Assembly (NCBI RefSeq): GCF_963921235.1
Contig: NC_086097.1
Span: forward strand, 168,580,001 to 168,644,000
Reading direction: 5' to 3'
Length of the DNA: 64,000 nucleotides
Origin: Mobula hypostoma
Lineage: Eukaryota
The notes beneath the pieces were generated by a model. That model saw nothing but the letters and a program-made list of their open reading frames with translations. It had not been told where the DNA came from and searched no databases. A program made the translations under genes and the position numbers. This document shows, one piece after another, positions 1-64,000 of the stretch. How positions within the stretch are numbered: position 1 is the stretch's first letter; each line of letters begins with the position of its first letter.

Positions 1-285
1 CTTGTTACCTCGGGTGGCGTGTGTGTCTGTCTTAGCGAACCTGTCCCTTTTTATCCCCCTGCTGGGGTATCGCCTGTCCATCACTTCAAACAGTTCAGGG
101 TTCAAAGGGGGAGCCGCTCCAGACAGCTCTCTCTCTCCCACGTCCCTTCATTACACATCTCCAGACGCTGCTCCATTGTTCCTTATCTCTCCTTCCCCTG
201 AGGGCAGGTGGCAGACCAACTGCTGATGTCACTGATGCTAACCCAGGCCAGCAAACATCTTAATTTTATGTGTATTCTCGTAACA
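1..285. mobile_element. Possible LTR end of an LTR retrotransposon
   Basis: Compositionally distinct segment ending cgtaaca (TGTTAC on the minus strand), a typical LTR terminus. The other end is outside the window. Confidence 0.35.
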
Positions 286-629
286 GTCACTAGAGTTTTC
301 CCCACAAACCTCAAACTATTTTATGGCAGTTAACTTATATCAGAATTCAGAAGTCACTGTTGGTGGAACACTTGCTCCCTCTCTAGTTTTGCATTGAATT
401 GAAACCCACTTAAATCTCTCATTAACCTCCCTAGGCCAATGTCAATTTCTCTCACTGACTCTATTCATCAGCTATCTCTTTCCCCAGGAGAGTGTGAAAC
501 GTGAGCAGGAGGAGATCCCTCGGGCTGCTCCACCATTCAACAACTGCGCCATTCCAGTGACATTCCCGCACTTCTTAATTCCCTCAATGTATCTCAACCT
601 GGAATTTACTCACTTCCCCAAAGCCTTAT

Positions 630-896
630 TTATTTTATTTACAGATAACAGAGTGGAACAGGCCCTTCGACTCAGGCCAGCAGCAACCCTAACCTAACCA
701 TGGGACAAATTACAATGATCAATTTTCCTACTAACCAGTACGTCTTTGGACTGTGGAAGGAAACCCGAACACCCAGAGGAAACCCATGCATTAACGGGGA
801 AGGACATAGAGACACCTTTTTGACGACGTTGCAACTGAACTCCAAATTCCCAAGCTGTAACAGTTATCACGCTAATCGCTGCACTACTGTGATGCC
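630..896 (-). mobile_element. V-SINE-type SINE (HE1-like)
   Basis: Core tgtggaaggaaacccgaacacccagaggaaaccca is the reverse complement of the V-domain GGGTTTCCTCCGGGTGCTCCGGTTTCCTCCCACA. Confidence 0.75.
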
Positions 897-1361
897 CTTT
901 TGGGGGGAAAGAGAATTCCAAAGGACTCCAAATTCCTGCAGTGGATTCTATTACCACTGCTCTATAACCAGTCTCAAAGAGGGAAGCATCAGCTGTTCTT
1001 CTGATGAGAGGTTGTCCTGCCATTATTGACAGGGTACACCCTGGCAGGATGGCTTCCTCATGTTCCAGCGCTTCCACTCCAGCTCTGTGGATTCTGGAGT
1101 AGCAGCTGAAGCCAAAAAGGACAACAGTCTCTGCTAGAGAGGAGACAGGAGGTCCTTGATGGGATGGATGGTTCGGGAGGTGATATGCTCCTCTTTCCAC
1201 AACTAGAACAGTGCCCTGTCCACCAAAGGTGATGGCGAATTTCCAAATGGATGTCTGGTTCTGTTGAGAAGTGGCTTCCAAGACATAGTAAGTGGTGTAT
1301 GTTTTAGAGTGTCTTATCATGGGCCTTGCAAAAGGGGCAGGCTAGTGGGGGATACAAGTTT

Positions 1362-2048
1362 TGTGGAGGAGGAGGAGAAGATGGCGGCACGATGCAGCGT
1401 GCACAGCCTCTTCAGTGATGAATATCTGTAATCTGTCAAGTAGGAGGCCGTGCACAATTCTGATTTGATGGAGACAGACATGAGAGCACGGAGGAACATC
1501 TGGTGAAACTTCTGAAATGCCTGTTTCGCTGCCGCTGCTACTGTATGATCTGAAATCTCCAGAGGGGAAGGCCCCAAATCCTCGGCCTTGCCTGTTGCTT
1601 GGCAGCCGGGGCTGGAGTCGAAGCGCTTGGCAGAGATGGTGCTCAGTGCTCGGTGTCGGAGGGCTGGTCAGAGCCTCGAAGTTTTCGAACGACTCACGAG
1701 TCGGACTGTGGTCGGGTGCATCCAGGATGCTGCATCGGCAAGTTTGCGGCGCTGGAAGCTCATGGCAGCTTCCTTCTACCGTCTGCGTGAGATGTTGGGG
1801 CTGTCGGGACTTTGAGACTTTTTTTACCATGCCCATGGTCTGCTCTTATCAAATTATGGTATTGCTTTGCACTGTTGTAACTATATGTTACAATTATGTG
1901 GTTTTTGTCAGTTTTAGTCTTGGTCTGTCTTGTGTTTCTGTGATATCTTACTGGAGGAACATTGTATCATTTTTTAATGCATGCATTTCTACAAATGTAA
2001 AGGACAATAAACGAGGACTGAGTGTCCTCATAATCTAATCTAGTCTAA
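1362..2048 (+). mobile_element. Non-autonomous LINE-derived element (AAGATGGCGGC head, (AATCT)n tail)
   Basis: CpG-rich 5' part and T-rich 3' part ending ataatctaatctagtcta, similar to the Rex1-like tail near 39087-39100. Confidence 0.55.
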
Positions 2049-2276
2049 GAGCTCTGCTCTCGCATTCGCTGACCATGCACAAATACAAGTGTTGCCTCCA
2101 CAGTGGGGTTCAAGGACTGAGTTTGAAATGACTTTTGGTTCTGGGCTCAAGGTTGCCACATTTCTCCTTTGCCCTGCTGATTACTCTCATTCCAGGGGGA
2201 AGCTTGTCAGAGGTCAGGTGCTTAGGGGGAAAGAAACAGCCGAAGGTCCATCAGAAAATCTCAGACCTACAAGGAT

Positions 2277-4374
2277 TTAGAAACCATAGAAAAACTACAG
2301 CACAGAAACAGGCCTTCTGGCCCTTCTTGGCTGTGCCGAACTATTTTCTGCCTAGTCCCACTGACCTGCACACAGACCATATCCCTCCATACACCTCCCA
2401 TCCATGTATCTGTCCAATTTATTCTTAAATATTAAAAAAGAACCTGCATTTACCATCTCGTCTGGCAGCTCATCCCATACTCCCACCACTCTCTGTGTGA
2501 AGAAGCCCCCACTAATGTTCTCTTTAAACTTTTCCCCCCTCACCCTTAACCCATGTCCTCTGGTTTTTTTCTCCCCTTGCCTCAGTGGAAAAAGCCTGCT
2601 TGCATTCACTCTATCTATACCTATCATAATTTTATATACCTCTATCAAATCTCCCCTCATTCTTCTACGCTCCAGGGAATAAAGTCCTAACCTATTCAAC
2701 CTTTCTCAGTAACTGAGTTTCTCAAGTCCCGGCAACATCCTTGTAAACCTTCTCTGCACTCTTTCAACCTTATTTATATCCTTCCTGTAATTTGGTGACC
2801 AAAACTGAACACAATACTCCAGATTCGGCCTCACCAATGCCTTATACAACCTCATCATAACATTCCAGCTCTTATACTCAATACTTTGATTAATAAAGGC
2901 CAATGTACCAAAAGCTCTCTTTACAACCCTATCTACCTGTGACGCCACTTTTAGGGAATTTTGTATCTGTATTCCCAGATCCCTCTGTTCTACTGCACTC
3001 CTCAGTGCCTTACCATTTACCCTGTATGTTCTACTTTGGTTTGTCCTTCCAAAGAGCAATACCTCACACTTGACTGTATTAAACTCCATCTGCCATTTTT
3101 CAGCCCATTTTTCCAGCTGGTCCAAGTCCCTCTGCAGGCTCTGAAAACCTTCCTCACTGTCTACTACACCTCCAATCTTTGGATCATCAGCAAACTTGCT
3201 GATCCAATTTACCACATCATCACCCAGATCATTGATATAGATGACAAATAACAATGGACTCAGCACTGATCCCTGTGGCACACCACTAGTCACAGGCCTC
3301 CACTCTGAGAAGCAATTCTCTACCACCACTCTCTGGCTTCTTCCATCGAGCCAATGTCTAATCCAATTTACCACCTCTCCATGTATACCTAGCGACTGAA
3401 TTTTCCTAACTAACCTCCCATGCAGGACCTTGTCAAAGGCCTTACTGAAGTCCATGTAGACAACATTAACTGCCTTCCCTTCATCCACTTTCCTGGTAAC
3501 CTCCTCGAAAAACTCCATTAGATTGGTCAAACATGACCTACCACACACAAAGCCATGTTGACTCTCCCTGATAAGTCCCTGTCTATCCAAATGCTTGTAG
3601 ATTCTGTCTCTTAGTACTCCCTCCAATAACTTACCCACTACCGACATCAAATTTACCGGCCTATAATTTCCCAGATTACTTTTCGATCCTTTTTTAAACA
3701 AAGGAACAACATGAGCCACTCTTCAATCCTCCGGCACCTCACCTGTAGACACCGACATTTTAAATACATCTGCCAGGGCCCCTGCAATTTCAACACTAGT
3801 CTCCTTCAAGGTCTGAGGAAATACCCTATCAGGTCCTGGGGATTTATCCACTTTAATTTGCCTCAAGATAGCAAGCACCTCCTCCTTTTCAATCTGTACA
3901 GTTTTCATGATCTCACTACTTGTTTCTCTTAATTCCATAGACTTCATGCCAGTTTCCTTAGTTAATACAGACGCAAAAAACCCATTTAAGATCTCCCCCA
4001 TTTCTTTTGGTTCCGCACATAGTCGACCACTCTGATCTATAAGAGGACCAATTTTATCCCTTACAATCCTTTTAATATACCTGTAAAAGCTCTTTGGATT
4101 ATCCTTCACTTTGACCGCCAAGGCAACCTCATGTCTTCTTTTAGCCCTCCTGATTTCTTTCTTAAGTATTTTCTTGCACTTTTTATACTCCTCAAGCAGC
4201 TTATTTACTCCCTGTTTCCTATACATGTCATACAACTCTCTCTTCTTCTTTATCAGAGTTGCAATATTTCTTGAGAACCAAGGTTCCTTATTCCTATTCA
4301 CTTTGCCTTTAATCCTGACAAGAACATACAAGCTCTGCACTCTCAAAATTTCTCCTTTGAAGGCTTCCCACTTA
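2277..4374 (-). mobile_element. Young CR1-clade LINE, 5'-truncated ORF2 (RT)
   Basis: ORFs 3723-4346, 2706-3719 and 2352-2699 share one frame and are split by two TGA stops. Motifs KSPGPD, NYRPV, DFSKAFDKV, GVPQGSVL, FADD and RPNLEYCVQFWSP. Confidence 0.96.
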
Positions 4375-5604
4375 CTGGGAAAGGCTTCCCATTTCCCAGT
4401 GTTACTGAGGTGATCTACAGTCCAAACACACCAATGCTCAGCCCACTGAGTATCAAGAAGAAAGGGAAGCTTATCGAGTACAATTCATGCCTACTAGAAG
4501 GAATACTTTGAAGAAATTTTCATCTGTGACTTTGTTCTTGACATGAGCACCTGACACTCTTCAGCAGAAAATTCTCCAATCTATCCATGCTGTTACACCT
4601 GAAGACACCACAGGAACTGCAGATGATGAAATCTGGAGCAATGCAAAAGCACTGGAGGAACTTAGCAGGTCAGGCAGAATTATAGAGGTAAATGGATAAT
4701 CAATGTTTCAGCTTGCGTCCTTTCATCTAGACACAGAGAATTGGTGGGGGGGGCGGGAGATAGCTAGTATAAAGAGGTAAGTGGAAGGGGTGGAGGTAAC
4801 TTAGCATCTGATGTTCATCCTGTAGTGGCCTTTCTCACTATCCACAACCACCAACTTTCTAGGTCAATGGGACCACTTGGATTCCAGAGTTGAGAGTCAT
4901 CCTACTCAATCTCTCCTCATAGGTCATTCCTCTTGTCTCACACATCCGTCTCATTAACCAACCTTTAGGTATAAGCCTGTCTTTGATGATGGAGACCAAA
5001 ACTAAATGCAGTACCATGGAATCAGAAGGCCATTCAGCCCATTATGTCCAACCTATTATTCAAAATCTGGTCTCACCCAAAGCCCTGTACCATCATAGGA
5101 GGGCTTCCTTACTCCTTCACTGCAAACTCTGATGCAAGCAATGTTACTAATGTTGAGGATGCAGTTTGAACGTAAGCAGGGCAATAAAAATTTAATGGGC
5201 TTTTTTGATTCAGAACCAAAACATCTGTAACACATAAGACATAAGACAAAAGAGCACATGATGGCTAGTTAATAGCGTCATAGGATCTTGTGGAACAGAA
5301 ACTGGTCACCATACCCATACTGACCACCAAATACCCACTTATATGAATAGAAATATTCAGACCAATGCATTACACACCTCAAGAAGCTAACTTTGCATGT
5401 GTATTATTCAGATCCTGCCCAATGTCAACTGAACCATACAGAAGGCGCCGAGAAGCTTGACAAAGGGAGGTAAGGTGGGGGAAGGGGTAGGTACGTACAG
5501 GGAGAAGCCTTGCCAGCTTTATTTTAATTAGTCTTCTGTAGGCCTTACTTTACTCTCATATCATCACCTCTTCACTTAGCATCCGGTTGGCGACAAGGAC
5601 TCAC

Positions 5605-5769
5605 CATCACTTTCCGCAGGGTGTACCTTCTGGATCGGATGTCATCCATAAGCATTTCATATGGTGTTAGCTGGTACTCGATGGGCAGCGGGTTGTACTG
5701 TCGCTCCTGCACCTTCTTCAGCTTCACGCCGTTCCGCAAATCCCGCATCACTTGCACCCAGAAGCATGC
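5605..5769 (-). CDS. spire1: Spire exon encoding WH2-A and WH2-B, 165 nt/55 aa: [55 protein letters not shown]
   Basis: Near-identical to recalled SPIRE1, with LKKV and LRKV WH2 motifs. Acceptor ctctcag, donor ATG|gtgagt. Confidence 0.97.
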
Positions 5770-6062
5770 CTGAGAGTGAACAGTTGGCATGGTTAGTGTG
5801 GGCACCCACTCCCTGCAGCTCCCTCTACGCTGGAACTAGCACCAAGCCTCAGCGCCAACAGGTACCATCCTCCAGTAGAAAGAACAAAGAGGTCAGGAAT
5901 TACCTGGTAGCCAGAGCTGGAGAGATTGGTAATCGACTTCTTGTTGCACTGAGATACAGTGAAGAACTGCTTTGCATGTCATCCCTACATACAGACCATT
6001 TCATGCACAAGTTCATCGAGGTAGTAGAAAGGAAAAAGCAATAACAGAATGCAGAATATGGT

Positions 6063-6218
6063 CACAAGAGATTCTGCAGATGCTGAAAAATCTTGAGCAA
6101 CACACACAAAATGATGGAGGTCAAGCAGCATCCTGATGAAGGGTCTCGGCCCAAAGCGTTTACCCTTTATTCCCCTCTATAGATGCTGCTTGGGTTCTTC
6201 CAGCGTATTGTGTGTTGC
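6063..6218. mobile_element. Fold-back Penelope terminus pair with a decayed plus-strand hammerhead
   Basis: gcaacacacacaaaatg...cagcat is followed by cctgatgaagggtctcggcccaaagcgtt...atgctgc...ttgtgtgttgc. The GAAA box is mutated. Confidence 0.7.
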
Positions 6219-7805
6219 AGTCACTGAGGAAATGCAGTGCAGATAGGCAAATAAGGTTCAAGGATCACAACAAGGTAGACCGAGATCAAGAGTTCAAGTT
6301 TATTTTACAAGGTCCCTTTAAAAGTCTGATAACAGTGGGATACAAGCTGTCTTAAATCTAGTGATATGCGTTTTTAAAGTTTTGTATCTTCTGCTGGATG
6401 GACTGATAGCCAGGGCGAGGTGGAGAAAGGTCTTGGGTTACGTTGGCTGCTTTCCTAAGGCAATGGGAAGTGCAGACAGGGTCAGCAGAGGGGAGGATGG
6501 TTTTCATCATAGATTGGGCTGTGCTCACAACTTTTTGCAAGGTCCCCTAATTGCCCACTTCAAGGAGATTTGTTGTTCTCTGGGGAACCCCTAGCTCTAC
6601 CCAAAGTCCCCACTCAATTTATAAATGTTTAATAAGAACTATTTGTTTTTATAATTACACCTCTACTTTTTAGATAATGACCCATCCACCCAGACTGTAT
6701 GAAGTTCTAGGGATTAGAGAGATGGATTACCCCCATGGGAAGAATACCTGAAGGAGCAAATGGAAAGACGAGGAAATGGGAGGCAAAATTTCACAAGAAA
6801 GCAATGCCAGAAATAAAATTTGCCAGTAAGTTTTATTACTTCCTTAAAACTTCACCTGTCTACAAGGAGAGGGATGGCAGTTACACGTTGGGGTACATAT
6901 ATTAACAACATTTAAATGACACTTGGACAGGTACATGGATCGGAAAGGTTTAGAAGTATATGGGTAAATGTGACTAGCTTAGAGGGATAGATGAACCAAC
7001 TGGGTCAAAGGACTGTGCTTTTTGGCTCTAGTCAATTACATTAAATATACAGTATTTACCTTTGCTCTTATTGCTACATCATTGATTCAGCACCATCACC
7101 ATCACACAACAGTTATTCACAGAGAAAGCCATTCAGACCATTAAATATGTAGATGCTCCTAGTAGATAGTTCCCAATAGTATGAGTGCCTAGGACCATAG
7201 TATTAGTCAGAACACAAGGACATCCCTTTGGAATAGATATTAGGTGGGATTTCTTTAGCCAGAGGGTGGTGAATCTGTAGAATTCACTGTCATAGACGGC
7301 TGTGAAATACATCCGCTGTGATCGAATAGCAGAGCAGACCCGATGGGCCAAATGGACTAATTCTGCTCCTATGTCTTATGGTCTTACAGAAACCCCTTCA
7401 GTGCTGATCCCCCATTTTTTCCCTCAAATGCTGATCCAGTTCCTTCTTCAGAGCACTGAATAATCCCATACAAACATAAAAATAAACTCCAGATCACAGA
7501 AGTATCTGGAAAAGAAAATTAACTCTCCCTTGTATGCTTTGTCTGTACCTTTAAATATTTGTCCTTGATCCACGAGCCATGTGCTGAGTGAACAGCTGCT
7601 CCTGTTTCTCATTTACGGTCTTCAAGTCTCCCCTCAACCTTTGCTCCAAGGAGCTGCTCTAATCTAACCTTATAGCTTAAATATTATAGCAGTAACATTT
7701 TATTCTACATTGTTATTATTTTACATTATTCTACCTCAATGCACTGTGTAATGATTTGATGAGTATGAACAGTTTGCAAGACAAGCTTTTCACTGCATAT
7801 TGGTG

Positions 7806-8723
7806 CATACTTTATACTTTATTGTCGCCAAACAATTGGTACTAGAACGTATAATCATCACAGCGATACTTGATTCTGCGCTTCGCACTCCCTTGATTAC
7901 AAATATTAAATATTAAACATATTTAAAATTACTAAATATTAACAATTTAAATTATAAATCATAAATAGAAAATAGAAAAATGGGAAGTAAGGTAGTGCAA
8001 AAAAACCGAGAGGCAGATCTGGATATTTGGAGGGTACGGCCCAGATCCGGGTCAGGATCCGTTCAGCAGTCTTATCACAGTTGGAAAGAAGCTGTTCCCA
8101 AACCTGGCCGTACGAGTCTTCAAGCTCCTGAACCTTCTCCCAGAGGGAAGAAGGACGAAAAGTGTGTTGGCTGGGTGGGTCTTGTCCTTGATTATCCTGG
8201 TAGCACTGCTACGACAGCGTGCAGTGTAAAGTGAGTCCAAGGACGGAAGATTGGTTTGTGTGATGTGCTGGGCCGTGTTCACGATCTTTTGCAGCTTCTT
8301 TCAGTCTTGGACAGGACAACTTCCATACCAGGTTGTGATGCACCCTAGAAGAATGCTTTCTACGGCGCATCTATAAAAATTAGTGAGGGTTTTAGGGGAC
8401 AGGTCAAATTTCTTTAGTTTTCTCAGGAAGTAAAGGCGCTGGTGGGCCTTCTTGGCAGTGAACTCTGCTTGATTGGACCAAGTCAGGTCGTTTGTGATAT
8501 TGACCCTGAGGAACTTAAAACTTTTGACCTGTTCCACTTGCGCACCACCGATATAAATTGGGTCGTGCCGTCCGCTACTCCTTCTGAAGTCAACAACCAA
8601 TTCCTTCGTCTTGCTGACGTTGAGGGATAGGTTATTGTCTTCGCACCATGCCACCAGGTTCTTAATTTCCTCTCTGTACTCAAACTCATCATTACCTGAG
8701 ATACGGCCTACAATTGCTGTGTC
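7806..8723 (-). mobile_element. Rex1/Babar-type LINE 3' fragment, nested in an older 3' UTR repeat
   Basis: DTAIVGRISGNDE...WCEDNNLSLNVSKTKELVVDFRR, KKAHQRLYFLRKLKKF, FYRCAVESIL, LLPSGRRFRS, NSFFP. Tail atactttatacttt. Confidence 0.9.
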
Positions 8724-8863
8724 AATAATGAACAATGTAACAATAATAAACCAATATCAATACCAAACCTTTCAACCCAGAGCCACTGAAATTAATTGTT
8801 CCTGTACCCTTTAAGAACTTTTACACCTCGCCAAATACCAAGTGACTTTCACTGGCCATAATA

Positions 8864-9713
8864 CAGTGTATCCAGTTAATTGGGCTATCAGTTAATCAGG
8901 GCAGCCACCTACTTGGGACAACTCTTAAAGAACAAATCCTAAATCGAGAAAATAGCCAGGATTCTCTTTGTTTATCTGGGACACTATGCCACTAATTTGA
9001 GGTAGGAGACTGCTGCTGAACAGTTTCTAACTAGAAACAAGAGAAAATCTGCAGGTGCTAACTAGAGTCAGTCACATGCACTTGCATGACCATTGGACAC
9101 TACACAGTGCTTAGGGCAATCAGTTTTTAAATAGTGTCAGTTGCACGTGTTTGTGTTTAAAAAGTAGTGATTTTTGTCACTGATAGTTCACGAGAAATAA
9201 GCAGCAAAACAACTTGGAACTGTTTTGCTTATTGTGGTTTCAAGCATTCAGTCTTGGAGCTGGCAGTAACAGCCAGGAGTGAAAATGAAACAATTTCACT
9301 ACTTCAACAAGTTAGAAAGTACGAACAATTTGTAGGTATCGACAATCATCTTGAATGTTACAATGAAAATGAAGATTTGGAGGCTGCAATAATCAAAAGC
9401 ATTGTATGAAGACAGTCCATGTGTCTGTTCTGTGTTTATTTATTTACAGTCAATCAAAAGAACCCGGCAGATAAATTCCTCTGTTCATAAATATTAGGAA
9501 CTAATACGTAGCTTTAAAGTAGTGTAGAGGTATTGGTAGTGTTCTAATTTGTTCTGTATTTCATTTAAATACATATATTGTTACTCAGTTAAATGGTAGT
9601 TTGCTATTTTTATTCCTTTTAACTATTTCCATGAAGCTGGCTAATTGGGGCAGCCACTTAATTGGGCCAAAAGGTACTGGTCCCGATGTGTTCCAATTAA
9701 CTGGAATCCAATG
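8864..9713 (+). mobile_element. Tigger/pogo (Tc1-mariner) internal-deletion element
   Basis: TIRs cagtgtatccagttaattgg and ccaattaactggaatccaatg with TA on both sides. Remnant IFVTDSSREISSKTTWNCFAYCGF resembles a pogo DDE C-terminus. Confidence 0.85.
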
Positions 9714-9839
9714 TACTCCATTTTCAGCCTAGTCACTAATAATAGAATTTTGCAGATATCTGTACATTACAAAATCAATTACATTAAATATATTAATATA
9801 AAGAGAAGAAATGCTGTTTCTTTAATCATGGCAACTTAC

Positions 9840-9923
9840 CCAGTCAAAATTATTGAGCTCATCGAGTTCCACGTTAGGTTGGCAGCTTACATCCTCATTA
9901 AGTGCCTGCATTCTCCTCAGATT
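9840..9923 (-). CDS. spire1: Spire exon, KIND-WH2 linker, 84 nt/28 aa: NLRRMQALNEDVSCQPNVELDELNNFDW (absent from the ORF track)
   Basis: Manual reverse-complement translation. Acceptor ccttttccttggcag, donor TGG|gtaagt. Fills the gap corresponding to SPIRE1 NLKKIQEM...LEELKNADW, in frame. Confidence 0.93.
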
Positions 9924-10164
9924 CTGCCAAGGAAAAGGTAGCATGTTAGGATCATCAAACCGTCTAGGAGGAGATAGTTCAACACGTTATGCCTGCACCG
10001 CTCTTTCAAAGGGTCATAGACACTACAGCACAGAAACAGACCCTTCAGCCCATTGGGTCAATTAACCATCCTTTTCTCATGAATCACTGTGCATAAAGGG
10101 GACAAAATCGATCAGAGAATTCTCTTTGGAGCAAAAGAAAATTGCAAATCTATATTAAAGTTAA

Positions 10165-11060
10165 ATAAAAGAATGCTGAAAATGCTCAACGGGTTGGACA
10201 AATCCATAGAGACGGAACCATAGTCAACATTTCAAGGCCATGTCTATTTATCAGAACTGGAAAAGGCAGGAGACATGGTGGACAGACGGGAGATGTGGGG
10301 AGAGCAGACTGAATGCTGACGGTTGGGGTACAGACCAAAGTTGGTAAGGTATCAACTGTTTTAAAAACCAGCTTTAAGAGATGGAAGAGAAGGAAAGCAA
10401 AAGAACAAACTGAAACTGATATATCTAAAGACTGATTACCCGAAAATTGCTGAATTTAGTACAGCATTGATTTGCAAGGACTGCAACATGCCCAGATGAA
10501 GGATGAGGGACCATCGTCCAGTTTATATAAAAGGATTCATTGCAATACATAGGAAGACAAAGCCAGAGCAGGACATCAGAGTAGGAGCAAGATAAAGAAT
10601 TAAAGTTACAGGCAGCCAGAGCCTCAGAACCTCTCCACAGACTGAACAGACAAAATAGTCAACCAGTCTGTGTTTAGTTTCCCCCAACACAGAGAAGACA
10701 GCACATGGCCACCAAATGCAGTACAGAATCAGAAATACTATCATTGATGTATGACGTGAAATTTGATGTATTTGCAGCAACAATAAAGTGAAAAAACATA
10801 AAAATCTATCAATTACAAAAGTCGACAGTCCAAAAAAGAGAATAATGAGGTAGTGTTCGTGGGCTCAAAGACTGTTCAGATATCTGATGGCAGAGTACAG
10901 TAGATAGGAAGAGGAGTGTTAGATCCTTCATGATGGGAGTGAAAGAGGTAAAAGGGAAGGTGTTGGATGGGGACATGACATGAGAAGAAGAGTTAGATAA
11001 GACTAACAGAGGGAATGGACCTTGTCAAATATTTAAAGCGAGGGAAGAGAAAGACAACTT
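10165..11060 (-). mobile_element. Old Penelope-like relic
   Basis: LGETKHRLVDYF resembles the GIY-YIG YIGETKRRL motif. Decayed terminal motif and hammerhead at about 10170-10260. Confidence 0.6.
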
Positions 11061-11254
11061 TGACCGGCACTAGTGCAGACATTCCCTCTGTTCTCACCAC
11101 TCTTCCCCTTTGCCCAACTGAAAACATTCTTGTTTCCTTACTTTCCAGTTTTGATGAAGAGTTATTGACTTGTAATATTGATTCCTTTTCCCTCTCTACA
11201 GACCTGCCTGATGAGTGTTTCTGGTATTTTCAGATAATTCATTTTGTTAGTTTT

Positions 11255-13940
11255 GCCCTGAACACTTCCATAGATTTCCATAAATATAATCTAATCTATC
11301 TTCTGAATTCTCACGAATACAGGCCTAGAGTCATCAACTGCTTTTCATATGACAACCTGTTCAATCCTGCAACCATTTTTGTGAACCTCCTTTGAACCAT
11401 CTGCCATTTCAGCACATCCTTTCTAAGATAAGGGGCCAAAAAGGTGGAGCTCAGGAGGATGATGGCGCCTAATGGCGACTCCTTTGCTTGCTTCTTCGGA
11501 TACAGCTTTATTTCTATCTTTGATATCTCTTTTTTTTCCCTTTCAAACCATGAGCTGGAGTTATACACTTACTTCGGATCTTGTGGAAATGGCACCCGCT
11601 CTCAGGGCCTCACGACCGGCCGCTTTTCGATATGCCAAGGATGTGGCCTGGAAGACTAGGGTGCCTTCAGGGTGCCAGATTTTCGTGGCTCTGGAGGTGG
11701 GCTGATTCGAGGCCGGTGCTGCCGCTTGATATGTTGTGGGAGTACACAGGAGATCGAAAGCTGTGAGCTTGCTGCTGGCTGTGCGCCCAGGGACCCGAGT
11801 TCTTTTGGCACAGAGCTCAGAAAAAGCAGTGCAACAGACTTTTAACAACGTAAATCAGCAAGCTGTTTGTTATGTCTCCTCTCTCATTGTGAAATGGGGA
11901 CACCTCTGTTTCCCTTACTAGAGAGCAAGAGTGCGAGAGAGAGCGAGAGAGAGAGACTGTTGTATGTCAAATACCAGGTGAACGAGTAGTATTTGGGGTA
12001 CCGCATGTCTGTGTCCCTATTGATACTTTGCTGCAAGCTCGCATGCTCGGTGGGGGGTGCTGATGCTTTTTTGCTGGTGGGGTGGGGTCGTTGCTTTGCT
12101 GCGTCTCTGTTTTCGTTGATGTTTGCAAAGAAAAAGAATTTCAGGATGTATATTGTATATATTTCTCTGACATTAAATGTACCAATTGAAACTTATTGAA
12201 AACTGCTCACAATACTCCAAGTGAGGCCTCACCAATACATCCTTGCTTTTATATTCCAGTCCTCTTGAAATGAATGCTAATACTGCATTTGCTTTCCTCA
12301 CCACAGACTTGACCTGCAAATTAACCTTTGGAGAACCCTGCACAAGGACTCCCAAATCCCTTTGCACCTCAGTTTTTGTATTTTCTCTCCATTCAGAAAA
12401 TGGTCAATCCTTTTATTTCTTCTACCAAAGAGCATGACCGTACACTTCCCAACACTGTATTCCATCTGCCATTTTTTTGCCCAGTTTCCTAATCTAAGTC
12501 CTTCTGTAGCCTCTCTACATCCTCAAAACTACCTGTCCCTCCACCTATCTTCATATCGCCTGCAAATTTTGCAAAAAAGCCATAATTCCATCATCCAAAC
12601 CATTGACATACAACGTAAAAAGAATCCGTCCTAACATAGACCCCTGTGGAATACCACTAATTACCGGCAGCCAGCCTGAAAAGGTTTTCTTTATTCCCAC
12701 TCTTTGCCTCCTACCAATCAGCCACTGCTTTATCCATGCTAGAATCTTTCCTGTAATACCATGGGCTCATAGGTTGTTAAGTATCCTCAGGTGTGGCAGT
12801 TGTCAAAGGCCTTCTGAAAATCCAAGTACACAACACAACCGATTCTCCTTTGTCTATCCTGCTTGTTAATTCTTCAAAGAATTCCAACAAATTTGTAAGG
12901 ACAGATTCTCCCTTGAGGAAACCATGTTAACTACAGCCTATTTTATCATGTGCCTCCAAGTATCCTGAGAGCACATCCTTAATAATCAACTCCAGCGTCT
13001 TTCGAACCACTGAGGTCAGACTAAATGACCTATAGTTTCTTTTCTTCTGCCTCTCTCCCTTCTTGAAAAGTAGAGTGACATTTACAATTTTCCAATCTTC
13101 TGGAACTATTCCAGAATCTAGTGAGTATTGGAAGATCATTATTCATTCCTTCACGATCTCTTCAGCCACCTCTTTCAAAACTCTGGGGTGTACACCAACT
13201 GGTCCAGGTGACTTATTTACCTTCAGACCTTTCAGTTTCCCAAGAACCTTCTCTCTAGTTATGGTAACTCTAGTCACTCACTTCATGACCCCTGACACTT
13301 AGAACTTCCATCATACTGCTAGTGTCTTTCACTGTGAAGACTGATGCAAAAAGCTGATTCAGTTCATATGCCATTTCGTTGTCCCCCATTACTAACTCTC
13401 CAGCATTGCTTTCCAGCGGCCCGATATCCACTCTTGCCTCTCTTTTACACCTTATGTAACTGAAGAAACTTTTGGTATCCGCTTTAATATTATTGGTCAG
13501 CTTACTTTTATATTCCATCTTTACCTTCTTAATGACTTTTTTAAGTTGCCTTCTGTTGGTTTTTAAAAGCTTTCCGATCCTCTAACTTCCCACTAATTTT
13601 TGTTCTATTATATGCCCTCTCTTTGGCTTTTATGTTGGCTTTTACTTCTCTTGTTAACCACAGTTGTGTCATCTTTCCTTTAAAATACTTCTTCCTCCTG
13701 TGCCTTCCAAATTGCTTCCAGAAATTCCAGCTACTCAGCCGCCATCCCTGCTTGTGTTCTTTCCCAATCAATTAGTCTCTCATGCCTCCGTAATTTCCCT
13801 TATTCCACTGTAATACTGATTCATCTGACTTTAGCTTCCCCTTCTCAAATTTCAGGATGAATTCGATCATATTGTGATCACTTGCCCCTAAGGGTATTTT
13901 TACCTTCAGGTCTCTAATCAATTCTGGTTCATTGCACAAC
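11255..13940 (-). mobile_element. Decayed CR1 LINE split by an insertion at about 11443-12198
   Basis: Fragments VPEDWKIVNV, VRPHLEYCEQF and VQRRFTKM. The CR1 sequence ggggccaaaa|aactgctcacaatactcc rejoins across the insert. Confidence 0.88.
11443..12198 (+). mobile_element. Non-autonomous LINE-derived element (CpG-rich head with GATGGCG, LINE-like 3' tail)
   Basis: Sharp boundaries inside a CR1, no coding capacity, 3' end resembling the Rex1-like 3' UTRs in this window. Confidence 0.6.
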
Positions 13941-14361
13941 ATGCTCTGGAGTGCTCTAAAAGAGATGTGAAGAGTACTATATAAAAATACAAGCGTTTCT
14001 TTGTAGTTTTTATCACTGTAAATCTAACAATGCCTGATTTTAATACCAGGGTAGATTTAAATTATAATGTTTCTTCAGAAGCTGATAATTACTCAGAGAA
14101 ACAACAGGATCTATTTTGAGAATACTTAATAAAGTATTAATTTTAACTGAAGAATTCTAAAAGGCAGTGAGTATGATCCTCACAGTCACACAGCACAGAA
14201 AAAGGCCCCTGGGGCCACCATCTCCATTCCAACAATTAAGCACCCATTTACGCTAGGTCTACAGACCAACACAAATGAACCAACTTCATATATATCAGAG
14301 GTTGGAAGAGTCGAAATTGTAGAAATAAACCAGAAATAACTAGGGCCAAGATAGAATGTGG

Positions 14362-15095
14362 ACACGAGATGGCTGGTGCTAAAATCTGGAGCAATAAAAC
14401 CAAACTGCTGGAGGAACTCAGTAGGTCAGGCAGTATCTATGGAAGGAAATGGACAGTCGAGGTTTTGTTTGAGCCCTTTAGTCTGGACTGAAAGATGAAG
14501 GGAAATAGCAAGATAATGAGGTGAGAGGAAGGGATGGAACAAAAGCTGGCAAGTGACAGGTCGATCCAGGTAAGCAGCTCAAGGAGGTGGGAGGTAGAGG
14601 CAACATAGAGCTGAAGATGATGAAATCTAATAGGAACAGAAGGTGGAGTATGGAATCAAATAACGGAGGTGGGTAGGCAATAGGGAGCAGTAGAGGGATG
14701 GGATACAGAGGGAGGAATGCGTGGAACAATTAGAATAAGGAAAGAAACAGTGTGATAGGAGGGTGGGGGTGGAGGTTGTGTTATGATGTGTGTACATAAT
14801 AAAGAACTTCAGTTCCCAGTGTACAATGCCGGTGGTTCACCCGGAACAGAAAGTGACGTTGGTGAGCTGGGTTGCATGTGCTCAGGTCGAGCGGAAGCTA
14901 TGAGCTGGGCACATGCGCTCACGTAGAGCAAAAGCCATTTACTGTAAATAAATATGCATTCATTTTACCCACGCAAGTTTGCCTTTTATCAAGAGGTGTC
15001 AAAGGGACTGGGTAAATCATGAGGGAAGAGAAAGGGTGGGGGGAGAAGCAGGTTATCTGAGGGTGGGGGATTCAAGTTGTAGGTAACCTAGGATG
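14362..15095 (-). mobile_element. Penelope-like 3' region relic carrying an unrelated insert of about 220 bp
   Basis: Terminal motif tgctggaggaactcag...gtcaggcag, decayed hammerhead at about 14454-14490, and a purine-rich body like 62520-62800. Confidence 0.6.
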
Positions 15096-15699
15096 ATGTG
15101 AAATTAGTACAACCCACATCACATTAACTTATTTCTTGTGTAAGAAAACTCCATGTAGGTGTAGTAGAACAAGGAGCTCAACAACCAACTTGTCTGCCAG
15201 ATTCCTTACTAAGATGCACCACAGAATACACCACCTACTAAACCTCGGCAAACCTGCTACCTGTAGCAGAGCTTGGCAAGTTATCTATAACACCAATTAG
15301 TGAAGAATATTATATCATCAGTCCTTCTTTTCACAAGCCTTTGTTGAGTTATTTGGGTTCAGCCATAACTGGTCCAACTAGTATAGTATGTCTGCTTTCC
15401 ATCAAAGACAGGAACTGTTGGACTGTTTTGTTAACGGCTTTAACTATCTGAGGTAGTGTTTTTATACCAGAGTGGTAAATGCCTGGAGTGCACTGCTGGG
15501 AGTGGTGGTAGATGTTAATACATTAGGGTCATTTAAGGTATTCTTGGATAGGCACGTGGATGAAAGAAAAATGGAGGGCTGTGGGCTATGTAGGAGGGAT
15601 TGTAAAGTTGAAAAGTCAGCAGAAAATCATAGGCTAAAGACCCTATACTGTGCTGTATGGTTGGTTCTATGTTCTATGCTTTGGAAAGGAACCGTAAAT

Positions 15700-17855
15700 T
15701 CTACTATTTGATGGTATTAATGAGAAGAGTAATGGGATCCTTAACAATAGATAGCACCTTTTTCAGGCATCACCTTTTCAAGATGTCCTTGATGCTAGGA
15801 AGGCAAATGCTCATGATGGACAAACACGAGGAATTCTGCAGATGCTGTAAATTCAAGCAACACACATCAAAGTTGCTGGTGAACGCAGGAGGCCAGGCAG
15901 GATCGACTGCACCTCTTCCTAGAGATGCTTCCTGGCCTGCTGTGTTCACCAGCAACTTCGATGTGTGTTGCTCATGATGGAGCTAGCTGAGTTTCCTACT
16001 TTCTGTAGCCTTTTCTGATTCAGTGCGGTCGCCCCTCCATACTAAACAGCAATGGAACTATTAGAATGCTCTCCATGGTACATCTGTAGAAATTTGCGAG
16101 AGCCTTTGGTGTTATACCAAGCCGTCTCAAACTCCTAATGAAGTATAGCTGTTGTTGTGCCTTCTTTTGCAATTGTGTCAGGCCCAGGATGGATCTTCAG
16201 AGAAGCTGACAGCCAGGAACTTAAAACTGCTCACCATTTCCACTGCTGATCCCTGGACGAGGACTGGTGTGTGTTCCCCCAATTTTCCCTTCCTGAAGTC
16301 CATAATCAATTCCTTGATCTTACTGACACTGTGTGCAAGGTTGTTGTTGTGACACCACTCAACTAGCTGATCTATCTCACTCCTGTATGCTTCCCTGTTA
16401 CCATCTAAAATTCTGCAACAATAGCTGTGTCATCAGCAAATTTATAGATGGCATTTGAGCTGTGCCTCATCACACAGTTGTAGGTGTAGAGAGAGAAGAG
16501 CAGTGGTCTAAGCACACATCCTAGAGTTGCACCATTATTGATTGTCAGCAAGGAGGAGAGGATATTTCCAATCCGCACTGACTGTAGTCTCCAATGAGGA
16601 AGCCAAGGATCCAGTTGTAGAAGGAGGCACAGAGGCCCAGGTTTTGGAGCTTGTTGATTAGTACTGAAGGTATGATGGCATTGAATGCTGAGCTGTATTC
16701 AACAAACAGCAGCCTGATGTAGGTATTGCTATTGTCCGGATGATCCAAGGCTGAGTGGAGAGCCAGTGAAGTTACATCCGTCATAGAATTATTACTGTGA
16801 TAGACAAATTGATGCGGGTCCAGGTCCCTGCTTAGGCAGGAGTTGATTCTGGCCATGACCAAACTCTTCACGCTCTTCATCACAGTAGATGTGAGTGAAG
16901 CTGGGCGACAGTTGTTGAGGTTGCTCACCCTGCTCTTCTTGGTTCGATTGTCACCTTTTTGAAGCAGGTGGGAACGTCCAATTGCTGCAGCAGTGAGAGA
17001 TTGAAGATGTCCTTGAACAGTCCCACCAGATAGCTGGCATGGGTTTTCAGTGCCCTACCAGATACACCATCATGTCCTGACACCTCGCAAGGGTTCACTC
17101 TCTCAAAAAATGTTTTGACATCATCCTCTGATCGAGAAATCACAGGGTCATGAGTTGCTGCTGGAATTCACACAGGTGTAATTTTATTCTCCTTTTCAAG
17201 ACATTGAGCTCATCTGGGAGAGAAGCATCACAGCCATTCATGACATTAGGTTTTCCCTTTTAGGAAGTAATGGTCCGCAAACCCCACCTGAGCTGATGTG
17301 CATCCAATTCCGCCTCCAACTTCAAATGGAATTGCTCTTTCCCTCTTAAAATAGCATTCTGTAGGTTGTACCTGGAGATCTTGTATAGTTCTGGATCACC
17401 AGTATTGAATGCTACAGATCTAACTCTCAGCAGACTACAAAACTCCTGGTTCATCCAAGGCTTTTAGTTTGGGTATGTCCAGTATGCTCTTGAAGGTACA
17501 CATTCATCCACACATGGTGAAGTCAGTGACAACTGTGGGATATTCATTCAGATTCAAAGATGGATTCCTCAGTGTTCTCCAGTCCATCCTTTCAAAGCAG
17601 TCAGCTAAGCACTCTACCTCCCTTGATCATACCTTCATGGTCTTCACCACTGATGCTGCAGTCTTCAGTCTCTGCCCGTATGCCAGGAGAAGTATAGCTA
17701 GGCATTTGGACTTTCCAAAGTGTGGGTGTGGAATGGCACACTAAGCATTTTTGATGATGGTCTAACAGTGGTCAAATGTGTTGGCTCCTCTGGTTCCACA
17801 GGTGGTATGTTGGTGGTAGTTGTTCAGAGACTTCTTCAAGCTGATCTGGTTGAGG
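15700..17855 (-). mobile_element. Decayed Rex1/Babar-type LINE (endonuclease remnant to RT)
   Basis: LNNCRPASLTSTVMKS, LDPHQFVY, YIRLLFVEYSSAFNAIIPS, SGHDGVSGRALK. Confidence 0.85.
15821..15968. mobile_element. 148-bp fold-back insertion made of two inverted Penelope termini
   Basis: Inverted arms at 15856-15900 and 15928-15972. 13-bp TSD tgctcatgatgga at 15808-15820 and 15969-15981. Confidence 0.85.
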
Positions 17856-18919
17856 AGGCATCATGGATTGGCAGTAATTGACAGATAACCCTCAGCCAGG
17901 TCACCAGGTGTAATGTTTCCTTTGCTGAAATTGTGCCAAGGGATCTACCTGAGGCAGCAGATGGAAACAAAAAATGGATGGCATGTGGAAATGGATCATG
18001 GGCATGGGATGGTCCAATATCATTTCCAGGTCCTGTTCTCCTCTATTGCTCTGAACAACTTTCTAATATAGTCCTCACTGTAACACAATCCACATCCCAA
18101 AATTCTATTACCTGAAATCTCCAGTGATCTGGGTTCCACCCTGATGTCCTGTGCTATCTGAGTTGAGTTTGAACCTTCCACATGTGACCACATGGATTTC
18201 ATCTGATCCTCAAGATTTTTTCTATATCCCAAAAACATGGGGGTTAGCAGGTTAATTTCCCCACTGTCAAATTTCCCCTAATAGGTAGAGGGGGGAGCAA
18301 ATGAGAATGAAGGGAAAATAAAATAGGGATAGTGTAAATGGGTACTTGATGCTCAGCACAGACTTGGTGGGCTGCAGGGCCGGTTTCCATGTTACGAGAC
18401 TCTTTGGCACTAATTAAAATTTCCAATAAAATGCAGGACCTCGGACACCATCACAGTCTCTCAGTTCTGCACCAGAGTATCAGCTCAGAATTCTGTTGTA
18501 CTCCAGTGTCTGAATGTCAGACTTCAATACACAACCTTCAGGCAAGTGAAGGTGTGGGATGTACAACTACACTATTCTTGCACTAGAAACAAAAATCTGC
18601 ATCTGGAAATCAAAATCCAGATGAAGGGTCTTGACCTGAAGCATCATCTGTCCATTTCCCTCCACATTTGCTGCTCGACCTGCTGTGTTCCTCCAGCATT
18701 TTGTCTATTGCCTCGGATCCTGGCCTCTGTCATCTTTTACGCTGGTCTTGCACTTGGAAAAATATTCTGATATAATTCATTTAGCATGGGGAGCAAACAC
18801 GAGCACATGGAACTGTGGGGATGTACAAAGAATGTCAAGTGTTCCTGAACATATCTCCCAGTAAAAATCATCCTTCACTCCTCCCCGTCAGTTGTCAATG
18901 CCTCTTGGTAAGCTCTTAC

Positions 18920-19045
18920 CTCTTTAGCACTTTTTATCTTGGCCAAGAAGGTTTGTAACTCCATGGACTCCGCAAAGAGGGCTCGGCACACAGCCGGGTA
19001 ATGGTTCGGGGCCTCAGGTGGGGTTGTGAGATGAGCAGCACACAA
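18920..19045 (-). CDS. spire1: Spire exon, end of KIND domain, 126 nt/42 aa: [42 protein letters not shown]
   Basis: Matches SPIRE1 LCAAHL...[31 protein letters not shown]. Pyrimidine tract ending ttgtcag, donor GAG|gtaaga. Confidence 0.96.
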
Positions 19046-19325
19046 CTGACAAAGAGAAAAACAAAAGGACACATTAGTCAGTCACCCTTCATGTCTCCTG
19101 ACTAGGAACCTACATCATTGGGCTGCATTTTCTACTCCTGTCATTGACTGGCCTACACAAGCATTCCTCTGAGCAGTTCCTAACTCTGGTCCTCTCTGGA
19201 TAACACAAAGCTGAGGTTTTGTTATGCCCATCACTCAGTCAAGAAGTCAAGTTTATATATGCACAGGTGCAATGAAAAACCTATGTGCAGCAGCATCATG
19301 GGTACATCGCATCAGATAAGCAGCA

Positions 19326-19492
19326 TATAGCATCGTCATTATATTCTTTCAAAAAAGAGTTAGATAGAGCTCTTAAAGATAGTGGAGTGAAGGGATATGG
19401 GGAAAAGGCAGGGAAAGGGTACTCACTGAATGAATGGTGGTGCTGGCTCAAAGGGCTGAATGACCTACTCCTGCACCTGTTGTCTATTGTCT
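19326..19492 (+). mobile_element. Short CR1 3'-end insertion
   Basis: FKKELDRAL...VKGYGEKAG remnant, tail tgtctattgtctat, 10-bp TSD ataagcagca (19316-19325 and 19493-19502). Confidence 0.8.
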
Positions 19493-22400
19493 ATAAGCAG
19501 CACTCACGAGAAAAATAATTAAACATGAATCATACAGAAAATAGAACAAAGAAAGTCCACTGTAGTGCAAAGTGCTCATCGTGCTGCTATACTGAGGGAG
19601 TAATTAAGGTTGTGCAGATTGGTTCTAGAACCAAAAGTTTGAAGGGAAGAAGCTGCTCTCGAACCTGGTGATACAGAACTTTTTGCTGCAATGGTAGCTG
19701 CAGTAAGATGTCATGGCCTGATGGGAGCATCTTGTATGAAGGATAGAGCCTTCTTTCTCAGAAAAAAAGCAAAGAAATGCTTGTGTGGGTCAGTCAACTC
19801 CTGAAGCTGAGGAACATGATATAAATATAACAACGTGGTCTGTGCAATGTCACTAGACTGGTTTGTTATACAAGGTGATGTTCACCATTCCTGAAGTATC
19901 TATCAGGAGGAGGAAATAATTGGCAGGGTAGGCAGGTCCATGATAGCACCAGAATGGCAATTCATTGGGAGGTGGCTTCAGCAGACCCAATCATTATATT
20001 CATTATCATTGCTCTATTCTTTTAAGCCTCATTTCCAAGACCATAAGAACTACCTGTAATGCATTTCCCTGAAATTTCAATATTATATTCTATTTTTTTT
20101 ACAACCTAGATGTAATTATGTATGGCATGAACTGTCTGGATGTTATGCAAAATAAAAGCTGTTCACTGTATAAGCAGTCCATGTGACAATAATAAACCCA
20201 CACCAATATCAAAGCACACTGCCTGATTATCCACCCATCAGTGAGGACCTGTTGTCTGCACAGATTCATCTCCAGGAAGTTCAGCAATAGGGAATTGTTT
20301 CTGCTCCAAACATCACTAAATTCTCTTACAGTACATTTTAAGTTAGGCTTTTCAGAATGAGTTTCACCTAAACATGCCTAAAGCCATCTAAGTACATGTC
20401 AGAACAGAGAACCAATATATAGAGTATGTTCTGAACCTGTTGGTGAGGATGATTTGTCCACCAATCGGAAGGACTCTAATATATCAATCCCTCAGAATAT
20501 GAACAGAAAATTCGTATTTTCTATTTAACATGGTGGAAAATAAAGGAATATATTAAATACACTTAATACAATGAAGCAAGATAATCTACACACTTCTCTG
20601 TTTCAGTCGTTCTTGCCCATTCTTGCTGTTTCAACAGAAGCCTAACATGGTGCAGGTTCCAAAGGCAGATTTCCCAGTGGATTTGCGGGAAAATCCATGG
20701 ATGGTTCCACTCAGCTACTCCATGGCAAGTCCAATGCTGAAGAACAACAGCAGTCTGCTCTGTGCCAGTTCAGAATCTATTATCCCATGCACAAGTCCTG
20801 AACTTCTACGTGATCATCCGAAACACTACCATTTCCGCAGAAAATTTGGGATACTATTTATCCAATAAAATTTCAAATTTGATACAACTCGGCAAGAATC
20901 ATTTAAATTGTTTGCAAACCCTAGCAATTCTGTTAACAATTTATTTTCGTAGCTTGGCATAGCTGATACAGTAAAAATATGGAGGTTTCAAAGTAAAAGC
21001 CAGCATCAGTTTGTCCCACTTCTGTCATATCAAATATCTGATATGTTGCTTTAATGCAATGAACTGACATGTTGTCTCTCTCATTAGCAATGGGGCAGCT
21101 TGGTATATATGGGAGTAAACTGAAACAGTGTAGAGAGGTGCAGAAGAAAAATACATGGAAGCTGCAGGTAAAATTGGGTCATCATGCAAAAAATGGAAAC
21201 AGAGTGGTTTTCATGTATTGCTGCCAGGACAGATGATGAGTAAACAAACTATCTCAGCGTTTCCAGGAACTCTCTCCATTTCCCAGTCAGCCTGAACAAA
21301 CTAGGCTTTATGAAGCAAGACTTAAAGGTTACTCTTTTTTTAAAGAACTCCATTGAATGATCACAGTCTTTACTCTACATTCAATCCCACTGAACAAACA
21401 ACTTTATACAATGCTCAGCTCTGCCACACGAAGTCTCAGTACCCTGAGTCTAACTTCAACCAGAATATTCCCATTCTGCAAACATTTTAAATTTCTGACA
21501 AACATGATTATCCACTTTGCCTCTGAGTCCGTACTCACATCACTCCTCGCCTTTCCTTTGCGGACCAGCACAGCCATCCAGATAAGCAATAACTTTATTT
21601 TTCACACTGAGGCTTTCAAATCCATCCCAGCTCCTGCTCCCCCCTCTCTCTGAACTCCCTTCCAGTCGTATAACCTGCAAGGTACGTTCACTTCAACAAC
21701 ACTGCCTCTTATTTAACGCCATTGGCACCTGCGCCTTCAGCCTCCAAGGTCATGATTTCCAGAATTCCTGCCCACAACCTCTCTGCTTCTTGTGGAATTC
21801 TGTGACACTGGAGGAACCTACTGGATCCATAGTGCCTGTATGGGGCCAGAATACCCTCCCACGTCCTGCAGGTTGCATCACAGCAGGCAATCACTGATAC
21901 CCTTCAACAAGATGCTGTCAGAACTCAGCGGGTCAGACAGCATCTGTGGAGGGAAAAGGATAGTCAATATTTTGAGTCAAACCCCTTCATATGGATGGTG
22001 TGTGCTGTACCAGATTCTAGCATCAGCAATCTCTTGCGTCCAATATTCCTTAAATTAAGGACTCCCGCTTCCTCAGGCACCGGGTCTAGACCCTGATTAT
22101 TCCACAGGTTTAATCAGTTTGTTTTAGCTCCCTAAAGGCAGAACTCAATGAGGTAATTTAACTGGGCTCACCGGAAGGAATACAACCCCCTCAAGATCTT
22201 CCTCTGTTTCTTGCTCTTTCATAGTGATCATACATGCAATAGAGTCACAGAATTATAGAGCACTGCAACATAGACACCAGCCATTCAGCCATCTAGTCCA
22301 TGCTGAAATATTAATCTGCCTAGAGCCATCAACTTGCACTGGACCATAGCCCTCCATACCAATCCAAATCATTTCTCTTAAATGTTGAAATCAAACCCAC

Positions 22401-22775
22401 GTCCACCACTTCTGTTGGCAGCTCTCACCACTCCCTGAGTGAAGCTCCCCTTAAACAGGTCACCCTTTCAATCCAAGACCTCTGGTTCTAGTCTCATCCA
22501 ACATCACTGGAAAAACAGCCTGCTTGCATTTACCCCATCTATGCCCCCATAATTTTGTATTCCTCCATCAAATCTCCCCTCATCCAGAAGAACCCTGGGG
22601 GGTTCAGGGAGTCAGCGTCTCTTTTGCTCTATTTCACGTCGCAGAAGGATGGATGGTCATTAGTACTGGATTTGTCTTATTGTTGTCATGTGTACTGTAA
22701 TACAATGAAAAGCTTTTGTGTTGTGTACCAGTCAGACAGATCATCCCATAAACAATTACACTGAGGTAATATAAG

Positions 22776-23112
22776 GAATGGGTGGCGCGGTGGAGATACA
22801 TCTCTACCAAAGGTAGGGTGCTCTTTCCCTCCTCCAGCCTGCAGGTCACCCTTGGGCAAGGTGTAGCACCTGCTTACACTCCTCCACCCCCAATCACATG
22901 AGCATCTGGTGCACATCACTAGACCTGGCTATGCTACCATTGAGGCCAGGCAGACAATCTCTTGAGAATACTAATAATGGCTGGGGTCACCTGTCTTATA
23001 AAGACACTGCCCAGGTGGAAATGGTGAACCACTTCTGTAGAATTTGCCAACATGGTCATAGACCCTGGTCGCCCATGTCATACAACATTTCACATGATGA
23101 TGATGATGATGA
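22776..23112 (+). mobile_element. Short non-autonomous retroposon with an RTE-like 3' end and (TGA)n tail
   Basis: Discrete insert in an older repeat. tggtgaaccacttctgtag motif and a (gat)n tail. Confidence 0.55.
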
Positions 23113-26100
23113 ATAGAAGGCAGACAGAATGCAGAATGCCGTGTTGTAATTACAGAGAAAGTGCAGAGCAGGTGGACAAATAAAGTGCCAAGGCCACAAC
23201 GAGGGAGATGGAGAGACCAAGAGTTCACCTCTAGTGTCTGAGTGGTCTGTTTGAGAGTAGTACAGTAGAGCAAAAGCTGTCCTTGAGTCTGGTGCCTTAT
23301 GCTCTTAGGCTGTCGTGTCTCCTTTGTGGTAGGGGAGGGGAGAAAAGAAAATGCCCAGCGTGGGAGGGGTCTTTGATTATGTCTGTTTTCCTGAGGCAGC
23401 TGGAAGTGGAGATGGAGTCAGTGCAGGGGAGGTTGGTTTGTGTGATGGACTGGGCTGTGTTCTAACTTCTCGTGGTCTCGGGCAGAGGGCAGCTGCCACA
23501 CCCAGATGCGATGCACCGGGAGAGGATGCTTCCTATGGTACATGGACTTCCTGGCAGAGTATGGGCTACAAAAGTAGGACTTGCTCCCAGTTCTGCCTGC
23601 CTGCAGAAACCAGTCTCAGCTTTTCTTTGTGTACCACAGATGGACATGTGGGGGTGCTACAGAGCAGCAGGTTAGTTCTTTTAACAACGGTTTAGGATTG
23701 TCAAACCTGTCAGTGCTGGAAACTGTGTTAATCCTCATCACAAAGCAATTTATAAAGTAAATATTACAGGGAAAGGGATGTTGGAAATGTTCAGCAGGTT
23801 AAACATAATCTGCCAGACTATGTCAGAGGCCGGGCACCCTGCAGCGTGTGACTCACTTCCGGACAACATGAAGCCTTCCCACTATTTTCAAGGCACGCAG
23901 GAGCGTGTTGACATTTCCCCACTTACCCCAAGGGTACTGCTCCAATAATACCCCTGAAATTCCGGGTCAAAGCAGCAGCCTGATCAGTACTCTGGTATGA
24001 TAACATGGACTCTTGGCCTCAATCTACCTCGTTGTGATCTTGCACTTTCTCATTTACCTGCACTGCACTTTCTCTGTAGCTTTTACACTTTATTCTGCAT
24101 TGTTATTGTCTTAACTTATTCTAGCTCAATGCACTGAGTAAATAATTGATCTGTATAAATGATATTGCAAGACAAGCTTTTCACTGTATCTTAGCACATG
24201 TGACCAACTACTAAACCGCTACTAATCTATTATTACAGTTATCTGTTAAGGCACAAATACTGACCAGATAATATCCTGCGTGCAGCTGACGAGGTAGGTG
24301 TAACATTTCATTCAGATAGGTGTCAAACTCAGTAATGGTATGCCAGTGATGATTTACGTATGTGTTAGTTTTGATCATATACTCAATTTGCAGAGGGAAG
24401 GCATCCTATCCAGATGCATAACAGTATTATATTGCAACTTCTTTGCCCAAGGCTGCAAGAAATTGCAGAGTTGTGAGCACAACCCAGTCTATTATGAAAA
24501 GCAGCCTCCTCTCCATTGACACTGCCTACACTTCCCAGGATTCCTAAGATTCCTCCCACTCCAGTTATTCTCTCCTCACCCTTCCCATCAAGCACGCAAT
24601 ACAAAAGCTTGAGAATCTGTACCATCAGGCTCAAGCACAGACTCTACCTCGTTGACTCTTGCGCGACTTACCTCTTTTATGACCATTCTACTTTATTTAT
24701 CTGCTCTGCATTTTGTCTGTAACTAACACTACATTCTGCATTCAATTTTTTTTTCTCTTTTTGCACTATCTCGACCTACTTTTGCGTGGGATGATCTGTA
24801 TGGATGGAGAGCAAACAAAAGCTTTCCACTGTATCCCGGTACATGTGACAATAACAAACCCAAATCACTCCCTCCACCATTGGCTACTGAATGTGTCAGA
24901 TACAGTTCATACCATGTCTGGATCATCACGAGGTCAAAAGTGTCAGAGCCATGGGAACACTAACTGCAGGTCCCCCCTCCTCAATGCTGAGTTAAAAATA
25001 CATCACTGACCCTCCATCATCACTAGGTCTAAATCCTGGAACTCCATACTCAGGGAGATCCTTCACCAGAGGGTCTGTCCCAGTTCAAGGTTCAGTCTCG
25101 GGGCAGTAAACCACAGGGCAACAAGCAACATGCAGGAAACGGTGACTTTGCAGAGATGCAACATCATAAGGAAGGAATAAATGTGAAGGAAAGCACAGCT
25201 CTGCAGTGCCAGTATCAGGAGAAGGTAGGCTTTGACAAGCCACCTCGATTTTACTCTCTCCAGAGCAAAGTTTTCACCTCTCTTTAACAAGGTTCTTTGA
25301 AGGTTTAACAAGGTCTAAGAAGGTTTTAGAGAACATGAGGGACAGACAGAGAGAAACATGGGCATTGTAACTGGTTAATTACAGACACATGTTCTGAGAC
25401 ATTGGAAAGCTCACGTTTTGCATGCCATCCATAAAGATCATTGCGTATATAGTACAAAGGAAAAAGGAATAAGAGAATGCAGAATATATTGTTACAGTTA
25501 CAGAGAAAATGCAACGCAGCTAGACAAATAAGATGCAAATGGCCAGAATGAGGGCATGAGTTCATCTTCATTATACAAGAAATGCAGACACGAGACAGGT
25601 AAAAGTGAGTCAGATGCTGTCATTGAGCCTGGTGGTACTCTTGTGCCTTCCACTTGATGGATGGGGAGAGAAGAGCGAACGTGCAGGGTGAGAAGGGTTG
25701 ATTAAACCGGCTGCTTCTCCAGAAGCAGCGGGAAGTATAGATAGAGTCTGTGGAAGGGGATTGGTTTTCATGAGACACTGGGCCATGCTGTCCGCAATTT
25801 CTTGCAGTCTTGAACAGAGCCATTGCTATACTGGGCTGTGATGTATCGGGATAGTTTGAGGAGATGCCTCAGGATAGAACCTTCCATTGAATATCATTCC
25901 TCCAAATCTGGCCATTCACAATCCCTGAATGCAACTGCTCCACCACTGCTCCACTGTGACACAATGATAATGGGCTGAGACTACATTCAATGTAAGGAGG
26001 ATGTTAAATACCAGTGTTATGAGCTCTCTCTCAGCTGTAATTATTTTGTTTTTATTCGGTTTCCAGAATGTGGGTGTTATTGGTCCAGCCCTAATTGCCC

Positions 26101-26231
26101 TCAAGAAGGTGGAGGTGAGTCTCCTTCAGGAATTACTGAGTAAAGATGCTCCTAAAAAAGTGCGTGGGGAGAGCGCTTCAGCAATGATACATTTCCAATT
26201 CAAGATGACACATAAACTGGTGCGGACATTA

Positions 26232-26450
26232 GACACAAGAGATTCTGCAGATGCTGGAAATCTTGAACAACTATGCTGCAGGAACTCAGCAAGACAGACA
26301 ACATCCATGGAAGAGAATAAATAGTCAATGCTTCAGGCCGAGATTCTTCATCAGGAGTAATGTAGGGTCTCAGCCTGTAACTTTGGCTGTTTATTTCCCC
26401 TTCATAGGTGTTACCTGGCACTGAGCTGTTCCTGTATTTTGTGTGTGTTG
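26232..26450. mobile_element. Fold-back Penelope terminus pair with two decayed back-to-back hammerheads
   Basis: Minus-strand ctgatgaagaatctcggcctgaagcattgact at about 26323-26354 abuts plus-strand gtagggtctcagcctgtaac. Confidence 0.65.
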
Positions 26451-26759
26451 TTGGATGGGGACCAGCAGCTGCTAGTGTTCCCCTATGTCTGCTGCCGTTA
26501 GCCTTCTCCGTGACAGATGTCATGGGTTTGTGTAAGGAATTATACCAGCTGGGCAATTTATCACAAGTACACATTGTAGTTGAATTATGAAGTTTGGTTC
26601 CATTCATTAAAATTTCAAAGGCAGGGAAACAAGACCCATTTCCACACCATTTATTCAACACACATAAGAGATGCTCTTACATAATTTTGTGTAAATTTGA
26701 TTAACCAAACTTTTGAAGGAGGCGGCATAGATAGGTAGAGAAGTAGGGAATGCACCTGG

Positions 26760-27890
26760 TAGTCTTCATTTACCAGGGCACACAACACAAGACCAGGGAA
26801 GTTATGTTAGTGCTTTAGAACAATGTTGAGGCCACATTCGGAATCTTGTCCGTATTCTTGGTCGCCACAATGTACATAATTATTCTGGAGAGGGTGTAGA
26901 GGAGGTGTACCAGAAGCTTGCCTGGGGCAGAGTGTCTCAGGTATGAGGAGATTCCTTGGAGTGGAGAAGACCAAGAGGTTCAAAATTATGAGGGGCATAG
27001 ATGAGGTGAACAATGGTAATACTTTCTCCATAGCTTAAGTATCGATAACCAGAGGGCTTAGGTTTAAGATCACAAGGAAGACATTCACAGTCATAGAATT
27101 ATCCAGCACAGAAACAAGCCTTCTGGCCTAACTTGTCTATACCGACCAAGGTGACGGTCTGAGCCAATATCATTTGCTTGCATTTGGACCACATCCATCT
27201 AAACCTTTTCTATCCATGTCATTTTACCCTCTCCACCATCTTCTCTGGCATCTCGTCACATACACCCACCGCCTTCTGTGAGGAAAAAGTTGACTCTCAG
27301 GTCCCCTTTAAATCTTTCCCCTGTCACCATAAACCTATCGTACGCCCTGAATCTTAGATGATTCTACCTCGGGATAAAGATTGTGTCCATATGCCTCATC
27401 TATATCCCTTATGATTTTATAAGCCATTATAAGATCATCTCTAAGTCTCCTACACTTGAGAGACAGAAAGCACAGCCTATCCAGCATCTTCTAAGAGCTG
27501 AAGCCCCCAATCTCGGTAACATCCTTCTGAACCTTTTCTGCATCTTTTCCAGTTAATGACAACTGTTTGATATCTAAGCAAAAAGAAGAGCACTCAATAC
27601 TCCAAGTACTGTCTCACCAACGTCTTGTACAGCTGTTATGTGATGTCCCAACTCTTGTATGAGGAGAGAAAGGGAAGGATTTTTGCCCAACCTCAGTGTT
27701 GCTGAAATCTGGAATGCATTAACTGAGGGGATGGTAGAGGCAGTCACCTGAAGTATCTAGGACAGCACTGAACTCACCAATGCCCAGAAGGCTTCAGGCA
27801 AGGTACAGTAAATGGGATTAATAAAGATTGATGCCGAATGGCAGCAGAAGGCTGAGAAGTCTGTTTCTGAGTGGTATAACTCGATGACTC
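26760..27890. mobile_element. Plus-strand CR1 3' relic containing a minus-strand CR1 3' fragment (about 27089-27660)
   Basis: CR1 3' motifs in opposite orientations. The outer copy resumes after 27660. Confidence 0.65.
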
Positions 27891-28942
27891 ATTTATTCAG
27901 ACATGGAGACAGAGAGGCACAGACAGAAATAAATGGGCCCATTCTAGCAGACAGCTCTTTTATGAGGCTTCTAATTATTCTTCGTTCATCTAATCAGGCT
28001 TGTGTGTATATATGTGTGCGCACATGCTCTCCCACCAATATAATTAATTTCAATCTAAATGCACTAAGATAAAAATGCTTACACAAGCACTGAATGTGAA
28101 ATTTCATTAAGGGAAGAGAAAAGCTTGTCTTGCCATGAGCTGGCATCTTGATTAACTCCTGTTTGCAATCAGAGCCTAAATTTATCAGGCTGCAGCTGTG
28201 AGGTGCACACTGTTGATAACGTGTACAAAGCAAGAGCTAACTAACTTAATATCAGAAGTAATCCTTGTTCAATATTACAGAGAGACTCTAGGTTGAAGTA
28301 ACGTGTGGTAGTGCAGATAACAAGTCATAGAAGGAGACAATGAAGGGTCAAGTTTCAGCCTCTGCTCAGCCAGCGCTATGTTGGTGTACATCCTCTCCTG
28401 CCTAGACGCCTCTGTGAGGCAACAGTAACTGCACGGACAGCAGTTTGCAATGAATTCACCATTAAAATCACACAAAATGTTCCAACGAAGAAGTGTCCCA
28501 CAAAAACATCAACACAACCTTTTTATCTCCCCCGCCAGTTTATCCATCGTCTCCACCCCCAACTACATCAACCCCAGTGTTTCATAATCCTTATGATACA
28601 AAGCTCATCTGCTCACGAGGTAATTAACGTTCCTGCAGGGTGTCTTGAGTGCGGCAGCAAAGTGGTTAAGTTATCCAGACGTCTGGGCAATGACACAGAA
28701 CCAGGTGTACAAATCCTACAGCAGTGAATCTAAATTCAAATAATTAATCTGGGATGAAAAGCTCCCCTTGGGAATTGTGACTGTGAAAGTACTGGATTAG
28801 TGGAAAACCCATCTGATTCACAAATGCCTTTCAGGACAAGAAACTGGCTGTCTTACCTGGTCTGACTGAAATATCATCAATGTGAATAATTCTCAACTGT
28901 TCTCCAAAATGATCTGAGATACAACCAACTTCAGAGGGGAGT

Positions 28943-29222
28943 TTATTTAGACATTCAGCGTGGAATGGGCCCTTCCAGCCCAACGAGCTGCATAGACCAA
29001 CAATGCTAATTTAATCCTAGCCCAATCACAGGACAATTTAACAAATTAGCCTACTAGCTGGTACGTCTTTGGATCATGGAAGGAAACCGAAGCACCCAGA
29101 GGAAACCCACACGTGCAGAGGAAGAACGCATGTACCAACATCCTTACAGAGTGCGCTGGAACTGAGCTGTGAACTCCGATGTCCCGAGCTGTAATAGTGT
29201 CACGCTAATCACTATGCTACGC
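28943..29222 (-). mobile_element. V-SINE-type SINE
   Basis: ggaaggaaaccgaagcacccagaggaaacccac core. Colinear with 630-896. Confidence 0.75.
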
Positions 29223-29952
29223 AAATGACAGTTTTGCCAATGACATCCCCTTCACATTAAAAAGGCACTTAAAATAAAAGCTTTATTGTGGATAATTAAT
29301 GGTTAATTTATGTTTTTTGGGAGTGCTGTTTATATGATACTAAGTTCCTGTGATTTATTGCACCTGTACGTACATGTATTGTGCATTTTACAATAAATTA
29401 CAATAAACAATGACTTTCCTGCCCTTTCAAATACCAGCACAACATTAAGGATCTCTGTAAGACTGCCTTCCGCAGCACAATAAAGGATGGCATTAGCGGA
29501 AATTCCTTTGTGCAGGAGGCTGTAACAGAAACATAACAAAATATCATGTGAAATTGATCAAATTAAAGATCTTCAAAATCTGAAACATTAATTCTATTTC
29601 TTTCTCCACTGATGCCACTGGGACCTGTTCTGTGTTTCCAGCATTTTCTATTCAGACGGAAAATCCTCTCGAGCAGCACAAAGTAACAGAGCATCTCCAA
29701 CAACAAATGCACGGCCCTGGCCTCTAGCTACAACAGCCAAGAATATATGCATGAATCAGTCTGTGCTTACCAAACACAAGGGATCGCTTGCAACCCAAAG
29801 CTAAAAAGATCATTGTGTCAGCAGAAGTATACTTCACCACATCACACCACATGATGCAAGTTACTTACTATTTGTTAAGTGTTTCAGCTCTTCCTTTGAA
29901 TGTGTGTTTTATAACAAACTCATGCACTAACCATTTATAATATATCATACAC

Positions 29953-29978
<26 letters not shown>
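29953..29978 (+). repeat. (TG)13 microsatellite
   Basis: Direct reading. Confidence 0.95.
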
Positions 29979-29987
<9 letters not shown>

Positions 29988-31971
29988 TAATTATGCACAC
30001 GCAGATACATAATAAACTGCTGTACATTTATACACTATGTGTTATATTTCATCAGTTGTTGATACATCACACATTACAGCTCTAGTACCCTGATATTAAG
30101 GTTAGATAATTATCAAAAGTTTATTTTCATTATCTCATGTATGTTTATACAGTCTAATGCACATCATCTGTTTAATCTTACATATGAAATTTGTTGATCT
30201 AATGTTAAGTATTGTGTTCACAAAATAATCTGCAGATGCTGGGGTCAAAGCAACACTCACAACACACTTTTCCCATATAAATAAATGGTAATTGCTTCTT
30301 CGCTTTACGACATTTCGGCTTACGAACCGTTTCATAGGAACGCTCTACCTTCGGATGGCGGGGGAAACCTGTACCAGCTATATCATTCTCCTTCCACGAG
30401 GATTAGGGGAAAGTGGGGATTGGCTGCGGAAGTCAAGGCAAGTTTATACTGAATGGTTTGAATTTTGAATAAATTTGATTAATAGTTCACCTCACAGGTT
30501 GGTAGAATCTTTACTCCAACCAATGAATCAAGATAATTCTACGCTACCCAAATTCTAGATGTTCAACAACATTTACTAGACTATTGAACAAAACTCATTA
30601 TATCTGAATCTGAACCAGTTACAGAAGGTCTTGGACTCCTTACAGAATCAACTTTCAAAGCTACTTAAAAATATTTAAACATTGCAGCATTTTACTGAAC
30701 TCAATGAAGGGATGTCAGTGCCTCTCCTCATCATGTGATCAACACAAAGAGCTACCATGGCGACAAAACTGGCCTCCCTTCCCCCTTCCTGTGACTACAA
30801 CCTTTACTTTCCCCAGTCATCCGTAGAAAGGGAGATTACTTCAGTCTGTGTTAGTCCTTAAAAGGCCGAGCGAGCATTAAAGACTTCAATGTATCCTGCC
30901 TCATTAATGAAAAATTGAGCACAGATGGCAATGTTAAAATGTTGGAACATTACATTTATTTATTTAATGGACTGATGAAATGGCTAGCAGTAAATTAAGG
31001 TTTATTTGCTGAAGTTGTAAAATGGACTTCAATGATGGTAAAATTAAATTAGCCTCACAGATCACTGCTAATAATTCAGATATCAGCCTTCCGGGTCACC
31101 AGCTGAGCTTGAAGGCGAAAGCTGCCAACTCTTCAGGAAGGCCTTCAGAACCTTAAAAGAATTAAAAATTAATTGGCAGGAATTGCTGCACATACCCCAC
31201 AGAAGAAAATTGATGCAGGACACTAAAAATAAGCAGCATATTCAGTTTATTTGGCTCCTTCATTTATTAATGACTGAAAAAAAATGAACGACCCCACTCA
31301 CCCAGGGCATTCTCTCTTCCCCCCCTATCATCGGCCTGAAAGCACATACCACAGGCTCAAGAGCAGCTTCTAAGCCACTGCTATAAGACTAATAAATGGT
31401 CCCCTGGCACAGTAAGATGCACTCTTGACCTCACAATCTACTTCATTAGGATCTTACATTTTATCGTCTACCTGCATGTCCTCTGCAGCCATTGCTTTAT
31501 TCTGCGTTGTCATTGTTTTACCTTGTTCTATCTTGCTCAGTGCACGGTGTATTGATTTGATCTGTATGAATAGTATGCCAGACAAGCTTTTCATGTGATG
31601 ATAGAAACAATACCAATTCCTATTCCTGGAATAGGCTGCCAGGGATGGTGATGGAAGCAGGTAAGAGTGACACTTAAGACATATTGGTTTATTACTGTCA
31701 CATGTGTTCCAGATACAGCAGAAAAATTGTTTGGGATGCCACACGTGAAGGTCATTTCAAAACATAGGTATATTGAGGCAGGGAAATTATACAAGGAGAA
31801 AACAATCACGCAGAATGTGGTGTTCCAGCTACAAGGTGCAGTGCAGGCAGGCAATGAGGTGCAAAGGCTATGATCAGGTAGACTGCGAGGTCAAGAGCTC
31901 TGTTCCAGAGCTTCAAGCAGCCGAACAGAAGCTACCCTTCAGCCAGTAGTGCTGGTAAATTTTTTAAAAAA

Positions 31972-32257
31972 TTTATTTCTTTTAAGAGATACAGCACAGA
32001 ATAGGCCCTTTTGGCCCTTCAAGCCGCCCCGCCAACAACCCTCAATTTAACCCTAGCCTAATCACAGGACAATCTACAATGACCAATTAAACTACATCTT
32101 TGGAGTGTGGGAGGAAACTGGAGCACCCGGGAAAACCCAGGCATTCCTTGGGGAGGACATTCAAACTGCTTACGGAGGACGCTGGGAATGAACTCTGAAC
32201 TCCGACACCCCGAGCTACAATAGTATTGCACTAACTGCTACACTACCATGGCGCCCC
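31972..32257 (-). mobile_element. V-SINE-type SINE
   Basis: tgtgggaggaaactggagcacccgggaaaaccca core with a tRNA-like head at the right end. Confidence 0.78.
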
Positions 32258-35200
32258 ATACATAGACACCAACATGCAGGGAACGGAGGATGCGGGTCAG
32301 AAGAGAATTAGCTTAACTTGGCAAGTTCAGCAGAGACTCCATGAGCCAAAGGGCCAGTCCCTGTGCTGCACCATTCTATGTTCAATGGAGGGGGGGGGAA
32401 ATCATATGGTTGCCCCTTGATAGCTCAGTGGTGGAAATTATTCTTCTGATCTCTCTGCTCTTTACCCACTGCATGATGACAAGCAAGAGTGGATATCCCT
32501 CAAGTGAGATGAGTGGGACCTCTTCTCTGTCCACATCACCCCACTCGCAGTCACTGTGGCCTTCTACATCTTGAGACCTGGATCAAGTGGATGAGAAGCC
32601 AGTAGGTTGAAGGCAGTGTCTCGGAAAAGAACAGCAAACCTCTCCAACTCTGGTAACTAGAGGCCCAGGTGATTGACTAGAGGGGTTTGACAAATAAACA
32701 AGCTGCAGAAATTATACACAAGTGAGCAGATGAGAGGAGATAGTCTACTGGGGCTTATGGAACCAGTTTGTGCTCAGGAATCAGAAGCAGCTCTATAGAT
32801 GAAGATTCTTGGACCTGAAACGTCAACTCTTCTTCTTTTCCCAGAGATGTGGCAAGACCTGCTGAGTATTTCCAACATTTTCTGCTATTATAGCTGAAAT
32901 AAAACATCTGGTTGGGACTTTAATGGCCACAAATGGCTTTGAACTTGGCAGGAAGCCATACATTGGCATCCATGCTGGAAAAAGTTAATCAGCACCCACT
33001 GACCTCATCCATATTCTTAATGAAGGACCCCGACAGCTTCAGCCTATGTGCCTGATCAGTGGAGCAAGGTAAAACTGAACGAAGTGAAGATAGAGGGTGG
33101 TACCAATAAGTAAAACTCGTGGCACCAACAGTACAACATCCAAAGCAGCTTTAATACAGAGTTTTCAAAGCCTGCCACCAAGATGAGTAGGAAGGAATTA
33201 AGCCTGGTCAAACTTGGGAAGCCTAGCAGCATAGCTGGTGACGTCACAGTGACCTCAGGAGCTGTCTGTGAGTTCTTGTTACTGAATGGGTTTCCTTGGG
33301 GTTCCTCCAGTTTCCTCCCACATGCAAGGGTAGGCAAAACATGTTGAAATGTTGGGATGATTGACATTTTGTGCCAAGACCCTGCAGGGAGACTGCGAGT
33401 ATGGAGAGAAGATGGCCAGGTTTTAGAAGCGGGCGGGAGGAGTGACTCTGAGGTTAGTAGGTGATAGGTTGAACTGGGTGAGGTTGAGGATGACAGGCAG
33501 ATGGAGGCAGTTGGGGGAACATCGAGAAGAAAGTTGGCGGGTGATAAGTAGGAGATACCTAGCAACTGTAAATTGCACTTGGCTTGGAAGTTGTAGAATC
33601 TGCTGAGAATATGCAAAGCATAAAACAAAATAATAGACATATAAATGAATGGACATTCATCAGCGTGGACTCCATGAGCCCAAGTGTCCTGTTTCCATGC
33701 TCACTGTGACTGTGATCATCCTCGTGTGCAGCTTCTCACCACCTTAGTACATTTTTCACCTTTCCTACAATCTTGAGCCAAACAAAGAAAAATTCTACTT
33801 TTGAAGATGTCACCCTCCTTAACCTTTAACTCATCAATGACAATCATTAATGTGGATATTCACCATCACCTAGTTAGGAGCAAGTCCTGCCTCAGAATTG
33901 CTTGTGAGAGAGTAGAGAACCTCTGAAGGCATTTCTGGAGGGAATGCCACACTCCCAGATTTCGAATCAATTGCAAGGTCCGAAGACACTATTCTGCATT
34001 CTTATCTGGTGCAAAAGATTCCAATGAAGCCTTCCACAGCAAAGCAGGGGAGTCCGACCAGTGTCTTGGGCAACTCTTAACCTCACGCGGTCATAAGAAG
34101 ACAGATTATTTTGTCCTCATTCCTTTGCTAATGGTGAGATCTTCCAGTGCAGCAAATGGTTGCCACATTTCCCATGTTACACCCATTGACTACAGTTCAA
34201 AGTGCAGTGGCCATGAAATACCAAGGAAGGCCTGAGACCTCTACTATCCATGTACCTAGCCAAACTTCTCTTAAACATTGACATTGAGCTCGAATGTACC
34301 ACTTGTGCTGGCAGCTCATTCCACACTCTTACAGCCCTCTAACTGAAGACATTTCCCCTCATGATCCTCTTAAACATTTCACCTTTCAACCTTAAACCAT
34401 GTTGCAGTCCCACCCAAGGTCAATGGAAAAAGCCTGCTTGCATTTACCCTATTGATACCTCGATAAATCTCGCCTCAATCTTCTACGTTCCAAGGAATAA
34501 AGTTCTAACCTATTCAATTTCTTCATATAACTCAGGTCCTCCAGACCCAGCAACATCCTTGTAAATTTTCTGTATACTCTTTTAACCTTATTTACATCTT
34601 TCCTATAGGTAGGTGGCAAGTGTAGAGAGGTAATCACACATCAGCACCAATCTTACTGGAGAGTGACTTCATTTACTAATTGAAGTAGACTTACCAGTAA
34701 TTTTATAACAAATTAAATCTAAAGTTGGGACAAAAACAGTTTCAACCAATTGCTACCAGAAAATGTTCTCAGCTAAATGGTCAATGAAAAGACAGTAGTT
34801 TAAATAAGCATTGGCAGGCCAGGATGGCAGCAGCTGGTGACACAGCTGGAGAAAGCAACTCGTAAGCACGAGAGATTCTGCAGATATTGTGGAAAGCAAC
34901 TTCCCATCTTCTGCCTTGTTAAAGCAGGCAGACTGAACATTAATCACTCTGAGCTCATCGGTACAATATATGGTTACTTAAGCAAAGCTGCCACTGTGTA
35001 AGTAACGATTAATGATGGTTAGCATATGTGCAAATCAACACACAGTTAAAGTGGAGTGCGTGTTAATATGATGGAAGGAACATCTGAAATGGAGAAGTGT
35101 AACGCAGTCACATAGAAATGCTGGATATTCTCAGAGGGGATGCTGAGAGCATGTCTCTTTGAGTGGAGTGTCTACTCTGAACTCTCCATGTAACAGCCTA

Positions 35201-36071
35201 TGCACACTGTGGGGTTGTCCACCTGTCTCTCAAATGCTTCATGGTGGATTGCTGAAGGAAGAAATATGAATGTGGATGCATTGTGAGGGAACGTACTAAA
35301 CTAAGGGCACAAAGAGTGTAGAGGAAGGTGCACAGTTAATTGTATTTATTTATTATAAATACATTTATTTTAACAAAGCAAAAGAAGATGCTTAGGAAAT
35401 GCAAAGCTGGTTGGAATTATACCCAGCACCAAGGAGGATGGCTGTGGTGGTTGGAGGCCAATTATCACAGCCACAGGATGCTTCTGCAGTTGCTCTTTTG
35501 GGTTGTGTCTTTGGCCTAAACATCTTCAACAGCTTCATCAGTGACTTTCCTTTGGTGCTAAGGTCAGAAGTAGGGATGTTGGCTGATAATTGCACTGCAG
35601 TCAGTACCATTCATGACTTCTCAGATAATGAAGCAGTCTACATTTAAATGAAGTGAGGTAAAATCCAGGCCTGGGCTAACAGGCGACAAGTAATATCCAA
35701 CAAGAGACATTCCATCGCTTCACACTATGATGTTCAATGTCATTACCATCACTGAATCCTGCAGCATCGATATCTTGGGTTTTACCAGTGAGCCAAAACC
35801 GAACTGGAGGAGCTACACTCACAGGGTGGCTACAAGAGCAGGTCAGAGGTAAGGAATCCTGTAAGCCTGCCCACCATCTACACAGCTCAAGCCAGGGATG
35901 TGATGGTATACTTGCAACTTGCCTAGACAAGTGCACCTTCAACAACACTCGAGAAGCTAGAAGAAGTACCAACCTGCTTGATAGACACAACATCCACCAC
36001 CATTGCACAGCAGAAGCAGTTTGCACCATCTATAGGATACACGACAGCAAATCACCTAGAATCTTTAGACA

Positions 36072-36194
36072 ACACACATCAAAGCTGCTGGTGAACGCAG
36101 CAGGCCAGGCAGCATCTCTAGCAAGAGGTGCAGTCGACGTTTCAGGCCGAGACCCTTCGTCAGGACTAACTGAAGGAAGAGTGAGTAAGGGATT
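36072..36194 (-). mobile_element. 123-bp Penelope mini-insertion carrying an intact hammerhead
   Basis: Perfect 15-bp TSD tagaatctttagaca at 36057-36071 and 36195-36209. Nearly identical to 62416-62538. Confidence 0.9.
36131..36168 (-). ncRNA. Minimal type-I hammerhead ribozyme, identical to the copy at 62475-62512
   Basis: The plus strand cagtcgacgtttcaggccgagacccttcgtcaggacta is the same 38 nt as 62475-62512. Confidence 0.8.
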
Positions 36195-36244
36195 TAGAAT
36201 CTTTAGACAGCAGCTTACAACCCTACAACCTCTACCGACTAGAA

Positions 36245-37585
36245 CAGGGGTCCCCAACCTTTTTTGCACTGCAGACCGGTTTAATATTGACAATATTCTT
36301 GCGGACTGGCCAACCGGGAGGGGAGGTTGCTAACTTTCTCTCTGTGTTTACCCCAAGAAAGACTACCATGACCATGAAGCCTTGCACGGGCACCTGTGTG
36401 CGCATGCGTGACGTGCTCATACATTACATGCCGATTTTTTTCTACAAATCGTTTTTAGCAATTCTGATCAGTGAAACTACACTATACATACATTATTTCT
36501 ACTATATATAGGCTGTGTATTTATCATATCATTCCTGCTTTTATGATATGTTAGGGTTATTTTAGGTTTTATGTGTTATTTGGTATGATTTAGTAGATTA
36601 TTTTTTGGGTCTGGGAACGCTCAAAAAATTTTCCCATATAAATTAATGGTAATCGCTTCTTCGCTTTACGCCATTTCAGCACGAAAGGTTTCATAGGAAC
36701 GCTCTACCTTAGCGGGGGAAATATGGGACAAAGGCGGTCCCGTATGGGACAAAACCAATTTAGCCCAATATACGGGATGTCCCGGCTAATATGGGACAGT
36801 TGGCAACCCTTTGGCGGGGGGGGGGGGTGTTAATCACGACCAGAATATAGGTGATGTCACTTATAAGTTGCTAATACACTCAATTTCGTTTCTAAAAGGG
36901 TTTATCTAATGAATTTAATATTAAACATACAGCGCATATTTTCCTCGCATGAATATAGTCAATTATAAGTCACTTATAAGTCAATAGCATCACAGCATTT
37001 TAAGTAACATTTGGATATTAAACACATGGCGCATATTTTCCTCGTATGAACATATAAAATCATTGCAACACACCAATATCGCTGAATCAGTGGGAGCCCT
37101 AGGCTTGTTTCCCTGCAACAAGACGGTCCTATCGAGGGGTGATGAGAGACTGCGATACTCGAAGGGGATTCCTTATGTCCAGTCTATTCCGCAATTTTGT
37201 TTTCATTGCATTCATTGCAGAAAACCCCGCTTTGCAGAGATATGTTGGAAATGGAAACAACGTTTTCAGTGCTTTCCTGGCTATCTCAGGATATTCAGCC
37301 TTGACTTTGATCCAGAATGCTGGCAGAGATGTTATGTCAAACATGCTTTTCAGCCCACCGTCATTTGCAAGCTCGAGGAATTGATCTTCTTCCCGCGCTG
37401 ACATGGATGATGCATGAATAATGACCTCGCGTGCGTTCAAGTTCAATAGTGCTTGACAAGGAATGAGGAAAGGTGCAGCTGACTCATATCATTTCATATC
37501 GCCAAATCATATTGTTTCCTTGCAGCCTGGTAGCACATGCTTTGCAGCTGGTACCGGTCCGTGGCCTGGTGGTTGGGGACCACTG
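36245..37585 (-). mobile_element. Non-autonomous hAT (Charlie/Buster-type) DNA transposon
   Basis: TIRs caggggtccccaacc and ggttggggaccactg, perfect 8-bp TSD gactagaa. 37129-37446 encodes FWIKVKAEYPEIARKALKTLFPFPTYLCKAGFSAM...KTKLRNRLD, a hAT dimerisation-domain remnant. Confidence 0.93.
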
Positions 37586-38571
37586 GACTAGAACAACAAG
37601 GGCAGCAGAAGTATGGGGAGTGCCTCCACCTGGAAGTTGCCCTCCAAGCCCCACACCATATTGCTATCATCTCACTGTCACTGGGTCAAAATTCTGCACA
37701 GCTCTCCCTAACAGCAGTGTGGGTGGACCCACACCTCAAGGACTGTAGCAGCTCAAGAAGTTAACTCACCACCACCTTCTCAAGGGCAACATGGGATGGA
37801 CAATTAAATGCTGGCTCAGCCTGTGAAGGGTATATCCCTTGAATGAATAAAAGAAGATAAATTCTACTGGATATTGTTTATTTCTTCACATTTAAAAATT
37901 TATTTTCTTTAGAGTAAAATGTAACAATGGACATTTTCATTGCAGCAGAAATTTGACCAACTATGTCTATGGTTAGTCACCTAGCAACCCTAACATTCCT
38001 GTATCATGGAGACACAGGTTACCACTGCTCCCAGGTTAGGCACTTTGTGGAGTACTGCACTGAACCCGCATCAGTTGTCCCACAGGCACCGATTGTTGGA
38101 GGCTCCTGTGTTCACCAGACATTCTGGATGGGACGCCTCTGAGGGAGGACAATTACCGTTTTCATTCTTCAGGCTAACCCTTGCGCCTGCATGGAATTCA
38201 CTCCACACCACCCTCCCCACCAACAACCACTCGGTTCTCCAATTCCACCCTCAGGGGCTCCAAAGTCCCAAACATTCATGCTGCGATTCTAAATGTGACA
38301 CCATGACAATCTGTCAGTGCTGAGTTCCTATTTGCTGAAGTTAATTTGCTCCATTCTTAGAACTAAATTGGTCTGTATCATTCTTATAACAGGTTGTAGA
38401 GGACCCTGAAGATACACACTTAACATTTCAGGAACAGGTTCTTCCCCTCCAACATCCGAATTCTGAATGGACAATGAACCATGTGCACTACCTCACTTTT
38501 TTTTTGCTCTTTTCTCACTACTTACTTTTATTTATATACGTATAGAGATAGATAGACACACACACACACAC

Positions 38572-39100
38572 GATACTGACGGACTTTTACCGCTGTACCA
38601 TTGAGAGCATACTCACCAACTGCATCTCAGTGTGGGATGGCAATTGTCCCGTATCAGACTGCAAAGCACTCTAGCGTGTGGTGAAAACTGCCCAGCGGAT
38701 TATCGGCACCCAACTGCCCACCATTGAGAACATCTACCATAAATGCTGCCTGGGCAGGGTGAAAAGCATTATCAGGGATGCATCTCACTCTAACCATGGA
38801 CTCTTTACTCTCCTCCCATCCGGTAGGCGCTACAGGAGCCTCCACTCCCGCAGGCACAGGAAGAGCTTTTTCCCAGAGGCTGTGACCCTGCTGAACCTCA
38901 CATCACAGCGCTAAGCAGTATTGCACCCATATTGTACTGTCTCAGTACTTTTATATTTGTGTGCTGTAGCACTGACTTTTTATTCGCAGTTATTTTGTAA
39001 ATAACACTATTCTTTGCATTTCTGGTCAGATGCTAGCTGCATTTCATTGGCTTTGTATCTGTACTCAGCACAATGACAATAAAGTTGAATCTAATCTAAC
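38572..39100 (+). mobile_element. Rex1/Babar-type LINE 3' fragment
   Basis: VKTAQRIIGTQLPTIENIY...LFTLLPSGRRYRS...SFFPEAV. Tail aataaagttgaatctaatcta. Confidence 0.85.
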
Positions 39101-39667
39101 TACATCTTCTTGTAATTTATAGTTTTTAAAATTATGTATTGCAATATACTGCTGCTGCTAAGCAATAAATTTTACAACATACTGCATGCCTGTGATATTA
39201 ACCCTGATTCTGATTCTGAATCCAGGCAGCACAATATAAACCACACCTGTATCCACTCCAAGTCTTCCACATCCTTCCTGTAATGATGCAACCACAATCT
39301 CAATGATATATCGAAGGAATTAAATGAAACAGAGGTACATGCAGAGCATAATCAGTAGAATGGCCTCACTCGTGCAGATATCCAATGTCGGAGCTGTTAA
39401 TAATAGACCTTATTCCACTGGCCTGATAAGACATAGGATCTAGGCCATTCCCATTGAGTCTGATTGCCCACTGACAATCTACTGACAACCAACAACAGCC
39501 ACCCATTATTTTATTTTAAAAAGAGGACATGTTTGTCATGAATGTAAACAGGATAGTGTTGTGTAATGAGAGACTTCTCATGTTTATCCAACAAATGAAA
39601 GTCCATCACATAAGGTAAAAGCTACAATATGTCAAGCAAGAGAGGGTCATTTGAAATGTGGACTCAC

Positions 39668-39898
39668 CATCATCACATGTTTAAAGTTCCTTATCGTGGT
39701 AATTTCTTTCTGTTCGTCCTCTTCGTCCTGACCATCATACCCTTCATCCAGGCTTCCTTCAGCTGTCAGCCCTTCATCCAGGATATTTGTCATGCGGTCT
39801 ATCAAGTGCTCCAGAGGTGGGCTGAGCTCCCGTTCTTCATTGTCCTTCAGGCCCCAGTCCAAGGCCTTATAAACGAGGATTCCCACAGATTCGATCAC
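39668..39898 (-). CDS. spire1: Spire-family (SPIRE1-like) internal exon, KIND domain, 231 nt/77 aa: [36 protein letters not shown]...RNFKHVMM
   Basis: Matches recalled vertebrate SPIRE1 [34 protein letters not shown]. Acceptor cctcatag, donor ATG|gtgagt, phase 0-0. Paralogue assignment uncertain. Confidence 0.95.
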
Positions 39899-42800
39899 CT
39901 ATGAGGATTGGGGGGAAAATCTGGATTAGAAGGGCAACATAAAACACCATTGTGAAGCAAAGCTGATGGGGAAGAGGCAATTTTGAACCTCAGAGTCATA
40001 CAGCACAGAATACAGAAACAGAATTCTTGGCCCAACTGGACCATGGTTCCCATCTATTCTTTTGCCAAGATTTGGCCCATATGCTCAATAAACATTTCCC
40101 ATCCATGTACCTGTCAAGTTCAACCTCAAGTTTAATTGTCAGTAGATCAAACATGAGTACAGCCCAACGAAACACTGCGGCTAAGATGCAAAAACAGTAC
40201 CAACAGTCACACATTGCACAAGGCACATATAAGATAGCAAGCACATATAAATATCAGGAAAATACAGTCACACAAATATTATGCAGTCCAAGACCGAGTA
40301 GTTCATGAATGTTGCAGTAGACTGCAGTTGAACACAATACAGCTTGTCTTCTGCTGAGTGAACACTGGGGGCAGCACAGCACTGACTCCAGTTTACGTGC
40401 TGTGCCGCACCAACTCTGGCGCCTCTCTCTGGCCAGCTGTAAAAACACGACGACTGAGGCCTACTCCTCACCACGACCAAGGCCACACGGCTCCCCTGCC
40501 ACCCGCCCCAAGTACAATTAAAATATTAATATACCTGCCTCAACCACTTCCTCTTGCAACTCATTCCATTTACTGATCATTGTCTAGGAGAAAATATTGC
40601 CCCTCAGGTTCCTATTAAATCTCTCCCCTCTCACCTTAAACCTATGCCTTCCAGTTCCTTATCCCCTAACTCTGTGGAAAAAGATCCCATCTAAACCCCA
40701 CATAACTTTATACACTTCTGCAACTTCAGAATTGGAACCAGGCTTATTATCACTGACATTACTGACTTGTGGTAGCGTACCGTGTAGGCATAACAAATTA
40801 TAAGCTACAGTAACAGTAAATAAAAGTGCAAATGAGGAACAGCGATGTAGTGTTCAGGAGTTCGCGGATCAATATCACCCCTCATTCTCCTATACCTGCT
40901 CAACCTCTCTCCATAGACCCTTGACTCCCAGCAATATTCTCTCAAATCTCCTCTGCACTCTTCCCAGCTTAATGAAAAACCGAACACAGTATGCCAAATG
41001 CAGCCTCGCCAACATCTTGTCCAATTACAAACATAAAATCCCAAGTCCTGTACTCAGTGCCTGGACTGAGAAAAGCTGGCATGCCTGAAGTGTTCTTCAA
41101 CATACTGTCTAGCTGCAACATCACTTGCAATGAACCTTGTCCTTGTACTCCTAGATGCCTCTGTTCTACAACACTCCCCTGGGCTTGGCCATTCACTGTG
41201 AAAGTCCTACCCTCGTTTGTCTTCCCAAATTATAACATCTCATGTTTATCCAAATTAACCTCCTGCCTCTTCCACCATTCCATTAAGATTGTGGCCAATC
41301 TGTTTATTAACTCATCTGCCTGCCTTGGTTTCATAACCCTTAGCTTAATTACAGTTCTAAAATCTGCAATTAACTGTACCCCTTCAGACACTTCACTCCC
41401 CTCACACCCCCCCCCCCTCAGTAGTTTTGGGGAGATTAACATCTCCTTGCACAGGACAAAATGTTCACAACATTTGACCTTGTGTCACTTAGTTCAAAGA
41501 CCTTTTCACCCTGGGATCTCTCATCATATGTCAGATCCAGAATTAATCTGCTACGACCTCAGGTACTGGTTCAGAAACCTGGTATGGGATGCACGCCGTC
41601 TAGTTTCACACCTTGTTTCACTATTGGACCCCTTTTTTCCGTCAGTATGAGTAAACATTTTAGGAAAGTTTAAATCATTTGCAATTCTGCTCGGAAAACT
41701 ACAGTGTGCGATGCATAAACAGAGCATTTTTCCCTCTGATTTTATTTGACACAGTACCATCTCTTGGAGATTCTGACAAAAAATAATACTATGTATATGA
41801 AACAAAAGGGAAGGAAAGCTCAAGGAGGAATCAACACATCCCACCGAGGGATCACGGGCATTAAAAAACAGGAAATGAAGGTGGATGGGTGGTTCTGTGA
41901 TGTGCTGGACTTGTCCACAAGGAATCTAGGAAGTAAAAGACACCATCACTAACAAACTCAGGAGAAAGTTTTACCCAGACAAGAATGCAGATCTCACTCT
42001 CTCTACGGGGTCAGAGGAGTCCAAAGCATTTAAGACATTTAAAGATTTTAAGGCCACTGGATTTATCCAAGAGGTTGCAGAAGATTCATAAGAAAGCTGC
42101 CAGAAATGGAGGGCTTGCCTTATAAGGAGAGGCTGTAGGCCAGGAGAGTTTTCAGTGAAGCAAAGGAATCTGAAGGGTGAGCTTACGGGAGCTATGTAAA
42201 TAAAGTGGATGGTCAGTCTACTTCCCAGGGTGGGGGAAATCAAAAACTATTCAGCATTGTTGCAAGGTGATTTAAGATGAGAGGGGAATGATTTAAAAGG
42301 AGACCAGAGGGGCAAGTTTTTCCACAAAGAGGATGGTGGGTATGTGGAACAACCTGTGAGAGGAAGTGGTAGGGGTGAGTAGAACTAAAATATTTAGAAA
42401 GATATTTTAGCAGGTTCATGATAGGAGAGGTTTAGAGGGATATAGGCCAAAAGGAATTAGCTCAGGACGGCACTGTGGTTGGCACAGATGAGGTAGATGG
42501 AAGGGGTTATTTCTGTATTGTATTACTCAATTACTCTACTACCGATGCTTCATTACATAACACACTGAAGGGTGAATCAACACACTGTATTGCCTGCTAA
42601 GATGTGCATTCCAGTCATTATAGTTAATGTTATTTCTGCGAATTTTCTTGAGGGACTGTGTATCAAAACAGACTGAAGAATGAACGGACTGAAGGGACAA
42701 GCAGATCGTGGTTATTGTGTGTTCACCCTTTCCCCAGGATCCTTGTCAAACTTACTAACATCAGTTATGCAGAATGCAAATGTGTCCTTCCGCCCAACTC

Positions 42801-43779
42801 ATCCATAATTGACCAAGAGACCCACCAACCTGCATTTGGCCCTTATCCCTCCAAACATTTTTTCTCCATGTACCCAAGTATAAGTCTTTTAAACACTGCA
42901 ATAGTTTTATTACCCTGGGACTCCTCTGTAGAGTTTCACATTCTCTATGTTCTCTAGATAAAACTTTGTTCTAAATTCCCTAGTCCTTGACTGCTATTGG
43001 TTATCAACTTCACAGAAAACAACTTCTTACAGGTACGATCATAGGACTGTACTAATTGCATCTGCCACTTTCTTACCAATTCACTGTATCTGTATCCTCC
43101 TGTACAGCTCACTTTCATCACCTGTAACAGATTCACTCATCTGCCAGAGTTTACATTCAAATACTGTGGCAAACAGATATATCAGGCAATGGAATTCATC
43201 ACGACCACAGCCTCCCACAACTCTAGGTAGCTGTTGACTATATTGTTATGCATACATGGGTCATCATCACAAACTCATACCCTTTGCTCATTAATTTTTA
43301 TAGATGCACCATAGAATGCATCCTTCCCAGATACACCACAGCTTAGTTCGACCTGTGATTGCAAGAAACTGCAGGGATTTATGGACACAGATTGGAATAG
43401 CACAGTAACCAGCCTCCCCTCTATGGACACTGTATATACTTCTTAATGCCTCGGTAAAGTAGCCAACATAATCAAAGACCCCACCCAACCTGGACATTCT
43501 CTACTCTCCCTTCAAGCACAAAACACAAAAGCATGAAAGCACGTATCACCAGGCTTAAGGGCAGAGTCTGTTCCATTGAGGCAGGAGGGGCCTTGAATGG
43601 TGCATCTATAAAAGTTGCTAGAAGGTCAAAGAAGTCATGCCAAACTTCTTTAGCCTCTTGAGGATGTTGTGTTTATCTTCAAAGGTGAGCATCTCACCGT
43701 GACACATCTTGCGAGGACACAAATGTATCCCTGCTCTGTTTGATAGAGTGCTATGACAGGAATCAGAATAAGAATTGTA

Positions 43780-45125
43780 AGAAGGTTTAATATCACTGGT
43801 ATATGTCACAAAATTATTGTTATGCAGCAGCAGTACGTTGTAATAGATAGTAATGAAAACTATAAATTACAATGAGTATATACAAATTGTAAATTAAATA
43901 AGTAATGTGAAAAGAGAGGGAAAATTACTGAGGAAGTGTTCATGGGCCCATTGTCCATTCAGAAATTTGATGGTGGAAGGAAAGAAGATGTTTCTGAAAC
44001 ATTGAGTATGTGTCTTCAAGCTTTTGTACCTTCCTCTTTGATGGTAGCCGTGAAAAGAGGGCATGTCCTGGGTGATGGGATCTTTAATGATGGATGCCGC
44101 CTTTTTGAATCCAGTTGATCTGAGACCAGGTGGAGAGCCAGTGAGATTGCATCTGCTGTAAACCTAGTGACAGGCAAATGGCGGTGTGGCCCTTGCTTAA
44201 GCAGGAGTTGTTTCTTGACATTACCAACCCCTCAAAGCACTTCATCACTGTAGATCTGAGTGCCACTGGGCGATAGTCACTGAGGCAGCTCACCCTGCTC
44301 TTCTTAGGCACTGGTATAACCGTCAGCCTTCCGAAACAGGTGGAAACCTCCGACTGCAGCAGTGAGAGACTGAAGATGTCCTTGAACACTACTGCCAGTT
44401 GGTTGGCATATGTTTTCAGAGCCCTCCCAGGTACACCATCAGGGCCTGACAACTTGTGACTGTTCACCCTATTGAAAGATGTTCTGATATCAGCCTCCGA
44501 GACACAGATCACAGGACCACTGGATGCTACCGGAATTCACAGATGTAGTTTTATTTTCCTTTTCAAAGCGAGTATAAAAGGTACTGAGCTCATCATTGCC
44601 ATTCATGATGTTAGATTTCATTCTGTAGAAAGTAATGGCCTGCAAAAAATGCCAGAGCTGGCGTGCATCCGATTGCATTATTAACTGCAATTGAAATGGT
44701 TCTTTTCACTCTTAAGATAGACTTCTGTAGGTTGTACCTGGACTTCCTGTATAGGGATCTCTGGTTTTGAATACCTAAGCAGATTATGAATCTCCTGGTT
44801 TGTCCACAGCTTTTGGTTTGGGTACATCTGGGATTTTTTCCAAAGGCAAACACTCATCCACAGAGGTTTTGATGAAGTTGGTGAAACTGTGGCCTTTTCA
44901 TTCAGACTTGAAGATGAATCCCTGAATATTGTCCAGTCCACTGACTCAAAGCAGCCCTGTAAGCACTTCTCTGTTTCCCTTGACCATACCATCTTGGTGC
45001 AGTGGTCAAGTGTGCTGGCTCCTCTGGTTCCACAGTAGATGCGTTGGTGGTAGTTCAGAGACTTCTTCAAGCTGACCTGGTTGAAATCTCCCGCAATGAT
45101 AGAGAAGGCATCAGTATCATACCTG
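43780..45125 (-). mobile_element. Decayed Rex1/Babar-type LINE with internal deletions
   Basis: IIAGDFNQ and TLDHC (APE endonuclease). SGPDGVPGRALK, DYRPVALRSTVMKCFE. Confidence 0.85.
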
Positions 45126-46780
45126 TCGATTCCTTGCTGGGTGCCATTAAACCTGAACTTGAACATGTTGTTGATGAGGCCGAATTTAGAGTACCGTGTG
45201 CAGTTCTGGTCACCTCTGAACAGGAGAGATATCAGGACCTCCTGCTGCCATGGCATTGGGGTTCAATCTACAAAAGGAGTGTGCCTTTAATGACTGAGCC
45301 TCAATGCCTGTCTCAGATCACTGCACCGCATACTTGCCCTTGATCACACAGTCTACCCTGTCATGGCCCTTGAACCTTATTTGTCCGACTGTACTACGCT
45401 GTCTCTGTAACTGTATTCTGAATTCGGTCATTGTTTTCCTTTCGCTAGTACTTGAATGTTCTTCTGTATGAAATGCTCTGTTTGGGTGGCATACAAAACA
45501 AAGCTTTTCATGCTATTTTGGTACATTTAACAATAATAAACTCATGACCATTTGGAGCCTGGACCAATCAGGGAATGGTACAGATTTGCTTTAGTGAGTG
45601 CTTCTGTGTGTGAACCACCTTAACAATGTGTCAATTTTTTTTGGCCATTTCAGAATTTTTCAGGGGTCCCCATTTAGACAACGACACAAAACATGGTGCT
45701 AGTTTAGGGTCCCCAAAAACAGAGGAAATTCAACATCTCAGCCAATCTGCATAAAGGAAAGACGGAAATGAATAGAGAGAAAAAAATTACAGAAACTTCT
45801 TTTTGTGACATCGCCTTGTGTCTCTACAGTACTGTGTTCACTGTGGTACAGGCAGATCCAGATCCAATTACAAATGTTTACAAAGTATTTGGACAGGTAC
45901 TTAGGTAGGAAAGTAGTAAAGGAATACAGGTCTAATGTGGGAAATGGGATTAGCCTGGATAGTCCACAGTATACATGGACAGATTGGGCTGACAAAGCCT
46001 GTTTCTGCATGTATGACATTATAAGAAGGGTAAATTTATCAGAAGCGAAGAATATATGGAGAATAATTTCAATGCAAACGATATGCTTGAAATGCATTTG
46101 AATCATTTATAACATTGCGATTGTCAGCATTGAATACTCCGCAATTAGTCAATCACCACCACCGTTTCTAGGAATAATTATGTCACAATTTGTAGTCAAC
46201 AACTTTCTAATTGTGAGAGAAAGAACCTGCATTTATTCGAAGTCGTACATGACAACATGCAGAACAATCTAAAGCAGTAAAATGCCAACCACATTACCCT
46301 GGATTTGGAATCACAGGTATATACAGACACATATAAGGTACATGATAAAGTTCCATCTACAAGACAGCTGCCTAAATCTGAAACTCATGTACTGAGGAGA
46401 TCAGTTAGGTGGCAGGTAAAAGTAGGCATCCAGTAGGGGGTATCTAGATGACCTTGTAGGACACAAACACTGGTTTGTCACAAGAGGATTTCTGCTTGGG
46501 TCTCACTTGTCCACTACATTTATCACTAACATAGTTAATGCAAGAGTCAACCAGATACCCAGGTTTTCAATTATACAAAGATTGATGGCATCGTAAATCC
46601 CCGAGATGACAGCTTAAAATTAAATAAAGGGCATTGATGATGGATTAACAGAGTGATTGAATTGGTGGCAGATGGATTTCCAAATATTCCTCCCTCTATC
46701 ATGGAGTGAAGAAGGATGGGCTAGAAATCCCAGAATATTTTGATACTTTCTCCAGTGTTACATGTTTAAAATTGGATTTA

Positions 46781-47087
46781 CGGGGCTGGCTGGTGGCGCA
46801 ATGACATCAGCGCCAAACCTGGGAGCGGAGGTTCCCGCTTCGAAACCAGTCGGGTCTGGTTCCAAGTACGCTTTCCATTCATGCCAGGTTGAGTGTCGAG
46901 ATCTCAACCTGACCTCATAAAATAAAAGGGAAAAATACTGTGAAAATGTCTCTGTGAGTGTGAGGAAAGGCGCGCCACACAGTCTCGCTCTGCGACCTGT
47001 AAAAGCCATGAAAAAGACATCATCACGGACGCACGCAGACGCACATGTACAGACTCGCACGCACGCAGGCACACGCCAAAAAAAAAG
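46781..47087 (+). mobile_element. Young tRNA-derived poly(A)-tailed SINE
   Basis: A box tggcgcaatga, B-box-like gcttcgaaacc, CpG-rich, A tail. Flanking repeat aaaattggattta / aaaatggattta. Confidence 0.8.
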
Positions 47088-47296
47088 AAAATGGATTTAT
47101 GTTCTCCAAAGCAAAATGCAAGGATAACTATTTTCAGATTATTTTGCACCACTCCAGAAACATTAACATGAAGAGGCTTTCAGACAGGAACTGGGATATG
47201 GATCATGTGCAAGCAGAAGAGATTAGTTTAAGTTAGCATTATGTTTGGTGCAGAGATAGTGGGCCGAAGGGCCGGTTTCTATATTGTTCTGTTCTA

Positions 47297-47510
47297 TGCC
47301 GTCTGGCTGGTGGTGTAGTGGCATCAACACTGGACCTCAAGGCGAATGGTCATGAGTTTGAATCCAGACAGGTCCCAAACTGGGAAGCAGTAGTATCTGC
47401 GCAGAAGAAAAGCCTGGTAATCTACTTCTGTATTTTGCCACGAAAACCCTATGGACAACTACGCTATCCAAAGGGTCACCATGAGTCGACGGCATCTCAA
47501 CTGCACTCAC
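47297..47510 (+). mobile_element. tRNA-headed SINE with an RTE-type 3' end
   Basis: A box tggtgtagtgg, B box gagtttgaatcc. Tail tattttgccacgaaaaccctatggaca...ggtcaccatgagtcg resembles RTE/BovB-type 3' ends. Confidence 0.65.
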
Positions 47511-48389
47511 CAATGTGTTATGCACAACCTGCGGTCATGATGGATTTTTTTTTTCAAGACAACTTAGACTAAACTGTCCTGGGGGTCTCAGTTTCCGGTT
47601 ATTCCCATGAAAGTCAGGTACTCCCAATGCAAGACTGGATTGGGATCCATTTTGGGTGGGGCTCCACGTGGACACTCCTCCCAGCTCCATAAACAGCACC
47701 AACCCACTCACCCTCCCTGTACCAAGGTCACACCCAGTACCACATGCCTAATCATCCTGGTCTCAGTGCCCCCCCAGTCCTCCGTTTTCAGTTGCACAGA
47801 ACTTCCCAACAAACTGGTGGCTCTTCCCTCAGCTTTGGGGGGAATGTGGTGCAAAGATGCCTGAATATTACCTGAAGAATAAGTTTTGGGGTTTCCAGTT
47901 TCCAAAATAGTGTGGAAAGGTAGCCAGTATACTTTAGAAGAAATAAAGAAATACAAATAAATACTTAAAATTATGGAAGGGGAGTGTACTGTATTAGCCT
48001 GCATACCACATATAATGCTTATAAAAGTATTAGAAAATTTCACAATGCAAAAAAAATCAAAACAATCCTGAAAAACCAGCTTGTTTATATTACAGATGTC
48101 CTAGTGATAAAACTGGTTCACCTGCCGTGCTTCATCAAATGTCATCAAACAATAGTGTTCACACTTCAGAGAGCAAATGCTTTGCCGAAATGATGAGCAA
48201 GAGTGGAGGAAATTCTGCATTTCCTGACTGACACTGATCCTGGTCTCCCCGCTTCTCCACTTCCCACTTCTCATCCTCATCTTTTAGTGTTTCCATTCCA
48301 CCTCTGTAATTTCCTTCAGCTCTGCTGACCCTCAAATTTCTTTTCCCAGACTTGGGGTCTGACACATAGCAAAGGCGGCTAACAAAGCT

Positions 48390-49920
48390 TACTGAGTGAT
48401 TTGAGCCCGCTGGGGAAAAGAGTTGAAAATAAGACAGATGGAGTTCAAAGCAGACAAGTGTGAGGTGTTGCACTTCTGGCAGGACAAACCAGGGTAGGAC
48501 TTATAGTGAAGTAGGACACTGGAGTGTGTGGTAGAATGAAGGGACCTGGGAATACAGTTTCATGATTTCTTGAAAGTGGTATCACAGGTAGATAGGCTTC
48601 TAAAGAGAGCTTTTCGCACTCTGGCCTTCATAAATCAAGGCATTAAGCTGGATTCTTACATTGAAGTTGTATAAGATGCTCTGGTAAGATGGCAGCATGC
48701 TCAGATGCAGCAGCTTCTAAGTGGACAGCCAAAGGTGTTATTGCTTTCTTTAGACTTTTTTTTATGATTGTAAGACCCTGCTGGACATTAAGAACTTCAA
48801 ATACTGCAGGTATGCCCCATCAGCGAGTTGCTCACTGGCAGAGAAACCATAGGAGCTGGACTTGGTGCGGACCGTCAGGTTGCCTGGAACAGAGAGGTGT
48901 TGGAACACAAGGGAGGTTTGCAGTCTAACAGCGAGTGATTGCCTAAGTCGCTTTTCTTGTGATTCCAAGACCCTGTTGGACATTAGTGGTGCAGAACACT
49001 GCAAACCCAATTCACTGGTTTATTGGCGGCCGGCAGGGGAGCTGTGTGACCTCAGCTGCAGCAAAGTCCAGGCCTCAAGCCACCATGTTGCCTAGTTTCA
49101 GCTGCCCAGGGGCAGGCGTCTGCAAAGACTAGAGTCAGTGCTGCCACCCCAACCACGACCCCCTCCCCTACCAGTGTTCACTCAGAAGACAAAACTATAT
49201 TGTTTAATTGCAGACTGCTCCAACATTCATAGACTCGGGGACTAGGACTATATTTTTTTGTGTGATTGTATTTTACTGAAATCTTATATGTGCTATATGT
49301 GCCTTGCTCTGTGTATAACTGTTGGATTGTGTTTTGCAGTACTCCAGCATGGCTCCAGAGTAACACTATTTTGTATGGCTGGATTTATATTTGGTTGGCA
49401 CTGGTGGGGCCGAATTTAGTGCAATTCTGGTCACCTACCAACAGGAAAGATATCAACCTTCAAGAGTGAAAAGAAATGGCTGTTACTAAAACTTGAGGAC
49501 ATCAGTGACAGGGAAAGATTGAATAGGTTAGGACTTTATTCTCTGCAGTGCAGGAGAATGAGCGGGTATCTTATAGATGCATACAAAATTAGGAAGAGTA
49601 TGGATAGGGTGACTGCTTGCAGGCTTTCTCTGCTCAAGCTGGATGAGAATAGAGCTGATAGATTTGGGTGAAAGGTGAAATATTTAAGGGGAGTCTGGAA
49701 GGAAACTTCTTCACTCAGAGGGTGGTGGGAGTATGGAGTGAGCTGCCAGCAGAAGTGGTAGATGTAGCTTCAATTGTAACATTTCAGAGAAGTTTGGGTA
49801 GGTACGTGGATGGAAGAGATATGGAAGACTATGGTCCAGGTTCAGGTATTTGGAACCAAACCAGCACAAACTAGATGAGCTGAAGAGCCTGTTTCTATGC
49901 TGTAGTGTTCTGTGATTCTA
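48390..49920 (+). mobile_element. CR1 3' relic interrupted by an AAGATGGC-headed non-autonomous element (about 48686-49399)
   Basis: KCEVLH-like and GNFFTQRVVGVWSELP remnants. The CR1 resumes at ctggtggggccgaatttag. Confidence 0.75.
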
Positions 49921-50089
49921 TAACTTGCATCTTGTGTCGTTAAGCAACCCCATTTGCTTCATGGCTGATTATACACAGAACTTGTAACAGTGACGTACAG
50001 GAATGGGCCATTTCAGCCCACAATGTCAGTGCCAAGCATGATCCCAAATTAAACTACACCTCTTTTGCCTGTACATGATCTAACAAATA

Positions 50090-50607
50090 CACTCAAAAAC
50101 TCCTATAGTTGTACCGTGGAGAGCATTCTGACAGGCTGCATCACTGTCTCGTATGGAGGGGCTACTGCACAGGACCGAAAGAAGCTGCAGAGGGTTGTAA
50201 ACTTAGTCGGCTCCATATTGAATACGAGCCTATAAAGTACCCAGGACATCTTCAAGTAGCAGTGTCTCAGAAGGCAGCGTCCATTATTAAAGACCTCCAG
50301 CATCCAGGGCATGCCCTTTTCTCACTGTTACCATCAGGGAGGAGATACAGAAGCCTGAAGGCACACACTCAGTGATTCATGAACAGCTTCTTCCCCTCTG
50401 CCATCTGATTTCTTAAAGGACATTGAACCCTTGGACACTATCTCACTTGTTTTTCTGTTTTTGCACATTTTTAATCTATTCAATATATGTATACCATAAT
50501 TGATTTACTTATTTTTTTTCTCTTCCATATTACGTATTGCATTGAACTGCTGCTGCTGTTAACAAATTTCACGTCACATGCCGGTGATAATAAACCTGAT
50601 TCTGATT
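50090..50607 (+). mobile_element. Rex1/Babar-type 3' fragment
   Basis: KAASIIKDLQHPGHALFSLLPSGRRYRSLK. Tail aataaacctgattctgattc. Confidence 0.8.
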
Positions 50608-52767
50608 CCGATATCCTTCCATTCTCCATAAACTCACGTGCCCACCTAACATATTCTGTGACCGTGACAGTGCAGGAGCGAGGGTATGGGCCAAATCTGT
50701 GCCAGACACAGCAACAGCCAGAGCAGCTTGTGGCCCTGTAGACCATGAGTTTTGTACAAGGTGTGGTGTCTCATCTTCAAACACCCTCTTCCACAATCAG
50801 CCAAAGTCTGTGCTGGTGTATCAAAGGTGATAGTTCACTTCATTACTGATGCCTGCCTTCACCAAGTGGTGGCTCCCAAGATATAAGAATGAATCAAGTG
50901 TTTGACCCTGACTGGCAGATGATAATGTTGACAGAAAACCCAGGTCTTGTTGATGCACAGACACAAGGCTAATGGCCTATAAACATACTTCATACGTGGT
51001 GTGCTGACACCACGCAGGGCACAAAGAATCACAGGCCCCAGGATCCATCAGGGAGGTTGAAAGATTTGCACAGGAAGCCAGTGTTCAGGGTTGTATTCCT
51101 GGATTTGATAATTACTGCTGGAACCAAGGGGTGATAGGGGAGGTGAGGGAGCTGAGATCAGTAGGGGTTGGGATAATACTGTTCCACAGGAAGAGTACAC
51201 CACAGAGGGCTCCCCAACTAATTTCTACCTTTCCCCAGTGATGCCAAAGATGGGCTTGGCCACATTCCTATGCAATGTTTTATTCATGGAGTCAAACAAC
51301 ATAGACAGGGCTCCCCACACTCTTCCCAGTTTTTACCAATGCACCATAAAAAGCATCCTGTCTGGAATCATCACAGCTTGGCATGGCAACTGCTCTACCC
51401 AACGCCACAAGAATTTGCAGGGATTTGTGAACACAGCCCAATCTGTCAGGAAAACAAGCTATCCCTCCATTAACTCCACCTACACTTCCCGTTGCCTTGG
51501 GAAAGCTGCCATTGTAATCGAGGAACCCCCTCCCCCATCCCAGCCTCTCCCAATTATACAAAAGCTTGACAGCATGTCGAGGGCTTTTTCTATCCCAGCT
51601 ATGAGATTCTTGTACGGGCCTCTCGTATGTTAAACTCTCAACCTCCCAACCTACCTTGTCTTACTCCCTGCATCTTATTTGTCTACCTACACGCCACTTT
51701 CTCTGCAATGCAATATTATATTTTGTACTATAATAGTATAAAGTCACAAAATAAGCAGCCCTGGTTGAAACCAGTTTAACTCAATGTTACTTTTCACTGG
51801 TGAGGTTCTACCCTGCCATACTTCCTTCTCCTTTAATATAAAGCCTGTTGTAAACTAAATCACCTGACCGAACATAGGATCACTTAAAGGGTGAGAGCAT
51901 GGGGAGAGTGACCAAGCCAAGACTGAGCACTCTTAGAAGTTACTTTGGCTTTTGAAGACAAATCATGCAAACTTTAAACCAAAATGGTATTTGCATCCGT
52001 TTCCCCAGCTTGTTCTGTTGACTCTGGTATGAATAAGGCACAACCTATCCCCGTGACCTCAGATGTACTTGAAATTCAGCTGGTTTATTCTTCCAAACAC
52101 TGGGATGTAATGCACACAAAATCCTGCTTGGAGTGAGGAGTGAGGGCAAGCTTCTTTAGAGAGAATGCAGAAAAGATTCAAAAGGATATTGCCGGGACTG
52201 GATGACTTCAGCAGACTGGGACGGTTGCCTACAGCAAAGGAGACCAAGGAGTGACCTCAGAGGTTTATAAAATCATAAAGAGTACAAATAAAGTGTATCA
52301 TCATAGTCTTACTTCCAGAATCTCCTGTAAATCTAATCTCCTAATTTTAGGGTAAGTAGGGAAATATTTAGAATGGGTCCAAAGGGCAACATTGTCCAAG
52401 GTGATGAGTATGTGAAACAACCTGCAAGAGGAAGTCGTAGAGGTGGTTACAATTGAGATGTTTAAAATACATTTAAGCAGGTTAACAGAGAGGTTTAGAG
52501 GGATATAGGTCGTATGCAAGCAAACAAAACTAGCACAAGGTGGCACTAGGGTTAGCATTGATGAGTTGGGCTGAAAGGCCTGTTTCAGTGCTATATTACC
52601 CAATAACAAGTTGGCCAAAGACTGGACACAGGACCAAAAAGAGAAAACAAGTCATTTAAAAGATCCGATATCAGGAGATCACTGGGCACAGGCTGAACAG
52701 AAGACAGCTTTAAAAACTTGAGGTTATAATGGTAAGAGCAGCTCAAGATGCTGCTTGAAAAACATAC

Positions 52768-52779
52768 CTGCTCAAAACA
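52768..52779 (-). CDS. Candidate 12-nt Spire microexon TGTTTTGAGCAG (CFEQ)
   Basis: Strong acceptor ttttctctttttgtttttacag and donor CAG|gtatgt are 12 nt apart. Frame-preserving and upstream of the VIES exon. Confidence 0.4.
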
Positions 52780-53394
52780 CTGTAAAAACAAAAAGAGAAA
52801 ATTCAGTAGAGTTTCCAGCATTTCCATTTTGTAAAATATCATCTTAGACTACTTTATCTAATTTTATCTGTCTAAGTTTGGCCTGCCAGGCTGATCTCTA
52901 GTTTTCAATTAACAATACATTATATGAAGCTAAAAGCTAGTAACTACCAACAAGTCAGTTCAACTCGTCCTATCACAGACATTCCATTTGTTCTACACAT
53001 CACTCCCTCACCTTCTACCTTACTGAAAACTACCTTGCTTCATATCTTCAAGGTCACAAACCCAAAACTTTAACTGACCAGCTCCTTCTGTTTTTACTTC
53101 AGATTTCCAGCATCAGCATTTTGGTGGGGAAGGGGGGGTTGATTTCATGCCTAACACACAATACTAGGACTAATTGATAATTAACTAAAGTAAAAATCAC
53201 CTTCCAAAACCCCAAGGGTTTGGTGCTCAAGCTCTGGTTAGGAATAATTCTTCTCAGTGGATATGATATGTAGCTACAGTAAATGATGTGTAAGCAAAAT
53301 TTGGCTTAAGGTATTCTTCATAATCTTCAATAAGTCCTTTAGCCTCTTCAGCTGGTCACTATCATGGAGGTTGTTAACTGAAGCACTAAATTTT

Positions 53395-53570
53395 CGAGAT
53401 ATAGCACGGTAACAGGCCCTTTGGGCCCAATGAGCCCGTGTCACCCAGTTATACCATGTGACCAATTAACCTACTATCCTGTATGTCTTTGGAATGTGGG
53501 AGGAAACCGGAGCAGCCAGAGAAAACCCACTCGGTCACAGGGGAACGTGCAAACTCCTTACAGACAGCAG
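53395..53570 (-). mobile_element. V-SINE-type SINE, truncated
   Basis: tgtgggaggaaaccggagcagccagagaaaacccac core. Confidence 0.72.
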
Positions 53571-53924
53571 CTGTTCAATTTCACACTGATCACTAAACTG
53601 CATTGATAATAGGATTAATTGTTAATCAGAATCTTTGCAGATCCACAAGAACTAAGATGATAAGAGGCATAGATAGAGTGGACAACCGGTGCTTTTTTTT
53701 TCCATGGGCAAGAATAACTAAAACCAGAGGACATTCTTTCAAAGTGAGTGGAAGAAAGTTTAGAAGAGATGTCAGAGGTAGGCTTTATTAAACTGTGTGG
53801 CAGACGCTTGGGAAGAACTTTCAGGGGTGGTGGTAGAGGCTGATACACAAGTTCAAAGTTCAAAATAAATTTATTATCAGGTTTATTATCACTGACATAC
53901 ATCTGACATCACTGACAGCTGCTG

Positions 53925-55220
53925 ATTTGAAAAGACATAAGGTGGAGGTGTGTGTTTCATGATAAACTTTCAGTGGTGTTGCGGTGTGGTGGCTTTGTCA
54001 GTCTTGTGTTCCCCCCACCTTGAACACTTAACAGTCACAAGCCATCTATCCTATTTACCAAGGGAGGTTTCCTCCGTGATCCTGACCACAGTTTACATAC
54101 CATCAGTGACAGACTATGATCAAGCGCTTTGAGATACTGCATAATGCAGAAACTAAACAAGAAACAATCCACCTCGACACATTTCATATCACAGGCAGGG
54201 ATTTCAATCAGACTTGTTTGAAGAAACCCCTTCCCAATTACCATCAGCATATAACCTGTAATACACTAGATCACCGCTATACCAAGATAAGGAATGCCTA
54301 CCAATCCATGCTCAGATTGCACTTTCGGAAATCTAATCACTTGGCTGTCCTTCTCTACCTGCATACAGGCAAGGCTCCAGTCATTAGGACAAAGAGATGG
54401 TCTCAGGAGGTAGAGTAGAGGCTACAGGGTTATTTTGAGTTGATGGATAGGGGTGTGATCGAGCACTCATCTGTGGATCTCAGTGAATAAACCACAGTTG
54501 TCACAGACTTTATATAAACAGTTGTAGATGAATGTGTCCCCATAAAATCGTTTGGAGTCTTCCCCAACCAGAAACTCTGGATGAACCATGAGATCCACAA
54601 TCTGCTGAGGGCCAGGTCAGAGGCAGTCAAATCTGGTGACCAAGTAAGTTACAAGAGGTCCAGCTAAGATCTCTGGAAAGCCATGTCATGGGTAAAGTTG
54701 CAATTCTGGACTAAAGTTGAATCAATGAAGGATGCTTGACAGTTGTGGCAGGGCTCGAGTATATCACCTCTTACAAAGTAAAATCAAGCAACAAAGGCAA
54801 CAATGGGGCTTTGCTTCCAGATGAACTTCTGCTCGTTTTGACCATCAAAACACGGAGGAACCAACACGAACTCCCACAGCCCCCAATGATCCTGTGATTT
54901 CAATTTTTAGGGCCGATGTGTTAGCCACCTTCAGGAGAGTGAACCCACAGAGAGCATCCAGACCCGATGGGGTACCTGGCCGAGTACTAAAGCCACTTAT
55001 GGACTCACTTTCAAGGAATCTTCATCTCATGTTCTCTATATTTATTATTATTACCAATATTTCTTTCTTTTTGTATTTGCTCAGTTTGTTGTCCTTTGCA
55101 AACTGGTTGTCCAACATTGATTGTTTTTCATTGACTGTATTGTGGTTACCGGATTTATTGAGTATGCCTACAAGAAGGTGAATCTCAGCATTGTAAATGA
55201 TGACATACATGTGATTTGAG
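53925..55220 (+). mobile_element. Decayed Rex1/Babar-type LINE (endonuclease region)
   Basis: GRDFNQ, HQHITC.TLDH, FPNQKLWMN, SRPDGVPGRVLK remnants. Confidence 0.75.
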
Positions 55221-55639
55221 AATAAAATTTACTTTGAATTTTATCATGAAATTTGGCATTTTGAGGCAGTACAGTACACGACTTAAAAATGACTATAATT
55301 TACAAAATATATATATATATATATAAACAGTCCAAGAGAGGAATGTTGAGGTAGTGTTCGTGCACCATTCAAACATCTGATGGCAGAGGGGAAGAAGTTA
55401 GTCCTAAAACATTGAGTGCGGGTCTTCGAGCTCTGGCATCTCCTCCCTGATGGTGATAATGAGGAGAAGGTAAGTCCTAGGTGGTGTAGGTTGTGGGAGT
55501 GTGAAAGCACATGTCAGCAGGCTCTTGCTTCTTCCCCACTGCTGTCAGTCTTCTGACCCTCTCATCTCTTTCACATCCCCTGCCCACTGGTACTGTAGTG
55601 TAATCGAACAGCACCACATTGAGATACAGTACAATGTTT

Positions 55640-56275
55640 AACTTAGCAACACAGATCAAGCAAGTGTTGAAAGTGGAGTATGGCATGCTCGCCTTTGTCA
55701 GCTGAAGCACCAAGTACCAGAGCAGTACAGGAGTCCAGGGGCCTTGGTTCAGTCGCCTCCATTAATGGTTGGACCACAAATGGAATATTGCATGGAGTTC
55801 TTGTAGGAAGGATGTCATCAAATGAAGAGTCACGGTGCAGGAAAGATTCACAAGGATGTTGCCAAGACTGAAGGGCTTCAGTTATAAGGAGAGACTGGAA
55901 TGTTTGGGACCATTTTCCCAGGCGTGAAAGAAGCTGAAGGGAGACTTTATAGGGGTTTATAAAATCATGAGGGGCATAGATAGGGTAGATTGTCACAGTA
56001 TTGTTCCCAGGGTTGGGGAGACTAAAACTCAAAGGCATAGGTTTGAAGCAAGAGGGGAAAGTTGAAGGGAATATAAGAGGCTCAAATTTCTCCATACAGG
56101 TGGTAGTGGAAACGTGGACCGTTGCCAGAGAAGTGGTTGAGGCAGGTACAATTACACCATTTTAAAGGGATTTGGACAGATATATGGATAGGTAAGGTTT
56201 AGTGGAAATATGGGCAAAACAGTCTGATTCTGAATCTGGTCGATGCACTGGGCCAAATGGCCTGTTTCCATATTG
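55640..56275 (+). mobile_element. Decayed CR1 3' fragment
   Basis: gggagactttataggggtttataaaatcatgaggggcatagatagggt and a CR1 3' UTR. Confidence 0.75.
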
Positions 56276-57261
56276 TATCATTTAATGTAAACGAATGGAA
56301 ATCCCCCTTTCCCTGTTCATACAGCTGTGTAGTCAGGCTCCAAGGGTGACTGCTGACTGTTGCAGGGAATTCCATGAATCCTGGCACTTGGGAAAACAAT
56401 GACAGCTCGACAAAAGTCTTACTCATTGATTTCCTCCTTTAGGGAAGACATAAAACATTTATTTAACCTCGTTAATGTGAAAAAGATTTATTAAAGGATA
56501 TTGGTGTGAGTAGATTTGCTCAGGCAGTATTGTCTGCAGGGCCGGAGAGAGCATTCCATTCATTAAGAATGAAGCAAACACTGTCTTCAGCTCTCTACAG
56601 GAGGTCACCCTGTTCCACCGTAGCTCTGGGCAAAATGAGATGCCACACAGAATTACATCAAATTAACAGAAGCAAAACAGGTCAGCTGTCTGAATTGTTC
56701 TGCCTCCTCTATGCCGGTGCATCTATTAATTTCTTTCTCCCCATCCAATTTCTCCAGAGATCCATCCATTATATTCATGCACTGAGTAGTTATACATGCA
56801 TGAATAGCAATAACCCACTGCAAGAGCTCAGCAGGTCGAGCAGCATCTGTGAGACTTCCAGCAGATTGATTGTTGCTCCAGACTCCAGGAACTACAGTCC
56901 TGTGCATCTCCCTCTGTGTGAAGAGGCTTTCCCTCCAAGTTCCCCCACCACAAAAAGCATCCTATCCAGCACATCACAGAAACAAGCCTCCCCTCTGTGG
57001 ACTCTGTACACTTTTTAGCGCCTTAATAAAGCAGCCAGCATAATTAAAGACCCCACCACAGACATTCTCTCATCTCCCCTTTCCCAACAAGCACAAGATA
57101 CAAAAGGATAAGAAAATGTATCCATAGGCCCAAAAACTGCTTCTATCCCACTGTCATCAGACGCTCGAATGGACTGCTTTATGATAAGATGGACTCTTGA
57201 CCTCATAGTCTACCTCGTTATGATCTTGCACTTTATAGTTTATCGGCACTGAACTTTCTCT

Positions 57262-57660
57262 CACAGCACACACAAAATACTAAGGGAACTCAGCAAGTCA
57301 GGCAGCATCCATGGAGAGGAATAAACAGACAATGTTTTGAGCCAAGACCCACCATTAGGACTGGAAATGAATAACACAGAGGCCAGAATAAGAAGATAGG
57401 AGGAGGGGGAAAGAGCACGCACTGTTAGGTTAAAGGTGAGATCAGGTGAGGGGGAACATGGGCGGGTGGGAGCATAGGTAGAGGAGATAAAGGGCTGAAG
57501 AAAGAAAACAGTGGACCATTTAAGGAAGGGAAGCAGGAGGGGAACAAGAGGGAGGTGATGAACACCTGAGAAGAGAGGATTAAGAGAGTAACCAGAATGA
57601 GGTATGGAAAAAAGAGTGAGGGAGGGAGGGAGGAAATGAACAGAAACTGGAGAACCTGAA
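57262..57660 (-). mobile_element. Penelope-like 3' relic
   Basis: cacacaaaatactaagggaactcagcaagtcaggcagcatc terminus, decayed hammerhead at about 57326-57363, purine-rich body. Confidence 0.65.
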
Positions 57661-60600
57661 GTGATTTGCTGCACTTTGTCGTTAGCTTTTACACGTTATT
57701 CTGCATAGTTATTGTTTTACCTTGTTTTGTTCAATGCCCTGTATAACTTGATCTGTATGAACAGTGCGCAAACAAACATTTCACTGTATTTTGGTACATG
57801 ACAATAATAAGCCAATGACAATACTGGAATTGAACTCAAAGCCTCTTCTATCAGTGGCTATTTGCCCTACCTAATCAGCTATTCAACACATCACTCCTCA
57901 GCCCTGGCCTACGGGAGTGGCTCTTCCAAAGGTCTGATTGTATCATTTCAACTGAACTACTTCCCTTCCCCAAACCCCAGAACACTCACTTAGCTCTGCA
58001 CAGGATATGAATCTGATGACATTGGAGCAAATGTTGCCAGTGTTGGAGAAGGCTGGTGAGGAGGACAGACTGGGTGGACTGAGGTTGTCTGCAGAACAGT
58101 TTATGAAGGGGAGAGGTAATTAGTGAATGCAACTATGAGGTCAATAGGAAGATGCTTCTCTTTAAAACATGGCAGCAATATCCGGGAAAAGAATTAATTA
58201 CTGAAAGGAATGAAGAAGTGCAAAGAAAATCATTTCTCACCAAATGATTCCACCTCCTCTATCTCAAGGCTGTGAATTTAAAAAGATACTGGAAAAGTTT
58301 TTGAGGTGTGACAGGTGCATTAGATCAAGAAATGAGAAGGTTTTCTTGCTGCTACAATCAAGAGGGAGCCAGAAGAGCCTGAAATCTCACACAACCAGGG
58401 TCAGGAACAGCTACTTCCCTTCAACTGTTCAGTTCTCAAATGAACTTGCACAACCCTTTTCACTACCTCTGTATAGTAACACGATTGATCACTTTGCACT
58501 AAAAATGGACCGTTCAGAAATCAGAAATCAGATAGCAGAGAGGAAAGATGTTCCTAAAACATTGAGTGTGTGTCTTCAGGCTCCTGTACCTCCTCCCTGG
58601 TGGTAGTAAAGAGAGGAGGGCATGTCCCAGATGGTGAGGGTCTTTAATGATGGATGCCACTTTCTTGTGAGACACTGCCTTTGGAAGATGTGCTCATTGG
58701 TGAGGAGGGCTGTGCCCATGATGGACCGACTGAGTCTACAACCCTCTGCAGTCTCTTTCGAACCTGTGCAGTGGAGCTTCCACGACAGCAACGTAGGTCA
58801 TCCTCCCCACATCCTCATCCACCCGTCCCAGATTCTTCCACTCACCAGTACCCGAGAAGCAATTTACAGTGGGCAATTAACGCGCCAACCTGCCCATTTT
58901 TGGGAAATGGGTGGAAACCAGAGCGACCAGAGGAAAAAAAATCGATGTGGTATCAGGTAAAATATAACCTCCACACACACACATGCACACGCACGATCAG
59001 GACTGAACTGGTTGCTGCGATCTGAGACAACAACTCTCTACTGGCTCTGCCACAGTGTCCTCCCATGTTCTTCAAAACTGGATTAGTATTACTTGTGTCT
59101 GATTATACAGGTCCGAAGTGCAATGCTGTGCTGGAACAACATTGCACATTGGACCTGAATAATCAAACTGTATAGAAGCTCAGGACAGCTCAACTTTGCA
59201 ATTGCAAGGGATAAGAAGCAAATCGTTGTAAATCACAAAACTACATTTTTTATTTGTGCATCAGTGTAACCATTGGTACAGCAGCATTTTATTGTCAACC
59301 CCAAATTAAAATGGCACTGAGGAAGCTGTAATGAACAAGGTTCAAAGTGCAAGGTAAATTTATTACCACAGTACATATAGGTCACCATATTCTACCTTGA
59401 GATTCCTTTTTTGCAGGCATTTACAGGAAAATAAAGAAATACAATTGAATTTATGAAAAACTATAACAAAAATAACTATAAAAAACTGCGAAAGACAAAT
59501 TGTGCAAACAGTGGAAAATGTTAATAAACAATACTGAGTTGTAGAGTGCTTTAGAGTGACTCATTAGACTATTAAGTAGGTTCAGCATTATCCACACTAG
59601 TCCAGGAGCTTGATGGTTGTAGGGTAATAACTGTTTCCGATCCTGGTGGTGTGGGCACTTCCTGCCCGCTGGTAGTAGCAAGAAGGGAGCATGGCCTGGA
59701 TGATGGAGGTCTTTGATGATGGATGCTGCCTTCTTGTGGCAGCGCTCCTTATAACTGTACTCAGCGATGGAGAGGGCTTTGCCTGTGATGGACTGGGCCG
59801 TATCCACCACTTCTTGTTGACTTTTCCATTTCTGTGCATTGGTGCTTCCGTATCAGGTCAAGGTGAAACCAGGCAGGATGCTTCCCACTGTGCATCTATA
59901 GAACTTTGTCTTTCATTGGACTTAAACAAATGTGCAATTGGCCAACCAAGTTCATTGTCAAACTAAACAATCTTGTTCCAGGCTTCTTTTGGTTAATTGA
60001 GACTCCCCAGTTACTGTGGTGGGATTCACAATTATATTTGTAGCTCACTAGTCCAAGTCTCTCTGCTCTTATAACCATTTAGTCAAGGAACTTCTAGATC
60101 TTCATTATTAGACCACAGCACGATAACTCCATAGATCACGCTCCTCAGTAATAAAATGTTCCAGTTATGTGTTCATACTCAGAAAGCCCTTTTGCTGTTT
60201 AAGCCTCCCAAGCTACCTTTCTCAAGTGATTAGTTAAAAAAAGTTTTCAAAACTACAAAAGGGACTAAACAGAGCACACCACTCTGCTTAGGGATCTAGA
60301 TTTACAGTCACTATTAATAGAACCAAATGGATATACGAAAAAAATTATTTTCATGCAGTTATGATTTGAAATGCACAGTCTGAAAGGGAGCTTTTAACAG
60401 ATAATTGGATCATGTGTACATTACAAAGCAGTGGGGAAAGAACAGCTTGTAGGCCAATCAGCCAAGGAGGGGTGAATGGTCTCCATTCAAGCCGGAACAT
60501 TTCTACGATTTGTCCTTCCCACCTAATATTCACTTCGCTCTCCCACCGCTCCACATCTCCAAGGTGGGGAGTTCCCTATTCAGCCAATTCTCCGGGTAAA

Positions 60601-60679
60601 GTGATTTTGTCCGCTTTCTTTATTGGACTTAATTGGTACTCTCCTGTAGGGGTTTATAGGGGATATGGGAGAAAACAAG

Positions 60680-61550
60680 AAATAAATTAGGTGGACCAAA
60701 ACAGGCCATAAAATCACTGTGGCAAGGAGGATTAATGAGAATCTAAAACCTTTTATAAGTATATTAGAAGTAAGAAAGTAGCTAGGGAACAAGAAGATTC
60801 CTTCTTAGGCCTCTGAAGGTATCCATGTGTAGAGCCAGGAAATACAAGCGAGATTATAAATAAATATTTCTCATCTGTTATTTGCCAGAGGAAGGGCATG
60901 GATGCTGGAGAGTTGAGAAAGGGAGAGGCTGATATTCTGGAGTATGACTGTATCAGGAAGGAGGAAATGCTAGGAATACTGGAGCACATTAGGGTGGATA
61001 AATATCCAAATCTACCGCAGGGAAACAAGGGAGGAGATTGCTGGGGTTCTGTAAGAGACTACTACATCATGGGTGAGGGACCAGAAGATTGGGGATTGAT
61101 AAAATCAAACTCTTGTTCAAAAGAGGGCAACAGGGATGAGCCTGGAAACTAGAGGCCCGTGCAACCTATATCAGTGGCACTCATAGAGAAGGTTCTGAGG
61201 GACAGGATTTATGCTCATTTGGAAAGCTGGGCAACGATTCGGAGGATACAGAATGGTTTTGTGCAGGAGGAATTGTATCTCAGAAATCTGATTGAATTGT
61301 TTTGAAGTGAATTGGATGACAGCAAAGCAGTAAATGTGGTTTATGAGAACTTCAAAAAGTTTTTTGACAAGGTCCTGCACAGTATGCACAAGAGATCCTC
61401 AGGACCCAATGAGGGTAGCAGTGAATACCATACTGCCTGCAAATCTGTAACAAGTGGTGAACGACAGGGATTAGTACTGGGGCCTTTGTTATTTGAAATA
61501 TAAATAAATGAGATGAGAATGTAAGAGGTCCGATTAGTGAGTTTGCACTA
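60680..61550 (+). mobile_element. Highly decayed CR1 ORF2 relic
   Basis: IRVDKYP, GPEDW, EPGN*RP, KAVNVVYENFKKFFDKVLH and QGLVLGPLLF remnants. Confidence 0.75.
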
Positions 61551-62411
61551 AAACCTCAGTCTCCTACATTCAAAGGAATAAAGACCTAAACTGCCCAGTC
61601 TCTCCCTAGAACTCAGGCCCTCAAGTCATCACTGAATCCCATTGCATGAACATTCATAGAAACATAGAAAATAGGTGCAGGAGTAGGCCATTCCTCCCTT
61701 CGAGCCTGCACCGCCATTCAGTATGATCATGGCTGATCATCGAACTCAGAACCCTGTACCTGCCTTCTCTCCATACCCCCGGATCACTTTAACCACAAGG
61801 GTCATATCTAACTCCCTCTTAAGTATAGCCAATGAACTGGCCTCAACTGTTTCCTGTGGCAGAGAATTCCACAGATTCACCACTCTCTGTGTGAAGAAGT
61901 TTTTCCTCATCTCGGTCCTAAAAGGCTTCCCCTTTATCCTTAAACTGTGACCCCTCGTTCTGGACTTCCCCAACATCGGGAACAGGCATCTAGCCTGTCC
62001 AATCCTTTTAGAATTTTACACGTTTCAATAAGATCCCCCCCTCAATCTTCTAAATTCCAGGGAGTATAAGCCTAGTCGATCCAGTCTTTCTTTATATGAA
62101 AGTCCTGCCATCCCAGGAATCAATCTGGTGAACCTTCTTTGTACTCCCTCTATGGCAAGGATGTCTTTCCTCAGATTAGGGGCCTAAAACCGAACACAAT
62201 ACTCCAGGTGTGGTTTCACCAAGGCCTTGTACAACTGCAGTAGTACCTCCCTGCTCCTGTACTCGAATCCTCTTGCTATGAATGCCAGCCTACCATTCGC
62301 CTTTTTTGCCACCTGCTGTACCTGCATGCCCACTTTCAATGACTGGTGTACAATGACACCCAGGTCTCGTTGCACCTCCCCTTTTCCTAATCGGCCACCA
62401 TTCAAATAATA

Positions 62412-62983
62412 AGCAACACACATCAAAGTTGCTGGTGAACGCAGCAGGCCAGGCAGCAACTCTAGGAAGAGGTACAGTCGACGTTTCAGGCCGAGACCCT
62501 TCGTCAGGACTAACTGAAGGAAGAGTTAGTAAGAGATTTGAAAGTGGGAGGGGGAGGGGGAGATCTGAAATGATAGGAGAAGACAGGAGGGGGAGGGATG
62601 GAGCCAAGAGCTGGACAGGTGATTGGCAAAAGGGATATGAGAGGATCATGGGACAGGAGGCCCAGGGAGAAGGAAAGGGGGGAGGGGGGAAAACCCAGAG
62701 GATGGGCAAGGGGTATAGTCAGAAGGACAGAGGGAGAAAAAGGAGAGAGAAAGAATGTGTATATATAAATAAATAACAGATGGGGTACGGGGGGAGGTAG
62801 GGCATTAGCGGAAGTTAGAGGCGTCAGTGTTCATGCCATCAGGTTGGAGGCTACCCAGATGGAATATAAGGTGTTGTTCCTCCAACCTGAGTGTGGCTTC
62901 ATCTTTACAGTAGAGGAGGCTGTGGATAGACATGTCAGAATGGGAATGGGATGTGGAATTGACATATCAGAATGGGAATGGGA
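62412..62983 (-). mobile_element. 5'-truncated Penelope-like element (GIY-YIG endonuclease C-terminus, 3' region and hammerhead) nested in a CR1
   Basis: 62960-62805 translates to NSTSHSHSDMSIHSLLYCKDEATLRLEEQHLIFHLGSLQPDGMNTDASNFR*, resembling a PLE GIY-YIG C-terminus. TSD attca(a/g)ataata at 62400-62411 and 62984-62995. Confidence 0.85.
62475..62512 (-). ncRNA. Minimal type-I hammerhead ribozyme in a Penelope-like element
   Basis: Minus strand reads UAGUC-CUGACGA-AGGGUCUCGGCCU-GAAA-CGUC^GACUG. Core boxes CUGANGA and GAAA, a GUC triplet, stem I UAGUC/GACUG, a stem II hairpin, and palindromic ACGU in place of stem III. Confidence 0.8.
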
Positions 62984-64000
62984 ATTCAGATAATAATCTG
63001 TTTTCCTGTTCTTGCCACCGAAGTGGATAACCTCACATTTATCCACATTAAGTTGCATCTGCCATGAATTTGCCCACTCACCTAACCTATCCAAGTCACC
63101 CTGAATCCTCTTAGCACCCTCCTCACAGCTAACACTGCCGCCCAGCTTCGTGTCATCCGCAAACTTGGAGATGCTGCATTTAATTCCCTCATCCAAGTCA
63201 TTAATATATATTGTAAACAACTGGGGTCCCAGCACCGAGCCTTGCGGTACCCCACTAGACACTGCCTGCCATTCTGAAAAGGTCCCGTTTATTCCCACTC
63301 TTTGTTTCCTGTCTGCCAACCAATTCTCTATCCACATCAATACCATACCCCCAGTACCATGTGTTTTAAGTTTGCACACTAATCTCCTGTGTGGGACCTT
63401 GTCAAAAGCCTTTTGAAAATCCAAATATACCACATCCACTGGTTCTCCCCATCCACTCTACTCGTTACATCCTCAAAAGATTCTATGAGATTCATCAGAC
63501 ATGATTTTCCTTTCACAAATCCATGCTGACTTTGTCTGATGATTTCACCGCTTTCCAAATGTGCTGTTATCACATCTTTGATAACTGACTCTAGCATTTT
63601 CCCCACCACCAATGTTAGGCTAACTGGTCTATAATTCCCTGGTTTCTCTCTCCCTCCTTTTTTAAAAAGCAGGGTTACATTAGCCACCCTCCAATCCTCA
63701 GGAACTAATCCAGAATCTAAATAGTTTTGAAAAATTATCACTAATGCATCCACTATTTCTTGGGCTACTTCCTTAAGCACTCTGGGATGCAGACCATCTG
63801 GCCCTGGGGATTTGTCTGCCTTTAATCCCTTCAATTTACCTAACACCACTTCCCTACTAACATGTATTTCCCTCAGTTCCTCCATCTCAATAGACCCTCG
63901 GTCCCCTACTATTTCCGGAAGATTATTTATTCAATGCAGTACTTGAAAGAGCTCTGGAATTGATCTCAATTCTCTGGCCTTTCCATTCTCAAAAGAATTG

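Follow-up and report, generated by a model that had tools for sequence, protein, structure and literature searches.

Hammerhead Ribozymes of Retroelements

Minimal type-I hammerhead ribozymes (min-HHR) found in pLTRs of the Penelope-like elements, or PLEs, of metazoans form an already published class (Cervera and De la Pena, 2014, PMC4209133). As far as the consulted text of that paper goes, monomers are inactive, and dimers and trimers are of low activity; according to its title, the paper of Lunse et al. (PMC5785218) reports cleavage of PLE hammerheads in dimeric form. The searched portions of the main text and supplement of PMC4209133 name no cartilaginous fish, and a literature search of incomplete coverage, without Repbase and Dfam, returned no description in sharks or rays of the PLE family treated here.

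Non-LTR retrozymes likewise have type-I hammerheads derived from PLEs (bioRxiv 10.64898/2026.07.22.740005). In the sections of this preprint that were available, retrozymes are reported in the single chondrichthyan genome sampled, 42–44% of the Xenopus copies overlap introns, and one of nine Xenopus retrozyme dimers cleaved. The hammerheads of amniote RECK, CTCL, and DTNB are also sense, intronic, type-I, and of probable retroelement origin; the parts seen of PMC6155905 describe them as conserved across lineages and as having tertiary contacts.

Two hammerhead motifs, A and B, are found in a ray genome in the window, i.e., the whole 64-kb stretch of DNA analysed (Table 1). Whereas retrozymes, as described in the accessible preprint text, are head-to-tail tandem arrays, A and B are solo insertions having their own target-site duplications. 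Unlike the amniote hammerheads, the ray motifs are minimal and of very high copy, and A is apparently absent in a relative diverged by ~6%. It is very probable that A and B are PLE terminal-repeat hammerheads from two independent, likely young, 5'-truncated insertions in two spire1-like introns, and that they are likely inert.

Table 1 Features of the window; positions count from the first letter of the 64-kb stretch
Feature	Position	Strand	Basis or remark
spire1-like coding exon, about residues 249-303, WH2 region	5605..5769	(-)	protein match
spire1-like coding exon, residues 221-248	9840..9923	(-)	protein match
Inverted pair of young pLTR tails without hammerhead core	15869..15978	.	family similarity
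spire1-like coding exon, residues 179-220	18920..19045	(-)	closes the intron containing copy A
Decayed family copy, antisense to Spire	32797..32880	(+)	same intron as A, 3.2 kb downstream
Copy A target-site duplication, second copy, 15 nt	36057..36071	.	identical to 36195-36209
Copy A, solo 5'-truncated PLE 3' end (pLTR tail), ~125 nt	36072..36194	(-)	similarity to B tail
Minimal type-I hammerhead, copy A	36131..36168	(-)	identical to copy B; core and motif match
Copy A target-site duplication, first copy, 15 nt	36195..36209	.	identical to 36057-36071
spire1-like coding exon, residues 102-178, KIND domain	39668..39898	(-)	between both hammerheads
Copy B, 5'-truncated PLE	62413..62983	(-)	ORF end, pyrimidine-rich 3' region, pLTR tail
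Minimal type-I hammerhead, copy B	62475..62512	(-)	letter-identical to copy A
PLE GIY-YIG endonuclease, C-terminal end	62808..62966	(-)	similarity to P0121

Sequence and Architecture of the Motifs

The two motifs lie 26,344 nt apart and are identical letter for letter on the minus strand, as a first-pass annotation of this DNA had stated; exact identity extends over 52 nt (36131-36182 = 62475-62526). The pattern CTGANGA-N6-30-GAAACGTC has two matches in the 64-kb window vs. 0.01 expected (100 shuffles). In both copies the CUGANGA ... GAAA ... UH core has no changes, being canonical at 14/14 scored positions (C3-A9, G12-C17), and the triplet is GUC. Motif A consists of a stem I of 5 bp, CUGACGA with an extra A, a stem II of 4 bp, and an ACGU palindrome. 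The minimum-energy structure calculated for the 38-mer likewise has a helix I of 5 bp, 4–5 bp being the class criterion. Between A9 and 10.1 the extra nucleotide is the 38-mer's A13 (-7.0 in this register, -5.6 in the alternative one), and stem III is replaced by the palindrome at 15.1-16.1 (A29 C30 G31 U32). C17 falls at 36136 in A and at 62480 in B, which puts the predicted cuts at 36136/36135 and 62480/62479, as in the annotation. Its assignment of the motifs to PLE-type minimal type-I hammerheads, an ACGU palindrome replacing stem III, is likewise supported.

The description of both motifs as intact holds for the core and is somewhat generous for stem II, which is closed in both copies by G10.1-U11.1 (11.1 of A = 36144) instead of the typical, non-obligatory G10.1-C11.1, a pair called "highly conserved" for the motifs of PMC4209133 in the text seen. 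Helix II is also shorter, 4 bp against the 7–8 bp of Schistosoma and 6 bp of D. virilis given there. The dinucleotide at 11.1/12 reads TG in nine of the 13 aligned copies, CA in four, and CG in none, which, judged from these copies, is the pattern of a decayed CpG. A literature search on the effect of a G10.1-U11.1 pair found no measurement, and when the terminal repeat was translated in a frame distinguishing C from T at 11.1 and compared with proteins, 16 candidates came up, none of them reaching E ≤ 10.

It is extremely improbable that the motif is no hammerhead at all and resembles one by chance. The Rfam hammerhead search proposed in the annotation gave no match at E ≤ 1 for the whole window and none at E ≤ 10 for 201 nt, the fold z-score of the 38-mer is only -1.2, and covariation across the 13 aligned, decayed copies is no better than in shuffles (359/500 at or above the observed value), a result uninformative for decayed copies; all three would fit a look-alike. 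Against it stand the 0.01 matches expected by chance and three traits described for PLE min-HHR: a nucleotide added after A9, a palindromic pair at 15.2-16.2, and placement in the pLTR. Rfam matches to miRNA, snoRNA, and lncRNA models are weak and far under gathering scores, and a degenerate motif scan over metagenome contigs gave no matches.

Two Insertions in spire1-Like Introns

The tails of A and B are 95% identical over 126 nt (6/126 positions differ). Copy B sits inside the RT region of a LINE and is flanked by a 13-nt target-site duplication (62984-62996 and 62400-62412, 12/13 identical). The window keeps only the last ~50 residues of the PLE ORF, and the 47-aa translation of 62808-62948 is 91% identical to P0121 of a devil ray; motif B follows ~290 nt past the GIY-YIG stop, on the ORF strand and within the PLE terminal repeat. 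A segmental duplication of the two sites is rejected since similarity ends at the element ends, as is a tandem retrozyme array, the copies being solo and having separate target-site duplications 26,344 nt apart. On sequence grounds, motifs A and B are assigned to the 3' terminal-repeat hammerheads of PLE insertions with target-site duplications.

On the minus strand lie four Spire coding exons, bounded by AG/GT, that agree at 97–100% with a spire1-like protein from a devil ray; this bears out the annotation in placing both motifs sense to Spire. Exon 39668-39898 separates A from B, so they are in different introns. Spire residues 1-101 are absent from the window, and the N-terminal exon(s) would lie beyond it; A and B therefore probably share one primary transcript, as had been supposed. 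At an assumed 3.8 kb/min, the intron holding B gains its 3' splice site only ~1 min before copy A is transcribed, and splicing takes 5–10 min (PMC2995048), so that A and B would be together on one nascent transcript for minutes. Splicing kinetics alone would leave room for a cis dimer in these few minutes. Introns cut by hammerheads still get spliced, according to the consulted part of PMC2995048, which reports Dye (2006).

Family Copies, Abundance, and Age

The PLE family has 17 matches at E < 1e-3 within 64 kb, ten sense and seven antisense to Spire (P = 0.63). Eleven of the 13 aligned copies, i.e., all but A and B, have broken cores with 2–7 core changes. The plus-strand arm of the inverted pair is 91–93% alike to the A and B tails and is antisense to Spire. 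Summed contig depth in run X1 is 1.1e7 for the motif vs. 13.9 for the single-copy flank contig; depth does not equal copy number, and the contrast shows a very high-copy family. Family depth is also very high in run X16, guessed to be RNA (DNA may be present). The ray family appears far more abundant than the 4,000–9,000 motifs of coelacanth and Xenopus given in the accessible text of PMC4209133.

The probability that all six A/B differences fall outside the motif is 0.11, and that of an identical run of at least 38 nt somewhere is 0.70. The 38-nt identity is nothing special, because it is expected (P = 0.11) for copies 95% alike, and the motif shows no identity excess; selection on the 38-mer was rejected on the same P value. 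Identity, orientation, and number are best read as the chance outcome for a young, very high-copy transposon, and no sign of selection is seen in identity, orientation, the broken cores elsewhere, or covariation.

The insertion site was compared for copy A only, in contigs of four of the 24 listed runs. In organism B, a contig differing at 13 places over about 590 nt of flanking sequence continues into copy A. In organism C (run X9), a contig differing at 34 places over about 557 nt ends its alignment at 36056, one base short of the target-site duplication, leaving 50 letters unaligned; this contrast speaks for a young insertion. The orthologous site is thus filled in organism B and, judged from the stop of this one contig, apparently empty in organism C, the relative ~6% diverged. 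Copy A is probably lineage-specific.

Folding, Dimers, and Cleavage

In folding models the hammerhead fold has a probability of 1e-4 to 2e-7 in its sequence context, and an upstream hairpin of about -10.5 kcal/mol pairs with the CUGACGA core. A double hammerhead has -11.5 kcal/mol vs. -22.0 for two monomers, the dimer being ~10 kcal/mol less stable, and the 4-bp ACGU helix contributes only -1.7 kcal/mol. Antisense copies gain from -35 kcal/mol (the one 3.2 kb away) to -80 kcal/mol on cofolding, compared with -6.9 for A with B. The models thus favour the core-hiding hairpin, and antisense partners, over the active fold and the dimer. Nearest-neighbour energies take no account of Mg2+, chaperones, or tertiary contacts, and working PLE hammerheads, too, would probably receive poor scores from them. 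The ideal-chain effective concentration is 0.03–0.15 uM at 26,344 nt vs. 20–80 uM at 400 nt.

The first-pass annotation had proposed that such motifs cleave efficiently as dimers and that A and B belong to a network of pre-mRNA cleavage. The first point is contradicted by the low dimer and trimer activity in the consulted text of PMC4209133. The second, by which A and B would pair in cis over 26 kb as a double hammerhead and, as a functional control seeded by transposons, cut the Spire pre-mRNA during its transcription, is very unlikely. The copies are identical, sense, and core-intact, they probably share a primary transcript (residues 1-101 lying upstream) for a time window of minutes, and amniotes are known to have conserved hammerheads in introns (PMC6155905, parts seen); yet they are in different introns, at the low effective concentration calculated for their distance and with the dimer disfavoured against two monomers, chance accounts for their identity, orientation, and number, copy A is probably lineage-specific, and PLE dimers are slow (PMC4209133, same text). 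The network is left unsupported.

The preferred reading, two young and likely inert insertions, would work as follows. In the parent element, as the literature suggests, a slow dimer between adjacent terminal repeats would process the element's own RNA. The copies would be identical by descent from one recent source element, and sense to Spire by chance. In the pre-mRNA each copy is predicted either to adopt an off state, its CUGACGA core occupied by the upstream hairpin, or to pair with antisense family copies, and to be discarded along with the intron; if a slow hammerhead did cut on rare occasions, splicing would likely not be disturbed. Against inertness stand the unmutated cores of A and B with their GUC triplet and their coexistence for minutes on one nascent RNA, and the abundance of the family could supply partners in trans.

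Background trans-cleavage, in which intact sense copies sometimes dimerise and cut at a low rate, having no host role and little effect on mRNA, is unlikely. It would fit the unmutated cores, a family depth that is very high both in DNA and in run X16 (guessed RNA that may contain DNA), and a dimer activity that is low yet real in the PMC4209133 text consulted; it is opposed by the weakness of the 4-bp ACGU helix, the off-state hairpin, the stronger antisense partners, and the G-U closing of stem II. That abundant intact intronic copies, partnered in cis or trans, cut ray nascent RNA at C17 genome-wide, Spire included, and so build up a transposon-seeded, concentration-dependent layer of intron cleavage, seems distinctly improbable.

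As it stands the finding matters little: one ray family is added to a published class of retrotransposon ribozymes, and such motif pairs must be common in ray introns. Scale is the one useful angle, if very many core-intact, dimer-type hammerheads lie in transcribed vertebrate introns. Ray nuclear RNA would be good material for asking about cleavage by PLE minimal hammerheads in vivo, a question left open by the 2014 defining paper in its consulted text (PMC4209133). A positive answer would mean that transposon relics cut host transcripts, and a negative one would show how the motifs stay off, e.g., by an upstream hairpin or antisense pairing.

The Close Relative P0121

P0121 comprises RT, a zinc finger, and GIY-YIG (Pfam PF01541, E = 4.6e-4), and carries YIDD, CX4CXXC, and a GIY-YIG with CXXC. 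It resembles the Neptune clade in its RT, a linker finger of the form CX2-5CXXC, and a GIY-YIG with two internal cysteines (bioRxiv 10.1101/2021.04.23.441226, as far as consulted). These Neptune characters are those of the relative P0121, the region being missing from the truncated window copy, and Neptune and Nematis are not formally separated by them. Truncated copies and inverted terminal-repeat pairs, described in the seen part of the same preprint, are also found in the window.

Hammerhead motifs and their parent elements

The two hammerhead motifs are letter-identical 38-mers on the minus strand, as the first-pass annotation had reported, and the exact match between them in the window reaches 52 nt. 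The claim of intactness also holds for the core, 14 of 14 scored positions being canonical in each copy, and the predicted cleavage bonds are those proposed earlier. The core pattern matches twice in the window (0.01 expected). Rfam, proposed with that annotation as a check, lists no hammerhead family for the whole window or for 201 nt around copy A, consistent with a motif that has no stem III; curated-model support is therefore none. The motif is real, its class is already known, and this member is new.

In translation, the first part of the insertion bearing copy B yields the C-terminus of a GIY-YIG endonuclease (91% identity over 47 aa to the devil-ray protein P0121). P0121 carries YIDD, a CX4CXXC linker and a GIY-YIG domain with two internal cysteines, the arrangement reported for Neptune and Nematis Penelope-like elements (PLEs) in bioRxiv 10.1101/2021.04.23.441226. 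Copy A retains just the final ~125 nt of the element found in B and is 95% identical to B. The target-site duplication is 13 nt for copy B (12/13 identical) and 15 nt for copy A. This structure places both hammerheads in the PLE terminal repeat, on the ORF strand. Their site and strand, the additional nucleotide following A9 and the palindrome all agree with the description by Cervera and De la Pena, 2014 (PMC4209133). The LINE remnant at 62–64 kb is the target into which copy B inserted. In two predicted stingray proteins (P0123 and P0125), a PLE endonuclease tail is fused to something unrelated, resembling ATP synthase subunit C in one and RNase H in the other; these fusions are probably gene-prediction artefacts.

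Positions of the motifs and neighbouring features in the window
Feature	Position	Strand	Remark
Hammerhead, copy A	36131-36168	-	Predicted scissile bond 36136/36135
Hammerhead, copy B	62475-62512	-	Predicted scissile bond 62480/62479
Copy B insertion	62413-62983	-	570 nt, hammerhead at its end; interrupts RT region of a LINE
Short tandem duplication, copy B 5' end	62925-62983	-	About 30 nt, at truncation point
Predicted core-masking hairpins	36151-36185; 62495-62529	-	Tract complementary to catalytic core
Spire exon	39668-39898	-	Part of KIND domain
LINE reverse-transcriptase remnants (Pfam RVT_1)	2706-4484; 16545-17054; 62831-63930	-
Inverted pairs of PLE terminal repeat (n=2)	15855-15978; 26273-26436
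High-copy repeat	36245-36810 and beyond		Begins ~35 nt away from the duplication of copy A; depth 1e5-1e6
Reading frame	37129-37488	-
Repeat family D4/D17	721-786; 29044-29109; 32097-32138; 53464-53529; 58875-58940

The host gene Spire

Four Spire exons with AG/GT ends were mapped on the minus strand (residues 102-178, 179-220, 221-248 and about 249-303). The closest relatives of the KIND-domain exon are devil-ray and stingray spire1-like proteins (95–99% identity), which marks the window as ray DNA. Residues 1-101 are absent from the window, in line with the earlier statement that Spire begins upstream of it. Copy B lies 22.6 kb upstream of the KIND-domain exon and copy A 3.5 kb downstream, so the two occupy different introns; they are independent insertions of a PLE, with one target-site duplication apiece. 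A short alternative N-terminus precedes the equivalent exon in P0017, a shark isoform, and an internal Spire start between copies A and B is therefore possible.

Family abundance and age of the insertions

Six of 126 positions distinguish copies A and B. All six would miss the 38-mer with a probability of 0.11, and some identical run of at least 38 nt between the copies has a probability of 0.70; the pair is not special. An iterated profile search found 17 family copies in the window at E < 1e-3, 10 on the Spire strand and 7 on the opposite one (P = 0.63). Thirteen of these were aligned, the four without the 5' part of the motif being omitted; 11 of the 13 have 2–7 core changes each, and covariation among them is not above shuffles. 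Stem II is closed by G-U in copies A and B, whereas G-C is conserved in the PLE minimal hammerhead class; no measurement of the effect of G-U closing was found in the literature. The closing-position dinucleotide is TG in nine aligned copies, CA in four and CG in none, a pattern suggestive of an ancestral CpG.

That the family is very abundant is clear from sequencing run X1, where summed contig depth is 1.1e7 at the motif vs 13.9 in unique flank, a ratio that does not give copy number. In a relative about 2% diverged, one contig runs into copy A. In another, about 6% diverged, one contig ends at 36056, the last base ahead of the target-site duplication. It has 50 leftover letters, as many as lie from the second duplication copy up to the next repeat boundary (36245), and its stop position fits an empty site. 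From these contigs, copy A looks like a recent, lineage-limited insertion.

Contigs of the family lose their match by the hundred at the outer boundary of stem I, 36166-36167 (X1, 638; X5, 459; X9, 420 + 145), with low agreement and long loose parts. These ends fit many short copies starting at the hammerhead 5' edge; they could also mark an older subfamily diverging upstream of that point. The end of the high-copy repeat near copy A and the reading frame at 37129-37488 resemble a DNA-transposon remnant; Pfam gave no match there. Family D4/D17 we take to resemble the V-domain of V-SINEs.

Predicted folding and competing partners

Folded with 20–200 nt of flank, the motif is predicted to adopt the hammerhead structure with a probability of 1e-4 to 2e-7, largely because an upstream pyrimidine tract is predicted to pair with CUGACGAAGGG in a hairpin of about -10.5 kcal/mol. 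The hairpin, predicted in both copies, would form ahead of transcription of the remaining ribozyme and may act as an inbuilt off switch for the PLE.

According to the first-pass annotation, copies A and B could pair in cis and cut Spire pre-mRNA as a dimer. The timing is compatible with this, since B's intron closes about 1 min before copy A is transcribed and splicing takes 5–10 min (PMC2995048). The location of the copies in different introns, with an exon between them, an identity expected by chance and the computed folds speak against it. Two 38-mers reach -11.5 kcal/mol as a double hammerhead vs -22.0 as two monomers; an isolated ACGU helix scores -1.7 kcal/mol. Ideal-chain local concentration at 26 kb is estimated at 0.03–0.15 uM, about 500x below that at 400 nt. 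Better partners are predicted among the antisense family copies of this pre-mRNA: the cofold gain is -35 kcal/mol with the one lying 3.2 kb downstream within A's own intron and -80 kcal/mol with a young antisense arm at 15.9 kb, vs -6.9 kcal/mol for A with B. A functional cis dimer is thus very improbable.

The folding models include no Mg2+, tertiary contacts or proteins and are uncalibrated against any active hammerhead, so they make cleavage less likely and do no more than that. Low-level trans-cleavage with no host role is unlikely, though less so than the cis dimer. In Cervera and De la Pena, 2014 (PMC4209133), PLE minimal hammerheads have no activity as monomers and low activity as dimers or trimers; a review describes very low rates, dimers included (PMC6765202), and one of nine Xenopus retrozyme dimers cleaved according to a 2026 preprint (bioRxiv 10.64898/2026.07.22.740005). 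As PMC2995048 recounts, splicing went ahead in introns cleaved by a hammerhead but was blocked by an HDV ribozyme, which is faster.

Very probably, then, the two PLE insertions are carried as passengers in Spire. Both copies would derive from one young source lineage, and in the parent element the motif would act as a slow dimer, formed by neighbouring terminal repeats, that processes the element's RNA; within Spire the copies would adopt the off fold or pair with antisense family members, and would be removed with the intron. The inverted terminal-repeat pair at 15855-15978 makes a 49-bp hairpin (90% complementary), possibly double-stranded RNA in a Spire intron.
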